This document shows positions 1 to 64,000 of a DNA stretch of 64,000 nucleotides, in pieces (position 1 is the first letter of the stretch; each line of letters begins with the position of its first letter). The DNA lies in IMG/VR virus record IMGVR_UViG_2740891848_000001, positions 17,840 through 81,839 of that record; one strand, written 5' to 3'. The notes under the pieces are model-generated. The model did not search any database. It was not told the origin of the DNA and was given only the letters and a program-made list of their open reading frames with translations. A program made the translations under genes and the position numbers. This DNA is from a virus. Lineage: Duplodnaviria > Caudoviricetes.

Positions 1-174
1 GTAGCCGGGGTAGATCTTGCGACGGCGGTCTTTCGAACCGTGGCCGTCCCATACCCAGATGATGGTGTCGAACATGGGAAGCATGTTCATCTCATAGAGA
101 ACGTCGCGGATCGTGCCGTTCGTCTCGAATTTGACGCGGAACTGATTGTTCCCGTCGATCAGGTGAAGTGACAT
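1..174 (-). CDS. 5'-3' exonuclease (T5 FEN/PolA N-terminal type), runs off the window edge
   Basis: Manual translation from the ATG at 174: MSLHLIDGNNQF...IIWVWDGHGSKDRRRKIYPGY. This carries the hLIDG and wDG..s..R..iyp.Y motifs of 5'-3' exonucleases. Not in the ORF track. Confidence 0.75.
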   Translation of the reverse strand, partial: MSLHLIDGNNQFRVKFETNGTIRDVLYEMNMLPMFDTIIWVWDGHGSKDRRRKIYPGY

Positions 175-245
175 GTGGACCTCGCAGGGACGTAGAAAAA
201 GCCGCGGACTCTCTCGAGTTCGCGGCTTCCGATGACGCTAGGCCG

Positions 246-989
246 CTAAGCCGTCGCGCCTTCTTCCTGCTCCACTTCGACGTATTCGCCGAGCGACGCC
301 CAACACATCACGCCCCAGGCGTTACCCGCCTTGTTCGTCATGCGCTTCGACGTGACCTTCACATGCACTTGCGCGCCGATCAGGCCTTCCTGCATCACCT
401 TCTGGTAGAAGTCCTGCCATTCGCGCCAGTTGGTGGTCGAGGTCGCGTAGCCCACGCGCTGACCAGCCTTCGCCAGCACCGTTCCGTCCGGTGCCTTGAC
501 ATCGTTGATCAGAACCATCGGCACATCGACGGAGCGGTACGGCTTCGCCTTGTTGTCGATGTTCGCAGCCTTGGTGACTGCTTCGTTCCACGAGATGCCC
601 TTGTCCGACTGCACGCCGTCATACGTCGACCAGTATTGCGCCGGGTTCCCGGCTTTGATCGACATCTTCGGCGCGAAACCGATACCTTCGGTCACGTCGA
701 TGTAGGCTTCGAATTCCGTGATCAGCTTGTCGCCAGCCGTACCAATCACGAGACCGTATTCCTTGACCTTCGCCCAGACATCGACGTTCATCGCGCCGGT
801 CATGAGCTGGTCCATCGACAGCTTCTGGCCTGCGCCAGCAACCGGACCTACTGCGGTGGTGCCGGCTGCTGCCGGGACTACTGCGCCGCCTGCTGCTGCA
901 ACGCTCGCGGGGGACGAGGTTGCTGCCGCTGCGATTGCGCCCGCGTTAGCTTGTGCGCGGGCAATTGCTTCTTGAATCGGATCAGCCAT
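246..989 (-). CDS. Putative phage single-stranded DNA-binding/recombination protein
   Basis: Start taken at MADPIQ (989). Ala-rich N-terminus, acidic C-terminal tail (EYVEVEQEEGATA), position between exonuclease and helicase. Function is inferred from context. Confidence 0.4.
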   Translation of the reverse strand: MADPIQEAIARAQANAGAIAAAATSSPASVAAAGGAVVPAAAGTTAVGPVAGAGQKLSMDQLMTGAMNVDVWAKVKEYGLVIGTAGDKLITEFEAYIDVTEGIGFAPKMSIKAGNPAQYWSTYDGVQSDKGISWNEAVTKAANIDNKAKPYRSVDVPMVLINDVKAPDGTVLAKAGQRVGYATSTTNWREWQDFYQKVMQEGLIGAQVHVKVTSKRMTNKAGNAWGVMCWASLGEYVEVEQEEGATA

Positions 990-1206
990 TGTAAAAGCTC
1001 CAGTTTCATTAGCCAGGTTTCTGTTTCGTACTGCCCTCGCTGCTAAGGTGGTGGACTCAGCGGCGAGTTCGAAGATCATACGTTCGACCTTCTAACTATT
1101 CAATCGCATCTATATGCTAGTTGCGACTGATAGATCCGCTTATGTGTAGCTACGCACATTCGTTTGTTGACGCTTCCAGAACAGCACTTGCAAGTAACCG
1201 CTATTC

Positions 1207-2649
1207 CTAAGCTAAGTCGGTCATAGAGATCTTGCGAGCGTAGGCCTTGCTCTTATCGAACATTTCTTTCTGGTCCTGCCTGCGCTGCTCCGAGAGTCTG
1301 AAGATCTCTTTGGTCGGGTCAACCTTGTTTGCTTCTGTCGACTTCTGCTCGATGATCTGCATGATTCGCTGGTCGATCGAGTCGCGGTACTCCAGCACGT
1401 AGATCAAAAGTGCCGTCTCGCGCTTGCCGCGAATACCACGGCGATACGCCTGCACGAATGAATCGTCCATGTAGTTAAGAGAGCAGAAGACCATCACCTT
1501 TAGATGGTTCCAGTTGAAGCCGACGCCTGCGGTGTCCGCAGATGCAACCACGCAGTCGAGTAAGCCAGCTCGGAACGCATGGTCGATTGCTGCACGACGC
1601 GATGACGACACCGTGCCGTTGATCAGTCCCGTGCGCAGGCCCATTGACTTGGCCAATTCAACAATGCGTTCCTGCTCCGGAATCAGACACGCAAAGATCG
1701 CGATAGGCTCACCCGACTGCACGGCGTCGGCCAAGTGGATCTTCAGCCGCTCGTCCTTGCCCGTAGACTCGCCCTTCGCTATTCCGAAGGTCTCAGGATG
1801 CGACATGATCTGACGACAGCGCATGGCATTGACTGCTGGCGTCGCGCCCTCCAGAAACTCGTCTTCCAGCTCGACGAGCGCTTCCTCTTCCATCTCCTCA
1901 TAGGCCGTCCGCTGCTTCGGCGACATGTCGCACAGTTCGGTGACGATCACCTTGGCCTCGGGACCATGAACTTCCGTGAAGGTGTGGCGCACCGCGATGC
2001 GAGCGAGCACCGCAGACAACTTCTCGTGGTTCGTCCAGCCGACCGTTTCGCCGTTCGCGCCTTGGAGGCGGTGGTAGCCGAGGAAGCCACCGAATGAGCC
2101 ATAGAAGCGCGGCTCGATGACTTCGATCGTGGCGTACGCGCTTCCCAGGTTGCCTTTGATGATCGTGCCGGTCATGCCGAGGTAATACGCGATCTGCCGC
2201 ATGGACATAATCCAGTTGGTGGTGCGCTTCGCGTTGTAGCCCGCGTAGCCCAAGTGCAGCTCATCGACGACAACAGCGTTCAACTCAGGCTGGTAGCTCC
2301 TCACGGCCTGCCAGTTATCCGACCACTGTTGGAAACCCATGATGAAGACCTTGGCTTCGCGGTTCTGCATCTGTCGCTCACGCCGCTTGCGATCACCGTC
2401 CACGATCTGGACATCCTTGCTGTTGAAGCGAGTGAACTCCAGAATCTCGTCCCGGTTCTTGCGCAGCAGCGACATCGGCATGACAAACGCCGTCTTCACG
2501 CCACAGTTGTGCCAGAGGTAGTCCATGTACACGACCGCGCTGCCAGTCTTCTGGCATGCGGGGTCACTGAGATTCAGGCAGCGCTTCGTTGCGATATAGA
2601 ACGCGAGATCAGCAATCTGGTGTTCGCGTAGTGCTTTCTTCTCAACCAT
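1207..2649 (-). CDS. SNF2-like superfamily 2 helicase
   Basis: Motif II VVVDELH, motif III GMTGTII, C-terminal helicase motifs (AGVGFN, QAYRRGIRG). Motif I is atypical (DPACQKT). Confidence 0.8.
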   Translation of the reverse strand: MVEKKALREHQIADLAFYIATKRCLNLSDPACQKTGSAVVYMDYLWHNCGVKTAFVMPMSLLRKNRDEILEFTRFNSKDVQIVDGDRKRRERQMQNREAKVFIMGFQQWSDNWQAVRSYQPELNAVVVDELHLGYAGYNAKRTTNWIMSMRQIAYYLGMTGTIIKGNLGSAYATIEVIEPRFYGSFGGFLGYHRLQGANGETVGWTNHEKLSAVLARIAVRHTFTEVHGPEAKVIVTELCDMSPKQRTAYEEMEEEALVELEDEFLEGATPAVNAMRCRQIMSHPETFGIAKGESTGKDERLKIHLADAVQSGEPIAIFACLIPEQERIVELAKSMGLRTGLINGTVSSSRRAAIDHAFRAGLLDCVVASADTAGVGFNWNHLKVMVFCSLNYMDDSFVQAYRRGIRGKRETALLIYVLEYRDSIDQRIMQIIEQKSTEANKVDPTKEIFRLSEQRRQDQKEMFDKSKAYARKISMTDLA

Positions 2650-3034
2650 CCTTGGTCTCCAGCTGGACCGAGGATGCCTCGTGATCGGGCCACTGGCTGT
2701 TGATCACCTCCATGTCACCGGTGCCTGCGGTCGACACGTCCGACCACTGCACTTCGATTCGCATGTCGTGCTCGACTCCGTATTCTGTGCCGTATTCGTA
2801 GAAGCACATCCGGCCAGCCATTGCGACGATGAAGAACTCGTCTTCTTCAGTGTCCTTCTCAGGCCATTTGGCATTGACCAACTCCTTCGCCTCGTCGCAC
2901 ATCTGGCCGAACTTGCCCTCTTCTTCGCTGGCTGGATACTGAAGGGCCGCAGTCTGGCAGTTGTCCTGCAACAGCTCCCAGTTCTTGCCCCAGCGGTGAA
3001 GCACCGCGTGATAGATAAATGCAAGAGTCCTCAT
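2642..3034 (-). CDS. Hypothetical phage protein
   Basis: 130-aa ORF overlapping both neighbours in the operon. Confidence 0.55.
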   Translation of the reverse strand: MRTLAFIYHAVLHRWGKNWELLQDNCQTAALQYPASEEEGKFGQMCDEAKELVNAKWPEKDTEEDEFFIVAMAGRMCFYEYGTEYGVEHDMRIEVQWSDVSTAGTGDMEVINSQWPDHEASSVQLETKDG

Positions 3035-3387
3035 GTCAGCAATCCTTTGACGTTGGTGAAGTAGCTAGCCATCTGATGCAACAAGCGCATTTGTTCCGCC
3101 GACAGGTGACGCTTCGTCAGCTCATGGCCGAGCTGGTAGATCGCTTTCAGCATGTAGTCGTTTGTGTAGTGCGGGCCGAAGCTGTACAGACGCACGTTCA
3201 CACCAACGCGGTAGTAGGCCGGAACGTTGTTGTTCCAGATCATCTTCAGTGTGTTGAACAGATGCCGCGTTACCATCTTCGTAGGCTCATGGTTTTCGCC
3301 GTGCCGGTCGCGCCAGCGGAACGTCAAATCAACCGCCGTTAGCCGCTCGATATGCGTGCGGACAGTAAGTGAAGTTTCGTTGCTCAT
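3031..3387 (-). CDS. Hypothetical phage protein
   Basis: 118-aa ORF with 4-nt start/stop overlaps on both sides. Confidence 0.6.
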   Translation of the reverse strand: MSNETSLTVRTHIERLTAVDLTFRWRDRHGENHEPTKMVTRHLFNTLKMIWNNNVPAYYRVGVNVRLYSFGPHYTNDYMLKAIYQLGHELTKRHLSAEQMRLLHQMASYFTNVKGLLT

Positions 3388-3686
3388 GGTTTTAACTCCC
3401 TACCGAGATGCACTTCCGCGCGGTGGAAGATGATTACGCGCGATGAAAGGTGTGCCATGTCGCGACGCTCGCCGGTCGCGATGTTGACGAGGAACAGATG
3501 CCGTTGCTCGTCGTACAGCCCGTGGCTCATACCGGGGCGCGCGGCTCGCTTATCGGCGTCAGGCAAGACGCAAACCAGATAGCTCGCGCCCTCGCTGAGC
3601 ATGTTGCAATCCACGAGTTGCACAACGTCGCCGGGATTCGCGTGGCACAGTTTGGTGAAATCGCGCTCTTCAGTGAGGACTCTCAT
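3384..3686 (-). CDS. Hypothetical phage protein
   Basis: Start at MRVLTEE (3686), with 4-nt overlaps on both sides. Confidence 0.55.
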   Translation of the reverse strand: MRVLTEERDFTKLCHANPGDVVQLVDCNMLSEGASYLVCVLPDADKRAARPGMSHGLYDEQRHLFLVNIATGERRDMAHLSSRVIIFHRAEVHLGRELKP

Positions 3687-4402
3687 GCTGCTTTCCCCCG
3701 CGCCACTGGCAAATCCGACAGTGGATCTTCGCGCCGCGCGTGCCGCTTCAGCACGGTCATGCCGAGCGCTTCCAGCGGCAGGCATACGATGTGCCCTTCC
3801 TCGCCCGCCAGGAGCGCTGTTTTCAGGCGCGCGGCGGGCTTGCTGACAATGAGGTCCGCCGTACCCGTCACGATTACGCGGCGGGCGCTGTAGCGGCTCT
3901 GCTCGATCACAGAGTCAATCAGCTTCTGGTGCTTCGGCGTGGCCCCAGTGAGGACCAGCGGTTGGACGTTCGTGCGGTCCAACTCGGCCGACAGCTCTGA
4001 CTGGTTGAAGTACCAGATGCGGCGCACGACCGGAGTGAGTGGGCTGCTCATGCGCGAGAGAGTCAGCAGCGTCAGGTTCAGCTCGTCGTTCGTGTCCTCC
4101 ATCACGTACACACCGGCCTCGTGCTCCAGCTTCGGGATCGGCAGCATGGCTTGCACGAGCGGGTCACGGGCGAGCGCCTGAAACTGCTTCCAGTGGATGA
4201 CATCCGGCACCGGGGCGCCAGTCGGGAATAGGTGGTTGCACATCATCCGTTTCGACGGAATGACCAGGAACGGCGACGGCGCGCGCATCGACAGGAAGTT
4301 CTGCGCGCCGCGCGCCTGATGCAAATAGGCGATGCCTTCCGGGGTCCAATGCAGCCCGTACATCGCCACTTCGATTTTGTTGTTCTGTACTTCGGTGTTC
4401 AT
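3683..4402 (-). CDS. Hypothetical phage protein
   Basis: 239-aa ORF with 4-nt overlaps on both sides. Confidence 0.6.
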   Translation of the reverse strand: MNTEVQNNKIEVAMYGLHWTPEGIAYLHQARGAQNFLSMRAPSPFLVIPSKRMMCNHLFPTGAPVPDVIHWKQFQALARDPLVQAMLPIPKLEHEAGVYVMEDTNDELNLTLLTLSRMSSPLTPVVRRIWYFNQSELSAELDRTNVQPLVLTGATPKHQKLIDSVIEQSRYSARRVIVTGTADLIVSKPAARLKTALLAGEEGHIVCLPLEALGMTVLKRHARREDPLSDLPVARGKAA

Positions 4403-4800
4403 AGCTTGACCAGTTCGTTGATCGGCTTCTTCGTGTACGTGGCGAGATCCATGAGGTCCGTGAGCGTCACGTCATGTCGACCATGTTCGACAGCTATCAC
4501 CTTGTGCGCGGTCCAGCCCAGACGATCCGCGGCTTCGCGGCGGGTCTGCTTGAGTTCGAGGGCGCGGAAGGTGGCCAGGGTTTCGCCGAGCTTTTCATGC
4601 ACGCGCGAGAGTGACTTGCGCAGGCGCTTCGGCTGATCGGGGGTCTCTTGCTTCTTGCGGCTTCCCGCCTTCACACCTTTCGCGCGCACGATCGCCCTGA
4701 TCGAAGGAACCGACAGGGCGAAGTCGCGAGCAAGTTGTGAAGCGGGAGTGCCAGACGCGTAGAGATCCGCGATCTGTTGATCGCGTTCCTCCTTGCACAT
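4399..4800 (-). CDS. Transcriptional regulator with two HTH motifs (C-terminal XRE-like)
   Basis: N-terminal ASQLARDFALSVPSIRAIV helix-turn-helix and C-terminal XRE pattern TRREAADRLGWTAHKVIAVEHGRHDVTLTDL. Confidence 0.7.
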   Translation of the reverse strand: MCKEERDQQIADLYASGTPASQLARDFALSVPSIRAIVRAKGVKAGSRKKQETPDQPKRLRKSLSRVHEKLGETLATFRALELKQTRREAADRLGWTAHKVIAVEHGRHDVTLTDLMDLATYTKKPINELVKL

Positions 4801-4807
4801 GGGAGGC

Positions 4808-5035
4808 TCAGACTTTCTGGAACGGGAACGTCTGGGGGTTCTTCTTGATCAGACGGCTGAAGGTGCTGCCGAACGATTCCGAAGAAGTCAGCTGGTCGAG
4901 GGTGGCCTGATCGACGTTGCTGTACTGGTACTCGTCGCCGTTCTTAACGAAGACGATGTTCAGTTTCTGCTTTGCCGAGTCGTAGGCGAATGCGGAGATC
5001 TGTGACGAAGTCACAGATGTGTAGCCAGGTTTCAT
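4808..5035 (-). CDS. KTSC domain protein
   Basis: VTSSQISAFAYDSAKQKLNIVF..G..YQYSNV...LTSSESFGSTF matches the KTSC pattern. Confidence 0.8.
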   Translation of the reverse strand: MKPGYTSVTSSQISAFAYDSAKQKLNIVFVKNGDEYQYSNVDQATLDQLTSSESFGSTFSRLIKKNPQTFPFQKV

Positions 5036-5111
5036 GTTTCGATCCATTAGATGAAGTGAAGAACAACATGGCCGGCGGTGGTGGGCGCCGGCCATGCTGC
5101 TTGATGCGGTA

Positions 5112-5333
5112 CTACGTGGTCCTGCCGTGTGCTGCTTTCCAGACAATCCAGAAACCGTGGACCGTCGCGTTCAGATAGCCATCGTCTTTCGGATCACGCT
5201 CAAGACTGTAGCCTTCGAGAATTTCCAGCTTCTCGAACACGTCTCGGCGCAGCCATCCATAGCGGCGCTTTTCGTACTTCTTGCGAATCGGGACGGGGAA
5301 CGGGCTGGCGCGCTGTTGCTGCGCCGCGGTCAT
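5112..5333 (-). CDS. Hypothetical phage protein
   Basis: 73-aa ORF with a 4-nt overlap with the upstream gene. Confidence 0.5.
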   Translation of the reverse strand: MTAAQQQRASPFPVPIRKKYEKRRYGWLRRDVFEKLEILEGYSLERDPKDDGYLNATVHGFWIVWKAAHGRTT

Positions 5334-5614
5334 GACTTCACCTTCGTGCGACGCAGGCGATCACGTAGACCTTTGAGCCGGTTGCGCTGCTCCTTGGTCA
5401 ACGCGTTGGAATCAAGCAGGTTCTTCGCCGCCCGGTTCCACGTCTCGCGCGTGATGGCTGAGGGGTTCTCGTCGTGCGCGTCCTCAATGGCGAACACTTC
5501 CTTGTTGGTCAGCAGGCTCGTGCCTGCAATCATCAGCGCCTCGACCGCCTTGCTAGGGTCAATGCGCCGTGCAGCCGGGGCTGCTGTGGTGGTGGCTTGT
5601 TTGTCGTCCATCAT
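5330..5614 (-). CDS. Hypothetical phage protein
   Basis: 94-aa ORF with ATGA overlaps on both sides. Confidence 0.55.
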   Translation of the reverse strand: MMDDKQATTTAAPAARRIDPSKAVEALMIAGTSLLTNKEVFAIEDAHDENPSAITRETWNRAAKNLLDSNALTKEQRNRLKGLRDRLRRTKVKS

Positions 5615-5804
5615 TCGCTATTGAATATGCCGACGATGGCTGGATCGTCGGTCCACTGCCCGAACCAATGGCCAGGGTCCAGGCGGGAATTGATGATGTT
5701 CTGCTGTTTACGCCGACCGAAAATTGAGCCATTTGTAGGGGTCGCGCCGACTGAAAACTGAGCCGGGTAATCAACCTATCCTGCTAGTTTTTCAGGCAGG
5801 GTGT

Positions 5805-7343
5805 TTGGGGATGATCCCGATGACGATGATTGGCAAAGTGCGGCGGATGTTCCACCGCCAGAACAAATCGGTACGCGAGATAGCGCGTCTCACAAGCCTG
5901 TCGCGCAACACGATTAGCAAATACCTGAGCATGGAGATTCAGGAAGAACCGAAGTATCAGCGGCGCTCGCAGTCGACCCGGCTGACACCGTTTCACGAGG
6001 CGCTGGTGCAGGCGCTCAGCGTGGACGCAAGGCGGCCGAAGAAAGAGCGGCGCACCGCCTGGATGCTGTTCCAGGAGGTCAAGGCGAACGGCTACGATGG
6101 CTGCTATTCGCGGGTGACCGATTTCATCCGGAGCTGGCGGCAAGGCGAAGGCCAAGCGGTTTCGAAGTCGGCGTTTGTGCCGCTGCAATTCGAGCTGGGC
6201 GAAGCGTTCCAGTTTGATTGGTCCGAGGAAGGACTGGTTGTCGGCGGCATTTACCGCAAGCTGCAGGTGTCGCACATGAAGCTGTGCGCGTCGCGGGCAT
6301 TCTGGCTCGTGGCCTACCCAAGCCAGGGTCACGAGATGCTGTTCGACGCCCATACGCGCTCGTTCACGGCCTTCGGCGGGGTGGCCCGTCGTGGCATCTA
6401 CGACAACATGAAGACGGCGGTCGACAAGGTTCACAAAGGCAAGGGCCGCACAGTCAATCCGCGTTTCGCAGTGATGTGTTCGCATTACCTGTTCGATCCG
6501 GACTTCTGCAATGTCGCCAGTGGCTGGGAGAAAGGGGTCGTCGAGAAGAATGTGCAGGACAGCCGCCGGCGTATCTGGATCGAAGCGCGCGAGCAGCGAT
6601 TCGGCAGTTTCGCCGATCTGAATGCATGGCTGGCGAGCCGGTGCCGGTCGTTGTGGGAGCAGGTGAAGCACCCGGACTATCGGGACCTGAGCGTTGCCGA
6701 CGTGTTCGAGCAGGAGCGCGCGCATCTGATGCCGATGCCAACACCGTTTGACGGTTACGTTGAACGCGCGGCCCGGGTGTCGTCTACCTGCCTTGTGGTG
6801 ATCGGGCGCAACCGCTACTCGGTACCCTGCGAATTTGCAGGCCAGATGCTCAGCACGCGGCTCTATCCGGGTCGCGTCGTGGTGGTGGGCGATGACGCGG
6901 TGGTGGCCGAACATGACCGTCTGGCCGACGAAGGTCTGGTGCGCTACGACTGGCAGCATTACATCCCGCTGATCCAGCGCAAGCCCGGCGCCCTGCGCAA
7001 TGGCGCGCCGTTCCTGGATATGCCCGAGCCGCTGCAGCGCCTGCGTCGGGCGTTACTACGCGAGCCAGGTGGTGACCGGGTAATGGCTAAGGTTCTGGCG
7101 CTGGTACCCGAAAGCGGTCTGGATGCCATAGTGATTGCAGTCGAACTTGCATTGGAGCAGGCGCCGCCCTCCGGGCGCGTGAGCATCGAGCATGTGGTGA
7201 ATGTGCTGTCGCGCATGCGCAGCGTGGAGATGCCGCCGAAGATCGATACGGCGCTACAGTTGACGACACCGCCGCTTGCCGACACATCGCGATACGACGG
7301 GCTGCGCCCAGTGCTCCAACAGCCGGAGGCCGGTCATGCTTGA
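5805..7343 (+). CDS. istA: IS21 transposase
   Basis: N-terminal [24 protein letters not shown] (DDE) and RYSVP motifs. Confidence 0.95.
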
Positions 7344-8136
7344 CCTAATCGTCGAACTCAAGCAGTTGCGGCTGCATGGCATGGCTGCCGGTTGGGCCGA
7401 ACTACTCGAACAGGGTAACGTCGAGGTGGCGTCTTCGCAGTGGTTGCTTGAACGGCTACTGCAGGCCGAGAGTACTGATCGTGCCGTGCGTTCGGTCAGC
7501 CACCAGATGAACGCGGCGAAGTTCCCGGTGCATCGCGATCTGGCCGGCTTCGAGTTCGACGGTTCGCCGGTCGATCGCCAGCTCGTCATGCAACTAGCCG
7601 GCATGACGTTCACCGAGAGTGCACACAACCTGGTTCTGGTCGGCGGCCCCGGCTCGGGCAAAACGCATCTGGCGACCGCCATTGGCGTATCGGGGATCAT
7701 GCACCACGGCAAGCGAGTGCGCTTCTACTCGACCGTGGATCTGGCCAACGCGCTGGAGCAGGAGAAGGCGCAGGGTCGCGCCGGGCGGATCGCGGCGAGC
7801 CTGCTGCGTCTTGACCTGGTCATTCTGGACGAACTTGGGTATCTGCCCTTCAGCCAGGCCGGCGGGGCACTGCTGTTCCATCTGTTGAGCCGCCTGTACG
7901 AGCACACGAGCGTTGCGGTCACGACGAATCTGGACTTCGCCGAATGGTCGAGCGTGTTCGGCGACGCGAAGATGACCACAGCGTTGTTGGACCGGCTAAC
8001 GCACCACTGCCACATCGTGGAGACCGGCAACGAGAGTCACCGTTTCCGGCATAGCAGCGCCAGTGCAAAGAAGCGCATCCGGTCGCGTGAAGCGGCGCGA
8101 AAAGCCGACGCCGCAAGTGCTTCTGAGCTCGAATGA
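7336..8136 (+). CDS. istB: IS21 helper ATPase
   Basis: Walker [12 protein letters not shown], Walker [18 protein letters not shown]. Start overlaps the istA stop. Confidence 0.95.
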
Positions 8137-8415
8137 TCGGCGCTCGCCGCGCCGGGGAATCTGCTACGGGCTACGCCCTTCACAGCTTCCCCGGCGCAAC
8201 CCATCCTCATACGCAGGAGGACAAACAACTCGAAAACCCATAGACTTATCCACAACCGGTCCTGCTTTAGACCGGTCTCCACCCTGGCTCAGAATTCAAT
8301 CGGCGCGGTGGCTCAAAATTCGCTCGGCGCGGACAGGCCTGCACCATTGCGGCGGCGACAAGCGCCGTACGGATCACTTCGGGGTCACGCAACAACATTC
8401 AGTGTCTCCAAAAGA

Positions 8416-8437
8416 AAAGCCGCCTTGCGGCGGCTTT
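8416..8437 (-). terminator. Rho-independent terminator
   Basis: AAAGCCGCC-ttgc-GGCGGCTTT hairpin with a T-run on the minus strand, downstream of the lipoprotein gene. Confidence 0.7.
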
Positions 8438-8454
8438 GTCGGATGTGAGGATCT

Positions 8455-8865
8455 TCACTCTACAGCTGGCTGTAGGTGGATCGCGTCGTCCATTGAAATT
8501 CGGTAGAGCTTCACGCGCGCCGGGATTCGCACAGTGACAGTCGAGTCTGCGCCGCCGAGCGCGCGCAGAGAGTTCATGCCTGCCGTTACGATGTGCTCGC
8601 CTTCGGGGAGGTACATCGTCAAGGCCTGCCGTTGTTCGATAGTGGCCACCTTTTCGCCGTCAACCCAGACGGCAAGCGTTGCACCACCCTTCCCGAAGCC
8701 TGCGTCCCGAACGACCATGAGGCTTTGCGCCCCCTCGTGCGGCTGGGTGAGGTTCTTCGAGAGAATCTGTTCTTGTGGAACGGGCGTTGTCTGGCTAAGC
8801 GGTACGACAGAGGTGGTACAGCCCGCGAGCGCGAGCAAAGAAGCGAGAAGGATAGTTCTTGTCAT
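8455..8865 (-). CDS. Lipoprotein
   Basis: MTRTILLASLLALAGC lipobox followed by a small beta-rich domain. Confidence 0.75.
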   Translation of the reverse strand: MTRTILLASLLALAGCTTSVVPLSQTTPVPQEQILSKNLTQPHEGAQSLMVVRDAGFGKGGATLAVWVDGEKVATIEQRQALTMYLPEGEHIVTAGMNSLRALGGADSTVTVRIPARVKLYRISMDDAIHLQPAVE

Positions 8866-8914
8866 AGTGGCCTCCGGCAAAAGAGGCCACATCTTACGAC
8901 ATCCTGTTAGCAGC

Positions 8915-9496
8915 TTACTGATAGAAGAAGATGTGCCCGTTCTCTTCCTGGAAGCCGTTGTGGCGCAGATCCCCGCTCCAGTAGTGTTCCCAGTCGATGT
9001 AGGAGAACATCGGGTGATCCTCTTTGATCATGCCCACGTCGACCGCCCAGTCTTCGGCGAAGTCTTTTGTGCTGTCCCATTTACCACGGTAGGCATCGCG
9101 GAACTGGGCGACCGTCACATCCGTCAGATCGCTGCCAGTCACCTGATTGACGAAAATCATAAAGGCTTCGATCTCGTCGTCGCTGCTCAACTCACTGAGC
9201 TGCTCCTCGATCGACGCTATCTCGGACATAGATGTGTATTCGCCGATCAGGCCGCTCGGGTAGCCTTCGTGATCGTGGATCGCGAACTCCTCTGAGCTGG
9301 GGACCATCGTGCCGGAGTCCTCCGGCCATTCAACTTCGACGTTCGGGAATCTACTGGTGATCAGAACCTTCTCGCGGATCTCGTTCATGAGTTCTTCTTC
9401 GTCCATGTCTTCGGTGTCGATCCAGGCACCGTGGAGCACGCCGTTGTTGTACGAAGCGAGACAGGCCACATAAATTCGACGGGTGGTAATAGTCAT
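8915..9496 (-). CDS. ardA: ArdA-family antirestriction protein
   Basis: RIYVACLASYNNGVLHGAWID and EEFAIHDHEG motifs; very acidic (DNA mimic). Confidence 0.88.
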   Translation of the reverse strand: MTITTRRIYVACLASYNNGVLHGAWIDTEDMDEEELMNEIREKVLITSRFPNVEVEWPEDSGTMVPSSEEFAIHDHEGYPSGLIGEYTSMSEIASIEEQLSELSSDDEIEAFMIFVNQVTGSDLTDVTVAQFRDAYRGKWDSTKDFAEDWAVDVGMIKEDHPMFSYIDWEHYWSGDLRHNGFQEENGHIFFYQ

Positions 9497-9534
9497 GATG
9501 TGGTGGTGATGATTTGTTAAGGACGAACGCATAG

Positions 9535-9603
9535 AGCGCGGGGCCAGCCGCGTTCACTACACGTTTTGAATGGGCGAAAAAACAGCGCGGGGCCAGCCGC
9601 GCT
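9535..9603. repeat. Two 18-bp direct repeats, each a GC hairpin with a GGCCAG/CTGGCC loop
   Basis: AGCGCGGGGCCAGCCGCG at 9535-9552 and 9584-9601, in the ardA leader. Confidence 0.85.
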
Positions 9604-9629
9604 GTGGAATTGGGTGCTGCGGGTGTTGC

Positions 9630-9857
9630 TTAGGCGCGAGCCATGTGCTCGCTTGCTTGGTGCTTCGCTGCCTGTTCATCCGCCGCAACTTGAGCAGCGA
9701 GACGGCGTTCGCGGTTCTTGAGAGCCACGACTCGCGCTTCCCAGTGCTCCTTCGAGGCCTCCGCATCGAGCCGTTCGAGCTGGCACTGCTTCAGTTGCGC
9801 CTTCGCCTCGCTTTGAGGGTTCTTAATAGGAAGAAAACTGGCCAGATAGTTCAGCAT
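9630..9857 (-). CDS. Hypothetical coiled-coil protein
   Basis: Start MLNYL with an AAAGGA RBS. Confidence 0.5.
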   Translation of the reverse strand: MLNYLASFLPIKNPQSEAKAQLKQCQLERLDAEASKEHWEARVVALKNRERRLAAQVAADEQAAKHQASEHMARA

Positions 9858-9929
9858 GATTGATCCTTTCATCTTGTGGTGGTGGTTGGTACTACGGGTG
9901 AAACTGACTTACACAGTGAAGCGTGGGGA

Positions 9930-10145
9930 TTAAAACCCCGCGTTATTGATTGACTTAATCTCGAAGCCGCATTCGCGCATCCAATCGAGCGCGACGTTGG
10001 CCCAGTCGCCGGTCCCCAGCTCCCAGCCGAACAACTCTTCCAGCTTCTCGATGGGCGTCATAGCCAAGATCGCGCGATCCTGGCTCATGTCGGTTTCGTC
10101 GAGGTTGCGTCTTTGACGCAGTGTCTGCAAAAGGTCCAGTCTCAT
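9930..10145 (-). CDS. Hypothetical phage protein
   Basis: 71-aa ORF with an ATGA overlap with the toxin gene. Confidence 0.55.
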   Translation of the reverse strand: MRLDLLQTLRQRRNLDETDMSQDRAILAMTPIEKLEELFGWELGTGDWANVALDWMRECGFEIKSINNAGF

Positions 10146-10426
10146 TGCCTCTCCTCTGCGGCGTCATAAACTTCGCCCCCTTGTCGTTTGCCGACCGCAA
10201 TGACCACAACGGTGATGATCTCGTCCTTCACCTGATAGACGAGCCGGTAGCCTCGGGTGCTGAGCTTGATCTTGTAGCAGTCTTTCATCCCGTGCAGCCT
10301 TGATGCTGGAACCTTCGGGTGTTCCAACCTCTCGGCGAGCTTCTTCGAGAACTGCTTCCGCGTGTCCGGATCGAGTTTGCGCCACTCTTTCTCGGCGTCG
10401 CGCAGGAACATCAGCTTATATGTCAT
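10142..10426 (-). CDS. relE: RelE/StbE-family toxin
   Basis: MTYKLMF..AEKEWRKLD...QFSKKL.ERL.HP....L.GM.DCYKIKL...GYRLVYQV.D..I.V.VIAVGKR. Confidence 0.9.
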   Translation of the reverse strand: MTYKLMFLRDAEKEWRKLDPDTRKQFSKKLAERLEHPKVPASRLHGMKDCYKIKLSTRGYRLVYQVKDEIITVVVIAVGKRQGGEVYDAAEERQ

Positions 10427-10661
10427 CCAGCTTGACCTCCACGGTCGGCTGACCCTCGCGCTGCCGCACGACCTCGGCCAGCTCGTAGTCTTCGAGTCGA
10501 TCGAGCAATGCCTCATACATCTCGGCCGGCAGCAGGTAGGCCACCGGCTTGTTGCGGTTGAGGATGGCGACCGCGCCACCCTCTGCGTTCTCTAGCACGG
10601 CTGTCGGGTTGAGCTTCAGCTCCGAAATGCCGACCGAGACGCGAGCAAGAATGGCTTCCAT
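10416..10661 (-). CDS. Phd/YefM-family antitoxin (StbD-like)
   Basis: SVGISELKLNP.AVL....VAILNRNKPVAYLL, immediately upstream of and overlapping the toxin. Confidence 0.88.
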   Translation of the reverse strand: MEAILARVSVGISELKLNPTAVLENAEGGAVAILNRNKPVAYLLPAEMYEALLDRLEDYELAEVVRQREGQPTVEVKLDDI

Positions 10662-10720
10662 GATGTGCCCCTTAAAAGATCATCTAAAAGACCTAATACT
10701 AGATCTCTTAAATGGCCACG

Positions 10721-11410
10721 TCAACTTTGATAAACCAGCTTGTCGTCGCCCAGATACAGGTCGCGCGACCCGGCGTTCTTGCTGGCCTCGGTCAGCGCGT
10801 CGCGGATCTCCTTCGGCAGCTCGCGGCGATCCCAGTATCCGCAGCCGTGGCCGGCGCGCGTGAGCCAGAAGTCGTGACCGGCGCGCTCGGCCGTGTAGCC
10901 GTTGATCTGCATCGCGGCGTGCAGCTGCGGTTCGGCGAAGTCGCAGAAGTCCTTGCAGTCCTCACGGAACTGGGCTTTCGTCTGCTCGGCCAGCTCGTAC
11001 TGGTCCAGCTCGACGCTCTTCTCCCCGCCCGTCTCCTTATCGTGGATGGTGTCCGTGCTCGACCAGAGCGCGGCTTCCTCGTAGCCCTGGACGAAGTCCT
11101 CGAACCACAGCTCGCGAGGGGTCTCGACGATGTCCACATTCGGGTACTCACCGCGGACGATTTCCAAGACCTCCCAGCGATCCTTGGCACGCAGGAAGAA
11201 CTCCACGTCGCCCTCGGATTCAACAGCCCGCCACAGCGGCTCTCCTGCGCCCCAATACGCGCCTCCCGCGTCGTAGTCGCCGTCGACGAACGGTAGATGC
11301 TGGACGACCAGCTTGATCGGTGCGTCCTGGTCGTCGGCATGCGTGTCGCGGCGACCCATCGGTGCTCCGCGTGCGCTGCCCACTTCGGCCAGTTTCATGC
11401 TAGTCGTCAT
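10721..11410 (-). CDS. Hypothetical phage protein, two-module (GGAYWG and GHDFWLTR.GHG.G.WDR motifs)
   Basis: Start MTTSMK; 229-aa ORF with phage-like codon usage. Confidence 0.65.
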   Translation of the reverse strand: MTTSMKLAEVGSARGAPMGRRDTHADDQDAPIKLVVQHLPFVDGDYDAGGAYWGAGEPLWRAVESEGDVEFFLRAKDRWEVLEIVRGEYPNVDIVETPRELWFEDFVQGYEEAALWSSTDTIHDKETGGEKSVELDQYELAEQTKAQFREDCKDFCDFAEPQLHAAMQINGYTAERAGHDFWLTRAGHGCGYWDRRELPKEIRDALTEASKNAGSRDLYLGDDKLVYQS

Positions 11411-11729
11411 GTCGTGCCTCCCGGATCGAGTTCGACTCGGCGAGATCTCCCCAGCAGCCAACCGTCATCGACAGGCCATGGAAGAGGATCGTGGTCGCGT
11501 AGGTATCGCCGGCATTGCAGTAGTACACGTCACAGCCTGTGCGGCGGTTCACGCCCAGGAACTCGACGCCGTGTGTTTCAATCAGGCGGTCGATCTGGCT
11601 ACGGGCTTCGCTGCGCCGTTGAACGGTCTTCCAAACCTCGCGCACTTTGGCAGCGATCTCGGGCGTCACGTCCTTGATTTCTTGCAGCCGCTTCGACGAA
11701 GCAGCGCGACGTTCAGAGAGCTGTACCAT
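11400..11729 (-). CDS. Hypothetical phage protein (Y.N.GDTY..T motif)
   Basis: 109-aa ORF coupled to both neighbours. Confidence 0.6.
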   Translation of the reverse strand: MVQLSERRAASSKRLQEIKDVTPEIAAKVREVWKTVQRRSEARSQIDRLIETHGVEFLGVNRRTGCDVYYCNAGDTYATTILFHGLSMTVGCWGDLAESNSIREARHDD

Positions 11730-12019
11730 TACTCTTCGTCCTCATCCTCGACGGGCACCAGGCGTTTGCCGGCGAAGTGGTCGTCGAGTGTCGCCTTGAC
11801 CTCCTTCGCCGCATCGCGCCATGCGAGCGCATTGATGAAACCGTTGTTGCCGATCTGCTCTACGGCCTGTTCGTCGGTTAGCGCGGCGACGACATCGGCG
11901 TGCTTTGCCAACGCATCCATGATGAAGAGCTGGACAATCGGTCCGCTCTTCGAGAATTCCATCAACTCGGCGATCGTCTCAGCGTTCGTCGCGTTACGCA
12001 TTTGTTGTTTCTTGGCCAT
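11729..12019 (-). CDS. Hypothetical phage protein
   Basis: 96-aa ORF with a CACCACCAC leader motif. Confidence 0.6.
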   Translation of the reverse strand: MAKKQQMRNATNAETIAELMEFSKSGPIVQLFIMDALAKHADVVAALTDEQAVEQIGNNGFINALAWRDAAKEVKATLDDHFAGKRLVPVEDEDEE

Positions 12020-12064
12020 GATTTACTCTGTGGTGGTGAGTGAATAACGTGCAGCTCTGCACTT

Positions 12065-12292
12065 TTAAAACAGTTGAATCTCCGCGCCGTGCAGCTTGTG
12101 GATCAGGCACTGCTGGGTGGCCCACTCCTCGGTTTCTTCGAGAGTTTCGATGCAGCGAGTGCGCGTCTCACGGCAGTAGTCGCGAACGACACCATCGTCA
12201 TTGCGGATCTTGAAGATCACCTGCCAGTTGGCGTTCTTCTTCCACTCGGACTTCAGGTCTTCTTCGTCGAAGCGGCGTGTGATTTCAGGCAT
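12065..12292 (-). CDS. Hypothetical phage protein
   Basis: Start MPEITRR with a GAGGAG RBS. Confidence 0.55.
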   Translation of the reverse strand: MPEITRRFDEEDLKSEWKKNANWQVIFKIRNDDGVVRDYCRETRTRCIETLEETEEWATQQCLIHKLHGAEIQLF

Positions 12293-12536
12293 GTGTTCGC
12301 TCCTCAATTGAAACGGTGAGACATTCGTCGTATTTGCCGCCGAGGTACGTGACAGCTCGTCCGCGTATGTACTTCGTACGGACACGCCACCAGCGGCTGT
12401 TCCACAGCACGACGAGGTAACCATCGTCTTGATCGTGTTCTGGCGGCACGCGGCGCACTCGAACAGACTGCGTGCAGAAGCTGTCGAAGGAAGTGCCGTC
12501 GAGCGTGCGGCACTTCGTGTGAACGTAGGCCTTCAC
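12285..12536 (-). CDS. Hypothetical phage protein
   Basis: 83-aa ORF overlapping both neighbours. Confidence 0.45.
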   Translation of the reverse strand: MKAYVHTKCRTLDGTSFDSFCTQSVRVRRVPPEHDQDDGYLVVLWNSRWWRVRTKYIRGRAVTYLGGKYDECLTVSIEERTHA

Positions 12537-13045
12537 TTTTCGTGCTCCCCGTTGAGCACCGCCCGCGAACGGTTCAGCAGCTCACGAGCCTCACTGTTCT
12601 TGGGTTCATCGCCGTCATAGATGTGCGTCGGGATGACATCCTCCCACTCGTCACACATTTCCTTCAGCGCCTTTTCGAGTTTCCAGATGCGGTAGCGCAG
12701 CTGCTCGTTCTTAGCGTCTTCGCATTCGAGCGTGTCCCGCACTTGCTCAGCGTCTTTGATCTCAAGGAACTCGTCCGAATAGACGCCCCCTCCGCGTAGG
12801 CGGCTAACGCGGTAGCGCGTCATCGCACCCTCCCGTTTCAGTGTCTCGATCACGAACGGGTGAGCATTTGCCAACGGGCGTACGAGCGAGGACTGAAACT
12901 TGCGCTCGCGGTCGTGCAACTCGATGATGTACTTCGCATCTTCTATGTTCAGGCCGGATGCGAGTGTCACATCGGTGTCGACAGCAACGATGCGGCTGTT
13001 GTCCCCACGCTCGATGTAGGTCCATTGTTGTTCTTGGCGGCTCAT
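12533..13045 (-). CDS. Hypothetical phage protein
   Basis: 170-aa ORF with a GGAGGAG RBS. Confidence 0.6.
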   Translation of the reverse strand: MSRQEQQWTYIERGDNSRIVAVDTDVTLASGLNIEDAKYIIELHDRERKFQSSLVRPLANAHPFVIETLKREGAMTRYRVSRLRGGGVYSDEFLEIKDAEQVRDTLECEDAKNEQLRYRIWKLEKALKEMCDEWEDVIPTHIYDGDEPKNSEARELLNRSRAVLNGEHEK

Positions 13046-13046
13046 G

Positions 13047-13367
13047 TCACTCCTCCTTCAAGATAAAGCCGCAGTAGGCGGTGTCGCCGACGACAATGGC
13101 AGGGTGTGCATAGCCGTCTTCTTTGCTGGTGGTTGCTTCGAGCGTCTGATCGGACCAACGCTTCCAGTCCGTCAACTGCTGGGATATCTCGTACGACTCC
13201 TGGTCGACGAACTCAACGGTGACCGTGTGTTTCAGCTCGAAGTGGTGGATGCCGTTGATCTCGAACGACTTGCCTGCTGCGGCCTCGCTGATCTTCTCTT
13301 CTTCATCAGGCGACAGCAGCCCGGTCGGATACGGGAACGGGTAGCCGTTGGTCAGGATCAGGCGCAT
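13047..13367 (-). CDS. Hypothetical phage protein
   Basis: Start MRLILTNG. Confidence 0.55.
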   Translation of the reverse strand: MRLILTNGYPFPYPTGLLSPDEEEKISEAAAGKSFEINGIHHFELKHTVTVEFVDQESYEISQQLTDWKRWSDQTLEATTSKEDGYAHPAIVVGDTAYCGFILKEE

Positions 13368-13795
13368 GCTTCCACCTTCGTTGCGATGTAGAACGGCGTT
13401 GTCAGATCGTTCGGCGCAACGAAGGCAGTCGGGATCGCACCCGACAGATACAGCTGCCCCTTCTTCGGGCAACGCATCGGCAGCTCGTCCCATTGCGCTA
13501 TGCCACCGCCTTCTGCGTGTACAGGCCTCGTGCTGATCGCTGGCCCGTTCTCGGTTTTGCGCGCGTGGCAGGCGTCAAGCGACTTCTGATACGCGGCCTG
13601 ATCGAAATACTGCACACCCGTCAAGTGCGCCAGCTGGTGGACGATCATCTGCACCGCGGGATCGCAGTTGATCTCGTCGGTCCCCTTGCCTTCATGCCGG
13701 CACTGCGCAATTGCGTTAACCAGCGCGGTGGAGATTGCAATCGGGTTGCACGCGCCTTGCTGAATCGCGGCGGCTTCGCGGAATCGGTTGTACAT
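13358..13795 (-). CDS. Hypothetical phage protein
   Basis: Start MYNRFRE. Confidence 0.55.
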   Translation of the reverse strand: MYNRFREAAAIQQGACNPIAISTALVNAIAQCRHEGKGTDEINCDPAVQMIVHQLAHLTGVQYFDQAAYQKSLDACHARKTENGPAISTRPVHAEGGGIAQWDELPMRCPKKGQLYLSGAIPTAFVAPNDLTTPFYIATKVEACA

Positions 13796-13797
13796 GG

Positions 13798-14595
13798 TTA
13801 GTTCTTCGCTTTGTAGCGGTTCATTGCATTGATGAACCACGGTTTGAAAGGCTCGTTTACCGCGTCGAGGTTTTCGTGGGCGCGCGCAAAGTCCGGGTTT
13901 GCCGACATGTAGTGGAATCGGAGACCTTGAGGCCAACTCGCCTGGTAGACGAGGTAGTAGGAGATGTTCCCGACCAGCTCGTTGGCGACGATCTCGAAGC
14001 GCTTGCGCTTATACGTTTTGCGAATCGCTTCGTGGTGCGTCCACTCGTGCATCTCGCAGTGGCTGTTCTTCTCTTCATCCCGCAGCCAAACCCAAGCCTC
14101 GACGAAGCAGCCGTCTTCGCCGCGCGAGACACGAGCGTTGTCATTGATCTCGATGTCGTCGTCGGAACCCTTGGCGTACAGGTCGCGAGCGCGGTGGATC
14201 TCGTCGATCGTCGCTGGTTCTGGTTCAGGCTGCTGAATGCCGCCGTGTTCGTTCGCGTCGAACGATTCGACGCGGCCGAGGTCGGTGATGATCGCCAGCA
14301 TGTTCTCCTTGCGGAGCAGTAGGCCGTCGATCCGATAGCCCTGCTCTTCGATCATCAGCAGCGCTTTCTTGAGTGCCATCGTTGACGGCTCCAGCTGCGG
14401 CTGGGCGATGTAGGCGAGCGTGTTGCACTCCGGGCAGCGACCGGCTGGAGATGGGTGACCAGGGGTCAGGTTGCAGTCGTCGATTTCCTTCAGCTCGCTG
14501 AACGGCCCGACCCATGTGCAGTCGTCGCAATAGCAGGAGACGTTCGGATCAGGCTTGTCGATCTCGACCCGATAATCATATGGTGGGTGGCTCAT
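13798..14595 (-). CDS. Hypothetical protein with an N-terminal Cys cluster (CYCDDC...CPEC, putative Zn ribbon)
   Basis: 265-aa ORF with CxxC pairs. Confidence 0.6.
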   Translation of the reverse strand: MSHPPYDYRVEIDKPDPNVSCYCDDCTWVGPFSELKEIDDCNLTPGHPSPAGRCPECNTLAYIAQPQLEPSTMALKKALLMIEEQGYRIDGLLLRKENMLAIITDLGRVESFDANEHGGIQQPEPEPATIDEIHRARDLYAKGSDDDIEINDNARVSRGEDGCFVEAWVWLRDEEKNSHCEMHEWTHHEAIRKTYKRKRFEIVANELVGNISYYLVYQASWPQGLRFHYMSANPDFARAHENLDAVNEPFKPWFINAMNRYKAKN

Positions 14596-14864
14596 CCGTT
14601 GATCCTCAAGTTGTCGCGGGCGAAGTCTTCCGCTTCGCTAACGTCACTGTTCCAGTGGGCGATCATGTCGTAGATGCAGACCTTGTAGCCCTTCTTAAGC
14701 TCAAGTTCTGCGCAACGGTCGCGCTCACCCTCGGAGCTATAGACGTAGACGCCCTTGCCGCCGTTGTTAGCGTTCATCCACTCCAAGGCGTAGAACGTGC
14801 GTCGCTCGTCGCTCGTGATGTCGATGGTGTTGAGGCGCGGGATGTTTGGGTGGTTAAGGCCCAT
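14592..14864 (-). CDS. Hypothetical phage protein
   Basis: Start MGLNHP with a GAGGAG RBS and a TAATG overlap. Confidence 0.55.
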   Translation of the reverse strand: MGLNHPNIPRLNTIDITSDERRTFYALEWMNANNGGKGVYVYSSEGERDRCAELELKKGYKVCIYDMIAHWNSDVSEAEDFARDNLRING

Positions 14865-15100
14865 TACGCAGGCTCCTCGACAAGTGCAGGTCTGCACGAT
14901 TCGACGTACTCGCTGGTGTGGAAGATGGTCTCAACGCGCTGCATGCCGGCGACGAAGTGTTCCTTCTGCACGTAACCCGTGCCGCCTTCGTTGGCCAGCT
15001 GCTTGGCGTGGGCGATCGCGTTCTTCGACGAGTTGAATGGGCGCGTTCGATATGCGCCCGACTTCGTCGTGATTCGGGTGCGATAGATCGGCTTGCTCAC
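14864..15100 (-). CDS. Hypothetical phage protein
   Basis: Probable GTG start (MSKPIYRTRITTKSG). Confidence 0.45.
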   Translation of the reverse strand: MSKPIYRTRITTKSGAYRTRPFNSSKNAIAHAKQLANEGGTGYVQKEHFVAGMQRVETIFHTSEYVESCRPALVEEPA

Positions 15101-15145
15101 AATTTTTGTCCTATAACTTGGAGATCGAACCTTCAAGGAACGATC

Positions 15146-15328
15146 ATGTGGATCTGTATTCGCTGCCATAGGGAAATCGAGTTCCCGGCCAATCAACCTG
15201 AGATTGATAGCTTCGGCGTCTATGTCTTGTGCCCGCATTGCGGCCGACGGAACACGCTCACCAACGTTGGCAAGCGCGGTCGAATTGCTTTGGCCCAAGC
15301 GCCGGAAAGAAAAGCGAAGCGTCAGTGA
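15146..15328 (+). CDS. Small zinc-ribbon protein (CxxC...CxxC), opposite strand to its neighbours
   Basis: MWICIRCHREIEF...VLCPHCGRRN with an AAGGAA RBS. Confidence 0.6.
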   Translation: MWICIRCHREIEFPANQPEIDSFGVYVLCPHCGRRNTLTNVGKRGRIALAQAPERKAKRQ

Positions 15329-15966
15329 GTGAGGGTGTCGCGCTGTGCCCAATAAGCCGCCTCTGCGCGTTCCTTCTTCAGCGTGTCAAGCGCTTCGTTG
15401 ACCAGCTGCTCGACGATCTCTTCCAGATACCCGTCATCACTGTCTTCGACGCCGCCGAGGCAATCGGTGTAACCGTCCTCGTGAGCACGCTTGCTACCCT
15501 CTTCGTCCGACAATCGCGTGATCTCGACGATCTGCCAGTGCCAGCGGTTTTCACACCAGCCGCGCATGTGCTCGAAGTCGCGACGCACGGATTCAGCAGT
15601 GACCTCGCCTTTCGTGAGCGGCTTCCACGGGCCAGGCAGCTCCTGCAAGATGTGTCGGTTGCCGGGGCCAGGTTGTGCGACCTTCGTACGCCGCAGACGC
15701 TGGAGCAGTTCCGCCTTGTACTCGTCGCTCAAGCCCCAACCTTCTTTCTTCGCCTTCTTCATCGTTTCGGCAAAGTCGTAGAAGCGTTTGCTACCGCGAT
15801 CAGAGCTGAGCGTCCACTCGCCGGGATGCTTGTCACGTCGCGTCCAATCACTGACGATGCCGTGGCAGTCATGCTCTTCCCACGGTGCGCCCCTGTCGGT
15901 GTCTTGCGTGAAGTTCACACGAAAGCGAAAGCCTTCACGCTCGATGATGTCGCCGTCGAAGATCAT
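15322..15966 (-). CDS. Hypothetical phage protein
   Basis: 214-aa ORF, ATGA-type coupling. Confidence 0.65.
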   Translation of the reverse strand: MIFDGDIIEREGFRFRVNFTQDTDRGAPWEEHDCHGIVSDWTRRDKHPGEWTLSSDRGSKRFYDFAETMKKAKKEGWGLSDEYKAELLQRLRRTKVAQPGPGNRHILQELPGPWKPLTKGEVTAESVRRDFEHMRGWCENRWHWQIVEITRLSDEEGSKRAHEDGYTDCLGGVEDSDDGYLEEIVEQLVNEALDTLKKERAEAAYWAQRDTLTH

Positions 15967-16334
15967 TGCTCGATCTCCTCTTCTTCATCTTCATCATCCG
16001 GAAACTGCACGCCGAGTTTCTTGGCCAGCTCGGTTGCTTTCTCGCGGATCTCGATCGTGCCGAGCGGCGCCGAGAGATTGTTGAACTCGCCATTGCGGCT
16101 GTAGCAGTCGATCAGCTCGGCGAGGAAGTCGGCGACGCCGCCAATCAAGTCCTCGTCGCTCACAGCCTCGATGTCCGCGATCTTGGCCGTCAGCTGCGCA
16201 CGATCCTCGTCGGTGTAGTGCTGACGCTCGTCGCTTTCCATACGAGACAGGTCATCGCGCAACGTGGCCAGCAGTTCGCTTTCCACGTAAGCCTTAACCG
16301 CTGCGGGGTTGGCAAAGAATTCCAGTGCCATCAT
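15963..16334 (-). CDS. Hypothetical acidic protein
   Basis: 123-aa coupled ORF. Confidence 0.55.
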   Translation of the reverse strand: MMALEFFANPAAVKAYVESELLATLRDDLSRMESDERQHYTDEDRAQLTAKIADIEAVSDEDLIGGVADFLAELIDCYSRNGEFNNLSAPLGTIEIREKATELAKKLGVQFPDDEDEEEEIEQ

Positions 16335-16543
16335 TACCTCCGATAGATTTCACGGCGCGCAGCTTTCCGAGCAGCATTGCCGCTCATGCCTTGCGCCTTG
16401 TACTTGTCGATCGTTTGTCGGCGCTCACGGCGTTCCTCGACATCCGGGATTGCTGTGTCGCGAGTGAGTTCGTCAATCAGCCGCAATGCCGAGGCAAGCT
16501 GCTGTTCGAGTCGCGTGATGCGAAGCTCGTGGTCATCAGGCAT
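16334..16543 (-). CDS. Hypothetical phage protein
   Basis: 69-aa coupled ORF. Confidence 0.5.
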   Translation of the reverse strand: MPDDHELRITRLEQQLASALRLIDELTRDTAIPDVEERRERRQTIDKYKAQGMSGNAARKAARREIYRR

Positions 16544-16823
16544 TGGACGTGTCCTCTGCGTATGCCGACTCGATGCGCTCGTTTGTGTGCGAGCAGATCA
16601 TGTCGCCGTCCTCCCAGTTGATGTCCATCGCGATCACGTACCAGCCGCTGTGCTTGTCGCGGTTGATGATTGCGTCTCGAATCAAGGCGGCGTTTTCCTG
16701 TGCTGCTTTGAACGACAGCGGTTCACAGTCGTTGCAGAGGAAGTAATATGGGTAGCCACCGGGCCATGCGTACGGCCCGATGTCCAGCGCCTTGTTAAAG
16801 TCAAAGACGTGGCGGATGTTCAT
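16536..16823 (-). CDS. Hypothetical phage protein (YAWPGGYP motif)
   Basis: Start MNIRHVF with a GGAG RBS. Confidence 0.6.
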   Translation of the reverse strand: MNIRHVFDFNKALDIGPYAWPGGYPYYFLCNDCEPLSFKAAQENAALIRDAIINRDKHSGWYVIAMDINWEDGDMICSHTNERIESAYAEDTSNA

Positions 16824-16938
16824 GTTGACCTTCTCCAGTAGGTCCAACGGTAGCCACGCTGCACGCGGTGGTGCAGCACGTTCGAGAACCCGCCGCAAGC
16901 GTAGAACTCGCGGCGAGTGATCCGTGTGTAGCCAGCCA

Positions 16939-17235
16939 TTAGAGGAACGGGTAGATGATCGAACCTTCAAACTGCACGTCGATCGAGATCTTTGCGTTGT
17001 AGTCACGGCGAACGGCCCAAATGGTGGCGCCGGTTTCCTTCTCGAAGTCGCGCAGCATGGACTCGAACTTCAAGGCAAGCAGTTGCGCTGCCGTCTTGAT
17101 CTCGCGACCGTGGTACGGGGGTGGCGGCGGTACGTCTTTTACGAGGGAGAGCGTGGGAGCCGCTGCGCTCTGTTCGAGCGTTTCAGCGAGAACTTCAACT
17201 GCGGGTTGGCCAGCTTCGACGGTGGTGGTCGTCAT
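16939..17235 (-). CDS. Hypothetical phage protein
   Basis: 98-aa ORF with a GAGGA RBS. Confidence 0.55.
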   Translation of the reverse strand: MTTTTVEAGQPAVEVLAETLEQSAAAPTLSLVKDVPPPPPYHGREIKTAAQLLALKFESMLRDFEKETGATIWAVRRDYNAKISIDVQFEGSIIYPFL

Positions 17236-17283
17236 GATTTGATCCTCAAAATGTGCAATGTCTGCACGTTGTGGTGGTGGGTG

Positions 17284-17568
17284 TTACTCGAGTCCGTACT
17301 TCAGCTTGTTCATGGCCCAACCGGCATAGCCAATGTCGGTGTTGCCAATCGCGACCTGTTCGCGCCATTGCTCCTTCGGGTACAGCTTCTCGACCAGGGT
17401 GCGCGCTGTCCTGATCGTGTTGTCAACTTCCTGAACGGCAGCTTCAGCGGCCGACACTAACTGACGCTTCTCGTGCGCGTCGGTGAAGATGTCGTTCGCG
17501 AGAGCGTCACTCAGTTCATCCGATGCGACGAGCAGGTCATGCAACATCATCTTCAGTTCTTTGCTCAT
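17284..17568 (-). CDS. Hypothetical phage protein
   Basis: 94-aa coupled ORF. Confidence 0.55.
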   Translation of the reverse strand: MSKELKMMLHDLLVASDELSDALANDIFTDAHEKRQLVSAAEAAVQEVDNTIRTARTLVEKLYPKEQWREQVAIGNTDIGYAGWAMNKLKYGLE

Positions 17569-17912
17569 TGCTTGGTCTCCTTGCGCAGCTTTGATGCTTT
17601 ACGTGCGCGCTTGGCTTTAGCTGCCTGAATGCGCAGATGATCCTGTTCAGTGAATTCCTTCACGGGCGCCGGTTTGGCCACGGCTTCGCGGCGGGTCGGG
17701 TAGATCGGGAAAGTTAGGTCGTGGCGTGTGAGCGATTGCAGGCGTGTGAGCTGTGCCATGCGGCTGTAATCGCCGCCTCCGATCACTACGACGCGCTCAG
17801 TGTCAGCAGGCCGCTCAAACTTGACATCAATGCCGTTCAGCTTCAGATCCTCAGCGATGCCTTCGAACGTCAGCTCGTCGTCAGTGAAAATGGCGATTCG
17901 TGTCTCGCTCAT
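17565..17912 (-). CDS. Hypothetical phage protein
   Basis: 115-aa coupled ORF. Confidence 0.55.
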   Translation of the reverse strand: MSETRIAIFTDDELTFEGIAEDLKLNGIDVKFERPADTERVVVIGGGDYSRMAQLTRLQSLTRHDLTFPIYPTRREAVAKPAPVKEFTEQDHLRIQAAKAKRARKASKLRKETKQ

Positions 17913-18175
17913 GCAGGCACCGCCTCAGTGATTGCGTATGTGTAGCGCGCCGAGCCGAGCTTGCCGTCCATTGTGATGACGATGCCGCACTGCGCGGAGA
18001 GACGGTTGATGAAGTCTTCGAAGCTGTGGAAGTTCCGCGTATCGACGTTCTCGACCATCATCTCTTCGAGCACGACATGAATCGCGGGGCCAGCGTAGGA
18101 AACTCTCTTCTTCATGTCAGCGAGCATGTCGCCGAAGAAGTGGAAGTATCCGATCGGGTTCGTGGTGGTGGACAC
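17909..18175 (-). CDS. Hypothetical phage protein
   Basis: 88-aa ORF, GTG start with an AAGGA RBS. Confidence 0.5.
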   Translation of the reverse strand: MSTTTNPIGYFHFFGDMLADMKKRVSYAGPAIHVVLEEMMVENVDTRNFHSFEDFINRLSAQCGIVITMDGKLGSARYTYAITEAVPA

Positions 18176-18210
18176 GAGTTTTGATCCTTGTAGAACGTGC
18201 AGTTCTGCAC

Positions 18211-18528
18211 TTAGTGATGTGTGATTCGCAATACGGGCGTGACCGGGTCGTTCGCAGCTGGAGCTTCAAACTTCTTCCAGCGCTCAACCTTCGGCATCGG
18301 ACAGCGGCGCTGCACGACACGCACAATCCGCTCAGCTACTTCACGCTCAGCAGGGGTGAGCTTGTCGAAACCCTTGCCGGTGCGTACATCGCACATGGCA
18401 AGTGGATAGCTCGTCGGTAACGCGTAAAACGCTTGGTACAAGACGATGATTTCCACATCCATCATCTCGGCTTCAGTCATTCCAATCACGCTCACTACGA
18501 CCTTCGGGTTGGGGTTCGCCATGCTCAC
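18211..18528 (-). CDS. Hypothetical phage protein
   Basis: 105-aa ORF. Confidence 0.5.
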   Translation of the reverse strand: MSMANPNPKVVVSVIGMTEAEMMDVEIIVLYQAFYALPTSYPLAMCDVRTGKGFDKLTPAEREVAERIVRVVQRRCPMPKVERWKKFEAPAANDPVTPVLRITHH

Positions 18529-18547
18529 CTCTCAGTTGTGTTCTTGG

Positions 18548-18751
18548 CTACGAGCTGCGACGGACGACTATCTTGTCGTCATACTTGTCGTGCTCGATTA
18601 GCGTTGTTCGCACGTATTGAGCCGTGCAGTTGCGGTTGTAGAAGACGGTGTCGATCTTTTCGACACCGAGAAACACGTCCCAACTGATATGTGCAGTCTC
18701 TGCACTTATCGGTTGGCGACGTACCAGTTCGAGACTTGCGCGGAGCATCAT
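18548..18751 (-). CDS. Hypothetical phage protein
   Basis: 67-aa coupled ORF. Confidence 0.5.
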   Translation of the reverse strand: MMLRASLELVRRQPISAETAHISWDVFLGVEKIDTVFYNRNCTAQYVRTTLIEHDKYDDKIVVRRSS

Positions 18752-18978
18752 TCGACGTTCACTCCATTGACTTCGACGAGATCAAAATCGCCGTCATAGC
18801 TTGCTTCGGCCAGTAGCGGCTTGTCATCAAGCATGCCGAAGTTCGCATCCGCACACTCCAGAACGTCGCGCAGTTTCGCGGCGCCCTCTTCGGGAGTAGC
18901 CGCGGTCACTCGCATCGACGCCATCAGTTTCACGTCGAAAAGGTATTCGTTCAGTTGGGCCATCGTTGCCTCACGCAA
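18748..18978 (-). CDS. Hypothetical phage protein
   Basis: 76-aa coupled ORF. Confidence 0.55.
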   Translation of the reverse strand: MREATMAQLNEYLFDVKLMASMRVTAATPEEGAAKLRDVLECADANFGMLDDKPLLAEASYDGDFDLVEVNGVNVE

Positions 18979-19267
18979 AAAGCGGTTCGAGCGGCATGTG
19001 CATCGACATGTCGCTGAACTGCTTCAGATGACTCATGAGAACTCGCGGGTTCTGGCGGTTGGCCAGCATCGTGCGCAGCACGTTGTCGATGATGGCGAGC
19101 GCTGCCTGGTCAGTCACCGCGCCGTGCTCAGCTGCATAGAGCTTGAGCATCAATGCGCGCAGACGCGCCGGGATCGCGGTGTTGACTTCGTGCGCCGCGC
19201 ATTCAGCCATCGTCTTGAATTCGAGGCCGTCGCAGGAGCGGTAGCGTTTTAGTTCACGCATGATCAT
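18971..19267 (-). CDS. Hypothetical protein, paralog of 19254-19622
   Basis: Shared KRY...DG...HE...AIP..L..L pattern. Confidence 0.55.
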   Translation of the reverse strand: MIMRELKRYRSCDGLEFKTMAECAAHEVNTAIPARLRALMLKLYAAEHGAVTDQAALAIIDNVLRTMLANRQNPRVLMSHLKQFSDMSMHMPLEPLFA

Positions 19268-19622
19268 CCTCGTTCAGTCGACGCTCGATCACAGCCTGAA
19301 GCGGCGTAACGCCCTTCTCAGCCAGGATGCGTTGAGCAGTCCCACGGTTGGCACGCTCACGATCGAAGTCGCTCACCACTTCCGCGTTTTCAAGGAAGTC
19401 CGACAGGATGCCGATGACGTTCTGGGCGTCGCCGAGGATGGCATCAGCGATGCGTTGTGCGTCGTGATCGCTCAGATCGCTGATGCACTTTTCCTTGACC
19501 AGCTTCGCGAGTTGGTGGGGGATCGCGTAGGTGTATTCGTGGCGAATTGCCGCTTCGTGGTCGTCATGCCTCTGACCATCGCGCGTCTCATAGCGCTTGA
19601 TGACCTTCAGGTGCTTGTTCAT
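19254..19622 (-). CDS. Hypothetical protein, paralog of 18971-19267
   Basis: Shared KRY...DG...HE...AIP..L..L pattern. Confidence 0.6.
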   Translation of the reverse strand: MNKHLKVIKRYETRDGQRHDDHEAAIRHEYTYAIPHQLAKLVKEKCISDLSDHDAQRIADAILGDAQNVIGILSDFLENAEVVSDFDRERANRGTAQRILAEKGVTPLQAVIERRLNEDDHA

Positions 19623-19732
19623 TAGTCTTGATCCAGAGATTGGAGTTGTTCTTGAAGACGCAGCGGGTCAACCGGCAGTTCTTGCGAACGCAGGTATTCG
19701 CTGACCGTCTCGGCCAGAAAGTCAAAGCTCAT
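19622..19732 (-). CDS. 36-aa small ORF (MSFDFLAETVSEYLRSQELPVDPLRLQEQLQSLDQD)
   Basis: Manual translation; TAATG overlap with the next gene and CACCACCAC 9 nt upstream of the ATG; below the ORF-track size cutoff. Confidence 0.5.
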   Translation of the reverse strand: MSFDFLAETVSEYLRSQELPVDPLRLQEQLQSLDQD

Positions 19733-19774
19733 GTGATTTATGTGGTGGTGATTAAGTGCAGAGCTGCACTATTC

Positions 19775-20167
19775 CTACAGCGCGATAGGCATCGACATCA
19801 CGTTGTCGAACACGTCGTGCAGATAGTCCTTGATCGCGTTGCGATCGCGGCCTGTGATCTTGATGACATAGCCGTATTCGAGCGATGGCGTGACGATGAC
19901 CTTGTGCTCAGTCCAGCCGTCATACATCCCCACGGAGTTCATGTGGTGATAGTCGGCTTGAAACACGAGTTTGTTGCTCTTGCATTCGTCGTCGAGCAGC
20001 TTCACGCCGCTGTCGATTCCGGAGCCGCTGGGCAGCAGCTTGAGCATGGCGTCGAGGCGTTCTTCGTGACGAGGAACCCATGACTTGTGCGACTCAGTCG
20101 CTGAGGATGACTTACAACGCTCGATGGTTGCCAATTGCTGTGCAATGGCTTGATAAAGCGGCTTCAT
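19775..20167 (-). CDS. Hypothetical phage protein (LPSGSGID...HHMN..G.YDGWT motif)
   Basis: Start MKPLYQ with a CACCACCAC leader. Confidence 0.65.
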   Translation of the reverse strand: MKPLYQAIAQQLATIERCKSSSATESHKSWVPRHEERLDAMLKLLPSGSGIDSGVKLLDDECKSNKLVFQADYHHMNSVGMYDGWTEHKVIVTPSLEYGYVIKITGRDRNAIKDYLHDVFDNVMSMPIAL

Positions 20168-20332
20168 AACGTGTTTCCGTGGTGGTGGAAGTTTTGATCC
20201 TAGAAGCCTCATGGCGGGCCTCCGGGGACTACAGTGCTACGCTGGTATTGCCCAACCCCCACAAGCCTGCGGTGAGGGCTGTCATGCGGTCTGCGGCCAG
20301 GTGCAGACCTGCACATTCTGTTGCGTTTGCTG

Positions 20333-20755
20333 CTACAGCACAGCGAGACCGACGATCACTACTGCGCAGAGGGCCAGCCCTGCGAAGATGATGCGGTCCC
20401 ACCTGGCTTGCGCCTTCTGCTCGGCCGGCGTCAGTTGCACGACGACGCGGTGCGAGACGGAGTAGGAGCGCAGGCGTCCTTCAAGCGTCGGATCGAAGAG
20501 GCCCGGAGCCGGAGCTGGAGCAGGAGCGCGGAGTGCGCGGACTGCTTCAGGAGCTGGAGCCGGAGCACTGCCTTTAGCTGAGGCAGAGAACGCTACGTCG
20601 ATCTGCTCGATGGATGCGAGCCATTGAGTCTTCTCGAAATATACGGTCGCACAGGGCGCAACAGCTGCCAGTGGCGTTGGAGCTGTAGCGCGTTTCGTGT
20701 GACTGCGCACATTCGAGGAGTGCAAGGATAGCGGAAAAACGTTGGAAGTTTTCAT
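20333..20755 (-). CDS. Hypothetical protein with Pro/Ala linkers and a C-terminal transmembrane anchor
   Basis: APAPAP tracts; C-terminal IIFAGLALCAVVIVGLAVL. Confidence 0.55.
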   Translation of the reverse strand: MKTSNVFPLSLHSSNVRSHTKRATAPTPLAAVAPCATVYFEKTQWLASIEQIDVAFSASAKGSAPAPAPEAVRALRAPAPAPAPGLFDPTLEGRLRSYSVSHRVVVQLTPAEQKAQARWDRIIFAGLALCAVVIVGLAVL

Positions 20756-20766
20756 GTGTGGTGGTG

Positions 20767-21252
20767 AACTATCAGATAGTTGTGAGATTCGACCGCGCGG
20801 GCCAGCGCGCTGGGGTCAAAAACGGTGTGCGAATAGACTTTCGATTTTTACTTCTTAAGGACACTTATCTCTATCTGATAATTGACGTCCTCACTCGTGG
20901 ATCGACTTTGAAAGTCTATTCAACACCCCCTTCTCTTTTCTTGGGGGAAAGGGAAGGAAGAAAAAGAAGAAGAAGTAGGAAGCTAAGAGATTGATTTGAA
21001 GGGCGAAAAACGCCGCTTTCAGAACTATCTGATAGTTTGCGCACGGCGCGATGTTTTGCCCGTGGTCTGACACAACGAGCTTGTGGTCTCCAAGTGGGTT
21101 ATCACTGGGGCTGGAGCGCAACGGCGACTTATCCACAACTGCGGAGCCTCCCGGTTACGCGTTGGACACTCAACCCATAGGTGGAACAACGCTACCCCTC
21201 CACCGCACGCGACATCCACACGCTTCACTCGCCGCGCCAACTATCAGATAGT
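20767..21252. promoter_or_regulatory. Non-coding control region with AACTATC-W-GATAGTT palindromes
   Basis: Perfect copies at 20767-20781 and 21023-21037, near-perfect at 21239-21252, partial at 20871-20880. Purine tract at about 20941-20990. Confidence 0.65.
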
Positions 21253-21266
21253 GCAGATCTGCACCT

Positions 21267-21707
21267 TCAACGCCGCGCACGCAACGGAGCGATTTCGTCC
21301 CGCACGCGCCCACCCCACTTCTCGGCCAGCGCTCCCAAAGCCATGCGAACGCCGTCCTTACGCCACACGTCAGCGCGCTGCCGCTCCTGCTCCTGGCGCT
21401 CTGCGACCTGTACGCGCTTGCGGGTCAGCTTCCGCTCCACATGCGTGCTGTAGCGGCGTGGCTCGGGAGCCGGAGCGGTAGCGGGCGACCATTCGGAATA
21501 CCGCGCCCACTGCGGCAACTCGTCCAGCTCCATGTCGCCGGCATCCACGCACGCCCGGAGTGACGCCAACGTGGCCAGGCGCTCGGCGCGCTCGCCGTGT
21601 TGCTGATCGAAGTCGACATGCACGGTATAGGCTTTAGCCGCATCAACCCCGGCCGTGATCGCTTTTGAGTAATTCGAGATGGTTGGATCGAGATAACGCA
21701 TGGTCAT
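21267..21707 (-). CDS. Hypothetical phage protein
   Basis: 146-aa ORF with a palindrome 12 nt upstream of the ATG. Confidence 0.45.
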   Translation of the reverse strand: MTMRYLDPTISNYSKAITAGVDAAKAYTVHVDFDQQHGERAERLATLASLRACVDAGDMELDELPQWARYSEWSPATAPAPEPRRYSTHVERKLTRKRVQVAERQEQERQRADVWRKDGVRMALGALAEKWGGRVRDEIAPLRARR

Positions 21708-21928
21708 TTACCTGAAAAGGTGCAGAACTGCACTTTGTCCGGAATCAAATCGGCGCGGCCTATAAGGAGAGCCAGGCATGGCTAGTCAACCACGACAGCA
21801 GGACGCTACAGCGGCCCAATCAGGCGCAATGGCGTGCTGATGCGGTTGACTCGCAATCCGGCGCGGAAAACGCGCCCTTTATACATACAGCGAAACACAA
21901 CCAGCGCTTTCGCGCCGGTCGATGCTGC

Positions 21929-22630
21929 TTAAGCCTTCAGGAGTTCCGGCGTAGCCGCCAGTTCAGCCAGTTCCGCATACATGGCCCGCGCATATTCGCG
22001 CCGTTGTCCTTCGGACAACATCTTGAGCATGGCGCGCGTCTGAAACACGAGATCGGAAACCGTGCCAAGCATCGCGCTCACCGATTCAACCGGGTCCGCG
22101 TTATCGGCTTGCTGCGGCTTGCTTACTTCTGGCTCGCTAGGCGTGCGTGGCGTGGCTTGCTTGGGCTTCTTTTCCGCTGTCGGTTTGCTGAAACCGAATT
22201 CAACAAAAAGCGCGTCCGTGCTATGACACTTAAGACCAAAGAGCCAAGCCTTAACTACTGCGGTTGCGTCCTTATCATCGTCCGCATTCAACACGTCAAG
22301 CATGTTGAGACCCTTTGCGGCCGCTTGCTTGCAGATACCAACAGCCTTTTCAACATAGCGCTTAGCCGTGCCCATGCAAGCATCCGAAAGCGTGGCGCGC
22401 GCTACTTCGTCCAATGCTTCCCACGCTTTCGCGCCTTCGCGCTGCGCCGCCAGCTCAAATGCGACCGGGCGAACGTTGTTAGCGGCAAAGCCACGCTCTG
22501 CAAACGAACCTTGGCGCAAGTAGACCGCGACCAATGCAGCATAAGCGCCGCCGACAACAGATTTTTCAGCGGAAACAATCGCCTTAACTGCGAACTTGAT
22601 TTGTTCAAGCGTCGGAGTGTTGATAGACAT
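21929..22630 (-). CDS. Hypothetical phage protein
   Basis: Start MSINTP with a GGAG RBS; first gene of the early arm. Confidence 0.55.
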   Translation of the reverse strand: MSINTPTLEQIKFAVKAIVSAEKSVVGGAYAALVAVYLRQGSFAERGFAANNVRPVAFELAAQREGAKAWEALDEVARATLSDACMGTAKRYVEKAVGICKQAAAKGLNMLDVLNADDDKDATAVVKAWLFGLKCHSTDALFVEFGFSKPTAEKKPKQATPRTPSEPEVSKPQQADNADPVESVSAMLGTVSDLVFQTRAMLKMLSEGQRREYARAMYAELAELAATPELLKA

Positions 22631-22958
22631 TGTAGAAACTCCAGTAATAAGCGCTTCATTGCGCCGATTAAGCCAGTATGAAAAGTGCAGCTCTGCACTT
22701 TCCTTCTCTTTGTCAAAAGTGCAGACGCTGCACTTTTGAACATTGCGGGCGCACGAATGCCGACCCGCAGCAGACCCATAGGTGGTGGTGGTCTGCTTCG
22801 CTCTCCCGTCAGGGATTAGTAACACTATACCTAGATATTATTGTGAGGGGAAGTGGCTGGATGCCGATTACGCCAAACCCATTAATTCTAAAATTTCAGA
22901 TTTTCCAACCTAGGTATAGTATTATTTAAAATATTCACCACAGATTCAGGAGCGGCAC

Positions 22959-23522
22959 TTGGCCAAAGAGAAGTTCACTAGGGAACAGTTCACTGTCGAG
23001 CTTGCGAAAGAGTGGTTTTCGTATGATACGAACGCAGGACTTGTTATCCGCATCAAGAATCCGACGCGTGGGCCTAAGACGGCCGGCACACGCGCTGGAG
23101 CGCTCCACAAGCCCAGTGGGATGCGCCAGGTCATCTTCCAAGGCGTGAGCGTCTACGAGCAGCAGCTGGTCTGGGCGCTAGTCACCGGCGAGTGGCCCGC
23201 AGGCAAGCTAAAGTTTAAGGACGGAGATCCGTTAAACACCCGTTTTGACAATCTATGCGCGGCGGCGAACACCGCGGAGAGTTACGAAGCATTACATTCT
23301 GGCACTGAGTTGGGGCAGACACCTCTCTCGGGAGTAGTTCCTACCTCAAGCGGGAAATTTAAGGCTCAAATTTTTCGCGAGTGGATGATCTATCTAGGAA
23401 CGTTTGAGACACCGGAGTTAGCTAGTGAAGCATACTTGCGGGCCAAGTCAGTCCTTCACTCTCCCCTGAACAGGGCCAAGTCGACACACGAACTCTTGGA
23501 AGAGCTATCAGAGTCTCCTTAA
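22959..23522 (+). CDS. HNH-like/AP2 DNA-binding protein (homing endonuclease-derived)
   Basis: WPAGKLKFKDGDPLNTRFDNL (degenerate HNH) plus AP2-like GKFKAQI...YLGTFETPELASEAY; TTG start with an AGGAG RBS. Confidence 0.75.
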   Translation: MAKEKFTREQFTVELAKEWFSYDTNAGLVIRIKNPTRGPKTAGTRAGALHKPSGMRQVIFQGVSVYEQQLVWALVTGEWPAGKLKFKDGDPLNTRFDNLCAAANTAESYEALHSGTELGQTPLSGVVPTSSGKFKAQIFREWMIYLGTFETPELASEAYLRAKSVLHSPLNRAKSTHELLEELSESP

Positions 23523-23577
23523 GAGTTCCTGATGCACCTTAGTATCATCTTGAATCACAAATTTGCAACTTGAAAGC

Positions 23578-23606
23578 TTGCAAAGGACTTTGGAGATGTT
23601 TATAGT
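23578..23606 (+). promoter_or_regulatory. Sigma70-type promoter
   Basis: TTGCAA (23578-83), 17-bp spacer, TATAGT (23601-06). Confidence 0.6.
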
Positions 23607-23609
23607 TCG

Positions 23610-23778
23610 GTCTCAAGTGCTGCGTGATCTGTGGTGGTGAGCGCAGCAGCTGAGACGCCAGTCTCAGTCATGACTTAGGGGTGGCCAGCTCCGAAGTCGA
23701 CCGTCCTAGACGGTAGTTTTGATCCATTGTAGAAGCTCAAAAAGCCCATCCGATTAGCTATCGAATGGGCTTTTTCCT
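23610..23778 (+). ncRNA. Putative structured small RNA, C4/CI-like antisense RNA candidate
   Basis: No ORF between the promoter and terminator. Hairpins: TGCTGCG/CGCAGCA (23618-48) around TCTGTGGTGGTGA; GACTT-a-GGGGT/GCTCC-g-AAGTC (23672-98) around GGCCA; ACCGTC/GACGGT (23700-14). Confidence 0.6.
23739..23775. terminator. Bidirectional rho-independent terminator
   Basis: AAAAAGCCCAT...ATGGGCTTTTT, between the sRNA and the convergent primase gene. Confidence 0.8.
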
Positions 23779-23869
23779 TTTCAACCTACGAATTGTCATT
23801 CAAGTGTGCGAACTGCTGTGTTTACATACAGTAGTCAGTAGTCGTTCTCTTTGTTGAACACTTGAACGT

Positions 23870-26389
23870 CTAGGCGGTGACGGGCTGCTCTCCAGAATGG
23901 TCCTTCGTCGTACTCGACGCACTCCCCGCTCCCACAAGTGTGAGGTTCTTGTACTCGACGGACTGCCCGCCCATCGGAGTGTGTTCGATCGTAAGTTTGA
24001 ATCCGAACTCGGTAGCCAATTCCCTCATCTTTGCTCTGAACTGAGTCGATCCAACAGGCCGCGCAGACCCCGGCCCGACGCAGAAGGACCAATATGCCTG
24101 ATAGAGCTTCGTTTCCGTGACGGATGTGGGGGTCGAAGTCTTCGACCCAGCGGACTCCGCTTCTTGGAGAGCGTGAATCCGCACCTTCCCGCTCTCCATG
24201 AGAAAAAAACGTACGCTGTTGTTCAGGTTCGCTACCTCACGCATGATTTGCGTATGCGAAGCGGGAATCGTGAACTCGTTTAGCGTCTTCAACCGTCCCA
24301 TCGACTGTACCGCCCACGCAACGATGGCCTCACGCTCCTCAACCACGATCGCGTCACCGAGATCGAGCCGGCGCTCGGATGCTTTCACTGGCCGATTGAA
24401 CTGGAACACGAGCCAGCGACGATTGAAACCCTCTGACGTGTCTTCCGTACGTGGGTAGTGGTTCGATGCAAACCAGTGCGTGCAGATAGGATTGAAGCGA
24501 AAAATCTGACCTCCTTTCATCTGGCCCGACATCTCAGCCCCGTCGATGATGTCCTTGAACTTCTGACCATCGACAGTCTTCTTTTCCGACAGCTCGCCAG
24601 CCACGTTGATGATCTTCTCAAACATCTGCGTGGGCAAAAACTTGTCACTCCACTCGTTAGGCGGCACCGCCGAACGAGCGGAGTCTGGTACGAGAGCTTG
24701 TGCGATCTTCAAAAGCTGCGATTTCCCAGACTTAGGGGCGCCTTGGAGCAAAACCGCACGTTGATAACGCGGCCCCAAACCAAAAAGCGTGACTGCCAGC
24801 GCTTCCTGAATAGCATCCACTTTTTGGAGATAATCGTCGTCCTCACCCCAGCTTTTGTGAAGAAAGTCGAAAAACATCGACGATTTACCTGCCGCCTCAG
24901 GCAAATAACGGAACGGCAACGTATATGTCATGCCGTAACCGAGGTCGTGGGGCAGCAATTTGAGGTCTTCCGTGAGAAAACCATTGGCGAAATTGACGCC
25001 CTTCACGTCGACCGTCTTAATCCCTTGGGTCATGAGCATTTTCATGACCTGAAAGACGCCGCGAATGTCGTTGAATTTCTTGCACGCCGCTAGATGGCCA
25101 TAGTCCGAGCTGATCTTCGACATAATGTACGTGTCGTCCACCTTCTCCCAGTGTGAGCCTGCCCACTTCCACACGAAGCCGTTGTGAGAGCGAACTTGGA
25201 ACAGCTGCTCCAGATCCTTGATCACCGCGCGAGCGATCTCAGACTGGTCCTGGCCCTTGATGTCACCCATGCGCAACTCTTTGATGCGCGCTTTCAAACT
25301 CGAGACCTTCACGCCGAGACCCGAGGTCATCGCGATGAACTCAAGCAGGCGGTCCTCTTCGAGCTTATTCAGCCCGGTGGTCGTGGCCACCTTCTGCAAT
25401 GCCTTGTCCACCGACGAAGAACGACCCGGCGATTCCTTCGGAAAACGCTCGAACTCGTCGATCAGAAACTGCTTCAGATCCTCAAACGACCACTCCTCCT
25501 GGTCCTTCGTAATCTCCAAACCCCAGGCTTCCTTCTCCTCGCCAGTCATGCCCTCGTCCCAGCCGGTCGGCAGCACCTTCTGCTTTTCGAACACGTCCCG
25601 TTGCAGGAACTTGATCATGTTGCGGACGTGCTTGTCTACGTCGATCGGGTCGCCCGCAACGTTCTCGACGAAGTCGGCCGCGTACGCCTGAAGCATGCCG
25701 ATCGCTTCCTTCAGGCTACGGTCACCGCGAATCACCGCGTACGCGAAGAGGCCCGCACGCTCGGTCAGCGACGTGTCGCGCGAGCCGGCCGACGCATAGT
25801 CAATCACGCGCGTCCAACCGGAGTGCGACAGCTCGACGCCGGCCTCGGTGAGCGCGGCCCGCAGAAGCGCCTCAATGTTCTCGTCGAGAGGCACCAGATT
25901 CTTGTGAACGTCGACGAGGTCACAGCTCGCCTGGTAAGGGAGTTGCGTATCCGGGTGAATCGACGGAGGCAGCACCGACTGCGTGCGTGCGGAAAGCATT
26001 TCACAGATTGTCTCGCCGCTCGTGTTCTTGATCCGGAAAGTCTTCACGCCAGAGTAGCGGAACGCGAGCATCGCGCCCTTCTTGCCGATACGGCGCCACG
26101 GAGAAGGCGGCAGCAGTTGCTCGATCACGTTCATCAACCGGATGTCTTCCGTGTCGATGTCCATCATGACGATGCCAGACTGCGGGCCGAGCACGATACC
26201 GATGTTCGAATCACGGCACTGCTCGATCCAACTGGCTTGTTGCTCCGGTTCCACCGGATGATCGAAGTAACGCGACCAGTCGTTCGGGATCGGCTTCTTT
26301 TCGCGCGGATAAAGCGGGATGACCGGGAGACCCGCCGCGTAGTAGCGCGGCGCGGTCTGGGCAAAGATGGGTTGGCGTTCGGTCTTCAT
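23870..26389 (-). CDS. Bifunctional primase-polymerase (prim-pol) fused to a D5/P4-type SF3 helicase
   Basis: N-terminal PVIPLYPREKKP...NIGIVLG...MDID, Walker A GAPKSGKS, WFASNHYP...GFNRRW. Confidence 0.88.
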   Translation of the reverse strand: MKTERQPIFAQTAPRYYAAGLPVIPLYPREKKPIPNDWSRYFDHPVEPEQQASWIEQCRDSNIGIVLGPQSGIVMMDIDTEDIRLMNVIEQLLPPSPWRRIGKKGAMLAFRYSGVKTFRIKNTSGETICEMLSARTQSVLPPSIHPDTQLPYQASCDLVDVHKNLVPLDENIEALLRAALTEAGVELSHSGWTRVIDYASAGSRDTSLTERAGLFAYAVIRGDRSLKEAIGMLQAYAADFVENVAGDPIDVDKHVRNMIKFLQRDVFEKQKVLPTGWDEGMTGEEKEAWGLEITKDQEEWSFEDLKQFLIDEFERFPKESPGRSSSVDKALQKVATTTGLNKLEEDRLLEFIAMTSGLGVKVSSLKARIKELRMGDIKGQDQSEIARAVIKDLEQLFQVRSHNGFVWKWAGSHWEKVDDTYIMSKISSDYGHLAACKKFNDIRGVFQVMKMLMTQGIKTVDVKGVNFANGFLTEDLKLLPHDLGYGMTYTLPFRYLPEAAGKSSMFFDFLHKSWGEDDDYLQKVDAIQEALAVTLFGLGPRYQRAVLLQGAPKSGKSQLLKIAQALVPDSARSAVPPNEWSDKFLPTQMFEKIINVAGELSEKKTVDGQKFKDIIDGAEMSGQMKGGQIFRFNPICTHWFASNHYPRTEDTSEGFNRRWLVFQFNRPVKASERRLDLGDAIVVEEREAIVAWAVQSMGRLKTLNEFTIPASHTQIMREVANLNNSVRFFLMESGKVRIHALQEAESAGSKTSTPTSVTETKLYQAYWSFCVGPGSARPVGSTQFRAKMRELATEFGFKLTIEHTPMGGQSVEYKNLTLVGAGSASSTTKDHSGEQPVTA

Positions 26390-26943
26390 GCGTTCTCTTC
26401 TGTGGTGGTGTCAGTCGCGTCATCGTCAGCTGCTGCTGAACGGGCCAGGACGCTCCTAAGTCGATCCATAACGTCCGTACGCTGGTCAGGCGATAGGACT
26501 TCTTCCATGATCGTGAGTACGGTGTCCTGGAAGTCTTTGATCTGCTTGACTCCAAGCGCGCGCTCACGAGCATTAACAAGGCGTTCCAACAAACTGGTCG
26601 CGGTGCGGAAATACGCCATCCGCTCCGTTTGATCTGATGCCGCTATGCCCTTGCCGTAGTTCTTCAGCTCCGTAAAGACGCTGTGAAGGTCACTAGCAAG
26701 CGTGCTGTCAATTTCATCCTCGGAAACTGGGGTTGATGGAGGCTTTTGATCCTCTGTCGGCTTGTTCATCACTTGCCAACCCTGTCGGAATGAGACGACT
26801 TCATTGACGAACTGCTTCGTCTTCGGGTCGTACGGACATTCTGTGTCATTGAGGTATTCGCGGTCCTCGATAGTCAGCGTGACAGCAGTGTGCAACGCCC
26901 ATCCAACGAGGGCATCAATGTAGGGGTAGTGGCGTTCGCTCAT
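26386..26943 (-). CDS. Hypothetical helical protein
   Basis: Start MSERHYP; 4-nt overlap with the primase gene. Confidence 0.6.
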   Translation of the reverse strand: MSERHYPYIDALVGWALHTAVTLTIEDREYLNDTECPYDPKTKQFVNEVVSFRQGWQVMNKPTEDQKPPSTPVSEDEIDSTLASDLHSVFTELKNYGKGIAASDQTERMAYFRTATSLLERLVNARERALGVKQIKDFQDTVLTIMEEVLSPDQRTDVMDRLRSVLARSAAADDDATDTTTEENA

Positions 26944-27117
26944 GATTGATCCATTGAAGAAGTGCGAGAATATTCGGTTCCGCACATAAGGAAAATGAAA
27001 ATCAGCGGCACTATCAGATAAAAACGCACAACTATCGTCTGATTGCGAACATACATTTTTTCTTTGTGTTGTGTCGAAGCCTCACTGAGAATAGCGCCTG
27101 ATCCAAAGGTCTCCTCA

Positions 27118-28893
27118 GTGAATAACCAGTACCTCCAAACCCTCCTCGATCGCGCGGCGAATCGCTGGTCAACCGACCGGGCGACGATGACCTATGGGGA
27201 TTGGATGTGTGAGAACACGCATCTTCGCGACCAGAAATTCAGCTTCAAGCGTTACCCGTTTCAGAAGCAGATCGCCGACGATATGAGTCAGTCGCTGGAC
27301 TGCATCAAGCCCTCGCAGGTTGGCCTGACGGAGCTTCAGATCCGCAAGGTGCTGGCCTTCATCGCGCGCACGCGGGGCGTGAAGGTCATCTACACGCTGC
27401 CCGACGAGAAGATGATGGAGCGGATCGCCACGGGCCGGATTCGCCCGATCGTGGACGAAGAGAAGGTGTTCAACCTGGAGTCGATCGGGGGTGGCAAGCC
27501 GACGCGCACGAAGGAAATCATCCAGGTCGGCAAGAGCTTCATGTACGTCGCCGCAGCCGGCGAAGGCGCGGCGACCTCGATCGACGCGGACATGGTCGTC
27601 AACGACGAAGTGGACTTGACCGACCAGGCGATCCTGGCCCTGTTCTCGTCGCGTCTGCAAGGCTCGGACTATCGCATCGCGCACCGCTTCTCGACGCCCA
27701 CGCACACCGACTTCGGTATCGACCAGACGTTCAAGATCACCGACCAGCATGAGTACATGCTGAAGTGCTCGCACTGCAACCATTGGCAGGTTCCGGACTT
27801 CGACAAGAAGTTCGTGCATCTCCCCGGCCTGGGAGACAAGGAGTTCGAGGAGATCGACCAGTCGATGCTCGACGCCGGCACGATCGACCTCAGCCTCGCG
27901 TCAATCCGATGCGAGCACTGCGGCGGGTTGCTCAATCTCGGCGACCACGCGCGGCGCGAGTGGGTCGCCAAGTATCCGAACCGCAAAGACCGGCGCGGCT
28001 ACCGCGTCCGTCCGTTCTCAACCGAGCGGCTGGATGTCCGATACATCATCAACCAGCTCTTCGATTACAAGCGGCTGAACTTTATCCGCGGCTGGTACAA
28101 CACCGTGCTCGGCCGCTCGCACACGGGTGGCGACCAGCGCCTGTCCGAAGCCGACATCCAGAAGGCCTTCACGGGCGACGCGCTCAAACGCCCTCCCCTT
28201 GTCGGCCTGCCGGCCTGGATCGGTATCGACGTGGGTCAGACCTGTCACATCGTGGTCGGCCAAGGCTATGACGTGAACTCGATCCACGTCCGCGAGTTCC
28301 TGACCGTGCCGGTCGGGCGCCTGATCGAAGAGTTGCAGCGCATCTGCGCGGAATACCGCGTCATCGCGGGATCCTGCGACCGCCACCCGTACACGCCGAC
28401 TGCCGAGGCCGCACGTGACGTGACCTACGGCCGGGTGCTCCCGAACGAATACCGTGGCCAGAAGGAAGTGAACCTGATCAAAGACGCGGCTGGCGAAGTC
28501 CTCTACATGCAGTCCAACCGGACGATGTTGCTGGACGAAGTCGCGCGCGTCGTGCGCCTGGGCCGCATCAAGTTCTCTGGATACGGCACCCAGCAGGCCG
28601 TGATCGCCGAGCACCTGAAAGACATGGTTCGCAACGAGGAACCAGAGAAAGAAGCCGAGTGGCAGAAGTTGAACGGCAACGACCACTACTTCCACGCGCT
28701 CGGCTTCCTGTTGAGTGCAGTGAAACTGCACACGACCAACGCTTCGTCGCTGTTCAACACCGAATCTCGAAGCGTCATCGCCATCGCGGGCGCGGACATC
28801 GGCTTTAATCAGTCGGTCGGCCTAGCCCAGTCCAAACACACTACGAAGACCCACCTCTATGGCCAAGGCTCCGGCAACATCATCCACTTCTAA
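27118..28893 (+). CDS. Terminase large subunit (GpA-like)
   Basis: Adenine-binding YPFQKQI, Walker A KPSQVGLTE, Walker B VVNDEVD, STPT coupling motif, CxxC pairs, nuclease GIDVG...NDHYFHA. Confidence 0.85.
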   Translation: MNNQYLQTLLDRAANRWSTDRATMTYGDWMCENTHLRDQKFSFKRYPFQKQIADDMSQSLDCIKPSQVGLTELQIRKVLAFIARTRGVKVIYTLPDEKMMERIATGRIRPIVDEEKVFNLESIGGGKPTRTKEIIQVGKSFMYVAAAGEGAATSIDADMVVNDEVDLTDQAILALFSSRLQGSDYRIAHRFSTPTHTDFGIDQTFKITDQHEYMLKCSHCNHWQVPDFDKKFVHLPGLGDKEFEEIDQSMLDAGTIDLSLASIRCEHCGGLLNLGDHARREWVAKYPNRKDRRGYRVRPFSTERLDVRYIINQLFDYKRLNFIRGWYNTVLGRSHTGGDQRLSEADIQKAFTGDALKRPPLVGLPAWIGIDVGQTCHIVVGQGYDVNSIHVREFLTVPVGRLIEELQRICAEYRVIAGSCDRHPYTPTAEAARDVTYGRVLPNEYRGQKEVNLIKDAAGEVLYMQSNRTMLLDEVARVVRLGRIKFSGYGTQQAVIAEHLKDMVRNEEPEKEAEWQKLNGNDHYFHALGFLLSAVKLHTTNASSLFNTESRSVIAIAGADIGFNQSVGLAQSKHTTKTHLYGQGSGNIIHF

Positions 28894-30457
28894 GGGCGTC
28901 GGTGGAGCTATCGGCTCCGCTCTTGCGGTCCTCCTGCCTCGAAGCAAGGCGGGCGGCAAGGGCACGTCGATGCCGGGGACGTTCAACCCGGCCTCGCCAC
29001 AGCAGATCCTGACGCTGCCCACTTATCGCGAGCACCTGACTGACATCTTCACGTCGCGAACTGCGAACGACTCGCGCGCGCTAATCAAGACCCTATTCGT
29101 GCAGGATCCGGACGTGTCGGCCGCAGTTAACGCGTACCTGACCGTGGCCAACACGGAGATGGTGGCGGTCGTCAAGGACGTGAATAAGCAGATCGACCGC
29201 GACGGCCAGAAGATCCTGAACGCGGTCATGGAAGCCTACGACACGCGCTTCGACTATACGAAGGGTTTCGACTTCCGCCCCTCGTGGAAGGAGTTGGCCG
29301 AGAATTTCCGATACATGCTTCTCGCCACTGGCTCCCTGCCGATCGAACTGGTGCTGTCGAAGACCTTCGCGCCGCAGGAGTTCCGGATGATCGACCCGCA
29401 GACGCTGAACTGGAAGGAAACCCAGCCTGGCGTCAAGCAACCGATCCAGAAGACCAGCGATGGCAAGCAAATCCAGCTCGACATCCCAACCTTCTTCGTC
29501 AAGTTCTTCAGACGTGACCCGACGAGCCTCTACACGTACTCGCCGTTCGTCTCGACCATCAACACCGTCGCCGCGCGCCAACAGGTCATCAACGACCTGT
29601 ATCGCATCATGCAGCTGACCGGCTACCCGCGCATGGAAGTGAAGGTGGTCGAAGAAGTCGTCACGAAGAACGCGCCGCTCGATGTCAAGGCTGATCCGGT
29701 TAAGCTGAAGACCTACGTCCAGCAGGTGCTCGGCGGTATCAGCCAGAGCATTGCCAACATCCGCCCCGACCAGGCGTTCGTCCACACCGACGCGTCCGAG
29801 ATCAAGATGATCAACGACAAGAACCCCGGTATGGCGCTCGACATCTCGAAGATCATCGACACGCTCAACTCGCAGAACCAGGCGGGGCTGCGGATCATGG
29901 GCACGATCATCGGTCGAGGCAATGCCGGCGTGAACACGGCGTCGGTGGAAGCGCGCATTTTCAGCATGATCGCTGAAGAGCTGAACCAGCCGATCGCCGA
30001 CATCTTCTCCGACATGCTCACACTGGCCATTCGCCTGCAAGGCTCGATGTCGAGCGTTGAAGTGAAGTTCCGCCCGGTAGAGCTTCGTCCGCTCACCGAA
30101 CTCGAACCACAGTTGACAATGCGCGCCGCTCGACTGAAGGCCGACCTGTCGCTCGGGATCATCGACGACGACGAGTACCACCTTGAGATGTACGGTCGCA
30201 TCCGTCCGGACTCCGCACCTATCCTCACCGGCACCAACTTCATGCCTGGCACGAACGTCCAGGTGTTGACCGCACAGGACACGCTTGATCAGCCGAACAC
30301 CACCGGCAACACCGACCAGACGAACTCGAACAGCAAGACGAACAAGAGCGATCCGAACAGCAGCGCGAAGAAGGTTTCGCCGAACTCTGACCCACTCGGA
30401 AAGAGTCTCGCGCCGAAGGGCGGCAGCGCAGCAGTCGGCAATAACGTAAGACCTTGA
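28859..30457 (+). CDS. Portal protein
   Basis: 532 aa directly after the terminase; called from synteny and size. Confidence 0.65.
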   Translation: MAKAPATSSTSKGVGGAIGSALAVLLPRSKAGGKGTSMPGTFNPASPQQILTLPTYREHLTDIFTSRTANDSRALIKTLFVQDPDVSAAVNAYLTVANTEMVAVVKDVNKQIDRDGQKILNAVMEAYDTRFDYTKGFDFRPSWKELAENFRYMLLATGSLPIELVLSKTFAPQEFRMIDPQTLNWKETQPGVKQPIQKTSDGKQIQLDIPTFFVKFFRRDPTSLYTYSPFVSTINTVAARQQVINDLYRIMQLTGYPRMEVKVVEEVVTKNAPLDVKADPVKLKTYVQQVLGGISQSIANIRPDQAFVHTDASEIKMINDKNPGMALDISKIIDTLNSQNQAGLRIMGTIIGRGNAGVNTASVEARIFSMIAEELNQPIADIFSDMLTLAIRLQGSMSSVEVKFRPVELRPLTELEPQLTMRAARLKADLSLGIIDDDEYHLEMYGRIRPDSAPILTGTNFMPGTNVQVLTAQDTLDQPNTTGNTDQTNSNSKTNKSDPNSSAKKVSPNSDPLGKSLAPKGGSAAVGNNVRP

Positions 30458-30466
30458 AGAAAATCT

Positions 30467-30503
30467 TTGACTCCTAAATAGCCCGTCGAAATAATACGGG
30501 CTA
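30467..30503 (+). promoter_or_regulatory. Possible promoter with its -10 enclosed by an inverted repeat
   Basis: TTGACT-17-AATAAT; TAGCCCGT (30479-86) and ACGGGCTA (30496-503) flank the -10. Confidence 0.35.
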
Positions 30504-30539
30504 CTTTCACCGGGCAGTCATTTACGCACCACACTGGTT

Positions 30540-31670
30540 ATGCCGAAGAGCGTTCCAATCACACCGCGGATTCAAAACCTGATCACCCAGAACAACGGTG
30601 GTGAGGCAGTCGACTACGGCAACATCGTGGTCTTCGAAGCGTCGGTGCTGAACACTCGCCCGCTGACGAAACCCGGCTCGATCTTCGATCAAGGCCGAGT
30701 CTCGGATGACACGCTCAAGCAGATGGCGACGTACCTGAACAGCGGGGGTTTCGTGCCGCTCCAGACGTTGCATCCCAATGGCGACGAGCTGCCGCTCGGC
30801 CGCTTCTTCTACGGTGAAGTCCTGCCGTCTACGCTCGGCGATGGGTCGAGCGAGCTGGTCTGCCTCTTCTACCTGCCGCGCACCGACGAGAACGTTCCGA
30901 AGCTGGACAACGGGATCATCGACGAGGTCAGCGTCGGCTTCGTCGGCCAACAGCTGCTCTGCTCGCAGTGCGGCTGGGACTATCGCAGTCCGGACGCGTC
31001 GCTGCTCAACTTCTTCGACCGCGTCTGCGCAAACGAGCACACGCTCGGCGACGATGGCACGTATCTCAAGATCAACGGTCTCGACCGCTGGACGGAAACG
31101 TCGCTCGTGTCGAAGGGCGCCGCACACAACGCAAAGATCATGGGCCGCACTAAACAGCGGCTCGGCCAGGAGCAGTACGAACGCCTGGCAGCTTCGGGTA
31201 TCGCCCCCGAGCAAATTTTGTTGACCGCCACCACAACCGATACCCGGAGTAAGAAAACGATGGACAAGGAAATGATCGAGATGGTCAATCAGCTCGCTGA
31301 GCTGAAGGCTGATGCCAAGCATCACACCATCGCACTGACGGCCAAGGACGGCGAGATCGCCACCCTCAAGGCTTCGGTCGAAGCAAAGGGCGCTGAAATC
31401 GCGAAGCTGAAGGAAGGCACGGAGCTGAAGGAAGCGACGACCAAGCTGACGGCAGCTGAAGCGCAAGTCACGGAGCTGACGGCTTCGAAAACGACTGTCG
31501 AAACCGAGCTGGCTGAAGTCAAGGCAAAGCTCGCAACGGCGGAAACGCAGATCGCTACCCTGCAAGCGGGCGCCGGTAACGGCGGTCGTTCGCAAGGCGC
31601 TGGCGCAGGCAACTCGGCCGGCAATGCTTCGACCGCCGCTTCGGCGTTCAAAGCAGCACCGCGTCGCTAA
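30540..31670 (+). CDS. Prohead protease fused to a coiled-coil scaffold
   Basis: EVSVGF and ETSLVSKGA protease-like motifs, C-terminal heptad coiled coil, synteny. Confidence 0.65.
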   Translation: MPKSVPITPRIQNLITQNNGGEAVDYGNIVVFEASVLNTRPLTKPGSIFDQGRVSDDTLKQMATYLNSGGFVPLQTLHPNGDELPLGRFFYGEVLPSTLGDGSSELVCLFYLPRTDENVPKLDNGIIDEVSVGFVGQQLLCSQCGWDYRSPDASLLNFFDRVCANEHTLGDDGTYLKINGLDRWTETSLVSKGAAHNAKIMGRTKQRLGQEQYERLAASGIAPEQILLTATTTDTRSKKTMDKEMIEMVNQLAELKADAKHHTIALTAKDGEIATLKASVEAKGAEIAKLKEGTELKEATTKLTAAEAQVTELTASKTTVETELAEVKAKLATAETQIATLQAGAGNGGRSQGAGAGNSAGNASTAASAFKAAPRR

Positions 31671-31694
31671 ACACTCGTAACCCGAGAGGAAAAA

Positions 31695-32102
31695 ATGAGC
31701 AACGTAATCGGTAATGGCGTATCGCTTCGTGGGATGTACCACGACGACTTCCAATACCCGTTCCTGCTCGCCGCTGGCATCACCAAGGCCGATGAAGGTA
31801 AGGCTGTCACTGTCGATACGAGTGCAGTGAACACGGTGAAGTTGGCAGGCGACGGCGATCGGATCATTGGGCGTCTGGAAGTGGTTGAAGTCCGCGTCCA
31901 GGAGGGCATCAACATCGGCACCGTGTCGATCATGGGCGGTCTGGACTTCCCGGCGAAAGCGGGCTATGTCCCGGCAGCTGGCGACAACCTGGTTGGCGCA
32001 GCAGGCGGATTGGTCAATAAGGCAGGCGCGGGCGTGAGCACCGGCTGGATCTTCTTGGGCGAACTCAGCCCGACCGGCAACCCAGTCCTGGTCAAGCTGT
32101 AA
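31695..32102 (+). CDS. Head decoration/cement protein
   Basis: 135-aa Gly-rich beta protein between the protease and capsid genes. Confidence 0.5.
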   Translation: MSNVIGNGVSLRGMYHDDFQYPFLLAAGITKADEGKAVTVDTSAVNTVKLAGDGDRIIGRLEVVEVRVQEGINIGTVSIMGGLDFPAKAGYVPAAGDNLVGAAGGLVNKAGAGVSTGWIFLGELSPTGNPVLVKL

Positions 32103-32110
32103 AGCTGCCG

Positions 32111-32189
32111 GCCCTGTCCACCACCAGGGCTGTCAGTGACCGAAACGTAAGAAGAAGCTGCTGGACCCGTCCACCACCGGGGCCAGCAG
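32111..32189 (+). promoter_or_regulatory. Tandem leader hairpins with identical TCCACCAC loops
   Basis: GCCCTG-tccaccac-CAGGGC (32111-30) and CTGCTGG-a-CCCG-tccaccac-CGGG-g-CCAGCAG (32158-89). Confidence 0.65.
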
Positions 32190-32220
32190 TGGTTGAACCC
32201 AACACCACAATGGATCAAAC

Positions 32221-33408
32221 ATGGCCGATCTGATCGACATCGAACGCCGCTCCCCTGCGGAAGTATTGGCCGGACTCCGTCCGGACGAAGCCAGCGACCA
32301 AGGTCGCTCCATCAACGCTGGCCAGCAGCTCGTGCGCCGCGCCGCAGATGCAGGCTTGAACCTGCGTGACTACCTCACGCTGGCGATCGACCCGCGCCGC
32401 GCCGACGACGCAGCTCGCTACGAAGGCCTGAATGGCTACGAAGCCGCCCTGTCGTTCCTGAACCTGCCGGTTCGCCAAGACCTCGAAAACGGCGTGCTCC
32501 TGCAAGCCGCGAGCGAGACGTTCCAGACGTACCCCGGCACTCGCGCGATGTTCCCGGAAGTCATGGACGATGTGCTGCGCTGGCGCAACCGTCAAGACCA
32601 ACTGGAATCGGTCGCTCCGATCCTCGCGCAATCGCGCACGATCAGCGGCACCGAGCTGATCTCGACGTTCGTCGACGACGACAGCGCCGAGCGCGGTACG
32701 TACTCGGTCGGTGAATTCGGCCGCGTGCCGGTTCGCACGATCCGAACGTCGCAAAGCACGGTAGGCATGTTCAAGCACGGCTCCGGTTACCGTACCTCGT
32801 ACGAGTTCAACCGTCGCGCGTCGCTCGACATCATGACCCCGTTCGCATCGCGCGTCGGTCGCGAACTGGAAATCTCGAAGGTGCGTGCAGCGACGAGCAT
32901 CCTGATCAACGGCGACGGCGTGAATGGCGCAGCCCCAGTGGTCAAGGTCAGCGACTTCGGCGGCGACAAGGCGAAGGAGTTCTCGACCAACTACAAGGCG
33001 CTCGCCAAGTGGTTGATGGCTCGCGCCAAGGCTGGTTACCCTATCGACACGATCCTGGGCAACTACGACATGTTCGTGGAGCTGCTGTTCATGTTCCAGC
33101 CGGTGCTGAACCTCGGCAACGCGACGGACATCGCCGAGCTGGTCAAGGTCGGCACGCCGAAGATCAACACCAGCCTGCCGATCCTGAACCAATCGGTGAA
33201 CTTCGCGCTGTCCTCGACGGTTCCGGAAGGCCAACTGATCGGCTTCACGAAGGGCGAAACGCTGGAAGAGCTGGTCGAAGCAGGTTCGACGATTTCGGAA
33301 AACGAGCGCTCGATCATCAACCAGTCGATCACGTACGTCCGTACCGAAAACACCGGCTACAAGCTGGCGTTCGGCGACACGCGCCAAGTGCTCGACACCG
33401 CTAACTAA
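32221..33408 (+). CDS. Major capsid protein
   Basis: 395 aa, strongly biased codon usage, synteny, followed by a terminator. Confidence 0.75.
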   Translation: MADLIDIERRSPAEVLAGLRPDEASDQGRSINAGQQLVRRAADAGLNLRDYLTLAIDPRRADDAARYEGLNGYEAALSFLNLPVRQDLENGVLLQAASETFQTYPGTRAMFPEVMDDVLRWRNRQDQLESVAPILAQSRTISGTELISTFVDDDSAERGTYSVGEFGRVPVRTIRTSQSTVGMFKHGSGYRTSYEFNRRASLDIMTPFASRVGRELEISKVRAATSILINGDGVNGAAPVVKVSDFGGDKAKEFSTNYKALAKWLMARAKAGYPIDTILGNYDMFVELLFMFQPVLNLGNATDIAELVKVGTPKINTSLPILNQSVNFALSSTVPEGQLIGFTKGETLEELVEAGSTISENERSIINQSITYVRTENTGYKLAFGDTRQVLDTAN

Positions 33409-33426
33409 AGCGGCTCGGGTTGAAGG

Positions 33427-33458
33427 AAAAGGCCCGCCCTCACGGGCGGGCCTTTTTT
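33427..33458 (+). terminator. Rho-independent terminator
   Basis: AAAAGGCCCGCCC-tcac-GGGCGGGCCTTTTTT. Confidence 0.9.
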
Positions 33459-33481
33459 CATTGAACTGACCACCACACATC

Positions 33482-33814
33482 ATGCAAAAAATCATCGCCC
33501 ACACCACCGGCAAGTTTCAGCTGATCGACCAGCTGAGCGGCGACCTGATCTCCGCGCACCGCCCCTCCGTGATCTCGAAGACCCCCTTCGTGACTGCACG
33601 ACTTGGTCTCGACCAAGTCGTGATCGTCGCGGAAGTAAAGCCCGAGGCGACGGATGAAGAGTTCGCCAAGCACTGGAAGGAGGCCAACGGCGACATGGAT
33701 CTCGCGGTCGAATCGTTCCTGTCGAAGTTCGGCCTCGACGCAGACGGCGAGCCGGAAACCCCGCGTACGACCGCGCGCGGCGGCAGGAAGCAAACCTCCG
33801 CTGCCACCGAATAA
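33482..33814 (+). CDS. Hypothetical virion morphogenesis protein
   Basis: 110-aa ORF with an ACCACCAC leader. Confidence 0.6.
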   Translation: MQKIIAHTTGKFQLIDQLSGDLISAHRPSVISKTPFVTARLGLDQVVIVAEVKPEATDEEFAKHWKEANGDMDLAVESFLSKFGLDADGEPETPRTTARGGRKQTSAATE

Positions 33815-33823
33815 GGACGCGCG

Positions 33824-34549
33824 ATGCTGAAATGGTTCCAGGCTGGTGAAGACCTCACCTTTGACATCGAGCTAATCGTCGGCGGCGTCCCCGCGCAGGC
33901 CGACGCCGGCACGACCACGGTCACCGTACGCGACCAGAGCGGGCAAGTTCTCGCCGGCCTGGACCATAAGCCGATCACCGTGCCGGGGACGACTGCGTCG
34001 ATCCCCGTGCCGGCCGGCGCCAACCAGATTGCGGCGGGCAGCGATACCGAGACCCGGTACGTGACCCTGTCGTACATCTCAGGCGGTCAGAGCCGCCAGC
34101 AGACCACCGCCTATGGTCTGCACCCTTTCCTCCCCATCGAAGCCTCTGAGGACGCTGTGCGCAGCCTGCTCGGGGTCGCTTCGGACGAGCTGCCTGACGA
34201 CGACATCGAGCTGGTCCCCGCTTACTACGACCTGGTAACCGACAACGGTGACGCGTTCAAGAACGCGTTCACCACCGGCAACCGGCAACGACAGCAGGCG
34301 AACCGGGCAGTCGCGCTGCGGGCGGCGCTCGACGCCCTGCCTTCGTTGCAGCTGCGCGTCTTTCAGGCGCGCACGAGCGAGAACAACTCTTTCGGTCGCT
34401 TCCAGACGGTTGACTTCCAGCAGCTACGGGCTGACCTCACGGACCAGCTCGCCGCGGCTTTGAAAAATTCCGTCCCCGCGACGACTGCGGCTTCAACGCC
34501 GACGCTGTTCGTGGTGTCCACGCCAACTGACCCTGTGACGAACACATAA
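33824..34549 (+). CDS. Putative head-tail adaptor
   Basis: Synteny; 241 aa. Confidence 0.45.
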   Translation: MLKWFQAGEDLTFDIELIVGGVPAQADAGTTTVTVRDQSGQVLAGLDHKPITVPGTTASIPVPAGANQIAAGSDTETRYVTLSYISGGQSRQQTTAYGLHPFLPIEASEDAVRSLLGVASDELPDDDIELVPAYYDLVTDNGDAFKNAFTTGNRQRQQANRAVALRAALDALPSLQLRVFQARTSENNSFGRFQTVDFQQLRADLTDQLAAALKNSVPATTAASTPTLFVVSTPTDPVTNT

Positions 34550-35064
34550 TGTCCACGCTCCCGTCCCTCACGCGTGTCCTCGTCAACCTGACGCGCGGCA
34601 ACTCCAAGATCTGGGGCGTAGTGAACCTGCCGAAAGGCAGCGCTACCGGCGCCCTCGACTTCAGCCCCGTCGCGAAGATGCTGCTGACGCGGCGCGGTTC
34701 GGTCGCGCAGCCCGGCGACACGGTCCTCGACCTCGGCGAGCGGTACGTGCTCGGCTACTTCAGCTCCGGCGTGAACGATAGCCTCTTCCGAATGTTCCGC
34801 ACGCCATTCACCGGAACCGTCACGCGCATGTTGACCGGAAAAGACCCCGTGACTCAGCTCGAACGCACCGGTCGGCCGACCTCGGTCGGGCTTTGCTCCT
34901 ACGACATGCATACGAGCGGAGTCGCCGCCGACTTTGGTGACCACAAGCGGACCCGCTATCGTCTGATCACCGGCTTCGAGCTGGAGATCAACGACCTCAT
35001 CGGTCAGCTGAAGGTGACCAACGTGCGTCGCGAGCAAGGAATCACCGTCGCTGAGGCCGAGTAA
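34549..35064 (+). CDS. Putative head-closure protein
   Basis: Synteny; TAATG coupling. Confidence 0.4.
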   Translation: MSTLPSLTRVLVNLTRGNSKIWGVVNLPKGSATGALDFSPVAKMLLTRRGSVAQPGDTVLDLGERYVLGYFSSGVNDSLFRMFRTPFTGTVTRMLTGKDPVTQLERTGRPTSVGLCSYDMHTSGVAADFGDHKRTRYRLITGFELEINDLIGQLKVTNVRREQGITVAEAE

Positions 35065-35915
35065 TGCCCGCGCTCGATAAAACTTGGTCCGAGCTGGAAG
35101 CCTACGTCGAGAAGGTTTTCTTCTCGCAACTCACTGAGAAGACCGCCGGTTACGCAGACGACCTTGCGTTGCAGATCGAGAAAGACATCAACCGCGCGCT
35201 CAACACGTTCTTCAAAGACCTGGCCGGGATTATCCAGCCAGGTCTGACTGCGATTCCTGACGAACTGTCGACCTATTCAAACATGTCGTGGCCCGAGCTG
35301 AGCGAGCGGTACTACTACTGGAAGAACCCCGCGAACAAGGGTCGACTGAACGAGAGTAGCGACTTCTTCATGCTGAGTGAGTTGCCGCGCATCAAGCGCA
35401 ACTCGACGAAGTCAAAGCAGCAATGGCGACAAAAGCGCGTGAGGACCGTAGCTGATCTGCGCGCGAATCCCAGCCTCAGAATGCGGCTCGCGAAGCTGGC
35501 CAACCCTAGCGCCTACTACGGCGCGGTGGTGGTGATGATTGAATCGCACACGAAAATCAACCGAGGTGGTCGACGCCAATACAAGGCCGGCACGTTCAGA
35601 CAAGGCATGAACGTGGGTGGGCAGACGATCAAGAGCGCGAGTGACTACGTGACGATCGCAGTCAACTGGCTCCCAGCGATCAGCGGACTCGACCCGGATC
35701 AGCGCGGTGTCACCGAAAACCCACAACCACGCAACGGCGCGCAGAGTCTCCAGCAGTTACCCGCTGACGTGAAAGCGAAGCTGTTGAACCACGAACACAA
35801 CGCGCATGGGACGGCGTATCGTCCGCTGCTCGGCCCCTACATGCTCTGGTATCAGGACAACGTGATCCGAAGGATCGTCAAGTCCGCGATAGCACCTTTT
35901 GGACCAACAATATGA
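35064..35915 (+). CDS. Putative neck/tail completion protein
   Basis: Synteny; TAATG coupling. Confidence 0.35.
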   Translation: MPALDKTWSELEAYVEKVFFSQLTEKTAGYADDLALQIEKDINRALNTFFKDLAGIIQPGLTAIPDELSTYSNMSWPELSERYYYWKNPANKGRLNESSDFFMLSELPRIKRNSTKSKQQWRQKRVRTVADLRANPSLRMRLAKLANPSAYYGAVVVMIESHTKINRGGRRQYKAGTFRQGMNVGGQTIKSASDYVTIAVNWLPAISGLDPDQRGVTENPQPRNGAQSLQQLPADVKAKLLNHEHNAHGTAYRPLLGPYMLWYQDNVIRRIVKSAIAPFGPTI

Positions 35916-36373
35916 TCACGAACAACGCCTATGGCGATCATCTCTCCAGCCTGCTGAAATTCTGTGGGGACTTTGCGAACGAGATCAACGTTCTGGACGA
36001 CGACCCGTTTCAGGTCTGCTATTTCGACGCGTACGAGGACTATGAATCTCTACCGAAGGGCTCATTGATTGGCGTCGCAGGCTACACGATCGGAATCAAT
36101 GAACATCTCGCACACGTCACCCTCATGATTGGCCTCGCAACCGAGAACGATGCGAATGAGTTCCGCCTGACTGATGCAATGGGGAAGTTGCTGACGCGCC
36201 TGCTTCCGACGAAGCGCATTGACGTGGTCGATTCGATAACGGGTGTGAAGCTGGGTCAGATGACAATTGAAGACGGCATTCGAACGATGCCGTCGAGTGG
36301 GGCAATGGGACGATCCATGAAGTACATCGCTTTCACGGCGTCTTCCGATGTTACCGTTGACCTGAGTTCGTAA
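35912..36373 (+). CDS. Putative tail terminator protein
   Basis: Synteny (immediately before the tail tube gene); 153 aa. Confidence 0.45.
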   Translation: MITNNAYGDHLSSLLKFCGDFANEINVLDDDPFQVCYFDAYEDYESLPKGSLIGVAGYTIGINEHLAHVTLMIGLATENDANEFRLTDAMGKLLTRLLPTKRIDVVDSITGVKLGQMTIEDGIRTMPSSGAMGRSMKYIAFTASSDVTVDLSS

Positions 36374-36545
36374 TCGAGCGGATCAACTCCGCGTCTGCTT
36401 TAGTGCCCGCATCGAGTCCAGCTTCAATGAGTGTGATCAGCTCCGCGTTCTTGGTGCGACGATTGATCTTCGCACGTGCCTTTACCTGTTCATGTATGTC
36501 CGGTGGCAATCGCAACGTCGATGGCACCATGTCTTGAACGTCCAT
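36351..36545 (-). CDS. Arc-family ribbon-helix-helix regulator
   Basis: STLRLPPDIHEQVKARAKINRRTKNAELITLIE matches the Arc pattern; GGAG RBS. Confidence 0.8.
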   Translation of the reverse strand: MDVQDMVPSTLRLPPDIHEQVKARAKINRRTKNAELITLIEAGLDAGTKADAELIRSITNSGQR

Positions 36546-36639
36546 TCTGGTTCTCCTTTAAACCAATAAAAACCTTTGATTCGTGACGGTAGCACACGTA
36601 GCATCCGTGCTACCAGAATTTTCAACCGGAGAACTAACG

Positions 36640-37431
36640 ATGGCTGGTGAAGCAAAGTCTAATAAGTTCATGCTTGGCGCGGCCACCGTGATGATCGGTC
36701 CGCAGAAAGAGCTGTTCAACCTGAACCCTGAAGAGCACTCGATCGGTCTCGTCAAGAACTTCTCGATCAGCGGCCAGCCGGCGTACACCGAGCTGACGCA
36801 GGGCGTAAAAAACTCCGTCGTGTACTCGGTGATGACCGGCAACCCAGTCACCGCGACGATGGAAGTCTACGAGCACACGTCGAAGAACCTGGCCTACGGC
36901 CTCGGTTTGGACGGGTCGACGATGGACCCGATCGCCACCAAGACGAGCACGAACGCTGACGTACCGGCAAACGTCGCGGGCACGAAGCTGATTCCGGTGG
37001 CCTCGATCACCGATCTCGCAGTGGGCGACTGGTTCCAGGCTGTGGTGCAGGGTTCGAGCGACAAGCTGCTCGTCGCGCGGATCAAGGAACTCGATGCGCA
37101 GGGCAAGACGATCACGATCGCCGACGAACAGAGCTTCGATTACGCCCTCCCCAATGGCACGGTGGTGCAGAAGGTGAACGTGGTCGGTATCGGCTCGAAG
37201 TCGGATCAGCCGTTCCTGTCGGCGAAGATCGTCGGCAACCTCGCTGACGGCACGCCGGTCGCGCTGCTCATCCCGAAGATCCGTATCACGGGCGGCTTCA
37301 CGCTGGCGTTCAAGACGGACTCGTTCGGCAACCTGCCGTATAAGTTCCAGCCGTACGACCTAGTTAACACCGACCCGTTCTACGACACGTTCCTGCCGTT
37401 CGGTCAGGCGATGCTGGCGGCTGCAAACTAA
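36640..37431 (+). CDS. Major tail tube protein
   Basis: Synteny, beta-rich, followed by a terminator and a chaperone gene. Confidence 0.7.
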   Translation: MAGEAKSNKFMLGAATVMIGPQKELFNLNPEEHSIGLVKNFSISGQPAYTELTQGVKNSVVYSVMTGNPVTATMEVYEHTSKNLAYGLGLDGSTMDPIATKTSTNADVPANVAGTKLIPVASITDLAVGDWFQAVVQGSSDKLLVARIKELDAQGKTITIADEQSFDYALPNGTVVQKVNVVGIGSKSDQPFLSAKIVGNLADGTPVALLIPKIRITGGFTLAFKTDSFGNLPYKFQPYDLVNTDPFYDTFLPFGQAMLAAAN

Positions 37432-37468
37432 AGGTTCTTTTCAGCACTAAAAAGTTCCTTGCTGCACC

Positions 37469-37502
37469 AAGCCACACGACTGTAAAGTCGTGTGGCTTTT
37501 TC
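37469..37502 (+). terminator. Rho-independent terminator
   Basis: AAGCCACACGAC-tgtaaa-GTCGTGTGGCTTTTT. Confidence 0.85.
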
Positions 37503-37519
37503 ATTGGATCACCACCACC

Positions 37520-37957
37520 ATGACCACCACCATTCAAAAACGCCAAGCGCCTGACCCGCGCTTCAAAGTCAAGGTCAACGGCGAAGAGCGTACACTTTTC
37601 ATGTCGTTCGGCTTGCTCAACGAGATCTGTCGCGCGATCGGCGGTCTCGAAGCCGCCATCCAGATCCCGGTCGACAACGAACTGCGCGACTATAGCCTGC
37701 TGGCTGTGCTCTCGACGCGTGACGCAGAAGGGCACGTCGCGGAAGGCGGCGCTATCAACCTGCGCACTCTCGACATCGCAATCGACGATGTCGAAGAACT
37801 GCTGGCGTGGATCACCGATCACGTCACTGATTTTTTTCTGCGGACGATGGAGAGAGTCGTCACGGGTCAGAGAAAGAACGAAGAGCGGTTCCTGGCTCTC
37901 GCGAAAAACAAAAAGCCGGAAGACTCACAGCCTACACCGACTGGTTCCGCGGCCTAA
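37520..37957 (+). CDS. Tail assembly chaperone (lambda G-like)
   Basis: Lies between the tail tube and tape measure genes. Confidence 0.65.
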   Translation: MTTTIQKRQAPDPRFKVKVNGEERTLFMSFGLLNEICRAIGGLEAAIQIPVDNELRDYSLLAVLSTRDAEGHVAEGGAINLRTLDIAIDDVEELLAWITDHVTDFFLRTMERVVTGQRKNEERFLALAKNKKPEDSQPTPTGSAA

Positions 37958-38244
37958 GCTTCCTGGAGGGGCTGTGCTGGTCGTTCGACGTGGTCCCCTC
38001 CGAAGCCACGGGAATTATCTGGAAGTACACCCGCGAGGACATTAAAATTCGCACACGGCTGCGTTTGGGTGAAGCTCAAGCGCAGCACATGCAGGAATAT
38101 CAGACGTTCGCTACCCTTCTCTCCGGAGTCCTCGGCACGAAAGAGGATGATTCAAGTCCCGAATCGGACGCTTCATCCTCAGGAGTACCTAGTAACTTCG
38201 CGGATGCGCAGCGTCAACTCGCAGCAGTCTTCGGGAAATCATAG
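37901..38244 (+). CDS. -1 frameshift extension of the tail chaperone (GT-like)
   Basis: GCG AAA AAC AAA AAG slippery run at 37901-37915; the -1 frame is open to 38244 (..GRLTAYTDWFRGLSFLEGLCWSFDVVPSEA..). Confidence 0.6.
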
Positions 38245-38246
38245 GC

Positions 38247-41200
38247 ATGGCCAATCAAGAGCAGGTTAAGAACTTTGAAGTGGGCCTTGGCCCCACCGAA
38301 GATACCCTTCGGCAGTTTTCACAGCTGAAGGATGTGTTGGGTGTTATCTATAATCAGTTGACCAAGGTGAAGGCCGCTGCCGCTGAGATCCAGATCGGCG
38401 GCGTCGGCGCGCGCGGACCCAACGACCCTGCTCTTTCCCAACAGCTCGCTGCCTTGCAGGCCGAGCTGCGCACGCTCCTCGGCTCCGTCCGCTCGGGTGG
38501 CCCGAACGCCCAACTGAACTCTGCCATAATCTCTGGCCAGCAGCAGCAGAAGCAATTCTCTGACGGACGCCTCGACCTCGAAAGCGCGCGTGTCGCGAAT
38601 GCCCAGGCTGAGCGCCGTGTGATGCTCGCGAAGCAGGAAAACATCGCTGCTGAAGCGAAGCGCCAGTATGCCGCCGAAGAGATCGGCATGACACGCGAGA
38701 TCGAGCAGGTAACACTGCGCGTCGCCGCCGCGCAGCGTTCGCTCACGCAGGCCAGACTCGAGGAGGACCGAGTAGCGGAAGCCACATCGAAGCGCACCAT
38801 CCGCGACTCGCAGCAACGCCTGCAACAGATCCGCGATGAGTTGGAGCTACGCGAGCGCGGCGCGAAGGTGCGGCTCGGTAACACGCTCGATGCGGGAGGT
38901 GATGCCTCGGCAGCGCAAACCCAGCTGAAAGCTGTGCAGGACGCCCGAGCAGCGCTGTCTGGGTCCATCCGTAACGCGGCCGGCGCGATCCGACTGGCTG
39001 AAGGCGAGGCCAACCGTGCGCTCACCCAGCGAACGGCGCCGGTCAACACCGCCCAAAATGCGGCTGTCCGCGAGGATCGCCGCCGCGACTATGAGAAGGA
39101 GCTGGCCGCGGCCGATGTCGGCCCACCGGTCGACCTCTACTACAAGGAGCTTCAGCGCCAATCCAAGGCTCGTGAAGCTGCCGCCGCGCAGGCTCGCAAG
39201 GAAGAGCAGGCTGCGTTCGACCGCACGCAAAACCTGATTCGACCGGCACAGTACGAAGACGTGAAACGTCAGCAGGAAGCCGAGCGTCTAGCCGCCCAGA
39301 TCGGCCCGCCTGTTGACCTTTTCTACAAAGAGCTTCAACGCAAGGTCGCCCAACTCGAAGCTGCCTCGCAGAAAGCCGCACGCGAAGCGCAGGCCATCTT
39401 CAATCGGCAGCAGAGCCTGATCCGGCCCGCGCAGTTGGAGGACCAGAGACGCCAGGCTGAAGCCGAACAGTTGGCTGCTCAGATCGGCCCACCCATCGAA
39501 CTCTTCTACAAAGAGCTTCAGAAGCGCAACGCCGAGATGCAACGGACGATTGCCAAGGCCGAGGAAGAGCGCAAGAAGCAGGAAGAAGCGTTCAACCGCG
39601 CAGGCGCGAAGATCGGCCCCGACCGTGCGACCCTCCTCCGTTTGCGCGACCAGCAGATGGCCAAGGAGCAGCAGCAGCAGGAATCGAACTCCGACACCCG
39701 CCAGCGCCGGCATGACCTGACGCTCGGCGATGGGGGCGCTTCCATCGCCATGACTCAGGCCGCGCTGACCACGAACTACTTCGTGACGCAGGGCATCGTC
39801 AACGCTTTCAAGTCGGCCATCCAGTTCACGGTCGAGTATGAGGAAGCGCTTGCGCACCTGAAGACCATCGCGGGTGCTACCGAAGGTCAGATGTCCTCGC
39901 TGGAAGGCACCATCGAGGGCGTCTCGAACATTACGCGCTACGGTGCGGTTGATCTGACGAAAGCAGCCGCAGCCCTGTCGGAGACTGGCGTCACGGTCGG
40001 CCAGATGGGTGTCGCGCTCAAGGGCGTCGCCGACCTAGCTACCGCAACTGGCGAAGACTTCAATAAGACGGTAGACACCGTCACGGGGGCACTCGGCGCG
40101 TTCAAGCTGTCGGCGACCGACACGGTCGACATCACGAACATGATCGCCCAAGCGGTCAATTCGTCACGCTTGACGATGGACAAGCTGAAAACGTCTATCG
40201 AAACGGCGGGCGAAACCGCAAGCGAAGCGGGTGTCTCGTTCAAGGAAATGCTGGCCGCCAACGTGGCCATCACGAATACCGGCACGGCCTCGGGTGCCAC
40301 CCTCGGTGGTGGCTTGCGCTCGCTGCTGACCGACCTCGAAAAGCCGAGTGACAAGTTCAAGGCTACGCTCGAACGCGTCGGCCTGACCGAAGACGACATC
40401 AACGTCAAGACGCAAGGGCTGTATGGCGCGATGTCGAACCTGCATGACGCTGGCTTCGATGCAGCAGACGCCATGCAGTCGTTCGACGCCCGCGCCGCGT
40501 CAGCGTATACCGCCCTCTCGGGCAACCTGAAGGCATTCGCGGAATTCGAAACCGGCCTGAACTCCACTGACGCCGCCGCGCGCGCCAACGCCGACCAGAT
40601 GAAGACGCTCGGCGCGCAATACGACCGCTTCAAGAACCAGACGAGCCTGCTGGTGGGCGAAGGCTTCAAACCCCTGCTCGACGGCTTCAAGGAGGTCGTG
40701 TCGATCACGGCCGACGCCGAGACCGGCATCCGGAACATGAGCGGCGTCGTAGAAACCGCTGGCACGGTCTTAGGTGGCACCGCCATTGCCTTGGGCACGC
40801 AGTACGTAGGCAAGCTCGGGGGCGGTCTCGTCGGCCTCGCTACGGGAGGTTTCGCGGCTGCTGAGGGCATGGCAGCAATCGGCGCGTCCCTCGGTCTATG
40901 GGTGGGCGTCGCTGCTGCTGCCGCCGCTGGTGTCGCGTATCTGATCAATCGGCTCGGTGACTCGAAGAAAGCTTTCGAGGAACAAATGACCGCCGTCAAC
41001 ACAGCCAAGGACACGCTCACCGAATCCAAGCAAGCCTACGACAGCGTCGGCACGACAATCGAAACGTTGACCAGCAAGATGGATGCGCTTAACAAGCATC
41101 CGGAGATGTTGAAGCGCGAGATCGACGATGTCGGCAAGCAGTTTGAAAAGTACGGCGAACAGTTGGACAAGAGTGTCATCCAAAAGACTGAAGACCTAAT

Positions 41201-44200
41201 CACGGTCCTCAAAAAGCTGCACGATCAGCTCGGCCAGAAGTACGAACTGAACACTGTGATGCTCGGCCAGCAGCTCGATCTGATGACGGTGCAAGCCCAG
41301 CAGAAGGTTCAGGAAACGAACTCGCAGTTCGGTCGCAACGCCTTCAATGGCCCGATGAACGCGATCGACCGGGTGCGCCCTGCTCGATCTGGGGAATACG
41401 TCGAAGGCACAGTCGGGGGGCTACTGGAAAGCGACTCACAGTTCAACATTTTGCCGAACGGTCGGCGTTCGAAAGGCTTTGCTGACCTCGGCACCGGCCT
41501 GACTTCGGACAACATCGACTCCTTCGTCAAGCTCCTCGGTGACGTGGGGGTTAAGGATCTCGACAAGATCACGGCTGGCTTCAAGGCCGCGCTCAACCCC
41601 AACGCAACGGCAGATGTCGGAAACGACCCCGAGAAGGCGCAGGCCTACCTGAACTTGCTCGCCCAAGCCAACACAGGCCTGACCGCTGCCCAGATCAACC
41701 TCGGGCAGCAGCGCAATGCGGTTGGCACCGACGACGCCACCAAGCAGCGCATCGACGCACTGGTGCAGATCTTCGGCAATGCAGCGAACGAGCTGAAGAA
41801 GTCCGTCGAGGCAGGGCAGACACTTGCCGGAAACCTGAGCCAGAAGAAAGTCACAGCCGCTGATGTCGCCAACATCCAGTACGAGAACAGCAACCCCGGC
41901 GCGCTGGCTCGACGCGCGGGTGTCGAACAGGTCATCCAGCGCTCCGTTGCGATGCGTACTACTGGTCTCAGCAGCAACCGGGGTATCGACGACATCTGGG
42001 CTGCGCAGATCCAGGCTGAGAGCCGTGGGCAGCAGTTCGACGCCAACGGCAACGTCCTGACCTCCAGCAAAGGCGCAATGGGCGTCGCTCAAGTCCGTCT
42101 TCCGACTGGTCCAGAAGCCGCCCGCTTGGCCAACGAGAAGTGGGACGAGAACAAGTTCCGCAATGACGCCTCGTACAACGAGAAGCTGGGCAAGGCATAC
42201 ATGTCGCATATGCTCGACCTGTATGGCGGCAACAACACGCTGGCACTGGCGGCGTACAACTGGGGGCAAGGCAACGTCAACAACCTGCTCGCGCAGAAGA
42301 ACAAAGACGGAACGACAAACGACTTCCGGATTTTGTCGAACAACCTGACCGAGACCGACTTCATCGACAAGCTGCCGAAGGAGACGCGCAACTATATCGC
42401 GCGTATCGGTGGTAGCGGCGCTGGCAACCTTGGTCGCTTCGATCGTCTGAACAGCAGCATTGAGGTCGCCTCGCAGGTCAGGGACTTGAACGACCTGGTC
42501 CAGAGCCTGACCGCGCAGCGCGACGCCAGCAAGGGCAACGCTCCGGAGACGGCCTCCGTCGAGAAACAGCTGGTCGCCGCGAAGAACGAGCTGGCAGCGT
42601 GGGAAAAACGCTTCGACGACGCGCGTGTGTCGGCCGCGCCGGCATTAAAGAAGGCATCGTCTGCCGACGAAGCGGCGCTGAACGCGCACATCAAGGCGCT
42701 GAACGGCCAGATCGGCAATTCCCGAGACATCGACGAGGTCAAGGCGATCAACGACCAGGCCGACAAGACTATCGAGGCGGTGTACGGCCGGAAGATAGAC
42801 ACGTTGCGTTCGATCAGCCCTCGGGTCAAGACCGCAGACGGTACGCTCGACTATACCTCTGAGGTTCGCCAGCAGATCGAATCGCTCCAGAACGAGCGCG
42901 ACGAGAAGATCAAGGCTCAGGACGAAGCCGTCAAGAAGCACATCGAGTCGATCAAGGACGCGCTGGACAAGGCTGAGCTGAAGAAGAACCTCGAAGCCGA
43001 GGCTCAGCAGTTCAAGGACGAGATGTCGGACCTGAAGAACCGACAAGCTGCGGAGTCTACGACGCACAGCATCTCGCTGAAGCAGGCCGAGCAGCCGTTG
43101 AAGAACGATCAGGCTCAAGCGTCATACATGTCCGATCCCCGCTACTCGGCGCGTTTCAGCCAGGTGCAACGCACCGCCCTGTCGTTCCAGACAGCAGCCG
43201 ACACCGACCTGAAAGATCAAGCCACTCTGGCCGAAGACCGCCGTCACCAACTGCAACTTCAGGCTGAAGAGGAGCAGGCACGTTCCGCGTTCTCACGCAC
43301 TGGCTCCAAGCTGACGGATCGTCAGGACGCGCTGGCCAAATCGAGCGACGACAAAGAGCAAGCTCGTATTCAGCAGCAAATCAACCAGTTGCTTGACGAG
43401 CAACGCTCGCAGGAAGAAAAGGTTACCGCAGCGTCCGACAAGCGCAAGAAGAACGCCGAAACTATCCTGGAGCTGGAAGAGAAGATCAAGTCCAAGAACG
43501 CTCAGCCTATGAGCCTGATGGACGGCATCAACGCCGCGAACTCGAACTTCATGCAACAGCATGACCTGATGGCCAACGCAATCGACGGCTACAACAGCAT
43601 GCTCGGCACGGCCCAAAACTCGTTCGCGCAGTTTTTCGACAGCATCGCAACCGGCTCACGAACGGCCGGCCAGGCGATCGGCGACTTCGCACGCTCGTTC
43701 CTGAAGGCAATGTTGCAGATCCTCGAACAGCAGGCCGCGCTTGCTGCCGTGAAAGCGATCATCTCTGCGTTCGGAGGAGCCTTTGGCAGCTCGGGACAGG
43801 CTGCTGGCACCACCTCTGGTACGAACGCCTATGGCTTCACCATGCCGGCCGGCTCGATCCAAGGCGGCTCGGTCAGCACAACCGGCCTGGTTACCCGCAG
43901 CGGCGGCATCTCGCGCTTCATTGGTGGCGGCTCGGTCCCTGGCTCGATCACGACCCGCGACTCGGTCAACGCGTTCCTTCGCCCCGGCGAATACGTGATG
44001 AACAAGGACGCCACCGACATGGTCGGCACGGACTTCCTCGACGGCCTGAACTCGAAGGGCAACCGGATGATCTCGAAGAGCACACCGGCTCCATTGCCGA
44101 AACGGGATACGAAGCCTTCGTTCACGAACGTCTGGGTCGTCGCTCCGGATCAGAAGCCGCAAATGGGGCCGAGCGACGTGGTTGCGATTATGAGCGACGA

Positions 44201-44258
44201 CATCATGCGCGGCGGAACGACGAAACAACTGATCAAGCAAGTGGCAATGGGTGCTTAA
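38247..44258 (+). CDS. Tape measure protein with an internal lytic transglycosylase (SLT) domain
   Basis: 2003 aa, Ala/Gln-rich helical, TMP core. SLT motifs QAESRG...GAMGVAQ...ALAAYNWGQGNV at about 41990-42410. Confidence 0.92.
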   Translation: MANQEQVKNFEVGLGPTEDTLRQFSQLKDVLGVIYNQLTKVKAAAAEIQIGGVGARGPNDPALSQQLAALQAELRTLLGSVRSGGPNAQLNSAIISGQQQQKQFSDGRLDLESARVANAQAERRVMLAKQENIAAEAKRQYAAEEIGMTREIEQVTLRVAAAQRSLTQARLEEDRVAEATSKRTIRDSQQRLQQIRDELELRERGAKVRLGNTLDAGGDASAAQTQLKAVQDARAALSGSIRNAAGAIRLAEGEANRALTQRTAPVNTAQNAAVREDRRRDYEKELAAADVGPPVDLYYKELQRQSKAREAAAAQARKEEQAAFDRTQNLIRPAQYEDVKRQQEAERLAAQIGPPVDLFYKELQRKVAQLEAASQKAAREAQAIFNRQQSLIRPAQLEDQRRQAEAEQLAAQIGPPIELFYKELQKRNAEMQRTIAKAEEERKKQEEAFNRAGAKIGPDRATLLRLRDQQMAKEQQQQESNSDTRQRRHDLTLGDGGASIAMTQAALTTNYFVTQGIVNAFKSAIQFTVEYEEALAHLKTIAGATEGQMSSLEGTIEGVSNITRYGAVDLTKAAAALSETGVTVGQMGVALKGVADLATATGEDFNKTVDTVTGALGAFKLSATDTVDITNMIAQAVNSSRLTMDKLKTSIETAGETASEAGVSFKEMLAANVAITNTGTASGATLGGGLRSLLTDLEKPSDKFKATLERVGLTEDDINVKTQGLYGAMSNLHDAGFDAADAMQSFDARAASAYTALSGNLKAFAEFETGLNSTDAAARANADQMKTLGAQYDRFKNQTSLLVGEGFKPLLDGFKEVVSITADAETGIRNMSGVVETAGTVLGGTAIALGTQYVGKLGGGLVGLATGGFAAAEGMAAIGASLGLWVGVAAAAAAGVAYLINRLGDSKKAFEEQMTAVNTAKDTLTESKQAYDSVGTTIETLTSKMDALNKHPEMLKREIDDVGKQFEKYGEQLDKSVIQKTEDLITVLKKLHDQLGQKYELNTVMLGQQLDLMTVQAQQKVQETNSQFGRNAFNGPMNAIDRVRPARSGEYVEGTVGGLLESDSQFNILPNGRRSKGFADLGTGLTSDNIDSFVKLLGDVGVKDLDKITAGFKAALNPNATADVGNDPEKAQAYLNLLAQANTGLTAAQINLGQQRNAVGTDDATKQRIDALVQIFGNAANELKKSVEAGQTLAGNLSQKKVTAADVANIQYENSNPGALARRAGVEQVIQRSVAMRTTGLSSNRGIDDIWAAQIQAESRGQQFDANGNVLTSSKGAMGVAQVRLPTGPEAARLANEKWDENKFRNDASYNEKLGKAYMSHMLDLYGGNNTLALAAYNWGQGNVNNLLAQKNKDGTTNDFRILSNNLTETDFIDKLPKETRNYIARIGGSGAGNLGRFDRLNSSIEVASQVRDLNDLVQSLTAQRDASKGNAPETASVEKQLVAAKNELAAWEKRFDDARVSAAPALKKASSADEAALNAHIKALNGQIGNSRDIDEVKAINDQADKTIEAVYGRKIDTLRSISPRVKTADGTLDYTSEVRQQIESLQNERDEKIKAQDEAVKKHIESIKDALDKAELKKNLEAEAQQFKDEMSDLKNRQAAESTTHSISLKQAEQPLKNDQAQASYMSDPRYSARFSQVQRTALSFQTAADTDLKDQATLAEDRRHQLQLQAEEEQARSAFSRTGSKLTDRQDALAKSSDDKEQARIQQQINQLLDEQRSQEEKVTAASDKRKKNAETILELEEKIKSKNAQPMSLMDGINAANSNFMQQHDLMANAIDGYNSMLGTAQNSFAQFFDSIATGSRTAGQAIGDFARSFLKAMLQILEQQAALAAVKAIISAFGGAFGSSGQAAGTTSGTNAYGFTMPAGSIQGGSVSTTGLVTRSGGISRFIGGGSVPGSITTRDSVNAFLRPGEYVMNKDATDMVGTDFLDGLNSKGNRMISKSTPAPLPKRDTKPSFTNVWVVAPDQKPQMGPSDVVAIMSDDIMRGGTTKQLIKQVAMGA

Positions 44259-44653
44259 TGACCGCGACACTACCTACCTTTGACTTCCCGAACCACATGG
44301 TTCGGGAAACCTACCCAGATCCGGGGACAACCATCCAACTGGGGAACTCGTATCGCTTTGCGACGCCACCAACGGCTCCGGATCAGCGTGTCTTCACGTT
44401 GAGCTTCCAGTCAATGTGGCGCGGCATCAAAGCGGACGGCACGATTGACACCACCACCTTCTCGGAGAACAACGCAGGTCGTCTCCTGGTGTTTTACGAA
44501 GCCCACAAGCTACACAAGACCTTCCAGTACCAACACAACTGGTTGGGTCTGCTCAACGTTCGCTTCGACAAGCCGCTTGATCTGCCTAACCCGATTAAGG
44601 GCGGCGACGGCTGGACCGAAGACTTCTCAGTCGAATTCATCGAGATGCCATGA
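44258..44653 (+). CDS. Distal/minor tail protein (lambda M-like)
   Basis: Follows the tape measure gene; VFYEAHKLHKTF pattern. Confidence 0.6.
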   Translation: MTATLPTFDFPNHMVRETYPDPGTTIQLGNSYRFATPPTAPDQRVFTLSFQSMWRGIKADGTIDTTTFSENNAGRLLVFYEAHKLHKTFQYQHNWLGLLNVRFDKPLDLPNPIKGGDGWTEDFSVEFIEMP

Positions 44654-45144
44654 TTGAGAACCTTCCAGCCACCCATGTAGCAGAGGCCTATGAACTTGAC
44701 GCCGACGCGAAGATTGATCTGTTCAAGATCTCTTTGAATCAGCTATCGGGGAGCACCATTGTCTGTATGACAGCGAAGAAAGACGTTGCGTGGCAAGGGA
44801 TGACCTTTGAGTCGATCCCTATCTCGCTCTCCGGCGAAGGCGTCAATACGACCGGAGAGTGGAAACGCCCTAAGCTCTCTATCGCCAACCCTGACGGAGT
44901 GTGGTCATCCTTCGTTATGCAAGGAAAGATGGATGGTGCGCAGATCACGCGCTACCGCGTCTCGCTGACCGACCTGAACAGCAATGCAGGTATCTATCAA
45001 TTGAACACCTGGCGTGTGTCGAAGCCTTTGCAGCTGGACAAGAGGCTTGCGGTCTTCGAGCTGCGCTCTCCACTCGACGGTCAACAGTTCTTGCTGCCCG
45101 GTCGTGCCTTCTATCCCCCGGAGTACCCACATGTCTCTCTATGA
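44650..45144 (+). CDS. Minor tail protein (lambda L-like)
   Basis: RPKLSIAN...ITRYRV...FELRSPLD...LPGR. Confidence 0.65.
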   Translation: MIENLPATHVAEAYELDADAKIDLFKISLNQLSGSTIVCMTAKKDVAWQGMTFESIPISLSGEGVNTTGEWKRPKLSIANPDGVWSSFVMQGKMDGAQITRYRVSLTDLNSNAGIYQLNTWRVSKPLQLDKRLAVFELRSPLDGQQFLLPGRAFYPPEYPHVSL

Positions 45145-45649
45145 CAAGTTCACGAAGGGCTACGAGGACATCCCGTATGTGGTCGGCAAAGACGACTGCT
45201 ACGGACTCGTGCGCCGCTGGATGAAAGACAAATTCGACCTGAACTTGACGAACTACGCACGCCCCTTCGGATTTGACGACTTGGGCCTGAACCTGTTGAC
45301 GGATTACTTCAACCGGGAAGGTTTTCAGATCGTCAGTGTCCCGTTCAACAAACTGGAGATCGGTGATCTGTTGCTGATGCGACTGGCCAATCGGAGCGGC
45401 TTTCCAAACCACATCGGCATTTATGTCGGGAACGGTTACCTGCTCCATCACTTGTTCACCTACAAGTCGAAGGCTGACCCACTGACGAAGCAGTGGACAT
45501 CGCGAGTGATCGACGTGATTCGCCATCCTGATGTCACAGACAAGAACAAAGAGCTGGTCGAGAAAGTAGACCTGATGAACTTCCTTCCCCCGCACTTGAA
45601 GGCGCGCTATGAACGAATTGCTGCTGGCACATTGGAACCCACACGTTGA
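45131..45649 (+). CDS. NlpC/P60 tail-tip protein
   Basis: YVVGKDDCYGLV (catalytic Cys) and NHIGIYVGNGYLLHH. Confidence 0.85.
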   Translation: MSLYDKFTKGYEDIPYVVGKDDCYGLVRRWMKDKFDLNLTNYARPFGFDDLGLNLLTDYFNREGFQIVSVPFNKLEIGDLLLMRLANRSGFPNHIGIYVGNGYLLHHLFTYKSKADPLTKQWTSRVIDVIRHPDVTDKNKELVEKVDLMNFLPPHLKARYERIAAGTLEPTR

Positions 45650-45968
45650 GCGCTGTGGTTTCGTCCTGAAAGACGGGTCTGTCGTGGAGTGTCCCAACGT
45701 CCACAACAACCCCGAGAAATTCTTTGAAATCAGCGAGGAGTCCATCGGACAATACCGGGACCGCGTGGTAGCCACATGGCACACGCACCCCGTGACCGGG
45801 CCGAACCTATCGGCTGAGGACTACAGAGCATTTCAGGCCTACCCTGACTGGTTCCACTACATCGTCAGTGAACACGAGGTCTGGTGCTTTTACGTCCGTA
45901 ACAAGGCGGTGATTCTCGTCGATGAAAACGATCTATCTGCATGGCTCCCTGAAGGAGCGACACCCTGA
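45609..45968 (+). CDS. JAB/MPN (Mov34) tail-tip protein
   Basis: ERCGF...WHTHP...LSAED JAMM motif. Confidence 0.85.
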   Translation: MNELLLAHWNPHVERCGFVLKDGSVVECPNVHNNPEKFFEISEESIGQYRDRVVATWHTHPVTGPNLSAEDYRAFQAYPDWFHYIVSEHEVWCFYVRNKAVILVDENDLSAWLPEGATP

Positions 45969-46563
45969 TCCGATCCGCGTTCACGCGCAGACCGTTGCCG
46001 AGGCGCTAAGCGCCCTTCGGCAACTCCCTGGCTTTGATGTCGAGAACCCGGTCCCGGTCAAGGTCAAAGGGTTCGACTGCCGCGATGCATTGTTTTCACC
46101 GACCGATGAAACCGAGTTGCACGTCTACCCACCTCTCTCGGGCGGCGGCGGCAACGGTGGGCTGCTGCAAACGATCATCGGCGCGGTCATGGTCGTCGTC
46201 GGCGTGGTCGTCGGTGTATTGACCTCATGGACCGGCGTCGGTGGCGCTTTCGGCTATAGCTTGGCGATATCTGGCGCGATGATGATGCTGGGCGGCATTC
46301 TGGCAATGCTCGCACCCACCCCAAAGGTGGACAACAACAGCAGCCAGTCCCTTTACATACCGGCCAATCAAAACACCACGAAGATCGGGACGCGAATACC
46401 GCTGCTGTACGGCCGCATTCGGCACTACGGCCACTACCTGTCGTTCAACGTTGACGCTCGCAAGCTCGACGACAGCAAGATGAACCTCGCCGGTTACTGC
46501 TCCGGCAGGACCGACTCGAACGGTGTCCGCTACTCGTACGGCACAACCTGCCTGCTCGCCTGA
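45922..46563 (+). CDS. Tail assembly protein (lambda I-like)
   Basis: IYLHGSL...TVAEAL, hydrophobic Gly-rich centre, GTRIPLLYG. Confidence 0.8.
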   Translation: MKTIYLHGSLKERHPDPIRVHAQTVAEALSALRQLPGFDVENPVPVKVKGFDCRDALFSPTDETELHVYPPLSGGGGNGGLLQTIIGAVMVVVGVVVGVLTSWTGVGGAFGYSLAISGAMMMLGGILAMLAPTPKVDNNSSQSLYIPANQNTTKIGTRIPLLYGRIRHYGHYLSFNVDARKLDDSKMNLAGYCSGRTDSNGVRYSYGTTCLLA

Positions 46564-49500
46564 TGAAACTGCTCGAAAAAGACCCCCAAGGCCTACGTGG
46601 TGCGGGGGGCGGCTCCAGCGGCCCTGACCGTACCAGCGACAATCTCTTCTCCCGAGACGTGGTCGAGATGGTGCTCGCACTGGGCGAAGGTCCGATCCGC
46701 GGACTGACGAACGGCATGAAATCGTTCTACGTAGGCGGCACGCCACTCCAGTCGGAAGACGGCTCGGTCAACTTTGAGTCGTTCAACTTGGGGGTCATGC
46801 GTGGTCACGTAGGAGATCCGCCCGTCAACTACCAACTCGGCGGTGAAACATCCAACACCGCTGTGGGGGTCCGGCTGTTCCAAGGCACTTGGGTCACGCG
46901 CCAGACCGACAGCTCGCTGGTCAATGTTGTCGATCAACTTCAGGTTCGGATTCAGTTCAACGCCCTGTACGTGCAGAACGACAAGGGGTCGTACAACAAT
47001 ACCGCCAACTTCGACATCCAGTACCGCCAGTCGAACAGTAGCGGTGCGTGGGCTTCGGTCACTGGGAACACCATCAAGGTCACCGGCAAGACAACCGCTG
47101 GCTACGTCGTTGACTACTGCTGGGACGTTCCACGCGTCAACACGACATGGGATATCCGGGTCCGAAAGAATAACCCCGACAGCTCGACAACCGACTTCTG
47201 CGACCTGTCGTGGGAAAGCTTCCAGATGGTCACGAAGGGCAACCGCACGTATGACCGTGTGGCCCTCATGCACCTTGTCGCCCTCGCGACCAGCCAGTTC
47301 ACGTCGATCCCGGACTTTGGTGTGGACGTTGACGGGCTTGAGATCCTGATCCCGACGAATTACAACGGGGACACGCATACCTATGACCTGTCCGCCCCCG
47401 TCTGGGATGGCTCTTTCAAGCAGGCGTGGTCGAACAACCCGGCGTGGATTCTGTATGACCTCTTGATGAACCCGAGCTACGGGCTGCGCAAGTATTACCC
47501 GTGGTTGACCTGCAACCGCTTCGACTTCTACGACGCTGCCCGGTGGTGCGATACGCTCGTACCGGACGGACGGGGTGGTCAGCAGCCGCGCTACACCTTC
47601 AACCTGGCGATCAAGGACCAGCAGGCCGGTCTCGACATGCTCCAGTACGTGGCGGGCACGTTTGGCGCGGTCATCTTCGACGATGCTACCGGCATGGTTC
47701 ATCTCCGCGTAGACAAGTGGGAAGAGCCTCAGTTGCTCTTCACGCCGGAGAACATCACCCCCGAGGGCTTCAGTTACACGTTCTCGGACATCACCACCCG
47801 GTACAACGACCTCGAAGTCAACTTCGTGAACCCGGATCTCGACTGGCAAAAGGACATGCGGCCTTGCCAGAATCCGGATCACATCGCGCTCAACGGACAC
47901 ATCACGAGCACGTTCGAGGCTATCGGTTGCACGGACGAACATGAAGCGCTGCGCCGTGCTTACTACCGGATGATCACGGCAACCACCGAGTGCGCAACGG
48001 TTAGTTTTACGACGGCACGGCTCGGCGTGATCGTAGACCCCTACAAGCCGATTTATGTCGCGGACCCCAGCGCGGGCTTCTCGATGCCGGGGCGGATCAA
48101 GTCGATCTTCAACGGGGTGATCTACCTCCGCGACCCGATCTACTTCACGGTGGTGCAAGATTACACGCTGCTCCTTCAGACGCGCAGCGGTCTTGTTCCG
48201 CTCGTCGTGCGGCCTGCGGATGTCGGCTCGACGTACCAGATCTCGATTACGTCTAGCGTAATTCCCCCAGACGTGCCTGATAGGACCGTCTTCACTATCG
48301 AAGACAACGGCGGCTTCGGTATCGCCAAGCCGTTCCGTGTCATTGCGATTGACCCGCAGGACAACAACCCGAACTCGTTCAAGCTCACCGCGGTTGAGAT
48401 GAACGTGAACAAGCAGTGGGCTGCGGACAATTGCGTTCCGATCGGCAGCGTTCCCTACTCGTTCAAGAACCCGCTGGTCCCACCGCCGCCGACGAAGATG
48501 GCTCTGGCCTCCGGAACCGACGAGATGATCATCGGCCAGGACGGCTCGATCATGGCCCGCATCTTTGCCTCGTGGGACGCACCTGGCAACGCGATGATTG
48601 ACCACTACGACATCGCGTGGAAGCCGTCGAACCAGTCGACGTGGACATACACGACCAGCTCCGGTGAAAGCGTCTTCCTCGCTCCGGCCATCTCGGGTGA
48701 GCTTTACGACATCACCGTATGGGCGGTCAACGCCTTCGGCAACCGCAGCTCACAGCTGTCCACCTGGGGCTATAAGTGCGTCGGGAAGGATGATCCGCCG
48801 AGCAACGTCACGAACTTCACGGTTGTGCGCCGCCAGAACGACATCCTGCTGAAGTGGGACGCGATCAAGGATCTTGACCGTGCTGGCTACGAGATCCGCC
48901 TTGGCACCAGCTGGGACACGGCGACCGTGCTGGTCACGGACTACCAGGCGACGCAGTTCGCGTGGACGACCGACACCGGAGGTCTGTACACCTTCCTGAT
49001 CCGCGCGATCGACACGAGCGGCAATCGCTCCCTGCTGCCGACGCAGCAGCAGATCAGCCTCGTCGGTCCCTCGCCGGTCAAGGGAGTGATCGCGATCCAG
49101 TCTGGCAACCGTATCGAGTTCCGCTGGAACCCGAACCCGGAAAACAACATCCTCAGCTACGAGATGCGCGAAGGCGACACATGGAACACCGCAGTGTTCG
49201 TCGCACAGACCAAAGCTACCTCGTTCGGCCTCACGGCCGGTGCGGCCGGCACGCGCAAGTTCTGGATCAAGGCGTTCGGCTCGCCGGGGATCTATTCCGA
49301 CAAGGCGACGTTCGTCACGACCGATGTCGCGCAGAGCGACAGCACCAACATCATCTATACCAGCGACGAACTGGCGCGAGGCTTCAAGGGCACGCGCTAC
49401 AACATGGTCGTCTACGGGAACTCTCTGCGCATGGACGATGGCAAGGACCGCGCTGAGTACATCTTCAGCGTCAACCTGCCGACCGACTTCCGCGCCCAGA

Positions 49501-50165
49501 ACACTCTGTTCATCGGCCTCGACGCGATCGTGGACATGACGACGAAGTGGAACGAAGCCAACTGGTCGTGGAACGACCCGAAGGCACAGCAGCCGTGGGC
49601 GTCTCAGGGTGACATCTCGTCGATCAACTACCTCGCCGAGATCTCGATGCTGTCAACCACCGCCGACAGCCTGCTGTACGCATGGAAGCTCGATGGCGAC
49701 CTGACCTATGCCGGCCCGGGTGATGACGGCGAGATTATGGAACAGCAGAACGTCAGCTACGGCGCGGGCAAGTTCGGCTCGGGTCTGTTGGTCCAGACGC
49801 CCCCGCTGCAACCGATCCCGACACGCGTGACATTCAGCACGAACATCCCCAACACGTTCGCCAACTGGTTCTGGGTCGTACCGCACGACTTGCTAGACGA
49901 CACCTATGTGAGCTGCTGCGGCCGGAACGGTCGACAGATCACCATCGGTTACGAGGCGTCGATCCTCAGCGTGTATGCAATCGACGACCATGGGCTGAAG
50001 ATCTCCGTCCCTATGGGACTCAAGGTGGGCGAACGCTACTTGATCGGTATCTCGCAAGAAGCCAACAAGCGCACGCTCTATATCGGCACCGAAAACGGCG
50101 CGACCTATAGCGGCTCGATCACGGCTCCCGGTATCGGGCCGACAATCAACTACTCGCTCTACTGA
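46563..50165 (+). CDS. Central tail-tip/host specificity protein (TipJ-like)
   Basis: EGPIRGL, WSNNPAWILYD, PRYTFN, and FN3 repeats. Confidence 0.88.
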   Translation: MKLLEKDPQGLRGAGGGSSGPDRTSDNLFSRDVVEMVLALGEGPIRGLTNGMKSFYVGGTPLQSEDGSVNFESFNLGVMRGHVGDPPVNYQLGGETSNTAVGVRLFQGTWVTRQTDSSLVNVVDQLQVRIQFNALYVQNDKGSYNNTANFDIQYRQSNSSGAWASVTGNTIKVTGKTTAGYVVDYCWDVPRVNTTWDIRVRKNNPDSSTTDFCDLSWESFQMVTKGNRTYDRVALMHLVALATSQFTSIPDFGVDVDGLEILIPTNYNGDTHTYDLSAPVWDGSFKQAWSNNPAWILYDLLMNPSYGLRKYYPWLTCNRFDFYDAARWCDTLVPDGRGGQQPRYTFNLAIKDQQAGLDMLQYVAGTFGAVIFDDATGMVHLRVDKWEEPQLLFTPENITPEGFSYTFSDITTRYNDLEVNFVNPDLDWQKDMRPCQNPDHIALNGHITSTFEAIGCTDEHEALRRAYYRMITATTECATVSFTTARLGVIVDPYKPIYVADPSAGFSMPGRIKSIFNGVIYLRDPIYFTVVQDYTLLLQTRSGLVPLVVRPADVGSTYQISITSSVIPPDVPDRTVFTIEDNGGFGIAKPFRVIAIDPQDNNPNSFKLTAVEMNVNKQWAADNCVPIGSVPYSFKNPLVPPPPTKMALASGTDEMIIGQDGSIMARIFASWDAPGNAMIDHYDIAWKPSNQSTWTYTTSSGESVFLAPAISGELYDITVWAVNAFGNRSSQLSTWGYKCVGKDDPPSNVTNFTVVRRQNDILLKWDAIKDLDRAGYEIRLGTSWDTATVLVTDYQATQFAWTTDTGGLYTFLIRAIDTSGNRSLLPTQQQISLVGPSPVKGVIAIQSGNRIEFRWNPNPENNILSYEMREGDTWNTAVFVAQTKATSFGLTAGAAGTRKFWIKAFGSPGIYSDKATFVTTDVAQSDSTNIIYTSDELARGFKGTRYNMVVYGNSLRMDDGKDRAEYIFSVNLPTDFRAQNTLFIGLDAIVDMTTKWNEANWSWNDPKAQQPWASQGDISSINYLAEISMLSTTADSLLYAWKLDGDLTYAGPGDDGEIMEQQNVSYGAGKFGSGLLVQTPPLQPIPTRVTFSTNIPNTFANWFWVVPHDLLDDTYVSCCGRNGRQITIGYEASILSVYAIDDHGLKISVPMGLKVGERYLIGISQEANKRTLYIGTENGATYSGSITAPGIGPTINYSLY

Positions 50166-50166
50166 T

Positions 50167-50628
50167 ATGGCGCACGTAATCTCAGACATCGGGGTGTCGA
50201 AGGACACCATGTCCCTGACCAAGTTCACTGAACAGCTGCTGTCCGATGCACCCATCGGATACACACCGTTTCAACCGTTTGTGCAGGGCGACTACGACTA
50301 TCAAAGCGCTTTGTTCCGCATTTCGTTGAACTCGACAAACGGAGACCGTGGGGTCATCAACAAGCTGAACGTCACGGTCGACGTGCCCGACATGTTCGAC
50401 CACGGCGACCAGATCATCTCGGAAACAACCGCGCCGACGCGGATCTTCTTCGCGCGCCCATTCCACGTCCCGCCCACAGTGGTCCTGTCGGTGCAGAGCG
50501 CGAGCGATCCGTGTGTGGCCAAGCTGGTTGGCCAGCCGACGCGCAAGTACTTCGACATGATCCTCGAACGAACGGAAGACAAAGCGATCATCGACGGTGC
50601 TGCAACTTGGGCCGCTCACGCGTACTGA
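50167..50628 (+). CDS. Tail-tip accessory protein
   Basis: 153 aa directly after TipJ; IFFARPFHVPPTV resembles a fibre H-type/lectin-like segment. Confidence 0.5.
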   Translation: MAHVISDIGVSKDTMSLTKFTEQLLSDAPIGYTPFQPFVQGDYDYQSALFRISLNSTNGDRGVINKLNVTVDVPDMFDHGDQIISETTAPTRIFFARPFHVPPTVVLSVQSASDPCVAKLVGQPTRKYFDMILERTEDKAIIDGAATWAAHAY

Positions 50629-50637
50629 AACTCCTTT

Positions 50638-50688
50638 GGCGCGCTGGCCCGCGCCCGTAAAATTCGGATAGCGAAAGGACACCACCAC
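50638..50688 (+). promoter_or_regulatory. Leader with a CTGGCC-loop hairpin followed by CACCACCAC
   Basis: GGCGCG-ctggcc-CGCGCC (50638-55), AAGGA SD, CACCACCAC (50680-88), ATG at 50690. Confidence 0.65.
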
Positions 50689-50689
50689 G

Positions 50690-52135
50690 ATGCAAGAATT
50701 TCAGCAGATACCAGACAGTCAGCGGATCTCCGACTCGCTCGCGCCGCTGCTAAACAACGACCTCACCGCGATCTCGCGGAATGCTGGCCAAGCGTACCCG
50801 ACCACTGGCCTGGTCGTGGGCATGCCGTATCTCAGCACGCAAGAAAACAAGCTCTACCGGCTGGCCAGCCTGTCTCCGATCACTTGGACTCTGGAGCTGG
50901 ACTTTAATCGCGCGATGGCATATGCGGATGATGTAGCTGCTGCGGTGGCGAACGCCAATGGGCGCGTGTCCCGTGGCGGCGACACAATGACTGGCTACCT
51001 CACACTCAACGGCGATCCGACGCAGGCACTGCACGCGGCACCGAAGCGCTACGTGGACGCGCAGCGCGACGCGGCGATCGCTATCGCCAACCTGGCGATG
51101 CAGCGGTCGGGCGGCACGATGACCGGCCCGCTGCTGCTTTCCTCGGACCCGACGCAGCCAGCGCAGGCCTCGACGAAGAACTACACCGACTACCTCTACA
51201 ACGCGCTGAATAACGCGAAGTTGAACCGCAGCGGCGACACGCTCGGAGAGGTTTACAACAACGGCTGGTATCGCTCGAATGGAGCGGTGGGCTGGTTCAA
51301 CCAGACCTACGGCGGCGGCATCTTCATGCAGAACTCCGGCTACGTGTCGGTCTATGGCGGCAAGGGCTTCTCGACCGACACTCACACGCTGGAGCAAGGG
51401 ACTGGTGGGATCTGGACTTCACGCTATGGGTGGCTGGAGAACCGCTTCGCGGCAAAGGACGCAGAGGGGGCGCTTACCTCGGTCGGGACAGTAGACAAAG
51501 CCGGTGGCAACGTCTCGTGGCCTGCCGGCTTCTACCTACAGCAGAGCGGCCGACAGGTCCAGCTGGTCCGGACCTCGACCAACTGCAACTGCAACTGCGC
51601 CTGCACCTGTTTCCCGGCTGGCACGCGGATCATGATGGCCGACCGCTCCTGGAAGAACGTCGAGGACATCGTCGTCGGCGACGTGCTGATGACGCCGCTC
51701 GGCCCCGAATCCGTGCTCGATGTCGAGACGCCAAAACTAGGCGACCGCTGGATGGTTGGCTTCGAAGACGAGCCCTTCCGCTGGACCGACGACCACGCCT
51801 TCTGGACGCGCCGACACGGCGAGCAGGGGCTGGGTGTCTACGACAAGGAGTCGTGGCTGAACGGTGTGCACGCAGGCGTGGTCAAGGGGCTTCCCGACAA
51901 TGATGACGTTCGTCTTTTGGACGACCGCTCGGACGAATTCGCGCACATCTCCGGTTGGAAGCGTAAGACGCTGGCTCGCTTCCCCTACCCGTCACAGACG
52001 CCAGTCTACCTGCCGATCGTCGGCGGTTGCCACATGATCATCGCGGAAGGCTACGTGGTCTCGGCCGGTGCGGACGGCTTCGATTTCGACTACAGCACCT
52101 TCAACTGGGAGGGTTTGAAAGATGCTGCTGCATAA
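50690..52135 (+). CDS. Tail fibre with a Cys-rich NCNCNCACT motif and a C-terminal Hint domain
   Basis: xGDTMTGxL fibre repeats and a PilV/fibre-like NGWYRSNG..GW.N..YGGG segment. Hint block A CFPAGT (Cys307, nt 51608), block B WTDDH, block F-like VYLPIV.GCHMIIAEGYVV. Confidence 0.8.
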   Translation: MQEFQQIPDSQRISDSLAPLLNNDLTAISRNAGQAYPTTGLVVGMPYLSTQENKLYRLASLSPITWTLELDFNRAMAYADDVAAAVANANGRVSRGGDTMTGYLTLNGDPTQALHAAPKRYVDAQRDAAIAIANLAMQRSGGTMTGPLLLSSDPTQPAQASTKNYTDYLYNALNNAKLNRSGDTLGEVYNNGWYRSNGAVGWFNQTYGGGIFMQNSGYVSVYGGKGFSTDTHTLEQGTGGIWTSRYGWLENRFAAKDAEGALTSVGTVDKAGGNVSWPAGFYLQQSGRQVQLVRTSTNCNCNCACTCFPAGTRIMMADRSWKNVEDIVVGDVLMTPLGPESVLDVETPKLGDRWMVGFEDEPFRWTDDHAFWTRRHGEQGLGVYDKESWLNGVHAGVVKGLPDNDDVRLLDDRSDEFAHISGWKRKTLARFPYPSQTPVYLPIVGGCHMIIAEGYVVSAGADGFDFDYSTFNWEGLKDAAA

Positions 52136-52826
52136 GTCCCTGATCCCCGCCACTCTCGCGGGAGATGATCTGAAGAAAGTCGGCGCGGTAGCCACCGCGA
52201 TTGCGACGCCCACCGGCTTCGTGGTCAGCTGCAAGGAACTGTCGCTCTACTGGCAGTTCGACTTGCAGAAAGTCGAGTTCGGGCTCGATGTCTTGCATCT
52301 GGTAAAGAGCCGCACGGGTCAGTACGTGCCGGTCTGGGGTAGCGATCTTCACGAGTCGAAGGATAGCTGGTCGAGCTGCATGTTCCGCAAGAACCTCGAC
52401 TCATTCCAGCCTGTTTGCATCGTCGGGGTTGCCGCCGACAAGAAGAGCTTCACCGTGGTCTTCTTCGTCAACACGCAAGAACCGAACAACCCGACGCCGC
52501 AGGAGGATAGCTCCACGGATTCGGGTGACATGCTGCTAAAGCGCGTGATGCCCGAGCTGGCTCCGACCATCGACCGCTGGCACGCGAAGCACAAGCTGCT
52601 GAAGGACACGAAGACGAACGACTCCCTCGCCGCGCTCGAAGCACAAGTGGATCTACTCACGCAGTGGGTCTCCGCGTTGATCCCCGACGAGTACCGCCAG
52701 AAACTCCTTGACGCTGGTGTGCTGAAACTGAAGGATACGAAGATCGTTGTCGATGACGTGGTCGCGTTCAAAACCGCGCTCCGCGCGCGGCAGGAAACCT
52801 ACCTCACCACCACAGAGCAGCAATGA
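52122..52826 (+). CDS. Hypothetical protein coupled to the fibre and radical SAM genes
   Basis: 234 aa; overlaps the fibre stop (14 nt) and the rSAM start (ATGA). Confidence 0.7.
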   Translation: MLLHKSLIPATLAGDDLKKVGAVATAIATPTGFVVSCKELSLYWQFDLQKVEFGLDVLHLVKSRTGQYVPVWGSDLHESKDSWSSCMFRKNLDSFQPVCIVGVAADKKSFTVVFFVNTQEPNNPTPQEDSSTDSGDMLLKRVMPELAPTIDRWHAKHKLLKDTKTNDSLAALEAQVDLLTQWVSALIPDEYRQKLLDAGVLKLKDTKIVVDDVVAFKTALRARQETYLTTTEQQ

Positions 52827-54172
52827 CCTCGTTCGTTCTGAAAGCGCTCGACGCCGCTGGCGTCGAGCGTAGTTTTTTGTACAACAACATGTCGAGCCAA
52901 TTGACGGACGCGAGCACTGGCCGCTCGCTCATGTCAAAGACCGGCGACCACCCGTACGTGCCTGCCAAGCCCCCCGGCCGCAAGGACGCGATCATCCGCA
53001 CCCTGAAGATCCAACTGGGCCTCTCGTGCAACTACAGCTGCGAATACTGCTCGCAGCGCTTCGTACCGCACGGCGAGCAAACCGGCCCTTACTCCGTCGA
53101 TCACTTCATGTCGCGCCTGACATGGTCTGCCAGCCTCGCTGACGACGCGACGGTCGAGTTCTGGGGTGGCGAGCCGCTGGTCTACTGGAAGACGCTCGTG
53201 CCGCTCGTAGACGCGCTCCGGATGCGCTACCCTGCCCTTACCCTCAAGATGATCACGAACGGCTCCCTGCTCGACCAGAATAGGATCGCGTGGCTGATCA
53301 CGAATGGATTCCAGATTGGCCTCTCACACGATGGTCCCGGCCAGAATACGCGCGGCCCTGACCCGCTCGACGATCCGCTCGCGCGCGAGGCGATCCTGAC
53401 GCTGTACCAGCGTCTGGCGCCGTTGGGTCGCATGTCGTTCAACACCATGCTGCACAAGGACAACCGGTCGCGCGCGGCGGCGCAGAAGTTCTTCATTGAG
53501 CTGACCGGCGACCCGAACGTGCCGATCGGCGAAGGCATGATGATCGACGCCTACGACGAGGGCGGCAAAGGCATGTCGATGGACAACCTGGCCGATCACA
53601 TCGTCTACCGCAAGCAAGCCTTCGAAGAGCTGCGCCGCGGCGACGCGATCAACTTCACGAGCGTGACTGAGAAGATCCACGATTTCGCACGCTCGGTCGA
53701 GACGAGCCGACCCGGCATTGCAGTTGGCCAGAAGTGCGGCTCCGATCGCGGCGACAGCCTGACGGTCACGCTCAACGGCGACGTGCTGACGTGCCAGAAC
53801 GTATCGACCGTTTCCGTCGCGCCAAACGGCAAGAGCCACCGCGCCGGCTCGCTCGAAAACATCGACGCGGTGCGCGTCGAATCGTCACGTCACTGGTCAA
53901 CCCGCAAAGACTGTTCGAGCTGCCCGGTCGTGCAGCTCTGCAAAGGCTCCTGCATGTTTCTTGAGAACGATCTCTGGGACGTGACCTGTGAGAGCGCCTA
54001 CAGCGACAACGTGGTGTTCTTGGCCACCGCCTTGTTCGAGCTGACTGGCTGCAGCCTGAGAACCATCGAGCCGATGACTGGCGAGTTGCCCGAGCACCGC
54101 CGCAACGTCTTCGGCCCTATCACCAACACGCGGTCCACCACCCGCAAACCTATCTGGATCAAACAGCAATGA
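52823..54172 (+). CDS. Radical SAM enzyme with a SPASM domain
   Basis: CNYSCEYC (CxxxCxxC), FWGGEPL, ITNGSLL, SHDG. SPASM cysteines KCG...TCQ...CSSCPVVQLCKGSC...C. Confidence 0.93.
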   Translation: MTSFVLKALDAAGVERSFLYNNMSSQLTDASTGRSLMSKTGDHPYVPAKPPGRKDAIIRTLKIQLGLSCNYSCEYCSQRFVPHGEQTGPYSVDHFMSRLTWSASLADDATVEFWGGEPLVYWKTLVPLVDALRMRYPALTLKMITNGSLLDQNRIAWLITNGFQIGLSHDGPGQNTRGPDPLDDPLAREAILTLYQRLAPLGRMSFNTMLHKDNRSRAAAQKFFIELTGDPNVPIGEGMMIDAYDEGGKGMSMDNLADHIVYRKQAFEELRRGDAINFTSVTEKIHDFARSVETSRPGIAVGQKCGSDRGDSLTVTLNGDVLTCQNVSTVSVAPNGKSHRAGSLENIDAVRVESSRHWSTRKDCSSCPVVQLCKGSCMFLENDLWDVTCESAYSDNVVFLATALFELTGCSLRTIEPMTGELPEHRRNVFGPITNTRSTTRKPIWIKQQ

Positions 54173-54546
54173 ACGAAGCCCCACAACCCCTCGACGCCCA
54201 GCCGCTGATCGACGCGCTGACGCGCCAACGTAACGAGCAAATGGACCGCGTCGCACACGCGGAGGCCGCGCTGTTCACCACGCAGCAGGCTCTTCAAACC
54301 GCGCTCGCTTCGAGCGCGAAGGTTCAGTCGATGCTCGACGACACGCTGGTCGCAATGCAACAACAGCAGGATCTGAATGAACTGAACAAGATTGAGCAAG
54401 AGCGCGCGACCGTTGGCCTGCGCGAGCAGGTCAAGAACCTCCAAGACCAACTCGCCGCGCACCAGGCTGTGCCGGCGACCGCACCGAGCGGCATCGTGAT
54501 CCCGCCGCTCGGCACGCTGCCCGAAGCCAACGCGATTACCGCCTGA
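54169..54546 (+). CDS. Gln-rich coiled-coil protein
   Basis: 125 aa with an ATGA overlap with the rSAM gene. Confidence 0.65.
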   Translation: MNEAPQPLDAQPLIDALTRQRNEQMDRVAHAEAALFTTQQALQTALASSAKVQSMLDDTLVAMQQQQDLNELNKIEQERATVGLREQVKNLQDQLAAHQAVPATAPSGIVIPPLGTLPEANAITA

Positions 54547-54572
54547 TACCACTCTGGTTCAGAGTAGTTCAC

Positions 54573-54598
54573 AAGGGAACCCACGCGGTTCCCTTTTC
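54573..54598 (+). terminator. Rho-independent terminator
   Basis: AAGGGAACC-cacgc-GGTTCCCTTTT closes the fibre/rSAM operon. Confidence 0.75.
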
Positions 54599-54680
54599 GT
54601 TTGCTGTGCGAAGAAACTCTTTGTATTGAGTTTTCACGGCCAATAAAATTTCGGCACTCACCACCACCACAGAGTGCTTC

Positions 54681-55211
54681 ATGGCCATCACATCCGATCA
54701 GCTTCGGCAGATCTGGACGCACGCACCGACAGCTCGATGTGTGACGTTTGCCCCGCTGCTGAACTCCGCGATGTCGCGCTTCGGCATCGACACCTCCGAA
54801 GAGATCGTCGAGTTCCTGGCGCAAGTCTCGCACGAGTCTGGCGAAGGCCAATGGCTCAAGGAACTTGCCAGCGGGCAGGCCTATGAAGGCCGCAAAGACC
54901 TCGGCAACACGCAACCTGGTTGGGGCGTCTTGTACAAAGGCCGCGGCTTGATCCAATGCACGGGCTACACGAACTACGTGCTCATGGGTCTTCTGCTCGA
55001 CCTCGACCTGATCAACCACCCGGAACTGCTCGAACTACCGGAGAACGCCTGTCTGAGCGCTGCGGCTTTCTGGTGGAACCATCGTCTCGACGACCTCGCG
55101 GCGAAGAAAGATTTCATCGCAGTCACGAAGGTGGTCAACGGTGGCACCAACGGCCTCGCCGATCGTCAGCACTATCTCGCCTTGGCCCGCGCCGCGCTGG
55201 GAGTCAACTGA
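54681..55211 (+). CDS. Endolysin, glycoside hydrolase family 19
   Basis: FLAQVSHESG, YKGRGLIQCTGYTNY, VTKVVNGGTNGLADR. Confidence 0.93.
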   Translation: MAITSDQLRQIWTHAPTARCVTFAPLLNSAMSRFGIDTSEEIVEFLAQVSHESGEGQWLKELASGQAYEGRKDLGNTQPGWGVLYKGRGLIQCTGYTNYVLMGLLLDLDLINHPELLELPENACLSAAAFWWNHRLDDLAAKKDFIAVTKVVNGGTNGLADRQHYLALARAALGVN

Positions 55212-55621
55212 TGGCACGCACGAGCGACTTCATAGCACGTCTGGGCTTCACGACCTACGCGGTGCTGGTCGTCGCCCTTGCCTGCTTCACGAACAACTGG
55301 GTTGCCACGGTCAGCGACGTGAGCGGTGGAGCGGTCTACACCACGCTGCTGATCGGAGCTGTCGCACTGCTGCTGATCGACATCGTTGTCAACGATCTCA
55401 TGCCCGAGCGGTACGTCTTTCAATGGGGGCTTAGGTGGAGACACTGGGTTTATCCGGTTGTGTCATTCGCCTTTACCTCTTTCCTATTCATCGCTGAACA
55501 AACATACAAGAGCGTCCCCCTTGACGCCTTCGCGGTGTACGGCTCGATGGCCTTCTTTGGTCTTCTGCTGAGCTTCCGCAATCTACTTCTCGAACGGGGT
55601 CGGACGTGCAACAAACAATAA
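55211..55621 (+). CDS. Multi-pass membrane protein (holin/antiholin candidate)
   Basis: Start MARTSDF (TGATG overlap with the endolysin); about 4 hydrophobic segments. Confidence 0.6.
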   Translation: MARTSDFIARLGFTTYAVLVVALACFTNNWVATVSDVSGGAVYTTLLIGAVALLLIDIVVNDLMPERYVFQWGLRWRHWVYPVVSFAFTSFLFIAEQTYKSVPLDAFAVYGSMAFFGLLLSFRNLLLERGRTCNKQ

Positions 55622-56007
55622 GAATCTGGGCGCTTCTGCTCGCGCTCACCTGGTCCGCAGCGGCATACGCGGCCACCCACACGCAAGTGGCCTTCGGGCA
55701 AGACCTCGCCAGCATCCCGGTGCTGGCTTATGCCATCACGATCATCCTGTCGAGCATCGGCGGCGCAGCGTCAACCCTTCAGAAACTGTCTCGTGCGCCG
55801 GATCTCACGCGCTGGAAGCTGGAAGTGTTGAAGGACTCCATGTCTTCCATCACAGCGGGGTTGCTGGTGTTCTTCCTGTGTGAGTCTTTCGAATGGGATT
55901 CGGCGCGTGAGGCGTTCGCTATCACGATCGCCGGCTACGGCAACACGAAGCTGATCGACCTCATGTTCCGCAACTTCGTGCGCTCGCTACCGGAGCCGAA
56001 GCAATGA
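55606..56007 (+). CDS. Putative holin
   Basis: Several hydrophobic segments, basic C-terminus, lysis-cassette position. Confidence 0.6.
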   Translation: MQQTIRIWALLLALTWSAAAYAATHTQVAFGQDLASIPVLAYAITIILSSIGGAASTLQKLSRAPDLTRWKLEVLKDSMSSITAGLLVFFLCESFEWDSAREAFAITIAGYGNTKLIDLMFRNFVRSLPEPKQ

Positions 56008-56534
56008 ACCTGACCTTGATCTCCGCAGTAGTAGCGGCAGCGATTGCCGCCACTGCCTCGTGGTACGTGACCAGCGACCACTACGAGGGTGTCATCGCTA
56101 AGAACAACGCCGACCAAGAACAGGCGCTGTTGTTCAAGCAGCACGAGGCCGACGCGCGTGCCCTCCTCACTCAAACCCAATCGGGCATCGTGATCAACCG
56201 GATCTCGCTCGACTACGAAGGAAAATTGAAAGATGCGGCTACTCAGCACGATCTCGATCTGCGCCTCGTGCGCGATGGCTCTCTCCGCTTGCGTGACGCA
56301 GCCGCGACCTGTGGCAGTCAACCAGCCGCAGGTTCACTTGGCTCCAGCACCAGCGTACCTACTGACTCCGGAGGAGCCGAACTTTCGGTGTCGGCTACTG
56401 AATTTCTTCTCGGCGAAGCCGACCGCGCAGACGGAACAGTGCGGAAGCTCAATTCCTGCATTGCTGTAGTCAAAAGCGACCGAGAAATCCTCGACAAGAT
56501 CCTCAACCAGAATAACGACGCAGGCCAGCAATGA
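56004..56534 (+). CDS. Inner-membrane spanin (Rz-like)
   Basis: N-terminal transmembrane helix, coiled coil, DLRLVRDGSLRLR pattern. Confidence 0.85.
   Translation: MNLTLISAVVAAAIAATASWYVTSDHYEGVIAKNNADQEQALLFKQHEADARALLTQTQSGIVINRISLDYEGKLKDAATQHDLDLRLVRDGSLRLRDAAATCGSQPAAGSLGSSTSVPTDSGGAELSVSATEFLLGEADRADGTVRKLNSCIAVVKSDREILDKILNQNNDAGQQ
56233..56469 (+). CDS. Outer-membrane spanin lipoprotein (Rz1-like), embedded in the +1 frame
   Basis: Lipobox MALSAC, Pro-rich, fully nested within Rz. Confidence 0.8.
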   Translation: MRLLSTISICASCAMALSACVTQPRPVAVNQPQVHLAPAPAYLLTPEEPNFRCRLLNFFSAKPTAQTEQCGSSIPALL

Positions 56535-58279
56535 GTTCAGCAACTCTCCCACTGACCCCGACAAATCCCGACCAGCAGCCGACCGTGGTCGTGATCTCGC
56601 CCATGCTGGCTGCGGCGGGCGGGGCCACGCCTATCCGGATGATCTATGGCACGGGCGCACCGACCGGGACGATCGGCAACGATGGTGATTCGTACATCAA
56701 TGTCGACACCAGCTTCATGTACGGCCCGAAAGCCAACGGCGTCTGGCCTGCTGGTTACAGCCTGAAGGGGCAGAAAGGCGACAAGGGTGACATGGGTGAC
56801 ATCGGGAAGTACCCGATCAACTTCCTGAACGTGGCGCAGGGCCAGCTCGACATCGACTTGAGCGTGCCGGGTAGCGCGTTCTTTGCGACGCTGAACGACC
56901 CGGCAACCAAGATCACGTTCTCGAAGTACGCAACGGACGATCCGACTATCGCCCGCCAGTTCACCCTGGTCCTGAACCAAGGCACGGGTGGCAACAATGT
57001 GACCTCATGGCCTTCGAACATCAACTGGAACTTCAAGGGTACGCCGACGCTGACGACCCAGAAGGGCGGCTACGACGTGATCACGTTCAGCACGTTCGAC
57101 GGCGGCACAACGTACATCGGCCAATACGCGGGGAACATCAACAAGGTAAGCGGTAGCCTACTAGGTGGTCTAAATCTACTGGACGACAACTCGATCAACC
57201 GTGGCGGCTTGCAGGTCATCGACGGCGACATCTGGCTCCTGTCGAATGCTTACTGGGACTCCGTGCAGAAAGAGTTCTACCGCGTCGACATCACCCGGCC
57301 CGCGTTCGGCGTTCAGGTGCAGGGGCAGAACAACATCCCTGGCGAAGACGAACTCGGCTACCACGTGTCGGGCATGAACTTCTGGGCCGCGCAAGTCACT
57401 GGTTACCAGCTCATCCGCAACGGGGGCGACAAGGCCAACGGGCGCTACGCGGGCATCGGCGGCTGGGAGCTGGGCATCATCGTGTCCAGCGAACGGAACC
57501 TGACGGTCGGTGGCATGGGCATCGAGCTGGACGGCAACGGCACCTTTCCCTACGGCCGGGTCATCCACAACACGAGCGGCACGATCTTCGCACGGCGCTC
57601 CACTGGCATGGTCCGCAACATCTATCCGGACTACGGCGGCTACGACGACCCGAAGCAAGGTAGCTGGATGTTCGGCACGATCGAGAACTACGATCCGGCT
57701 GACCCCGACAGGAAGACGATTCCAGGCAGCGAAGGTTGGGTGGTCGAGTACATGCCACCGAACACCCAAGGACCGGCTGACGTGAAGCGGCTGCTGGGTG
57801 TGTATCCGGACGGCCGCATCGTCGCGTACGCATCGCCTGAAAAGGGCGACAACTCGAAGCAACTGGTCACTTCTGAATGGGTGGTCGGCAGCATCGCGAG
57901 CGCCGCGGATCTGATTGCAGGAGATCCACAAGGCCTCGTTGGCGTCCATGAGATGTGGAGCGCCGCGCAGTGGCAGCAGCTCGGCAATCTCGCTGGCAAC
58001 GTCGTAATCGACGGCTCGTTGGGCCTGCGGTTCCACGGGGTCTTGACGGCGGATGTTGTCCTTGACTTTAAGAACGTCAAGAACGGACAGACGATCGAGC
58101 TGGCACTGACCCAAGACGGCGCCGGCAACCATGCTGTGAACTGGGCCGACAAGGTGAAGTTCGTCGGCGCACGCCCGGTAGCGGCGACCGCAGCGAACGC
58201 TGACGCATTGCTGGCCACCGTGGAAGGTTCCTGGGATCCAGCAAACAAGTTGATCGGATCGGGGGGTGCATTCGTATGA
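56531..58279 (+). CDS. Virion fibre/structural protein with a short collagen-like motif and a duplicated domain
   Basis: MYGPKANGVWP..GQKGDKGDMGD; two copies of an ID.S....L.L.Q...G...V.W domain. Confidence 0.65.
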   Translation: MSSATLPLTPTNPDQQPTVVVISPMLAAAGGATPIRMIYGTGAPTGTIGNDGDSYINVDTSFMYGPKANGVWPAGYSLKGQKGDKGDMGDIGKYPINFLNVAQGQLDIDLSVPGSAFFATLNDPATKITFSKYATDDPTIARQFTLVLNQGTGGNNVTSWPSNINWNFKGTPTLTTQKGGYDVITFSTFDGGTTYIGQYAGNINKVSGSLLGGLNLLDDNSINRGGLQVIDGDIWLLSNAYWDSVQKEFYRVDITRPAFGVQVQGQNNIPGEDELGYHVSGMNFWAAQVTGYQLIRNGGDKANGRYAGIGGWELGIIVSSERNLTVGGMGIELDGNGTFPYGRVIHNTSGTIFARRSTGMVRNIYPDYGGYDDPKQGSWMFGTIENYDPADPDRKTIPGSEGWVVEYMPPNTQGPADVKRLLGVYPDGRIVAYASPEKGDNSKQLVTSEWVVGSIASAADLIAGDPQGLVGVHEMWSAAQWQQLGNLAGNVVIDGSLGLRFHGVLTADVVLDFKNVKNGQTIELALTQDGAGNHAVNWADKVKFVGARPVAATAANADALLATVEGSWDPANKLIGSGGAFV

Positions 58280-60312
58280 CCGTCCTCGTCATGCCCCGCC
58301 ACTCCGCGCTCGCCAGCGCCGTTCGCGCCTCCGCGCCGGTAGCGTTGCGAGCAGCATCTACGAGTTACGGCGACCTGCGCTTCTATTGGCAGGACGGCAA
58401 AGACACCAACGTCTTGGCTGACAGCTATCTCGTGGAAGTCATCGCAGCCAACGGTACGACCGTCAAGCGCAGCGAGGTCGTGAGCGGCATCACAAGCTAC
58501 GACTACCCGGTTGAAAAGAGCGTTCCAGACTATGGGTATGCGCCAACCAGCCCCCTCTTCCGCGTCACGCGCTGCAAGCCGGATGGAACACTCATCGGGC
58601 CGGCGAGCGCACTGTTCAACTCAGCAGCGACGCTCGATAACAGCTTCGTGAAGAAGATGATTCTGTTCGCGGGCGACTCGAACAGCGCCGCGCACTTCAT
58701 GAACCTGTCCGGAGCCACACAAGACCTCTGGTCAGCCACGACGTTCCGTCAGCGCTACGCCGCGAACTTCGGGCTGAAGCCGATCGAGGTCATGCCGCTG
58801 TCCGTCGCATGGGGTTCCGCGACGATCGACAAGGCCGCGGCCGACAACTACCCGAAGAACCCGACGAACTACTACTGGGATGTGGATGCGAACAGCGCTG
58901 GCCCACGCGCCACGCAGCTCGTCGCGGCTGTGCAGGCCACCGGCCTGACGCCGGCTGGCATGGTCTGGATTCAGGACACGGACATTCAGGGCTTCGACGA
59001 GCCGAGCATCACGCCGATGCCGACCGTCACGCGCTTCTATTCCGGCCTCACAAGCACGTTCAATTACTTCCGCGCACAGCTCGGCATAGCCAACCTGCCG
59101 ATCTATATCAGCCCGACCGCTGGGGCGTACGTGGGCAATCCTCCGCTGCCCTACGGCGTCGGCGCGTTCGACCAACTCAGCGCTGCTGAGGCACTGATCT
59201 CGTCGGCGCAGTCTGGCAAGACGTACTTCGGCATGGATCTGCCAGCTACCTCAGTCGACGACTTCATTCCGGAGGCCGCGCCGAACCAGGACAACTACGA
59301 GCACTACAAGGCGGCGACGTACCAGCGTGTGGCCACTACGATGGCCGACGCGATGTACAGCGGCACGAACCTCGCCGCTGCTGGCCAGAAGTACGACCCC
59401 GCTGCCCTGCCGGTCTCGCCGATCATCACCTCCGTGGTTCAGGACGGCGACGGCAACATCCACATCCAGTACAAAGACGCCTTGGGCCGGAACCTGTCGA
59501 ACGTCAGCTACACGGTCTCGATCATGGACACGGACGCCGGCAAGGAGGACACCGTGGTCCGCGCGCTCGGATCTTTCACTGGCACCGAGGCGATCTACAT
59601 CGCCGCGCAGAACGTGGCCGACTATGGCTTCACGCCGAGCTACCTCGGCGTGCGTATTGCACAAGTGCTCGGCGGGAAGACAGGCGTCAACTACGACTGG
59701 AACGGCGCGGTTGGCGCGGTCGGTGCAGCGCCAACTGGACTCGCCGCTGCGAAGCAGCCGAACAACGACATCCTCTACACCTGGACGGCTACGGCGGGTG
59801 TTCAGTATCGAGTCACAAGCTACAGCGTCAACAACAATGCGCCGCTGCATCAGTGGTTCGTTACGGGCGTTGGACAGCAGGTGTACACCGCTGCGGACAT
59901 CGTGAAGGACTACGGCTTCGACACGGCGAACTACTACTTCGGTGTGTCCATCGTCGATCCCAACACGGGTATCGTTGGGAAAGCCGCTACGAAGAGCGGC
60001 GCGGCAGTGTCGTGGGCAACGAAGCCTACGAACCTGGCAGCGACTCACACGGCGGCGGGTGGTGACATCACGATCAAGTGGACGGGAGACGCCACGAAGC
60101 AGTGGCAACTGAAGATCAACAAGGGCACCACGACCACTGTAATTCGCACTGTCACCGCTGCCGCCAACTCGTTCGTCTACACGCAAGCAATGCAAACGAC
60201 CGACCAAGGGGCGGCGATCAACACCATCCGGTTCAGTGTCGCGCAATATGACGCCGCGACTGGCGCGACTGGAAGTGCCGGTACGTTCAACGCCGCTGTA
60301 ACCACGGTCTAG
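58276..60312 (+). CDS. SGNH-type esterase flanked by FN3-like repeats (putative virion-associated)
   Basis: FAGDSNS, AWGS, VWIQDTD, DNYEH blocks; four repeats with Y....(x)DYG motifs. Confidence 0.65.
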   Translation: MTVLVMPRHSALASAVRASAPVALRAASTSYGDLRFYWQDGKDTNVLADSYLVEVIAANGTTVKRSEVVSGITSYDYPVEKSVPDYGYAPTSPLFRVTRCKPDGTLIGPASALFNSAATLDNSFVKKMILFAGDSNSAAHFMNLSGATQDLWSATTFRQRYAANFGLKPIEVMPLSVAWGSATIDKAAADNYPKNPTNYYWDVDANSAGPRATQLVAAVQATGLTPAGMVWIQDTDIQGFDEPSITPMPTVTRFYSGLTSTFNYFRAQLGIANLPIYISPTAGAYVGNPPLPYGVGAFDQLSAAEALISSAQSGKTYFGMDLPATSVDDFIPEAAPNQDNYEHYKAATYQRVATTMADAMYSGTNLAAAGQKYDPAALPVSPIITSVVQDGDGNIHIQYKDALGRNLSNVSYTVSIMDTDAGKEDTVVRALGSFTGTEAIYIAAQNVADYGFTPSYLGVRIAQVLGGKTGVNYDWNGAVGAVGAAPTGLAAAKQPNNDILYTWTATAGVQYRVTSYSVNNNAPLHQWFVTGVGQQVYTAADIVKDYGFDTANYYFGVSIVDPNTGIVGKAATKSGAAVSWATKPTNLAATHTAAGGDITIKWTGDATKQWQLKINKGTTTTVIRTVTAAANSFVYTQAMQTTDQGAAINTIRFSVAQYDAATGATGSAGTFNAAVTTV

Positions 60313-60542
60313 AGGAACAGGCGACGAGCGGCTGAACATCCGACATCGCCTGATCGTATAGCTCCACGGCACGCGTATGTCGCAAATGCAATGCTGGCAT
60401 TGTCGTACCCGCAGATCTCAATTCACACTGGTTGCCGCGACCACCGCCCTGCATGCACGGGACTCGTGCGTATGCCATGACACTTGATGAACGCTTTCAC
60501 TTTATTACCGTCGAGATCGGCTAAACGACGTGGTCGCGATTA

Positions 60543-60902
60543 TCAGATGTCATCATCCGAGATAATATCATCTAGGACTTCGTCCACTCGGTAGAGCTTC
60601 TCTTTAACCAAGGTGAAGAGTTCCGAAAAAGACGCGACTGCCTCCTTCGTGCCGATTTCTCTATCGTGGTACTTAACCATATCAACATGTTCCCACTCAC
60701 CGTTCGCTTCCATTCGGCAAAGATCTTCTATACTTTCTGAACCAGGATAATACCAAAGGTAAACCCCGTCATCCCTTTGAACTAGCGACCATTTGTACTT
60801 TCTCTTGTACAAGAAAAAAAATTCATTCTCCCCTCGCGTCACGTCAGATATCAGATCTTGGTGCGCAATCATCGAATTCACGGCCTGAACAATTTTACTC
60901 AT
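60543..60902 (-). CDS. Hypothetical protein (AT-richer cargo)
   Basis: Start MSKIVQ; 8-nt overlap with the upstream gene. Confidence 0.65.
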   Translation of the reverse strand: MSKIVQAVNSMIAHQDLISDVTRGENEFFFLYKRKYKWSLVQRDDGVYLWYYPGSESIEDLCRMEANGEWEHVDMVKYHDREIGTKEAVASFSELFTLVKEKLYRVDEVLDDIISDDDI

Positions 60903-61347
60903 TTTCAATTCCCGCAATTGCTTCAATGTTCACAGTTTGAATATTCTTTAGTTGCTCTCGCATCTCACTCACGATGGACCGTTTAGATGTCTCAGGGAGT
61001 TTCTTCCCACTCGCCAATCGGTCTATTTTCTTTGCCAAATCCGGGATGGAATCCGATAGACGCTTATTTCCCCGTATCTGACCAGAAATTTCGTGAAGGA
61101 TATTTTTTATCTCTGGGATGTCATCGGGCTCATTCGCGTTGTATTCATTCAGTCGCTCTATTTTTTCTTTCAACTCGCCCAAAGTGGTTTGGAATGAATA
61201 ATTGAGCAGCAAATCGACCGCAGCGGAAATTTTCTTCCTATTTTTAAAGAAAGCATATAGAACGACCCCAGAAGCTGCAATCGCGAAAGCATTCGCAATA
61301 TCAGCTAGCACGTCCGATAAGAGTTTGAATAGTTCCATACTTGTCAT
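60895..61347 (-). CDS. Hypothetical protein with an N-terminal transmembrane helix (AT-richer cargo)
   Basis: AFAIAASGVVLYAFF followed by a helical soluble domain. Confidence 0.65.
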   Translation of the reverse strand: MTSMELFKLLSDVLADIANAFAIAASGVVLYAFFKNRKKISAAVDLLLNYSFQTTLGELKEKIERLNEYNANEPDDIPEIKNILHEISGQIRGNKRLSDSIPDLAKKIDRLASGKKLPETSKRSIVSEMREQLKNIQTVNIEAIAGIENE

Positions 61348-61587
61348 GTCATTCTTATGGCGGCTGCGCGCGTTTTGCCAGCGCCCCGTATACTAAGCCT
61401 GTCGCAGCCTTGCGGCCCGGCCGGCTAAGCCCCCAACGCATCCAATTTATTGCGCTTACCTGATCGCATTCGAAACACTATGACACGGACTGGAACTATA
61501 CGATACTTTCATCGTTTCGGTTGCAGATCGTGTCCCGCCACACATACCATAGCGCTCCTGGCCAACCCAATAACCACCGGAGCTACG

Positions 61588-61785
61588 ATGACATCCACCA
61601 CTGTCGCCACGCCGCCCCCGAAGCTTTACCGTATCCACGCCGTGATGCAGCAGCTTGGCATCTCGCGCACCACCGTCTACCGTCTCGTCAATCAGGGCAA
61701 GCTGAAGCTGGTCAAGATCGGCGAACGGTCGAGCGGCATCACCGCAGAAAGCCTGGACGCGCTCGCGGCCGGCAACACGGCCTGA
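61588..61785 (+). CDS. AlpA/excisionase-like HTH protein
   Basis: LYRIHAVMQQLGISRTTVYRLVNQGKL..VKIGERSS. Confidence 0.85.
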   Translation: MTSTTVATPPPKLYRIHAVMQQLGISRTTVYRLVNQGKLKLVKIGERSSGITAESLDALAAGNTA

Positions 61786-61795
61786 ACAATCACGT

Positions 61796-62983
61796 TCAGT
61801 TTTTCTCTATATCTTTGTAGGACTCGTCAATACGCGAGTCCAACGAAGAAAATTCGTCAAAACCGCTATCTTTTACACGATTGAGACTAACCGATAGAGT
61901 GCAATTCAACTCCCTGCCCGATAGAGAAAACAAGGATGTTTCCGTCGTTTCCGGAGGGGACGACTTGGATATAACCTTATTAACGTGTTGATCTATTATA
62001 ACGCCCCCGTTTTGTGGTGGAAAATAGAGAGCAATCCGTTCAGCGCGATAAGTTAACGACTCGCCGTCTGTCGGCAGGTAGGGTTCCGATTTGTAGACGG
62101 CCCGCGAGCGGGCTGGCTTATTCAGTAAGCCTGACAACTTAATGGCAAGCGCTTCCTGTCGTTTACACTCACTTTCAACGCGCGATGACCGGTTTTGCCA
62201 GTCCAAGTCATTCTGTAGCCACTCCTCATAAGGCTTATAGACATCATGTCGAGGCCTCGGACCCGCGCCACCACGCGCAATCGCGTCCAGGCCTTGAAGA
62301 CGCCCACGATCAAAATCGAAGAGAATCTGCATGCTTGTGAATACAATGTCAGGCGTCACTATATCAACAGGCGCCACTACGGTAACTATACCGGACTCCT
62401 CACCTTTCGCATTATTCATAAACAGATCAAAGCTTTTCTGTACAGGAGGGCCGCTGCCTTCAACTGCCTTTTTTAGATCTGAATATTTCAGGTTCCAGTT
62501 TATTTTTACCGGAAAGAAGTCTAGGAGTAAATCCTTATTGAGCGATTCAAGCAAATCCCCCGCATGTGGCTCCACATTCCGGGCCGAATGTGACTCCGCA
62601 TTCCGTGAAGAACCAAGCGAAGGGATTAGTTTGTCTTTAAGGCTGTTGAAAACTTGCAGCTTACACTGCGTCTGATCAGCCAACACCTTGCTGAGATCCG
62701 CTTGTAACACTCCCTGATACTCGCTTGACGTATATTTTCCCGCCACACCAACCCCAAGATCCGCCAGCTTTTTTACGACGCCATTCAGTTGAGCCTTCGC
62801 CTCAGCTGAAACGTCCCAAGCCTCAGTTTTGCCCTCCGCCTTTACGGAGTCACATAGAGAAGAGGCAAATTGCTGAATGACTGCGAGAGCTTGCTGCTGC
62901 TTTGCCAGTTCGTCAGCTCGACAGACCGGTAGCCAAGCCAGAGTAGCGAGGACGAAAACACTCGTTACCGCTTTGAGCTTCAT
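61796..62983 (-). CDS. Secreted/periplasmic hypothetical protein
   Basis: Signal peptide MKLKAVTSVFVLATLAWLPVCRA. Confidence 0.6.
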   Translation of the reverse strand: MKLKAVTSVFVLATLAWLPVCRADELAKQQQALAVIQQFASSLCDSVKAEGKTEAWDVSAEAKAQLNGVVKKLADLGVGVAGKYTSSEYQGVLQADLSKVLADQTQCKLQVFNSLKDKLIPSLGSSRNAESHSARNVEPHAGDLLESLNKDLLLDFFPVKINWNLKYSDLKKAVEGSGPPVQKSFDLFMNNAKGEESGIVTVVAPVDIVTPDIVFTSMQILFDFDRGRLQGLDAIARGGAGPRPRHDVYKPYEEWLQNDLDWQNRSSRVESECKRQEALAIKLSGLLNKPARSRAVYKSEPYLPTDGESLTYRAERIALYFPPQNGGVIIDQHVNKVISKSSPPETTETSLFSLSGRELNCTLSVSLNRVKDSGFDEFSSLDSRIDESYKDIEKN

Positions 62984-63245
62984 GCCGACCTCCTCATTGC
63001 CATCATCTGTGCGGCGGCTCTCGCGCGCTAAATTGGCGGATGCCCTCACGGCGCATTGGCCTTTCGCTGCCAGAATACCACCGCACTACGAGTGGGGACC
63101 GGTCGAGCGGCATCCCCACTGAAAGCCTCGAAGCTCTCGCAGCCGGCAACGTCGCGACCTGACGCACTCCGATCGCAATAGCTCGCGAGCACTCATCCGA
63201 TCAGTGCTCGCTATACTATGGTCAAACCAAATTCCGGGGAAATCC

Positions 63246-63677
63246 ATGTTAAGAGCTGCCGCGATCGGCCTTGTAGCTTTCGCGTTGTCTAATCCCGCAT
63301 TCGCTGAAATTATCAAGCTCTCGTGCCACTTCACCGAGACAACAAGTTTTCCGTCCGGAAATGAACAAAAGAACAGCGGCAAAATTGTCCTACAGGTCGA
63401 AACCGAGAACGGGGTGACGAGGATCAATGGCGATGGCACAAACCTCAGCATCTCTGTGGGAAACTTCAAGGCCGGTCCCGTCATTGACCTTCAGGACGCG
63501 AGTGACGCTGGGAAGTGGGATATAACCAATACCTTCCAGTCTGGCTGGACCAGCGAAGTGGTGATCGACCGAAATACCGGCGACTTCAACTATCACCGAT
63601 TCAAGACCCGCAGTGATGCCTCCAGCGATGCAACCGGGACGTGCGAAAAGGTGAACCTCGCGGCGCGGAAGTTCTAA
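63246..63677 (+). CDS. Secreted hypothetical protein
   Basis: Signal peptide MLRAAAIGLVAFALSNPAFA; a Cys near each end of the mature part. Confidence 0.65.
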   Translation: MLRAAAIGLVAFALSNPAFAEIIKLSCHFTETTSFPSGNEQKNSGKIVLQVETENGVTRINGDGTNLSISVGNFKAGPVIDLQDASDAGKWDITNTFQSGWTSEVVIDRNTGDFNYHRFKTRSDASSDATGTCEKVNLAARKF

Positions 63678-63688
63678 GACGCCGCGAC

Positions 63689-64000
63689 CTAACGCTTCTG
63701 CGGGATCTTAAGTTCAGAACCTGGGGGAACTGCGAGCCTTGGCTTCAGCTCCCCTCTCCTCGTCCTCTCTCCAGCAAACAGATCCCGCATTCTCTCCAGC
63801 GCCACAAGCTGCTCGCCAACCTCTTTCCTCCAGCATCGCTGCACGACCTCTTGGTAGCTCTCCAACTCCTGTACCAGCTCACGTAGCAGCACGACCTCCA
63901 TCACCAGCGTGCGCGCCTCGGCGCACGGATGACGCCGGTACACGTCCCGCAGTTCTTCGATCGAAGGTGGGACGAAAGAAGGCAGGTCGGACTCTGGCAT
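63689..64000 (-). CDS. Hypothetical prophage-type protein (may extend beyond the window)
   Basis: PPSIEELRDVYRRHP...LVMEVVLLR; ATG at the last three bases. Confidence 0.5.
   Translation of the reverse strand: MPESDLPSFVPPSIEELRDVYRRHPCAEARTLVMEVVLLRELVQELESYQEVVQRCWRKEVGEQLVALERMRDLFAGERTRRGELKPRLAVPPGSELKIPQKR

Follow-up and report, generated by a model that had tools for sequence, protein, structure and literature searches.

The window analysed here, a 64,000-nt stretch of an 81.8-kb phage genome (IMG/VR record IMGVR_UViG_2740891848_000001), encodes ArdA (identified by a match at 1.3e-29), a primase, a tail chaperone, a Hint-domain tail fibre, a radical-SAM enzyme and an endolysin, and carries the 9-base word CACCACCAC immediately before the start codons of these and other genes. 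It also holds a predicted gene for a small RNA (sRNA) with the complement of this word in a hairpin loop (Table 1).

Table 1. Motif copies, the predicted sRNA gene and associated features, in window coordinates.
Feature	Position	Strand	Context
KTSC protein gene	4808-5146		
Motif	5586..5594	-	Codons 8-10 (MMDDKQATTT) of 94-aa ORF 5330-5614
Motif	6879..6887	-	Within IS21-family istA gene, antisense; incidental
Motif	9500..9508	-	3 nt 5' of ArdA ATG (9496); no intervening SD
Motif	9876..9884	-	3 nt 5' of ATG 9872, 18 nt 5' of ATG 9857; GGATCAA between
Motif, as CTCACCACCACAGAG	12030..12038	-	10 nt 5' of ATG 12019 (96 aa, phrog_7895)
Motif	17271..17279	-	35 nt 5' of ATG 17235 (98 aa, MTTTTV)
Motif	18162..18170	-	Codons 2-5 (VSTTTN) of 88-aa ORF, GTG start 18175
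Motif	19742..19750	-	9 nt 5' of ATG 19732 (36-aa ORF); palindrome at 19756 precedes
Motif	20179..20187	-	11 nt 5' of ATG 20167 (130 aa); GGATCAA precedes
Motif	20758..20766	-	2 nt 5' of ATG 20755 (140 aa)
Motif	22782..22790	-	Loop of hairpin GCAGAC/GTCTGC, early leader, ~150 nt 5' of gene starting 22630
sRNA promoter (sigma-70)	23578..23606	+	TTGCAA, 17 nt, TATAGT
Predicted sRNA, ~170 nt	23613..23780	+	Four covarying hairpins and terminator
sRNA HP1	23618-23648	+	
Invariant 17-nt HP1 loop	23625..23641	+	UGAUCUGUGGUGGUGAG
sRNA HP2	23649-23668	+	
sRNA HP3	23672-23698	+	Loop GGUGGCCAGC
sRNA HP4	23700-23714	+	
sRNA single-stranded stretch	23716-23725	+	GUUUUGAUCC
sRNA terminator hairpin	23739-23775	+	Followed by U run
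Motif	26402..26410	-	12 nt 5' of primase ATG (26389), in last codons (TTT) of upstream gene
8-mer ACCACCAC	33469..33476	+	5 nt 5' of ATG 33482, 12 nt past terminator hairpin
Motif	35526..35534	-	Antisense, Val-Val-Val in + gene 35064-35915
Motif	37510..37518	+	1 nt 5' of tail-chaperone ATG (37520), ~13 nt past terminator
Motif	44449..44457	+	Internal, sense, in 131-aa gene 44258-44653; not start-linked
Motif	50680..50688	+	Fills spacer from conserved GGA to ATG (50690) of Hint-domain tail fibre
Motif, as CTCACCACCACAGAG	52805..52813	+	9 nt 5' of radical-SAM ATG (52823), in 3' end of upstream gene
(CAC)4	54659..54670	+	10 nt 5' of endolysin ATG (54681)

CACCACCAC is the commonest 9-mer of the whole phage genome, with 27 matches in 24 runs. 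The window contains 20 matches in 19 runs, against 0.62 +/- 0.85 (largest 4) in dinucleotide shuffles, and the 17.8 kb to its left contain a further 7 matches in 5 runs, four of them 1-15 nt before starts, which bears out a preliminary description of the motif as genome-wide. All 13 perfect copies listed in that description were recovered at their coordinates and strands, as was an 8-mer claimed at 33469. Copies at 5586, 6879, 18162, 23631, 35526 and 44449 had been missed or left unlisted. Of the 24 runs in the genome, 21 have the mRNA-sense orientation, and in 17 a start codon follows at a distance of 1-36 nt, with 2 more runs within the first 10 codons (window copies of this kind are at 5586 and 18162). 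An original claim that the motif always occupies the sense strand was nearly right, the exceptions being antisense copies at 35526 and 6879 and the complement of the sRNA loop at 23631. Because strand tracks gene orientation and copies sit at translation starts, the proposal that the element is read in RNA also holds.

Enrichment survived the comparison with codon-shuffled controls that had been set beforehand. Sense-coding copies numbered 10 versus 2.0 expected under synonymous-codon shuffling (largest 5 in 100 shuffles), and intergenic copies 14 versus 0.10 in per-segment composition shuffles. The exact word is enriched 20-30 times, and neither Thr-codon bias, C/A-rich leader bias nor host usage accounts for the excess. 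Sequences flanking the motif are not conserved, indicating a free-standing short element, and its occurrence 10-15 nt after terminators or in upstream coding ends indicates that it is not a promoter. Copies are loosely constrained in position (-1 to -36, or within the ORF) and in run length, which ranges from (CAC)3 to (CAC)16. The distance from motif end to start codon is 1-3 nt at 9500, 9876, 20758, 22782, 37510 and 50680, 9-12 nt at 12030, 19742, 20179, 26402, 52805 and 54659, and 35 nt at 17271. Several leaders with 1-3 nt spacing have no Shine-Dalgarno (SD) sequence. Median predicted unpaired probability was 0.11 for the motif versus 0.001 for control leader positions.

Individual leaders differ in their surroundings. 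A GTGCAG-N3-CTGCAC palindrome lies at 12049 by the 12030 copy, a GTGCA..TGCAC hairpin and GGATCAA lie 3' of the 17271 copy, GGATCAA precedes the GTG at 18175, and a CTATCTGATAG palindrome and a CTGGCC-loop hairpin lie ahead of the 20758 copy. ORF 22402-22779, behind the 22782 copy, is doubtful as a real gene, and this copy more likely belongs to the 5' leader of another gene, whose start is at 22630. The antisense copy at 35526 is probably incidental. Among relatives, 12 of the 16 loci aligned from the sRNA clade retain the primase-leader motif, and G001, G007 and G002 retain the endolysin-leader (CAC)4, with CCGGAG there in phage JWF. Orthologous ArdA leaders of G007 and G004 have AAGGAAGG or GGGAACAGG in place of the motif, tail-chaperone leaders that lack it have AGGGAA, GAGGA or AAGGAT, and the G004 orthologue of the 9876 site has (CAC)16 in the same place. 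Across orthologous leaders the motif alternates with SD-like sequences, a pattern for which a cis role in ribosome loading is at least as good an explanation as sRNA pairing.

The sRNA gene is conserved in 11 relatives of one clade. Its promoter hexamers and 17-nt spacer length are kept in 11/11, the spacer sequence being variable, and promoter, covarying structure and terminator are together predicted to form a separate transcription unit. Mean identity in the sRNA alignment is 63-66%, and the loop sequences are invariant. At 34 pairs, 94% of bases are paired, compared with 38-53% in a slid alignment, and double changes occur at 17 pairs versus 1-6. The plus strand gives the better fold in 11/11 sequences, with 38 G.U pairs versus 3 C.A, and the folding z is -4.9. 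Covariance models from Rfam, C4 included, found no family at its gathering score when scanned over the window, and matches within 23540-23820 were at chance level only (E 2.3 and 3.9).

The exact complement of CACCACCAC occupies bases 23631-23639 of the HP1 loop, which is invariant in the 11 sequences. Complementarity is perfect over 9 nt and reaches up to 15 nt in total; CTCACCACCACAGAG at 12030 is complementary over 14-15 nt. The motif thus has its match in a separately encoded sRNA, in a region that is conserved and unpaired, and lies at sites (about -35 to +15) where pairing can affect initiation. An inner 3-bp helix (AUC/GGU), also invariant, is predicted in HP1 and could partially mask the seed. 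In 5/5 genomes tested, the sRNA 7-mers with the most leader-enriched complements map to the HP1 loop, and an unbiased 7-mer count of leaders returned identical top motifs. The GUUUUGAUCC stretch, a second invariant unpaired region complementary to the SD-like GGAUCAA of other leaders, was also among the most leader-enriched complements in 4/5 genomes, G004 being the exception. Predicted duplexes of -21 kcal/mol or better formed with 14 of 89 leaders versus 0 of 400 internal controls. Extra flanking complementarity was above chance in G000, G001 and G004, and extended complementarity was at chance level in G002 and G007.

Motif enrichment and the sRNA co-occur. The ten whole sRNA-bearing records have 14-30 motif matches each (the eleventh, L018, is a 41-kb fragment and was left out of the count), and JWF, phage 2-1, Seuss, Lumi and G009, which have no sRNA, have 1-6 each. 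All sRNA-bearing genomes fall in one clade, and a single evolutionary event may therefore lie behind the co-occurrence. No sRNA homologue with a different loop was found among the relatives and 95 Burkholderia species genomes. The sRNA itself occurs in 1 of these 95, in a prophage of Burkholderia paludis; this 80-kb prophage contains 30 motif copies, versus 109 across the remaining 8.5 Mb. Host copies are not found before ATG above a chance level of ~17%, a rough estimate with no computed control.

Enrichment, sRNA complementarity and co-occurrence indicate that the motif is most likely an sRNA seed-match site. On balance, we favour the reading that CACCACCAC serves as seed match for a trans-acting sRNA that the phage encodes and whose regulon lies at translation initiation regions. 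An earlier proposal named an sRNA at 23610 as reader of such a regulon, and it gains support from a conserved, covarying plus-strand RNA gene whose invariant loop is a perfect motif complement, present in 11/11 motif-rich clade relatives and absent from five motif-poor ones. With the motif before ~17 genes and its complement in an invariant loop, one RNA probably controls the translation of many genes. The sRNA (~23613-23780, plus strand) would be transcribed from its sigma-70 promoter and stop at the intrinsic terminator, with the first hairpin exposing the invariant loop. The loop could then pair with (Y)CACCACCAC(AGA) in accessible, G-poor leaders, forming 9-15 bp at ~-19 to -29 kcal/mol. 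Located 1-36 nt 5' of the AUG or within the first codons, such duplexes would lie inside the 30S binding window and most likely occlude the ribosome binding site. We infer both that pairing occurs in vivo and that the sign of regulation is repression. Some 17-20 phage genes would be repressed together, which could take place in the lysogen or at a fixed point in infection. They encode ArdA, ligase, MazG, primase, the tail chaperone, the Hint fibre, the radical-SAM enzyme and endolysin, along with several small early proteins. Joint silencing of the motif-bearing genes, as first suggested, is plausible. The predicted targets include early, replication, tail and lysis genes, no single functional class, and the rationale for a repressor common to them is not obvious.

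A less likely possibility, still with an appreciable chance of being right, is that the motif is an autonomous cis element, an unstructured C/A-rich stretch free of G that would serve as a landing pad or SD surrogate and load 30S subunits (e.g., via protein S1) where a leader's SD is weak or absent, sRNA complementarity being secondary or for tuning only. Replacement of orthologues' AGGA or GGAG-type SDs by the motif (ArdA, tail chaperone, endolysin), motif leaders devoid of an SD at 1-3 nt spacing, variable run length and predicted accessibility far above that of control leader positions agree with this view, and CA repeats by start codons reportedly raise translation in E. coli (Martin-Farmer and Janssen, 1999). 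However, a leader can stay unstructured without an exact 9-mer, and still it is the exact word that is enriched and its flanks that are free. Host genes do not use the motif, sister phages of Achromobacter, Caulobacter and Xylophilus manage without it, and a cis element leaves unexplained why a co-inherited RNA gene has an invariant loop complementary to the motif.

We consider it improbable that leaders and sRNA form a phage-private initiation code based on ribosome mimicry, acting as a ribosome switch or in immunity against superinfection and not as a simple repressor. Taken together, GGAUCA(A) and CACCACC of the leaders look like the 16S 3' tail GGAUCACCUCC, and the sRNA has a likeness to an extended SD, GGAGGUGAUCC, in its loop GGUGGUGA and its stretch UGAUCC, so that the sRNA could bind either the 30S anti-SD or phage leaders. 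Predicted pairing energy is -10.9 kcal/mol for sRNA with anti-SD, versus -7.8 for an AAGGAG SD, and -21 to -27 kcal/mol for sRNA with phage leaders. Under mimicry, the sRNA might redistribute ribosomes between host and phage messages or, alternatively, serve as a clade-wide RNA immunity factor against superinfecting relatives.

A similarly small probability attaches to a protein reader, with the motif as operator for an RNA-binding protein of phage or host origin that acts as a RegA-like translational repressor or activator. T4 RegA-type operators are at translation starts and strand-specific, and the motif shares this position and strict strand specificity. KH and cold-shock domains typically bind YCAY-like repeats, and two motif copies are displayed in hairpin loops. 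Against such a reader, the KTSC protein that had been put forward for this role has an orthologue in JWF, a phage without motif enrichment; Pfam domains are absent from ten clade-specific small proteins, whose PHROG matches are not annotated for RNA binding; and host copies are rare and not start-linked, arguing against a host factor with its own regulon. Action on DNA, as a promoter element, transcription-factor site or polar Chi/KOPS-like word with strand bias merely tracking genes, is very improbable: GT-rich polar octamers such as Chi are known and the strand switch coincides with a switch in the direction of transcription and probably replication, but there is no conserved -35 or -10 context, flanks are random, some copies lie 10-15 nt past terminator hairpins or in an upstream gene's last codons, clustering 1-12 nt before start codons is unexpectedly tight for Chi or KOPS-like words, and the phage's likely operators are separate palindromes. 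SD identity was rejected, since the longest motif complement in Burkholderia 16S is 6 nt and in internal helices, the 16S end is the canonical GGAUCACCUCCUUUCC, and a fixed spacing of ~5-10 nt is not seen (1-3, 9-12 and 35 nt, with two copies inside the ORF); the motif resembles the 16S tail itself (CACCUCC), not its complement.

The closest analogues of the motif and its putative sRNA reader are the cluster K SAS repeats and the antisense RNAs P1 c4 and P4 CI. Start-associated repeats in phage genomes have been known since 2011. The SAS of cluster K mycobacteriophages, GGGATAGGAGCCC, is a short asymmetric repeat of 11-19 copies per genome, in single orientation a few nucleotides before start codons, clade-specific and all but missing from the host (Pope et al. 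2011, PMC3203893). It includes the SD core, occurs only in the non-structural arm and keeps a fixed 3-7 bp spacing; roughly half of the copies have an inverted repeat just upstream (ESAS), and the authors did not decide between RNA and protein, of host or phage origin, as its ligand (PMC3203893). CACCACCAC is likewise asymmetric, in one orientation immediately before start codons and rare in the host, and GTGCAG-N3-CTGCAC palindromes ahead of several copies recall ESAS. Unlike SAS, to which it bears no sequence likeness, it has no SD core (no GGAG), is more loosely spaced, lies also before tail chaperone, fibre and endolysin genes, and has an identified complementary RNA partner. We know of no RNA partner or reader of SAS-type repeats.

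P1/P7 c4 RNA and P4 CI RNA are small structured phage antisense RNAs that shut down lytic functions in temperate phages through exposed short sequences that pair with phage mRNA at or near the ribosome binding site. The sRNA predicted here is likewise a small structured phage RNA with an exposed sequence complementary to phage mRNA sites. However, c4 and CI act at one or two sites in a single operon, whereas the sites here number ~20, dispersed over both strands and over early and late operons, and unlike C4 the sRNA has no match to that or another Rfam family. Lambda LPR1/PreS, a phage base-pairing sRNA acting on target translation initiation, is reported to regulate host genes and enhance dnaN translation (bioRxiv 10.1101/2024.10.31.621285). 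The predicted targets here are instead the phage's own genes, with one repeated seed match in common. The T4 RegA operator and RegB sites are phage-wide RNA-level signals in translation initiation regions of many mRNAs, read by proteins, and the RegB target is the SD GGAG itself. By contrast, the motif is not an SD, and no such reader protein was found among the ten clade-specific small proteins and KTSC. Relative to these systems, a SAS-like repeat here comes with an explicit, conserved, complementary RNA partner, which makes the question of the repeat's reader directly testable. If the pairing is real, one seed would address ~20 translation starts in a temperate Burkholderia phage, across early, replication, tail and lysis genes, and no larger sRNA regulon directed at a phage's own genes would have been described; a phage could then wire global post-transcriptional control into its leaders, and the pair would offer a compact, portable RNA switch for phage engineering.

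The window contains 20 copies of the nine-nucleotide word CACCACCAC, compared with 0.62 +/- 0.85 in dinucleotide shuffles (maximum 4); with 27 matches in 24 non-overlapping runs, this word is the most frequent 9-mer of the whole genome. Copies lie on the minus strand up to position 26410, as do the genes there, and on the plus strand from 37510; all motif coordinates in the preliminary description proved correct on checking. A start codon is found downstream of 17 of the 24 runs, mostly at a spacing of 1-3 or 9-15 nt (35 nt in one case), and two further runs fall within the first ten codons. The other copies comprise two internal sense matches, one antisense match reading Val-Val-Val, one inside an IS21-family insertion and one at 23631, the locus of a predicted small RNA (sRNA). 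Flanking positions are nearly free of information (-1 is T or C, never G; +1 to +3 lean A-G-A). The motif thus stands alone as a short element; membership in a longer promoter or in a mobile repeat is ruled out. Its predicted probability of being single-stranded (median 0.11) is far above that of control positions in leaders (0.001), and it occurs in hairpin loops twice, at 22782 and as 8-nt CCACCAC loops such as one near 32171. Run length ranges from (CAC)3 to (CAC)16. The longest run, at L032 69464-69511 (minus strand) in the related genome G004, precedes the orthologue of window gene 9630-9857 and indicates that microsatellite-like expansion of the motif can occur. A literal literature search for the motif was dominated by His-tag primers.

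The window (bases 17840-81839 of the 81,839-bp IMG/VR virus record; G+C 58.7%) belongs to a siphophage of the same type as Achromobacter phage JWF, sharing ~71% nucleotide identity with it across terminase to capsid. Minus-strand early and replication genes extend to 26985, and plus-strand terminase, head, tail and lysis genes begin at 27043. Genes were called with our own codon-score ORF picker and starts were read by hand, so some starts are uncertain, especially those of small ORFs. The left arm (L127, genome positions 1-17839) is lysogeny and cargo DNA encoding a tyrosine integrase, a Schlafen/AlbA_2 domain protein and a ParA-like ATPase, the last recognized by eye. Presence of the integrase indicates a temperate phage. 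By tblastn against five genomes, the integrase matched only G001 and G002, and the Schlafen/AlbA_2 ORF matched none. Burkholderia paludis MSh1 carries a close relative (primase 82% identical) within a contig of 290 kb; thus, the host is most likely Burkholderia. The IS21-family insertion is missing from all relatives compared and may be the reason for the record's provirus classification.

Predicted features of the window and of the left arm (L127)
Feature	Position	Strand	Remarks
Tyrosine integrase	L127 692-2020	+	Arm-DNA-binding and Phage_integrase domains
ParA-like	L127 ~2650-3680	-	
Schlafen/AlbA_2 protein	L127 3910-5085	-	
IS21-family insertion	5805-8136	+	within minus-strand early gene cluster
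istA	5805-7343	+	Mu-transposase C-terminal domain
istB	7276-8136	+	IstB_IS21, 4.5e-87
tRNA-Gly(GCC) gene	13420-13513	-	early region
HNH endonuclease gene	22959-23522	+	HNH_3, 8e-08; directly upstream of sRNA promoter, same strand
sRNA sigma-70 promoter (predicted)	23578-23606	+	TTGCAA, 17 nt, TATAGT
HP1 loop UGAUCUGUGGUGGUGAG	23625-23641	+	invariant, 17 nt; covarying 7-8 bp stem
Unpaired stretch GUUUUGAUCC	23716-23725	+	invariant; complement of GGAUCAAAAC
GGATCAA	9860, 17239, 18181, 19628, 20194, 26946, 32212, 54156 and others		2-7 nt upstream of starts
CTGGCC-loop hairpins	9538, 20795, 50639		GC-rich; each ~40 nt before a CACCACCAC copy
Ten GTGCAG-N2-4-CTGCAC palindromes	12049, 14884, 18197, 18691, 19756, 20301, 21251, 21720, 22685, 22719		
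(A)CTATCWGATAG(T) palindromes	20769, 21025, 21241		degenerate near 20880 and 26990-27030

The preliminary description had proposed that the motif is a regulatory element probably read in RNA, and its enrichment held up in shuffled controls of the kind which that description had suggested. Intergenic DNA contained 14 copies versus 0.10 expected from per-segment composition shuffles, and sense coding DNA 10 copies versus 2.0 expected (maximum 5) from synonymous-codon shuffles, ruling out an artefact of Thr codons or C/A composition. Of the 139 copies in the B. paludis genome, 30 fall within the 80-kb prophage and 109 in the remaining 8.5 Mb, so that their density differs ~29-fold. An ATG lies within 14 nt downstream of 12 of the 30 prophage copies versus 17 of the 109 host copies, the latter being near a chance rate of ~17% that is our rough estimate and not a computed control. 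At this density and placement, the motif is not a general feature of host leaders. Collectively, shuffles and host counts indicate that codon bias, C/A-rich leaders and host usage fail to explain the motif. The 3' end of Burkholderia 16S rRNA is the canonical GGAUCACCUCCUUUCC, and the longest motif complement in the molecule is 6 nt; with no complement of at least 7 nt and a canonical host anti-SD, an unusual Shine-Dalgarno (SD) sequence pairing with 16S rRNA is also ruled out. Copies at 33469 and 37510 begin only 10-15 nt after a terminator hairpin, and those at 26402 and 52805 lie within the final codons of the preceding gene. Such placement excludes a promoter for lack of space and links the motif to the start codon.

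Every member of the motif-rich clade keeps one copy in non-coding DNA ~195-256 nt downstream of the primase stop. Alignment of this region from 11 phages revealed invariant blocks interspersed with covarying stems, and RNAalifold together with explicit pair counting yielded four helices. Their 34 pairs are 94% paired, versus 38-53% with partners slid, and 17 pairs are changed on both sides, versus 1-6 with partners slid; none of 500 shuffles reached the observed values. The structure resides on the window plus strand, opposite to the motif-bearing mRNAs. This strand folds better in all 11 sequences (sum -795 versus -649 kcal/mol), and consensus pairs include 38 G.U versus only 3 C.A. Promoter hexamers (TTGCNN or TTTACC, then TAnnnT) and a spacer of exactly 17 nt are kept in 11 of 11 phages while the spacer sequence drifts, and the unit ends in a strong terminator hairpin and U run. 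The 180-nt stretch 23613-23792 has a folding z of -4.9. The predicted plus-strand transcript of ~170 nt would run from near 23613 to near 23780; its gene is single-copy in the phage and matches no Rfam family. JWF has two endonuclease genes, without the sRNA, at the place matching the HNH gene. The HP1 loop of the sRNA is the exact complement of CUCACCACCACAGAUCA; the transcript and its pairing with leaders are predictions.

For each sRNA 7-mer, we determined how often its complement occurs in leader windows, read on the sense strand, of five genomes. The strongest excess mapped to the HP1 loop in all five (15-31 observed versus ~1 expected), and the next to the GUUUUGAUCC stretch in four, with no such excess in G004. 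An unbiased count of leader 7-mers gave the same top words. It did not return them in JWF, which has a different repeated leader hairpin. The JWF module consists of the hairpin GGTTCGTAACGAACC followed by TTCAAGGAT(C/G)AATCATG (L005 68991, 75016 and 77574, minus strand), indicating that sister lineages carry different start-associated repeats. Predicted loop-leader duplexes of -21 kcal/mol or below were obtained for 14 of 89 leaders and for 0 of 400 internal sense controls; predicted values were -21 to -27 kcal/mol for leaders versus -10.9 kcal/mol for the loop with the 16S tail. Complementarity past the 9-mer was above chance in G000, G001 and G004, and not above it in G002 and G007.

Other elements accompany the leaders. 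GGATCAA is complementary to the invariant single-stranded GUUUUGAUCC and is enriched in leaders of G000 (11 observed versus 0.49 expected), G001 and G002, more weakly in G007, and shows no enrichment in G004 or JWF. The major capsid gene is among the starts that carry this element, which probably represents a weak SD of the AGGA type with a spacer rich in A. The CTGGCC loops are complementary to GGCCAG of the invariant HP3 loop, although three cases are too few for statistics. No genomic enrichment was seen for the complement of the third invariant sRNA loop (GCTGGCCAC). The GTGCAG-N2-4-CTGCAC palindromes occur in the early region only, often with AAA...TTT flanks; several precede a CACCACCAC copy by 10-30 nt, and they may represent operators or else small bidirectional hairpins. 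The (A)CTATCWGATAG(T) palindromes are concentrated in the early control region, which is non-coding, and between the divergent primase operon and terminase; they are probably operators of a dimeric regulator. A ~45-nt polypyrimidine tract followed by a purine-rich stretch (window ~20935-21010, minus strand) occupies non-coding DNA upstream of the first early genes.

Ten whole records with primases 78-92% identical contain 14-30 motif matches each, with the same strand switch. JWF has 4 matches and Achromobacter phage 2-1 has 6; Caulobacter phage Seuss and Xylophilus phage Lumi have 3 each, and the more distant G009 has 1. A covariance model did not detect the sRNA in JWF or in the L019 part of G009, and no exact or one-mismatch loop word was found outside coding-like contexts in these five phages. 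Among 95 Burkholderia species genomes, the model detected the sRNA only in the MSh1 prophage, and no homologue with a different loop. An IMG/VR pattern scan matched at least 80 loci, and the true homologues among the matches listed share one loop.

It is reasonably probable that the motif works through the sRNA. The motif would serve as its seed-match site, the two forming a duplex of 9-15 bp located 1-36 nt ahead of the AUG or within the first codons. Since such a duplex would lie within the 30S footprint, the simplest outcome would be joint translational repression of ~17-20 phage genes; pairing may also activate rather than repress. In a temperate phage with a constitutive-looking sRNA promoter, the sRNA may curb leaky expression of lytic genes in lysogens, set the timing of expression upon infection, or exclude superinfecting relatives.

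Orthologous leaders of relatives ~70-80% identical keep the motif in some cases and have an SD-like word instead in others (AAGGAAGG for ardA; AGGGAA, GAGGA or AAGGAT for the tail chaperone). This alternation and the variable run length fit an autonomous cis enhancer or SD surrogate. We regard such a role, which is compatible with the sRNA idea, as rather unlikely: it does not account for the exact word, for the absence of the motif from host and sister phages, or for the complementary invariant loop. At the primase site, the motif is read as TTT in the same frame in all relatives checked except L012 (PTTP), rendering a frame test uninformative on nucleotide versus protein selection. An operator of a RegA-type RNA-binding protein is improbable, as no candidate emerged; a search of ten clade-specific small proteins found no RNA-binding domain, nor any other known domain. 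The preliminary description had proposed a regulon of either the sRNA or a protein such as the KTSC protein (4808-5146). The latter has an orthologue in JWF and is not co-distributed with the motif, which removes it as reader, while the sRNA is favored by its invariant complementary loop and by co-occurrence with the motif, roughly one event because the sRNA-bearing phages form one clade. Action at the DNA level is hard to square with the placement of motif copies and is very doubtful.

Among known mechanisms, the P1 c4 and P4 CI antisense RNAs, which address one operon, come closest to that proposed for the sRNA. The sRNA is not a member of these Rfam families and, unlike them, is predicted to address ~20 dispersed starts. 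Phage sRNAs of the lambda LPR1/PreS type target mainly host genes (bioRxiv 10.1101/2024.10.31.621285). For the motif itself, cluster K mycobacteriophages offer the closest description, their start-associated sequence (SAS), which has no known reader (PMC3203893). Unlike the motif, that sequence contains an SD core, and it differs in sequence and distribution (PMC3203893). Similarities extend to copy number, orientation and position, to absence from the host, and to inverted repeats that often lie upstream; the GTGCAG-N2-4-CTGCAC palindromes upstream of the motif resemble the inverted repeats termed 'extended SAS' in cluster K phages (PMC3203893).

Follow-up and report, generated by a model that had tools for sequence, protein, structure and literature searches.

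A candidate phage small RNA complementary to the translation start regions of many genes: a probable genome-wide regulator of translation

In the stretch of phage DNA analysed here (the window: 64 kb, bases 17840–81839 of an 81.8-kb IMG/VR provirus record, 58.6% G+C), the segment 23523–23869 has an HNH gene on the plus strand at one side and the 3' end of a convergent primase-helicase gene on the minus strand at the other, and it carries no plus-strand open reading frame (ORF) of at least 30 aa between 23523 and 23764. The original prediction had placed here an ORF-less small RNA (sRNA) with a sigma70-like promoter, several hairpins and a strong terminator, and each of these elements is indeed present:

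23578–23606, plus strand: sigma70-type promoter, read in the sequence as the hexamers TTGCAA (23578–83) and TATAGT (23601–06) with a 17-nt spacer
23613–23778, plus strand: putative sRNA transcript of about 166 nt (about 165 in the original prediction), its 5' end placed from the -10 box and its 3' end from the terminator U-run
23618–23648, plus strand: hairpin P1, with an 8-bp stem (23618–25 with 23641–48) and a 15-nt loop; 3 of 8 pairs compensatory, 100% of cells paired
23625–23641, plus strand: seed A, UGAUCUGUGGUGGUGAG, complement of the leader motif CUCACCACCACAGAUCA; the 16-mer GATCTGTGGTGGTGAG is identical in 11/11 full-length homologues found via the primase
23649–23668, plus strand: hairpin P2, which differs among homologues in both sequence and length
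23672–23698, plus strand: hairpin P3, whose invariant loop UGGCCAG (23682–88) is the complement of the CUGGCC loops of leader hairpins; 8 of 9 pairs compensatory, GUGGCCAGC invariant
23700–23714, plus strand: hairpin P4, flagged as terminator-like together with the following U-run; 4 of 5 pairs compensatory
23715–23730, plus strand: seed B, the single-stranded AGUUUUGAUCCAUUGU, complement of CAAUGGAUCAAAAC at Shine-Dalgarno positions; its core GUUUUGAUC is conserved
23739–23775, plus strand: intrinsic terminator with the conserved loop UAGCUA; 7 of 13 pairs compensatory

The predicted fold of four hairpins and the terminator has a free energy of -68.8 kcal/mol (z = -4.6), and none of 200 shuffled sequences was as stable. 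Three conserved elements remain unpaired in it, namely the seed A loop UGAUCUGUGGUGGUGAG, the loop of P3 (loop 3, UGGCCAG) and the seed B single strand GUUUUGAUCC. The loop of P1 (loop 1, 23626–23640) is closed by a U.G pair (23625/23641) and contains UCUGUGGUGGUGAG, and the U.G pairs in P1 identify the plus strand as the RNA strand. Across the homologues the consensus of loop 1 is (U/C)GAUCUGUGGUGGUGAG, the 16-mer GAUCUGUGGUGGUGAG being the same in every member even though primase identity falls to 78%. Seed B proper (23717–26) lies between P4 and the terminator and has the consensus GUUUUGAUC(C/A). The terminator is bordered by an A-run as well as a U-run, such that it may also terminate the convergent primase gene. 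An alignment of the promoters of the 12 homologues shows conservation of both the -35 element (TTGC) and the -10 element (TA.A.T).

The sRNA was also recovered in eleven other IMG/VR phage contigs and in one prophage of Burkholderia paludis, always just 3' of the primase gene. A scan of IMG/VR with the 16-nt loop sequence gave 20 matches, 11 of them homologous loci, and the primase protein, used as an independent query, led back to the same phages. A covariance model, R1, built from 12 sequences scores 155 bits on 23611–23778 of the window and 125–174 bits immediately downstream of the primase gene in 11/11 contigs with a complete RNA, while two more contigs end inside the RNA and give partial matches; it matches at this same primase-adjacent position in every relative with 78–96% primase identity. 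The original prediction had proposed an examination of covariation across related phages, and the outcome speaks for it: in the alignment of 12 homologues, compensatory changes are seen in 22 of the 35 base pairs and support four helices, and 89% of cells are paired as against 33–53% with the partners slid, values that no shuffle attains. On sequence evidence, then, the segment 23613–23778 is a genuine structured non-coding RNA gene, and we infer that it is actually transcribed. As is typical of trans-acting base-pairing sRNAs, it forms its own transcription unit with a promoter and an intrinsic terminator and without an ORF, and it combines a conserved fold with seeds that are invariant or nearly so.

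This family appears to be new to the resources that were searched. Scanning the whole 64 kb against Rfam gave no match at the gathering score, and among the matches at E<=10 over 23300–24000 nothing relevant was found, only four chance matches (trpB, snoZ5, mir-17 and mir-1298), so that the models of the C4 type by which the original prediction was to be checked returned nothing at either level. Likewise, blastn of the sRNA locus against 50,697 phage records gave no match, the literature search found no description of this RNA or of its motif, and an IMG/VR pattern scan anchored on loop 3 and seed B yielded 88 stretches with no new family member and no variant seed A. Of 95 genomes of Burkholderia species, one carries the sRNA, namely the one bearing the prophage. 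A second copy of the sRNA was considered on the basis of weak R1 matches at 12012–12169 of the window and at 45–210 of L038; these are target leaders read antisense and not paralogues.

Gene content and relationships place the phage itself among the JWF-like temperate phages of Burkholderia. Encoded in the record are a tyrosine integrase, a DNA ligase, PolA, ArdA and a Hint-bearing tail fibre, and the nearest cultured relatives by protein search are the Achromobacter phages JWF and 2-1, siphoviruses of about 82 kb, with 74% identity in the capsid and 68–70% in the primase. A primase-protein scan of genome contigs found a single prophage, a close relative (82% primase identity) integrated in a 290-kb contig of B. 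paludis MSh1; this and the tyrosine integrase are the grounds for calling the phage temperate. R1 has no match in JWF, in 2-1 or in the related contig G005 (61% primase identity), which consequently serve below as RNA-less outgroups.

The original prediction had noted that the first loop is a perfect 14-nt complement of two leaders, and these two sites, at 12027–40 (minus strand) and 52803–16 (plus strand), are in fact the only ones that match all 14 nt. They considerably undercount the likely targets, which number about 25–30 and, as that prediction had held, are scattered across 80 kb of the genome; it had also made no mention of the second pairing element GUUUUGAUCC (23717–26). Allowing up to two mismatches, the complement of the 14-mer has 9 sites against 0.43 expected (0 of 100 shuffles), and of the eight outside the RNA gene seven lie directly 5' of an ATG on the coding strand. 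The core of the complement, CACCACCAC, lies in the mRNA sense 1–18 nt before about 18 start codons. Its exact copies in the 81.8-kb genome number 24, of which 14 are within 25 nt upstream of a start in the sense orientation and one in antisense (about 1.1 expected, P ~1e-11), though these and the other start-site counts given here depend on crude gene calls, made in-house from codon usage and with several possible starts for each gene. The seed A targets for which positions were tabulated are:

9499–9511, minus strand: before the ArdA anti-restriction gene (8915–9496), with CUGGCC-loop hairpins at about 9537–9552 and about 9582–9605
12027–12040, minus strand: perfect 14-nt target, 7 nt before the ATG of ORF 11729–12019
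19739–19752, minus strand: 6 nt before a 36-codon ORF (19622–19732)
20755–20768, minus strand: abutting the ATG of ORF 20333–20755, with a CUGGCC-loop hairpin at about 20795–20810
26399–26412, minus strand: before the primase gene (23870–26389), with a CUGGCC-loop hairpin at about 26436–26453; conserved in the relatives G001, G003 and G004
33466–33479, plus strand: 2 nt before the ATG of ORF 33482–33814
37510–37518, plus strand: 1 nt before the ATG of 37520–37957, the orthologue of the JWF tape-measure chaperone
50638–50689, plus strand: tail-fibre (Hint) leader, with a GGCGCG-CUGGCC-CGCGCC hairpin followed by GGA and CACCACCAC directly before the ATG at 50690
52803–52816, plus strand: perfect 14-nt target, 6 nt before the ATG of the radical SAM gene 52823–54172
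54659–54673, plus strand: 5' end of the short leader of the endolysin gene (54681–55211), just 3' of a TAAAAT -10 box

The genes so marked include those for the integrase, ligase, ArdA, primase, capsid, tail chaperone, tail fibre, radical SAM enzyme and endolysin as well as many small ORFs. The duplex of seed A with the leader of ORF 11729–12019 is predicted at -26.8 kcal/mol, and the motif consensus extends to CUCACCACCAC(A/G)GAUCA, matching the whole 17-nt loop. The words most enriched upstream of starts are hexamers of the CACCAC type; in the RNA-less G005 they are of the AAGGAG type. More generally, CACCACCAC sites number 1–4 in the RNA-less relatives (JWF, 2-1 and G005) as opposed to 14–24 in the RNA-bearing genomes, and orthologous leaders that have an ordinary Shine-Dalgarno sequence (GGAG or AGGA) in the former have the A motif in the latter, many of them without a Shine-Dalgarno sequence. 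All the RNA-bearing phages belong to a single clade, so that the joint presence of RNA and motif counts as a single evolutionary event, one co-gain, and not as repeated evidence. Seed A, whose complements are enriched beyond chance, very likely pairs with the leader motif; since it is invariant in every known member, the case for this pairing is one of complementarity, placement and co-occurrence and not of covariation. The 16S rRNA was also considered as the natural partner of the A motif and was set aside, the longest complement in Burkholderia 16S rRNA being only 6 nt.

The complement of seed B, GGAUCAA, is found at the Shine-Dalgarno position of about ten further genes, where it takes the form GGAUCAA(A/G)AC 2–6 nt before the start, a spacing that makes the GGA of the motif the Shine-Dalgarno sequence itself. 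Its tabulated positions are:

9860–9887, minus strand: leader with both seed A and seed B motifs, before ORF 9630–9857
14599–14605, minus strand: before 13798–14595
17239–17245, minus strand: before 16939–17235, with a seed A motif at 17270–17279
18181–18187, minus strand: before 17909–18175
19628–19634, minus strand: 5 nt before the ATG of 19254–19622
26946–26952, minus strand: GGATCAA, 2 nt before the ATG of 26386–26943
32200–32218, plus strand: major capsid leader CAACACCACAAUGGAUCAA, with an A-like motif and the seed B target, 2 nt before the ATG at 32221
54156–54162, plus strand: before 54169–54546

The predicted duplex of seed B with the capsid leader has -17.4 kcal/mol. Several leaders have both motifs, for instance that of the ligase gene, which reads CACCACCACAAUGGAUCAAGAC-AAU-AUG. 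Where A and B stand side by side, their 5'-to-3' order is the same as that of the two seeds in the RNA, which means that the arrangement is not a simple antiparallel one. Targets occur at the starts of internal genes of long operons and at operon starts.

Seed B, furthermore, changes together with its targets. In the relative G004 a U-to-C change in seed B gives an RNA reading GUUUCGAUCC, and the leaders have GGAUCGA instead of GGAUCAA: GGATCGA stands at seven of its starts and GGATCAA at one, as against 3 and 22, respectively, in the other four RNA-bearing genomes summed (Fisher p = 2e-4). The corresponding A-to-G change is seen in at least four orthologous leaders, namely those of the capsid gene, of a 59-aa ORF before polA and of the orthologues of 9630–9857 and 17909–18175. 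The whole-genome counts of GGATCGA and GGATCAA do not differ, and hence composition does not explain this result. The flanks of seed B likewise follow the leaders: in G001 the RNA has CAUGUUUUGAUC, complementary to GAUCAAAACAUG in four of six leaders with the AUG covered, and in G000 it has GAUCCAUUG, complementary to CAAUGGAUC in five of twelve. A matrix of RNAduplex energies for each phage's seed B against each phage's start regions was dominated by GC-rich flanks. Co-evolution of seed and targets, a mark of the sRNA class, is accordingly seen for seed B, and its predicted pairing with leaders is well supported.

The third element, GGCCAG (23683–88), which the original prediction had described as exposed by a second loop, does lie in the P3 loop UGGCCAG, with the qualification that RNAalifold pairs the outer bases of this loop, making the exposure less certain. 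Hairpins with a CUGGCC loop occur 25–45 nt upstream of leaders with the seed A motif five times in G000 (0.36 expected) and three times in G001 (0.17 expected); the stems differ around a fixed loop. In the leaders of the primase, the tail fibre, ArdA and ORF 20333–20755 the order 5'-CUGGCC...CACCACCAC-3' fits antiparallel two-point pairing. The two-point order that had been proposed holds for a subset of targets, five CACCACCAC leaders; CUGGCC-loop hairpins are absent upstream of both perfect 14-nt sites. A further pair of hairpins was seen in tandem before the capsid gene, displaying CCACCAC; the genome-wide count of such structures is confounded, since allowing G.U pairs favours the antisense strand.

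These patterns lead to a reading that we hold to be probable on balance: a trans-acting phage RNA pairs with, and occludes, the translation start regions of about 25–30 phage mRNAs. Under it, a free-standing phage gene with a constitutive-looking sigma70 promoter would give rise to a structured RNA of about 166 nt, whose seed A in loop 1 would pair with the C/A-rich CACCACCAC(AGAUCA) 1–18 nt before start codons and whose seed B would pair with GGAUCAA(A/G)AC, covering the Shine-Dalgarno GGA and in some relatives the AUG, while loop 3 could kiss the CUGGCC hairpin loops 25–45 nt upstream in a subset of leaders. The outcome would be occlusion of the start regions, and probably destabilisation, of these mRNAs, among them those for the integrase, ligase, ArdA, primase, capsid, tail chaperone, tail fibre, radical SAM enzyme and endolysin. 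Motifs complementary to the sRNA mark the ribosome-binding sites of roughly a quarter to a third of the phage genes, and one RNA probably controls translation genome-wide. At most targets the motif is inside the ribosome footprint, where it replaces the Shine-Dalgarno sequence. The position of every pairing site within the 30S footprint makes occlusion of the translation start the most likely effect; together with the coverage of some AUGs, the variable distance from the A motif to the AUG (1–18 nt), which fits occlusion and not a fixed positioning of the ribosome, and the strong duplexes (-17 to -27 kcal/mol), it favours a block of initiation as with C4, sar and GcvB. A sigma70 promoter so close to the consensus, in a phage that is temperate, suggests that lysogens express the sRNA. 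It would there keep leaky mRNAs of the lytic, lysis and integrase genes silent and so add a second lock, at the post-transcriptional level, to lytic and excision functions; it could also confer cross-immunity to incoming relatives that share the invariant seed, or act as a threshold timer. Repression rather than activation, and its timing, are what we infer from these features.

The same RNA and the same pairing might conversely have a positive effect, being needed to translate or stabilise leaders that have CACCACCAC and no Shine-Dalgarno sequence, either as an adaptor, with one seed holding the mRNA and the other, Shine-Dalgarno-like seed holding the 16S 3' tail, or by protecting 5'-proximal leaders from RNase E. 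Its appeal stems from the capsid, endolysin and primase genes, which need high expression and at which the A motif has replaced the Shine-Dalgarno sequence while JWF and G005 keep GGAG or AGGA: the loss at highly expressed genes such as those for capsid and endolysin makes their translation puzzling and leaves room for an activating or adaptor role. Moreover, weak duplexes with the Burkholderia 16S tail GGAUCACCUCCUUU are possible for seed A (by GGUGGUGA, -10.8 kcal/mol) and for seed B (by UGAUCC, -9.8 kcal/mol), and several short leaders have the A motif at their very 5' end, immediately behind a -10 box. Yet the leader duplexes, at -17 to -27 kcal/mol, are far stronger than those with the 16S rRNA, the variable spacing from motif to AUG speaks against precise ribosome positioning, and all the pairing sites fall within -20 to +3 of the start, in G001 on the AUG itself. 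To our knowledge, sRNA pairing in that interval blocks initiation in all characterised cases, and we know of no precedent for a Shine-Dalgarno sequence supplied in trans. A positive effect is hence rather unlikely, and it is decidedly unlikely that the sRNA is in particular an obligatory trans-acting adaptor, and not a repressor, that bridges leaders to the ribosome or otherwise licenses them. In such a scheme about a quarter to a third of the clade's genes would have traded the Shine-Dalgarno sequence for motifs resembling the 16S 3' tail (UCACCACCAC, GGAUCA), each seed of the sRNA would resemble part of an extended Shine-Dalgarno sequence, and the phage would possess a private translation initiation code under its own control.

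An alternative that places the ribosome or a protein at the centre takes CACCACCAC to be mainly a ribosome-independent or protein-recognised leader element, e.g., a C/A-rich enhancer of translation, or a site at which a translational regulator or a transcription factor of the phage binds, with the RNA regulating just the few leaders with long perfect matches or competing with the factor. C/A-rich leader elements are known translational enhancers, among them those of GcvB targets, and the motif does replace the Shine-Dalgarno sequence; moreover, seed A never varies, so covariation does not prove its pairing, and only two sites match all 14 nt. We nevertheless judge this unlikely, as the motif is nearly absent from related phages without the RNA, its consensus CUCACCACCAC(A/G)GAUCA matches the entire 17-nt loop, and the adjoining B element co-evolves with the same RNA; besides, enhancer and RNA-target roles are compatible, as they are for GcvB. 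Very unlikely, too, is an RNA that guides processing or decay, with RNase III or RNase E cleaving the duplexes so that polycistronic transcripts are matured or destroyed at gene boundaries: the targets at internal gene starts of long operons as well as at operon starts and the duplexes of 14–17 bp, long enough for RNase III, would suit it, but the sites fall on ribosome-binding sites rather than on intergenic processing sites in general, and it overlaps with occlusion, which decay usually follows. That the locus is no functional RNA and merely a terminator region with a chance antisense copy of a repeated leader element could be argued from the bidirectional look of the terminator between convergent genes. 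It is extremely improbable in view of the conserved promoter, the four helices that covary with strand-specific U.G pairs and the loops, which stay conserved among phages with up to 22% difference in the flanking proteins; the minus-strand motifs, about 95 nt apart, are also in the wrong order for a leader.

Returning to occlusion by base pairing, the best reading is that the sRNA works like C4 or GcvB while being homologous to neither. The original prediction had classed it as an antisense RNA of the C4/CI kind, and the likeness is real in that loops are complementary to phage leaders; membership in that class did not stand, given the lack of an Rfam match and a gene that is free-standing outside any target operon. 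C4 RNA of P1/P7 has its gene in the leader of the very operon under its control (icd-ant) and is processed from that leader, and P4 CI RNA, which is matured by RNase P, acts by premature transcription termination in the leader of the alpha operon. With these the present RNA shares its phage origin, its ORF-less structured nature, the temperate lifestyle of the phage, and short loop elements that pair with elements of phage leaders, one of them overlapping a ribosome-binding site. The two-point arrangement is likewise that of C4 in a subset of targets, where, in five leaders of G000 and three of G001, loop 1 faces CACCACCAC at the ribosome-binding site and loop 3 faces the CUGGCC loop in antiparallel orientation. 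It departs from them in having no sequence or structure homology (no Rfam match at E<=10), its own conserved promoter in place of processing from the transcript of a target operon, three recognition elements, target motifs that replace the Shine-Dalgarno sequence, and about 25–30 targets over early, late, lysis and integration modules as opposed to one operon; its pairing sites fall at ribosome-binding sites rather than at terminators.

A parallel might also be struck with GcvB, which likewise directs a G/U-rich seed to C/A-rich elements in and just 5' of many ribosome-binding sites and has several seeds, a large regulon and a Rho-independent terminator. GcvB is enterobacterial and Hfq-dependent, and its gene is located next to gcvA; the present RNA is not homologous to it (no match to Rfam RF00022), is borne by a phage and directed at phage genes, has its seed A in a hairpin loop, and is co-inherited with its targets on one 82-kb genome, with which it co-evolves. 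T4 RegA resembles it in that a single phage-encoded factor reads a short motif placed at the translation starts of many mRNAs of its own phage, although RegA is a protein repressor and the recognising factor here is an RNA that base-pairs. The small RNAs sar of P22 and OOP of lambda act in the lysis-lysogeny circuit by post-transcriptional repression of phage genes, but they are cis-encoded and fully complementary to a single target, whereas the present RNA is encoded in trans and addresses many targets through short seeds. Its scope is, in sum, closer to that of GcvB or T4 RegA than to that of the single-operon immunity RNAs.

The regulatory RNAs known from phages, such as C4, CI, sar, OOP, aQ and the others listed in PMC12197685, are each directed at a single gene or operon. 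Here, one RNA appears to be wired to the starts of a quarter to a third of the phage genes, in every functional module, and its targets appear to have given up the ordinary ribosome-binding sequence for a motif complementary to it, such that it would be the RNA counterpart of a global translational repressor. This is relevant to the silencing of leaky lytic genes by temperate phages, to cross-immunity among related phages of the Burkholderia cepacia complex, and to initiation without a Shine-Dalgarno sequence in a host that relies on such sequences elsewhere. It may also provide a natural example of a seed locked in place by its many targets, with seed A being 100% conserved while the neighbouring proteins diverge by 22%.

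Several leader and intergenic elements bear on the targets of the phage small RNA, whose first loop (seed A) is complementary to an A motif lying upstream of phage start codons, and on the organization of its own gene; their positions in the window are as follows:

12049-12062 and 19757-19770, minus-strand leaders: GTGCAG-N2-CTGCAC palindromes, adjoining the seed-A leaders of the early region on their upstream side
22959-23522: HNH gene with a TTG start, directly upstream of the small-RNA gene
32109-32132 and 32160-32185, plus strand: a pair of hairpins in tandem, each with a UCCACCAC(C) loop, in the interval separating gene 31695-32102 from the capsid gene
37502-37519: tail-chaperone leader, UUGGAUCACCACCACC-AUG
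50656-50667 and 54632-54645: -10-like element (C/A)(G/A)TAAAAT(T)TCGG, common to the upstream regions of the tail-fibre and endolysin genes
50690-54546: four-gene block coding for a Hint-domain tail fibre, a 234-aa protein of unknown function, a radical SAM enzyme and a 125-aa protein

The -10-like element is a candidate late promoter, with orthologues in three related RNA-bearing phages (G001, G003 and G004) and in the cultured Achromobacter phage JWF, which keeps it as TAAAAT / TAGAAT. From this predicted promoter, the transcript start would fall just upstream of the A motif in the RNA-bearing phages. The four-gene block is likewise conserved in JWF, and in the phage under study three of its four genes have A motifs or B motifs (GGAUCAA at the Shine-Dalgarno position). 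Ahead of the capsid gene, the tandem hairpins could serve either as loop-loop kissing partners of seed A or as terminators modulated by it; the same loop type (CCCACCACC) is seen on a different stem in a relative (L038 160-200, minus strand). With their 2-nt spacer, the early-region palindromes resemble operators bound by a dimeric protein more closely than they do RNA hairpins.

The leader motifs resemble the anti-Shine-Dalgarno sequence, and the small-RNA seeds resemble a Shine-Dalgarno sequence. The tail-chaperone leader matches the E. coli 16S 3' end at 10 consecutive nt (UUGGAUCACC), and it has 9 nt (UGGAUCACC) in common with the Burkholderia 16S, which reads CUGGAUCACC. A separate observation concerns the related phage G002, where the leader of the ORF 9630-9857 orthologue (L054 69464-69511, minus strand) contains some 16 CAC/CACCAC repeats in a row, followed by GGGATC and the ATG; this run is an A motif expanded in microsatellite-like fashion.

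Within the small-RNA gene, hairpin P4 followed by AGUUUUGAUC (23700-23726) was flagged as terminator-like, and the gene may therefore yield a shortened RNA, about 110 nt long and without most of seed B (the single strand between P4 and the terminator); the U-run after P4 is interrupted in G004 (GUUUCGAUC). The leader of the upstream HNH gene (22925-22958) has a variant motif, TTCACCACAGATTC, and then a normal AGGAG. The corresponding position in JWF is occupied by two HNH genes, and the small-RNA gene is absent.

What the first reader, a model, noticed from the sequence alone, without database searches (positions are those of the whole stretch)
50690..54598. Candidate RiPP-like system that modifies a virion tail fibre: Cys-rich fibre tip + Hint + unknown protein + radical SAM/SPASM enzyme
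Seen in sequence: four translationally coupled genes (14-nt, ATGA and ATGA overlaps) are closed by one terminator at 54573-98. They are a tail fibre ending in ...RTSTNCNCNCACT|CFPAGT(Hint), a 234-aa unknown, a radical SAM enzyme with a complete SPASM Cys set, and a coiled-coil protein. Established: rSAM/SPASM enzymes typically act on peptide or protein substrates encoded nearby (sactipeptide and ranthipeptide thioether crosslinks, the AnSME Cys-to-formylglycine conversion, PqqE, MftC), often at Cys-rich motifs. Inference: the alternating (N/A/T)-C tract (nt 51581-51610) is the substrate. The phage would crosslink or chemically alter the distal end of its fibre, and Hint cleavage would expose it as the new C-terminus. 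I know of no characterised phage structural protein matured this way.
Basis: partly seen in the sequence, partly recalled or inferred. Interest (0 to 1): 0.92.

Follow-up and report, generated by a model that had tools for sequence, protein, structure and literature searches.

The report
Radical-SAM module for cysteine-tailed phage fibre
An 82-kb prophage makes a tail fibre that ends in an Asn-Cys "ladder" capped by a self-cutting Hint domain, and a radical-SAM enzyme of the peptide-crosslinking type accompanies such ladders in almost every phage I sampled, so these viruses probably modify their host-binding fibre tips enzymatically, which no searched paper describes.

Summary
Four overlapping genes lie at 50690-54546 and one terminator closes them at 54573-95. 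They encode a fibre ending NCNCNCACT|CFPAGT-Hint, a 234-aa unknown, a radical SAM enzyme with a 7-Cys SPASM domain, and a 125-aa protein.

The substrate hypothesis is strongly supported by comparative genomics:
- Of 122 related rSAM loci with enough upstream DNA, 116 have a same-strand upstream ORF with an (x-Cys)n tract. In 100 it is the extreme C-terminus; in 14 a Hint-like domain follows.
- In the reverse direction, 35 of 36 real ORFs carrying NCNCNCxC in IMG/VR have an rSAM homologue nearby.
- The non-Cys residues are Asn 70%, Asp 14% and Ala 10%.

The enzyme's nearest relatives are CteB, QhpD, PapB and AnSME, but it belongs to none of these families and has no RRE. The core system is fibre tail plus rSAM. 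The 234-aa and 125-aa genes are lineage-specific, and most relatives add 2OG-Fe(II) oxygenases.

The most likely chemistry is Cys-to-Asn thioether crosslinking, with Hint removal exposing the tract. This chemistry is inferred, not shown.

I found no paper on it. Earlier agents of this scan found the same system on other phage DNA.

The parts
50636..50663 (+). Weak sigma-70-like promoter match upstream of the fibre gene
   Evidence: TTGGCG-16-TAAAAT, 9 of 12 positions. One site was found against 0.8 expected, so it is not significant on its own.
50690..51607 (+). Tail-fibre body (aa 1-306) with a conserved N-terminal attachment region, fibre repeats and a distal domain
   Evidence: phrog_16641 tail fiber, E 1.7e-7. 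The gene follows the gpJ-like gene at 46563-50165. It is 49-50% identical to Achromobacter phage JWF gp28 and its phage 2-1 homologue.
51581..51610 (+). Asn/Ala/Thr-Cys tract NCNCNCACTC; the last Cys is Cys1 of the Hint domain. Proposed substrate of the rSAM enzyme.
   Evidence: Tracts of the same type lie at or near the C-terminus of the upstream ORF in 116 of 122 related loci.
51608..52135 (+). C-terminal Hint autoprocessing domain (aa 307-481). It has no His-Asn and no C-extein, so only N-terminal cleavage is expected.
   Evidence: C1, T6 and T60-x-x-H63 are invariant. The profile hits intein/Hint chains in the PDB at E 4e-7.
52122..52826 (+). 234-aa protein (family 'X15') with an N-terminal alpha/beta domain and a C-terminal helical bundle. 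Proposed fibre-specific helper; function unknown.
   Evidence: No Pfam, NCBIfam or PHROG hit. AF2 model with pLDDT 72. No convincing fold match in PDB or BFVD. Present in 24 of 119 cassettes, never together with family A.
52823..54172 (+). Radical SAM enzyme with a 7-Cys SPASM domain and a short three-stranded N-terminal beta unit; no RRE
   Evidence: phrog_1802 at E 1.8e-60. Best structural matches are CteB (E 5.5e-12) and AnSME (E 1.4e-10).
52844..52880 (+). Strong hairpin plus T-run inside codons 8-19 of the rSAM gene; a possible attenuator of enzyme expression
   Evidence: -24.1 kcal/mol, z -3.8. The stem is kept in L084, L085 and JWF, with one change on both sides of a pair.
54169..54546 (+). 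125-aa Ala/Gln/Leu-rich protein, found only in the JWF-like lineage
   Evidence: Weak similarity to JWF gp31 (E 1e-4). Absent from most cassettes.
54573..54605 (+). Intrinsic-terminator-like hairpin that closes the four-gene unit, before the endolysin gene at 54681
   Evidence: JWF has an annotated terminator in the same position.

Best explanation
This is a virion-protein maturation module. The side tail fibre is made as a precursor: fibre body, then the tract NCNCNCACT, then a Hint domain. The radical SAM/SPASM enzyme encoded two genes downstream acts on the Asn-Cys tract. The most likely mechanism (inferred) is as follows. A tract Cys thiolate binds the auxiliary cluster that has only three protein ligands. 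The 5'-deoxyadenosyl radical removes a hydrogen from a neighbouring Asn (or Asp/Ala), most likely at C-beta. A C-S thioether (ranthionine-type) bond forms, and this repeats along the overlapping N-x-x-C registers. The bonds lie within one chain or between chains of the presumably trimeric fibre. The Hint domain performs an N-S acyl shift at Thr306-Cys307, and the thioester is resolved by hydrolysis. That removes the Hint domain and leaves the modified tract as the distal C-terminus, the form that most relatives encode directly. The 234-aa protein is a lineage-specific helper, either a chaperone or an adaptor. The product would be a hardened or chemically altered host-binding tip. What is shown: the anatomy, the enzyme class, and a very tight two-way genomic linkage between tract and enzyme. 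What is inferred: that the tract is the substrate (about 0.85), that the product is a thioether (about 0.5), and that the Hint domain is removed by cleavage (about 0.7).
For: Forward linkage: 116 of 122 rSAM loci with more than 3.2 kb upstream carry a same-strand upstream ORF with (xC)>=3. In 100 the tract is within 8 residues of the stop, and in 14 a Hint-like domain follows. Reverse linkage: in an IMG/VR scan for NCNCNCxC, 35 of 36 hits inside ORFs of at least 80 aa with at least 4 kb downstream have an rSAM homologue of 21-84% identity. Among microsatellite-like hits in short ORFs with the same flank, 3 of 23 do. The same pairing occurs in the cultured phages JWF, 2-1 and RSP15; the RSP15 fibre ends ...NTNCQCGN. 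The tract sits on at least seven unrelated carrier protein clusters of 92-686 aa, so the tail itself, not one fibre family, travels with the enzyme. The X positions in 87 distinct tails are N 280, D 55 and A 40. The first X is Asn in 99% of 80 tails. NxxcB makes a Cys-Asn beta-thioether and tolerates Ala, Gln and Asp as acceptors (PMC9389541). The best family and structure matches are thioether-forming or Cys-modifying SPASM enzymes: QhpD 1.1e-14 and PapB 1e-13, CteB 4.7e-8 by sequence and 5.5e-12 by fold. Only 7 conserved SPASM cysteines are present. From my own knowledge, this is as in CteB, where the open iron of Aux I binds the substrate Cys. Protein-sized substrates have precedents in QhpD/QhpC and CrpC/CrpA (PMC13692751). 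For the Hint domain, the catalytic Cys1 and TxxH are invariant, no terminal His-Asn is present, and the same fibre families contain both Hint-bearing and Hint-less members.
Against: There is no biochemical or proteomic evidence at all. The enzyme scores far below the cut-off of every characterised family (54 against 453 for QhpD, 51 against 340 for PapB, 45 against 349 for AnSME), so its chemistry cannot be transferred by membership. Fold similarity to CteB (thioether) and to AnSME (formylglycine) is nearly equal. The six CteB 'catalytic proximity' positions read S77, W114, I144, S168, Q325, N326 here against F, F, T, S, H, Q in CteB. I derived these and PMC10288494, and the result is not diagnostic. 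No RRE or leader is detectable. Gly, Tyr and Arg occur occasionally at X positions. The hosts are aerobes, and most cassettes also contain O2-dependent 2OG oxygenases, so the overall product may be more complex than thioethers. Distant homologues of 24-25% identity (Ralstonia phage RP12, Thermus phage phiMa) have no Cys tract nearby.
Confidence: 0.6

Rival explanations
1. The rSAM does act on the tract but makes something other than a crosslink. One option is oxidation of Cys to formylglycine, as AnSME does, which would give aldehydes at the fibre tip. Others are epimerisation or another side-chain change.
For: AnSME is among the best matches: TIGR03942 at 7e-12, PDB 4k37, and fold E 1.4e-10, nearly equal to CteB. 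JWF gp30 was originally annotated as an anaerobic sulfatase-maturating enzyme. AnSME also acts on a folded protein without an RRE.
Against: The AnSME recognition motif C/S-x-P/A-x-R is absent from every tract. The score is 45 against a cut-off of 349. There are seven, not eight, SPASM-region cysteines. The strong Asn/Asp/Ala preference beside each Cys is what a Cys-acceptor pair would need; a lone Cys target would not need it.
Confidence: 0.15
2. The alternating Cys tract is mainly a metal- or iron-sulfur-binding site formed where the three chains of the fibre meet. This would resemble the HxH iron sites of T4 gp37 or the Fe-S cluster of lambda gpL. The rSAM would prepare or protect the site rather than staple it.
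For: Alternating residues in a strand put all Cys on one face. Metal sites in phage fibre and tail tips are established (my own knowledge). CrpA is also suspected to bind metals (PMC13692751). Many tails end in extra CC or CGCC.
Against: A passive metal site needs no dedicated radical enzyme, yet the enzyme is almost obligatory. The Asn/Asp/Ala preference at X is not explained by this reading.
Confidence: 0.08
3. The linkage is only modular. The rSAM modifies another target (the family A or X15 protein, another virion protein, or a host molecule) and merely rides in the same fibre cassette.
For: One or more unknown proteins (family A or X15) lie between fibre and enzyme in 104 of 119 cassettes.
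Against: Several loci have the tract ORF directly abutting the rSAM with nothing between them: five architectures with no gene in between, and a 16-nt gap in L052. The accessory families vary while the tract and the enzyme are constant. The tract occurs on unrelated carrier proteins.
Confidence: 0.05
4. A variant that concerns the Hint domain only. Its thioester is not simply hydrolysed but is used for ligation or cyclisation: attack by a nearby thiol or amine, or by another protein such as the 234-aa product. The result would be a C-terminal ring or a covalent fibre-partner link.
For: Hedgehog-type Hint domains pass their thioester to a nucleophile other than water (established). The residue before Cys1 is Thr, Ser or Cys, next to several thiols. 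Hint domains were recruited at this exact spot at least twice on the rSAM tree, and four sequence types are seen in all.
Against: Most relatives have no Hint domain and simply end at the tract, so no Hint-dependent ligation can be essential to the system.
Confidence: 0.1

Closest known systems
NxxcB / NxxcA (streptococcal radical SAM RiPP; PMC9389541)
   Same: A SPASM-type radical SAM enzyme links Cys to the beta-carbon of an Asn three residues upstream (N-x-x-C). It tolerates Ala, Gln and Asp as acceptors. The phage tract NCNCNC is a run of overlapping N-x-x-C registers whose X residues are Asn, then Asp, then Ala.
   Different: NxxcA is a short secreted peptide with a leader, under quorum-sensing control. 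Here the carrier is a 92-686 aa virion fibre protein, no leader or RRE is detectable, and the tract is C-terminal. I had no NxxcB model or sequence, so sequence relatedness to it was not tested.
QhpD / QhpC (TIGR03906)
   Same: It is the best NCBIfam hit (E 1.1e-14). It installs Cys-Asp and Cys-Glu thioethers in a protein subunit, not a peptide antibiotic (PMC13692751 introduction).
   Different: The score is 54 bits against a cut-off of 453, and only the rSAM core aligns. QhpD uses an RRE and a leader. Its substrate is an enzyme subunit in the periplasm.
CrpC / CrpA of Methanococcus voltae (PMC13692751, 2026)
   Same: A SPASM radical SAM enzyme was shown experimentally to put ranthionine crosslinks into a large Cys-repeat protein encoded next to it.
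   Different: The system is archaeal and cellular. It has a 17-residue repeat with C-x-x-Q/D motifs and a predicted RRE. The related model TIGR04463 matches the phage enzyme only weakly (30 bits against 525).
CteB (SCIFF maturase, PDB 5WGG/5WHY) and PapB
   Same: CteB is the closest solved structure by sequence (E 4.7e-8) and by fold (E 5.5e-12). Both it and the phage enzyme have a 7-Cys SPASM domain and act on Cys.
   Different: CteB has an N-terminal RRE of about 90 residues. The phage enzyme has only about 55 residues, forming three beta strands, before the core. Its active-site proximity residues differ from CteB's.
Anaerobic sulfatase-maturating enzyme (AnSME, PDB 4K37)
   Same: It has a similar fold (E 1.4e-10) and acts on a Cys of a full-length protein without an RRE.
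   Different: AnSME needs the motif C/S-x-P/A-x-R and has eight SPASM-region Cys. The score here is 45 against a cut-off of 349.
Hedgehog / bacterial intein-like Hint domains, and the self-cleaving C-terminal chaperone domains of phage fibres (endosialidase type)
   Same: Hint domains have an N-terminal Cys and TxxH and cleave only on their N-terminal side. Like the endosialidase-type chaperone, this is a C-terminal domain that is presumably discarded after the fibre matures.
   Different: This is not an intein: it has no C-extein and no His-Asn. It is unrelated in sequence to the Peptidase_S74 chaperone domain. Cleavage itself was not shown here.

Membership tests
Radical SAM superfamily (PF04055) | Cx3Cx2C cluster motif in a partial TIM-barrel core | tested here: met
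   C69-x3-C73-x2-C76 is invariant. The fold matches rSAM structures at probability 1.0. The PF04055 score is 24.9, below the cut-off of 29.5, but relatives score well above it.
SPASM domain (TIGR04085) | Seven-Cys motif Cx9-15Gx4C...Cx2Cx5Cx3C...C for two auxiliary clusters | tested here: met
   33.2 bits against a cut-off of 27. C305-x13-G-x4-C324, C364-x2-C367-x5-C373-x3-C377 and C389 are all invariant.
QhpD (TIGR03906), PapB (NF047865), AnSME (TIGR03942), SCIFF maturase (TIGR03974) | Whole-protein score above the curated equivalog cut-off | tested here: not met
   54 against 453, 51.3 against 340, 45.1 against 349.45 and 33.2 against 425.
RiPP system in the strict sense | Short precursor with a leader peptide recognised by an RRE (PqqD-like) domain | tested here: inconclusive
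   No PqqD/RRE hit in the rSAM or the 234-aa protein. The rSAM has only about 55 residues (three strands) before its core. The carriers are proteins of 92-686 aa. A structural RRE equivalent cannot be excluded.
phrog_1802 (phage radical SAM proteins) | Profile match over most of the length | tested here: met
   E 1.8e-60, residues 37-416.
Hint superfamily | N-terminal nucleophile (Cys1) and block B TxxH | tested here: met
   C1, T6 and T60-x-x-H63 are invariant in 9 domains of two subtypes. The profile hits intein/Hint chains at E 4e-7. Four Hint Pfam families are hit, all below their gathering scores.
Inteins (protein splicing) | C-terminal His-Asn followed by a C-extein nucleophile | tested here: not met
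   The block-G equivalent reads VVSAG or AVES, and the protein ends 20 or fewer residues later.
Phage tail fibre | Position in the tail module and similarity to fibre proteins | tested here: met
   The gene follows the gpJ-like gene (PF24801, PF13550). phrog_16641 tail fiber at E 1.7e-7. Fibre repeat similarity to Streptomyces and Bacillus phage fibres. A trimeric state was not tested.

The most novel reading that the evidence does not exclude
Phages use a dedicated radical SAM enzyme to weld the three chains of a receptor-binding fibre tip together with inter-chain Cys-Asn thioethers. A disposable Hint domain holds the tract in register and then leaves. This would be the first enzymatically crosslinked virion adhesin, and a widespread, unrecognised layer of phage structural biochemistry: 250 clusters at 50% identity match at E <= 1e-30.
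Probability: 0.25. Interest if true: 0.9.

Novelty: new variant of a known kind. Interest (0 to 1): 0.8.

Why it matters
Radical SAM/SPASM crosslinking is known for small secreted peptides and for two cellular proteins, QhpC and CrpA. It is not known for any virus particle. If fibre tips are modified in this way, three things follow. First, structures and host-range predictions made from sequence alone miss a covalent feature of the adhesin. Second, recombinant fibres or engineered phages made without the enzyme may be immature. Third, the tract plus enzyme, about 10 residues and one gene, would be a compact portable tag for stapling proteins. The system is directly testable because Achromobacter phages JWF and 2-1 and Ralstonia phage RSP15 are in culture. 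The family is large: 250 representatives at E <= 1e-30, mostly in freshwater Burkholderiales phages.

Tried and rejected
- The 234-aa protein gave no Pfam, NCBIfam or PHROG hit. The Atlas gave no lead (best score 0.77). Its AF2 model (pLDDT 72) has no Foldseek PDB match at E <= 0.001, only generic helical matches at Z <= 5.8 in the wide VIA search, and one uncharacterised BFVD protein. Profile comparison found no relation between it (X15) and family A or the oxygenases.
- Family A also gave nothing in the Atlas.
- Catalytic-site proximity profiling (PMC10288494) was attempted. I could read the six positions, but the reference profiles are only in figures and supplements that are not held, so the result is inconclusive.
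- Fold search does not separate CteB-like from AnSME-like chemistry.
- Long family members carry no Pfam-detectable fusion partner. Three have GNAT-like extensions by eye only.
- Literature searches for radical SAM with tail fibre, SPASM with prophage, ranthipeptide with phage tail, NCNCNC, and Hint domain with tail fibre found nothing relevant. No JWF virion proteomics paper was found in the searchable library.
- The AU test for a single origin of the Hint-bearing clade did not finish and was dropped.

Full report
**1. What is in the window**

The window is part of an 81,839-bp IMG/VR provirus that CheckV rates complete. Its gene order matches Achromobacter phage JWF. After the gpJ-like tip protein (46563-50165) and a 153-aa gene come four overlapping plus-strand genes:
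- 50690-52135: 481 aa.
- 52122-52826: 234 aa, with a 14-nt overlap.
- 52823-54172: 449 aa, with an ATGA overlap.
- 54169-54546: 125 aa, with an ATGA overlap.

A terminator-like hairpin at 54573-95 closes the unit. The endolysin gene follows at 54681.

The first protein is a tail fibre (phrog_16641). Residues 297-306 read NCNCNCACT and are followed by Cys307-FPAGT.

Residues 307-481 form a Hint domain:
- A profile of nine such domains hits intein/Hint structures at E 4e-7.
- Only Hint families appear in Pfam, although all are below their gathering scores.
- Cys1, Thr6 and TxxH are invariant, and no terminal His-Asn or C-extein is present.
- N-terminal cleavage is therefore the only reaction the domain can be expected to perform.

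The third protein is a radical SAM enzyme:
- It has Cx3Cx2C and a complete 7-Cys SPASM motif.
- It matches phrog_1802 at E 1.8e-60.
- It scores far below the cut-offs of QhpD, PapB, AnSME and every other curated family.
- Its AF2 model (pLDDT 78) is closest to CteB and AnSME.
- The model shows only a three-stranded beta unit of about 30 residues before the core, not an RRE.

**2. Is the tract the enzyme's partner?**

I aligned the rSAM with its homologues in JWF, phage 2-1 and Ralstonia phage RSP15. I then fetched 160 related loci from genomes and IMG/VR.

Forward test. Of 122 loci with more than 3.2 kb upstream, 116 carry a same-strand upstream ORF with at least three x-Cys units. In 100 the tract lies within 8 residues of the stop. 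In 14 a Hint-like domain follows. One of the six 'misses', RSP15, ends in NTNCQCGN.

Reverse test. I scanned IMG/VR for DNA encoding NCNCNCxC. Of hits inside ORFs of at least 80 aa with at least 4 kb downstream, 35 of 36 have an rSAM homologue. Identities run from 21% to 84%. The single exception is a giant-virus low-complexity stretch. Of the hits in short ORFs, which look like microsatellites, 3 of 23 with the same flank have one.

The tract sits on at least seven unrelated protein clusters of 92-686 aa. It behaves as a portable tail that travels with the enzyme. More distant rSAMs of 24-25% identity, in RP12 and Thermus phage phiMa, have no Cys tract nearby. This marks the edge of the association. 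The family is large, with 250 representatives at E <= 1e-30.

**3. Anatomy of the tract**

In 87 distinct tails the tract has 3-8 Cys. The X residues are N 280, D 55, A 40 and T 10, with few others. The first X is Asn in 99% of 80 tails, the second in 86% and the third in 72%.

Read in register, NCNCNC is a run of overlapping N-x-x-C motifs. NxxcB makes a Cys-to-Asn beta-thioether in exactly that motif and tolerates Ala, Gln and Asp as acceptors (PMC9389541). QhpD makes Cys-Asp and Cys-Glu thioethers in a protein. In 2026 CrpC was shown to install ranthionines in a large Cys-repeat protein (PMC13692751). These are resemblances, not membership.

**4. The rest of the cassette**

I clustered all genes of the loci and compared the cluster profiles. 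The core is tail-bearing protein plus rSAM. The genes between them fall into these groups:
- Family A, an unknown protein of about 280 aa: 80 of 119 loci.
- PF13759 or PF13640 2OG-Fe(II) oxygenases: 78 of 119 loci.
- The window's 234-aa family X15: 24 of 119 loci.

A and X15 never co-occur. Five loci have nothing between the two core genes. The window therefore carries a minimal variant with X15 only and no oxygenase.

X15 has an alpha/beta N-domain and a helical C-domain, with no recognisable relatives. I read it as a fibre-specific helper in the position where fibre chaperones usually lie. This is a guess from position.

The 125-aa gene is confined to the JWF-like lineage.

**5. The Hint domain**

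Two Hint subtypes about 25% identical follow the tract among the rSAM loci: CFPAGT and CFPLDT. Two more turned up in the reverse scan: CFVAGS in L249 and CFAPGT in L274. On an rSAM tree of 109 rows the Hint state needs two changes. Hint-bearing and Hint-less members occur within the same fibre families.

After cleavage, the Hint-bearing fibres would end exactly where the Hint-less ones end. Whether its thioester is only hydrolysed is open.

**6. Verdict**

- The interpretation that the rSAM acts on the fibre's Cys tract is strongly supported by two-way co-occurrence.
- The specific chemistry (thioether) is the best inference and is unproven. Formylglycine-type oxidation and a metal-site role remain possible.
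- I found no paper that describes radical SAM modification of a phage structural protein.
- Earlier agents of this scan reached the same reading on related prophages and on JWF itself. The counts, the accessory families and the enzyme classification given here are my own.

Noticed in passing
window 52844-52880: A 12-bp GC-rich hairpin followed by TTTTTTGT lies inside codons 8-19 of the rSAM gene (-24.1 kcal/mol, z -3.8). The stem is kept in L084 and L085. In JWF it is kept through a change on both sides of one pair (GAC/GTC to GAT/ATC). It may be an attenuator that keeps the enzyme level below the fibre level.
   Followed up: partly
L006-L163, between the tract ORF and the rSAM (e.g. L007:817-1503, L006:5231-5815, L010:5397-6008): 78 of 119 related cassettes carry one to three 2OG-Fe(II) oxygenases (PF13759-like and PF13640-like). 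Among distinct tails, those that continue with extra Cys (CC, CGCC) occur with oxygenases in 22 of 35 cases, against 1 of 21 without. This points to a second, O2-dependent modification in most relatives that this window lacks.
   Followed up: partly
L285 (Thermus phage phiMa) 4015-6302: A distant rSAM homologue (24% identity) follows a protein ending in His-x-Asp repeats (HGD..HGD..THSDTHSDTHTDTHAD), and the rSAM's own tail is also HGD-rich. This may be a different repeat-tail/rSAM pairing.
   Followed up: no
L064:3445-3750, L065:3406-3927, L187:44-550 (minus strand): In these loci the tract-bearing gene lies downstream of the rSAM. The tract is followed by a conserved domain of about 170 aa (SKIICAKLY...) that is not a Hint domain and has no Pfam hit. 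It would be another kind of C-terminal cap.
   Followed up: partly
P0145, P0110 (C-terminal) and P0151 (N-terminal) extensions: Three rSAM family members are fused to a domain of about 150 aa that looks GNAT-acetyltransferase-like by eye. Pfam gave no hit at E <= 0.001.
   Followed up: no
window 52803-52822 and 54652-54680: Both the rSAM start and the endolysin start are preceded by CACCACCAC(C)ACAGAG instead of a Shine-Dalgarno sequence.
   Followed up: no
window 56531-58279: A second fibre-like gene (582 aa; hits to several tail-fibre PHROGs) lies after the lysis cassette. It has no Cys tract. The phage thus has one rSAM-associated fibre and one ordinary fibre.
   Followed up: no
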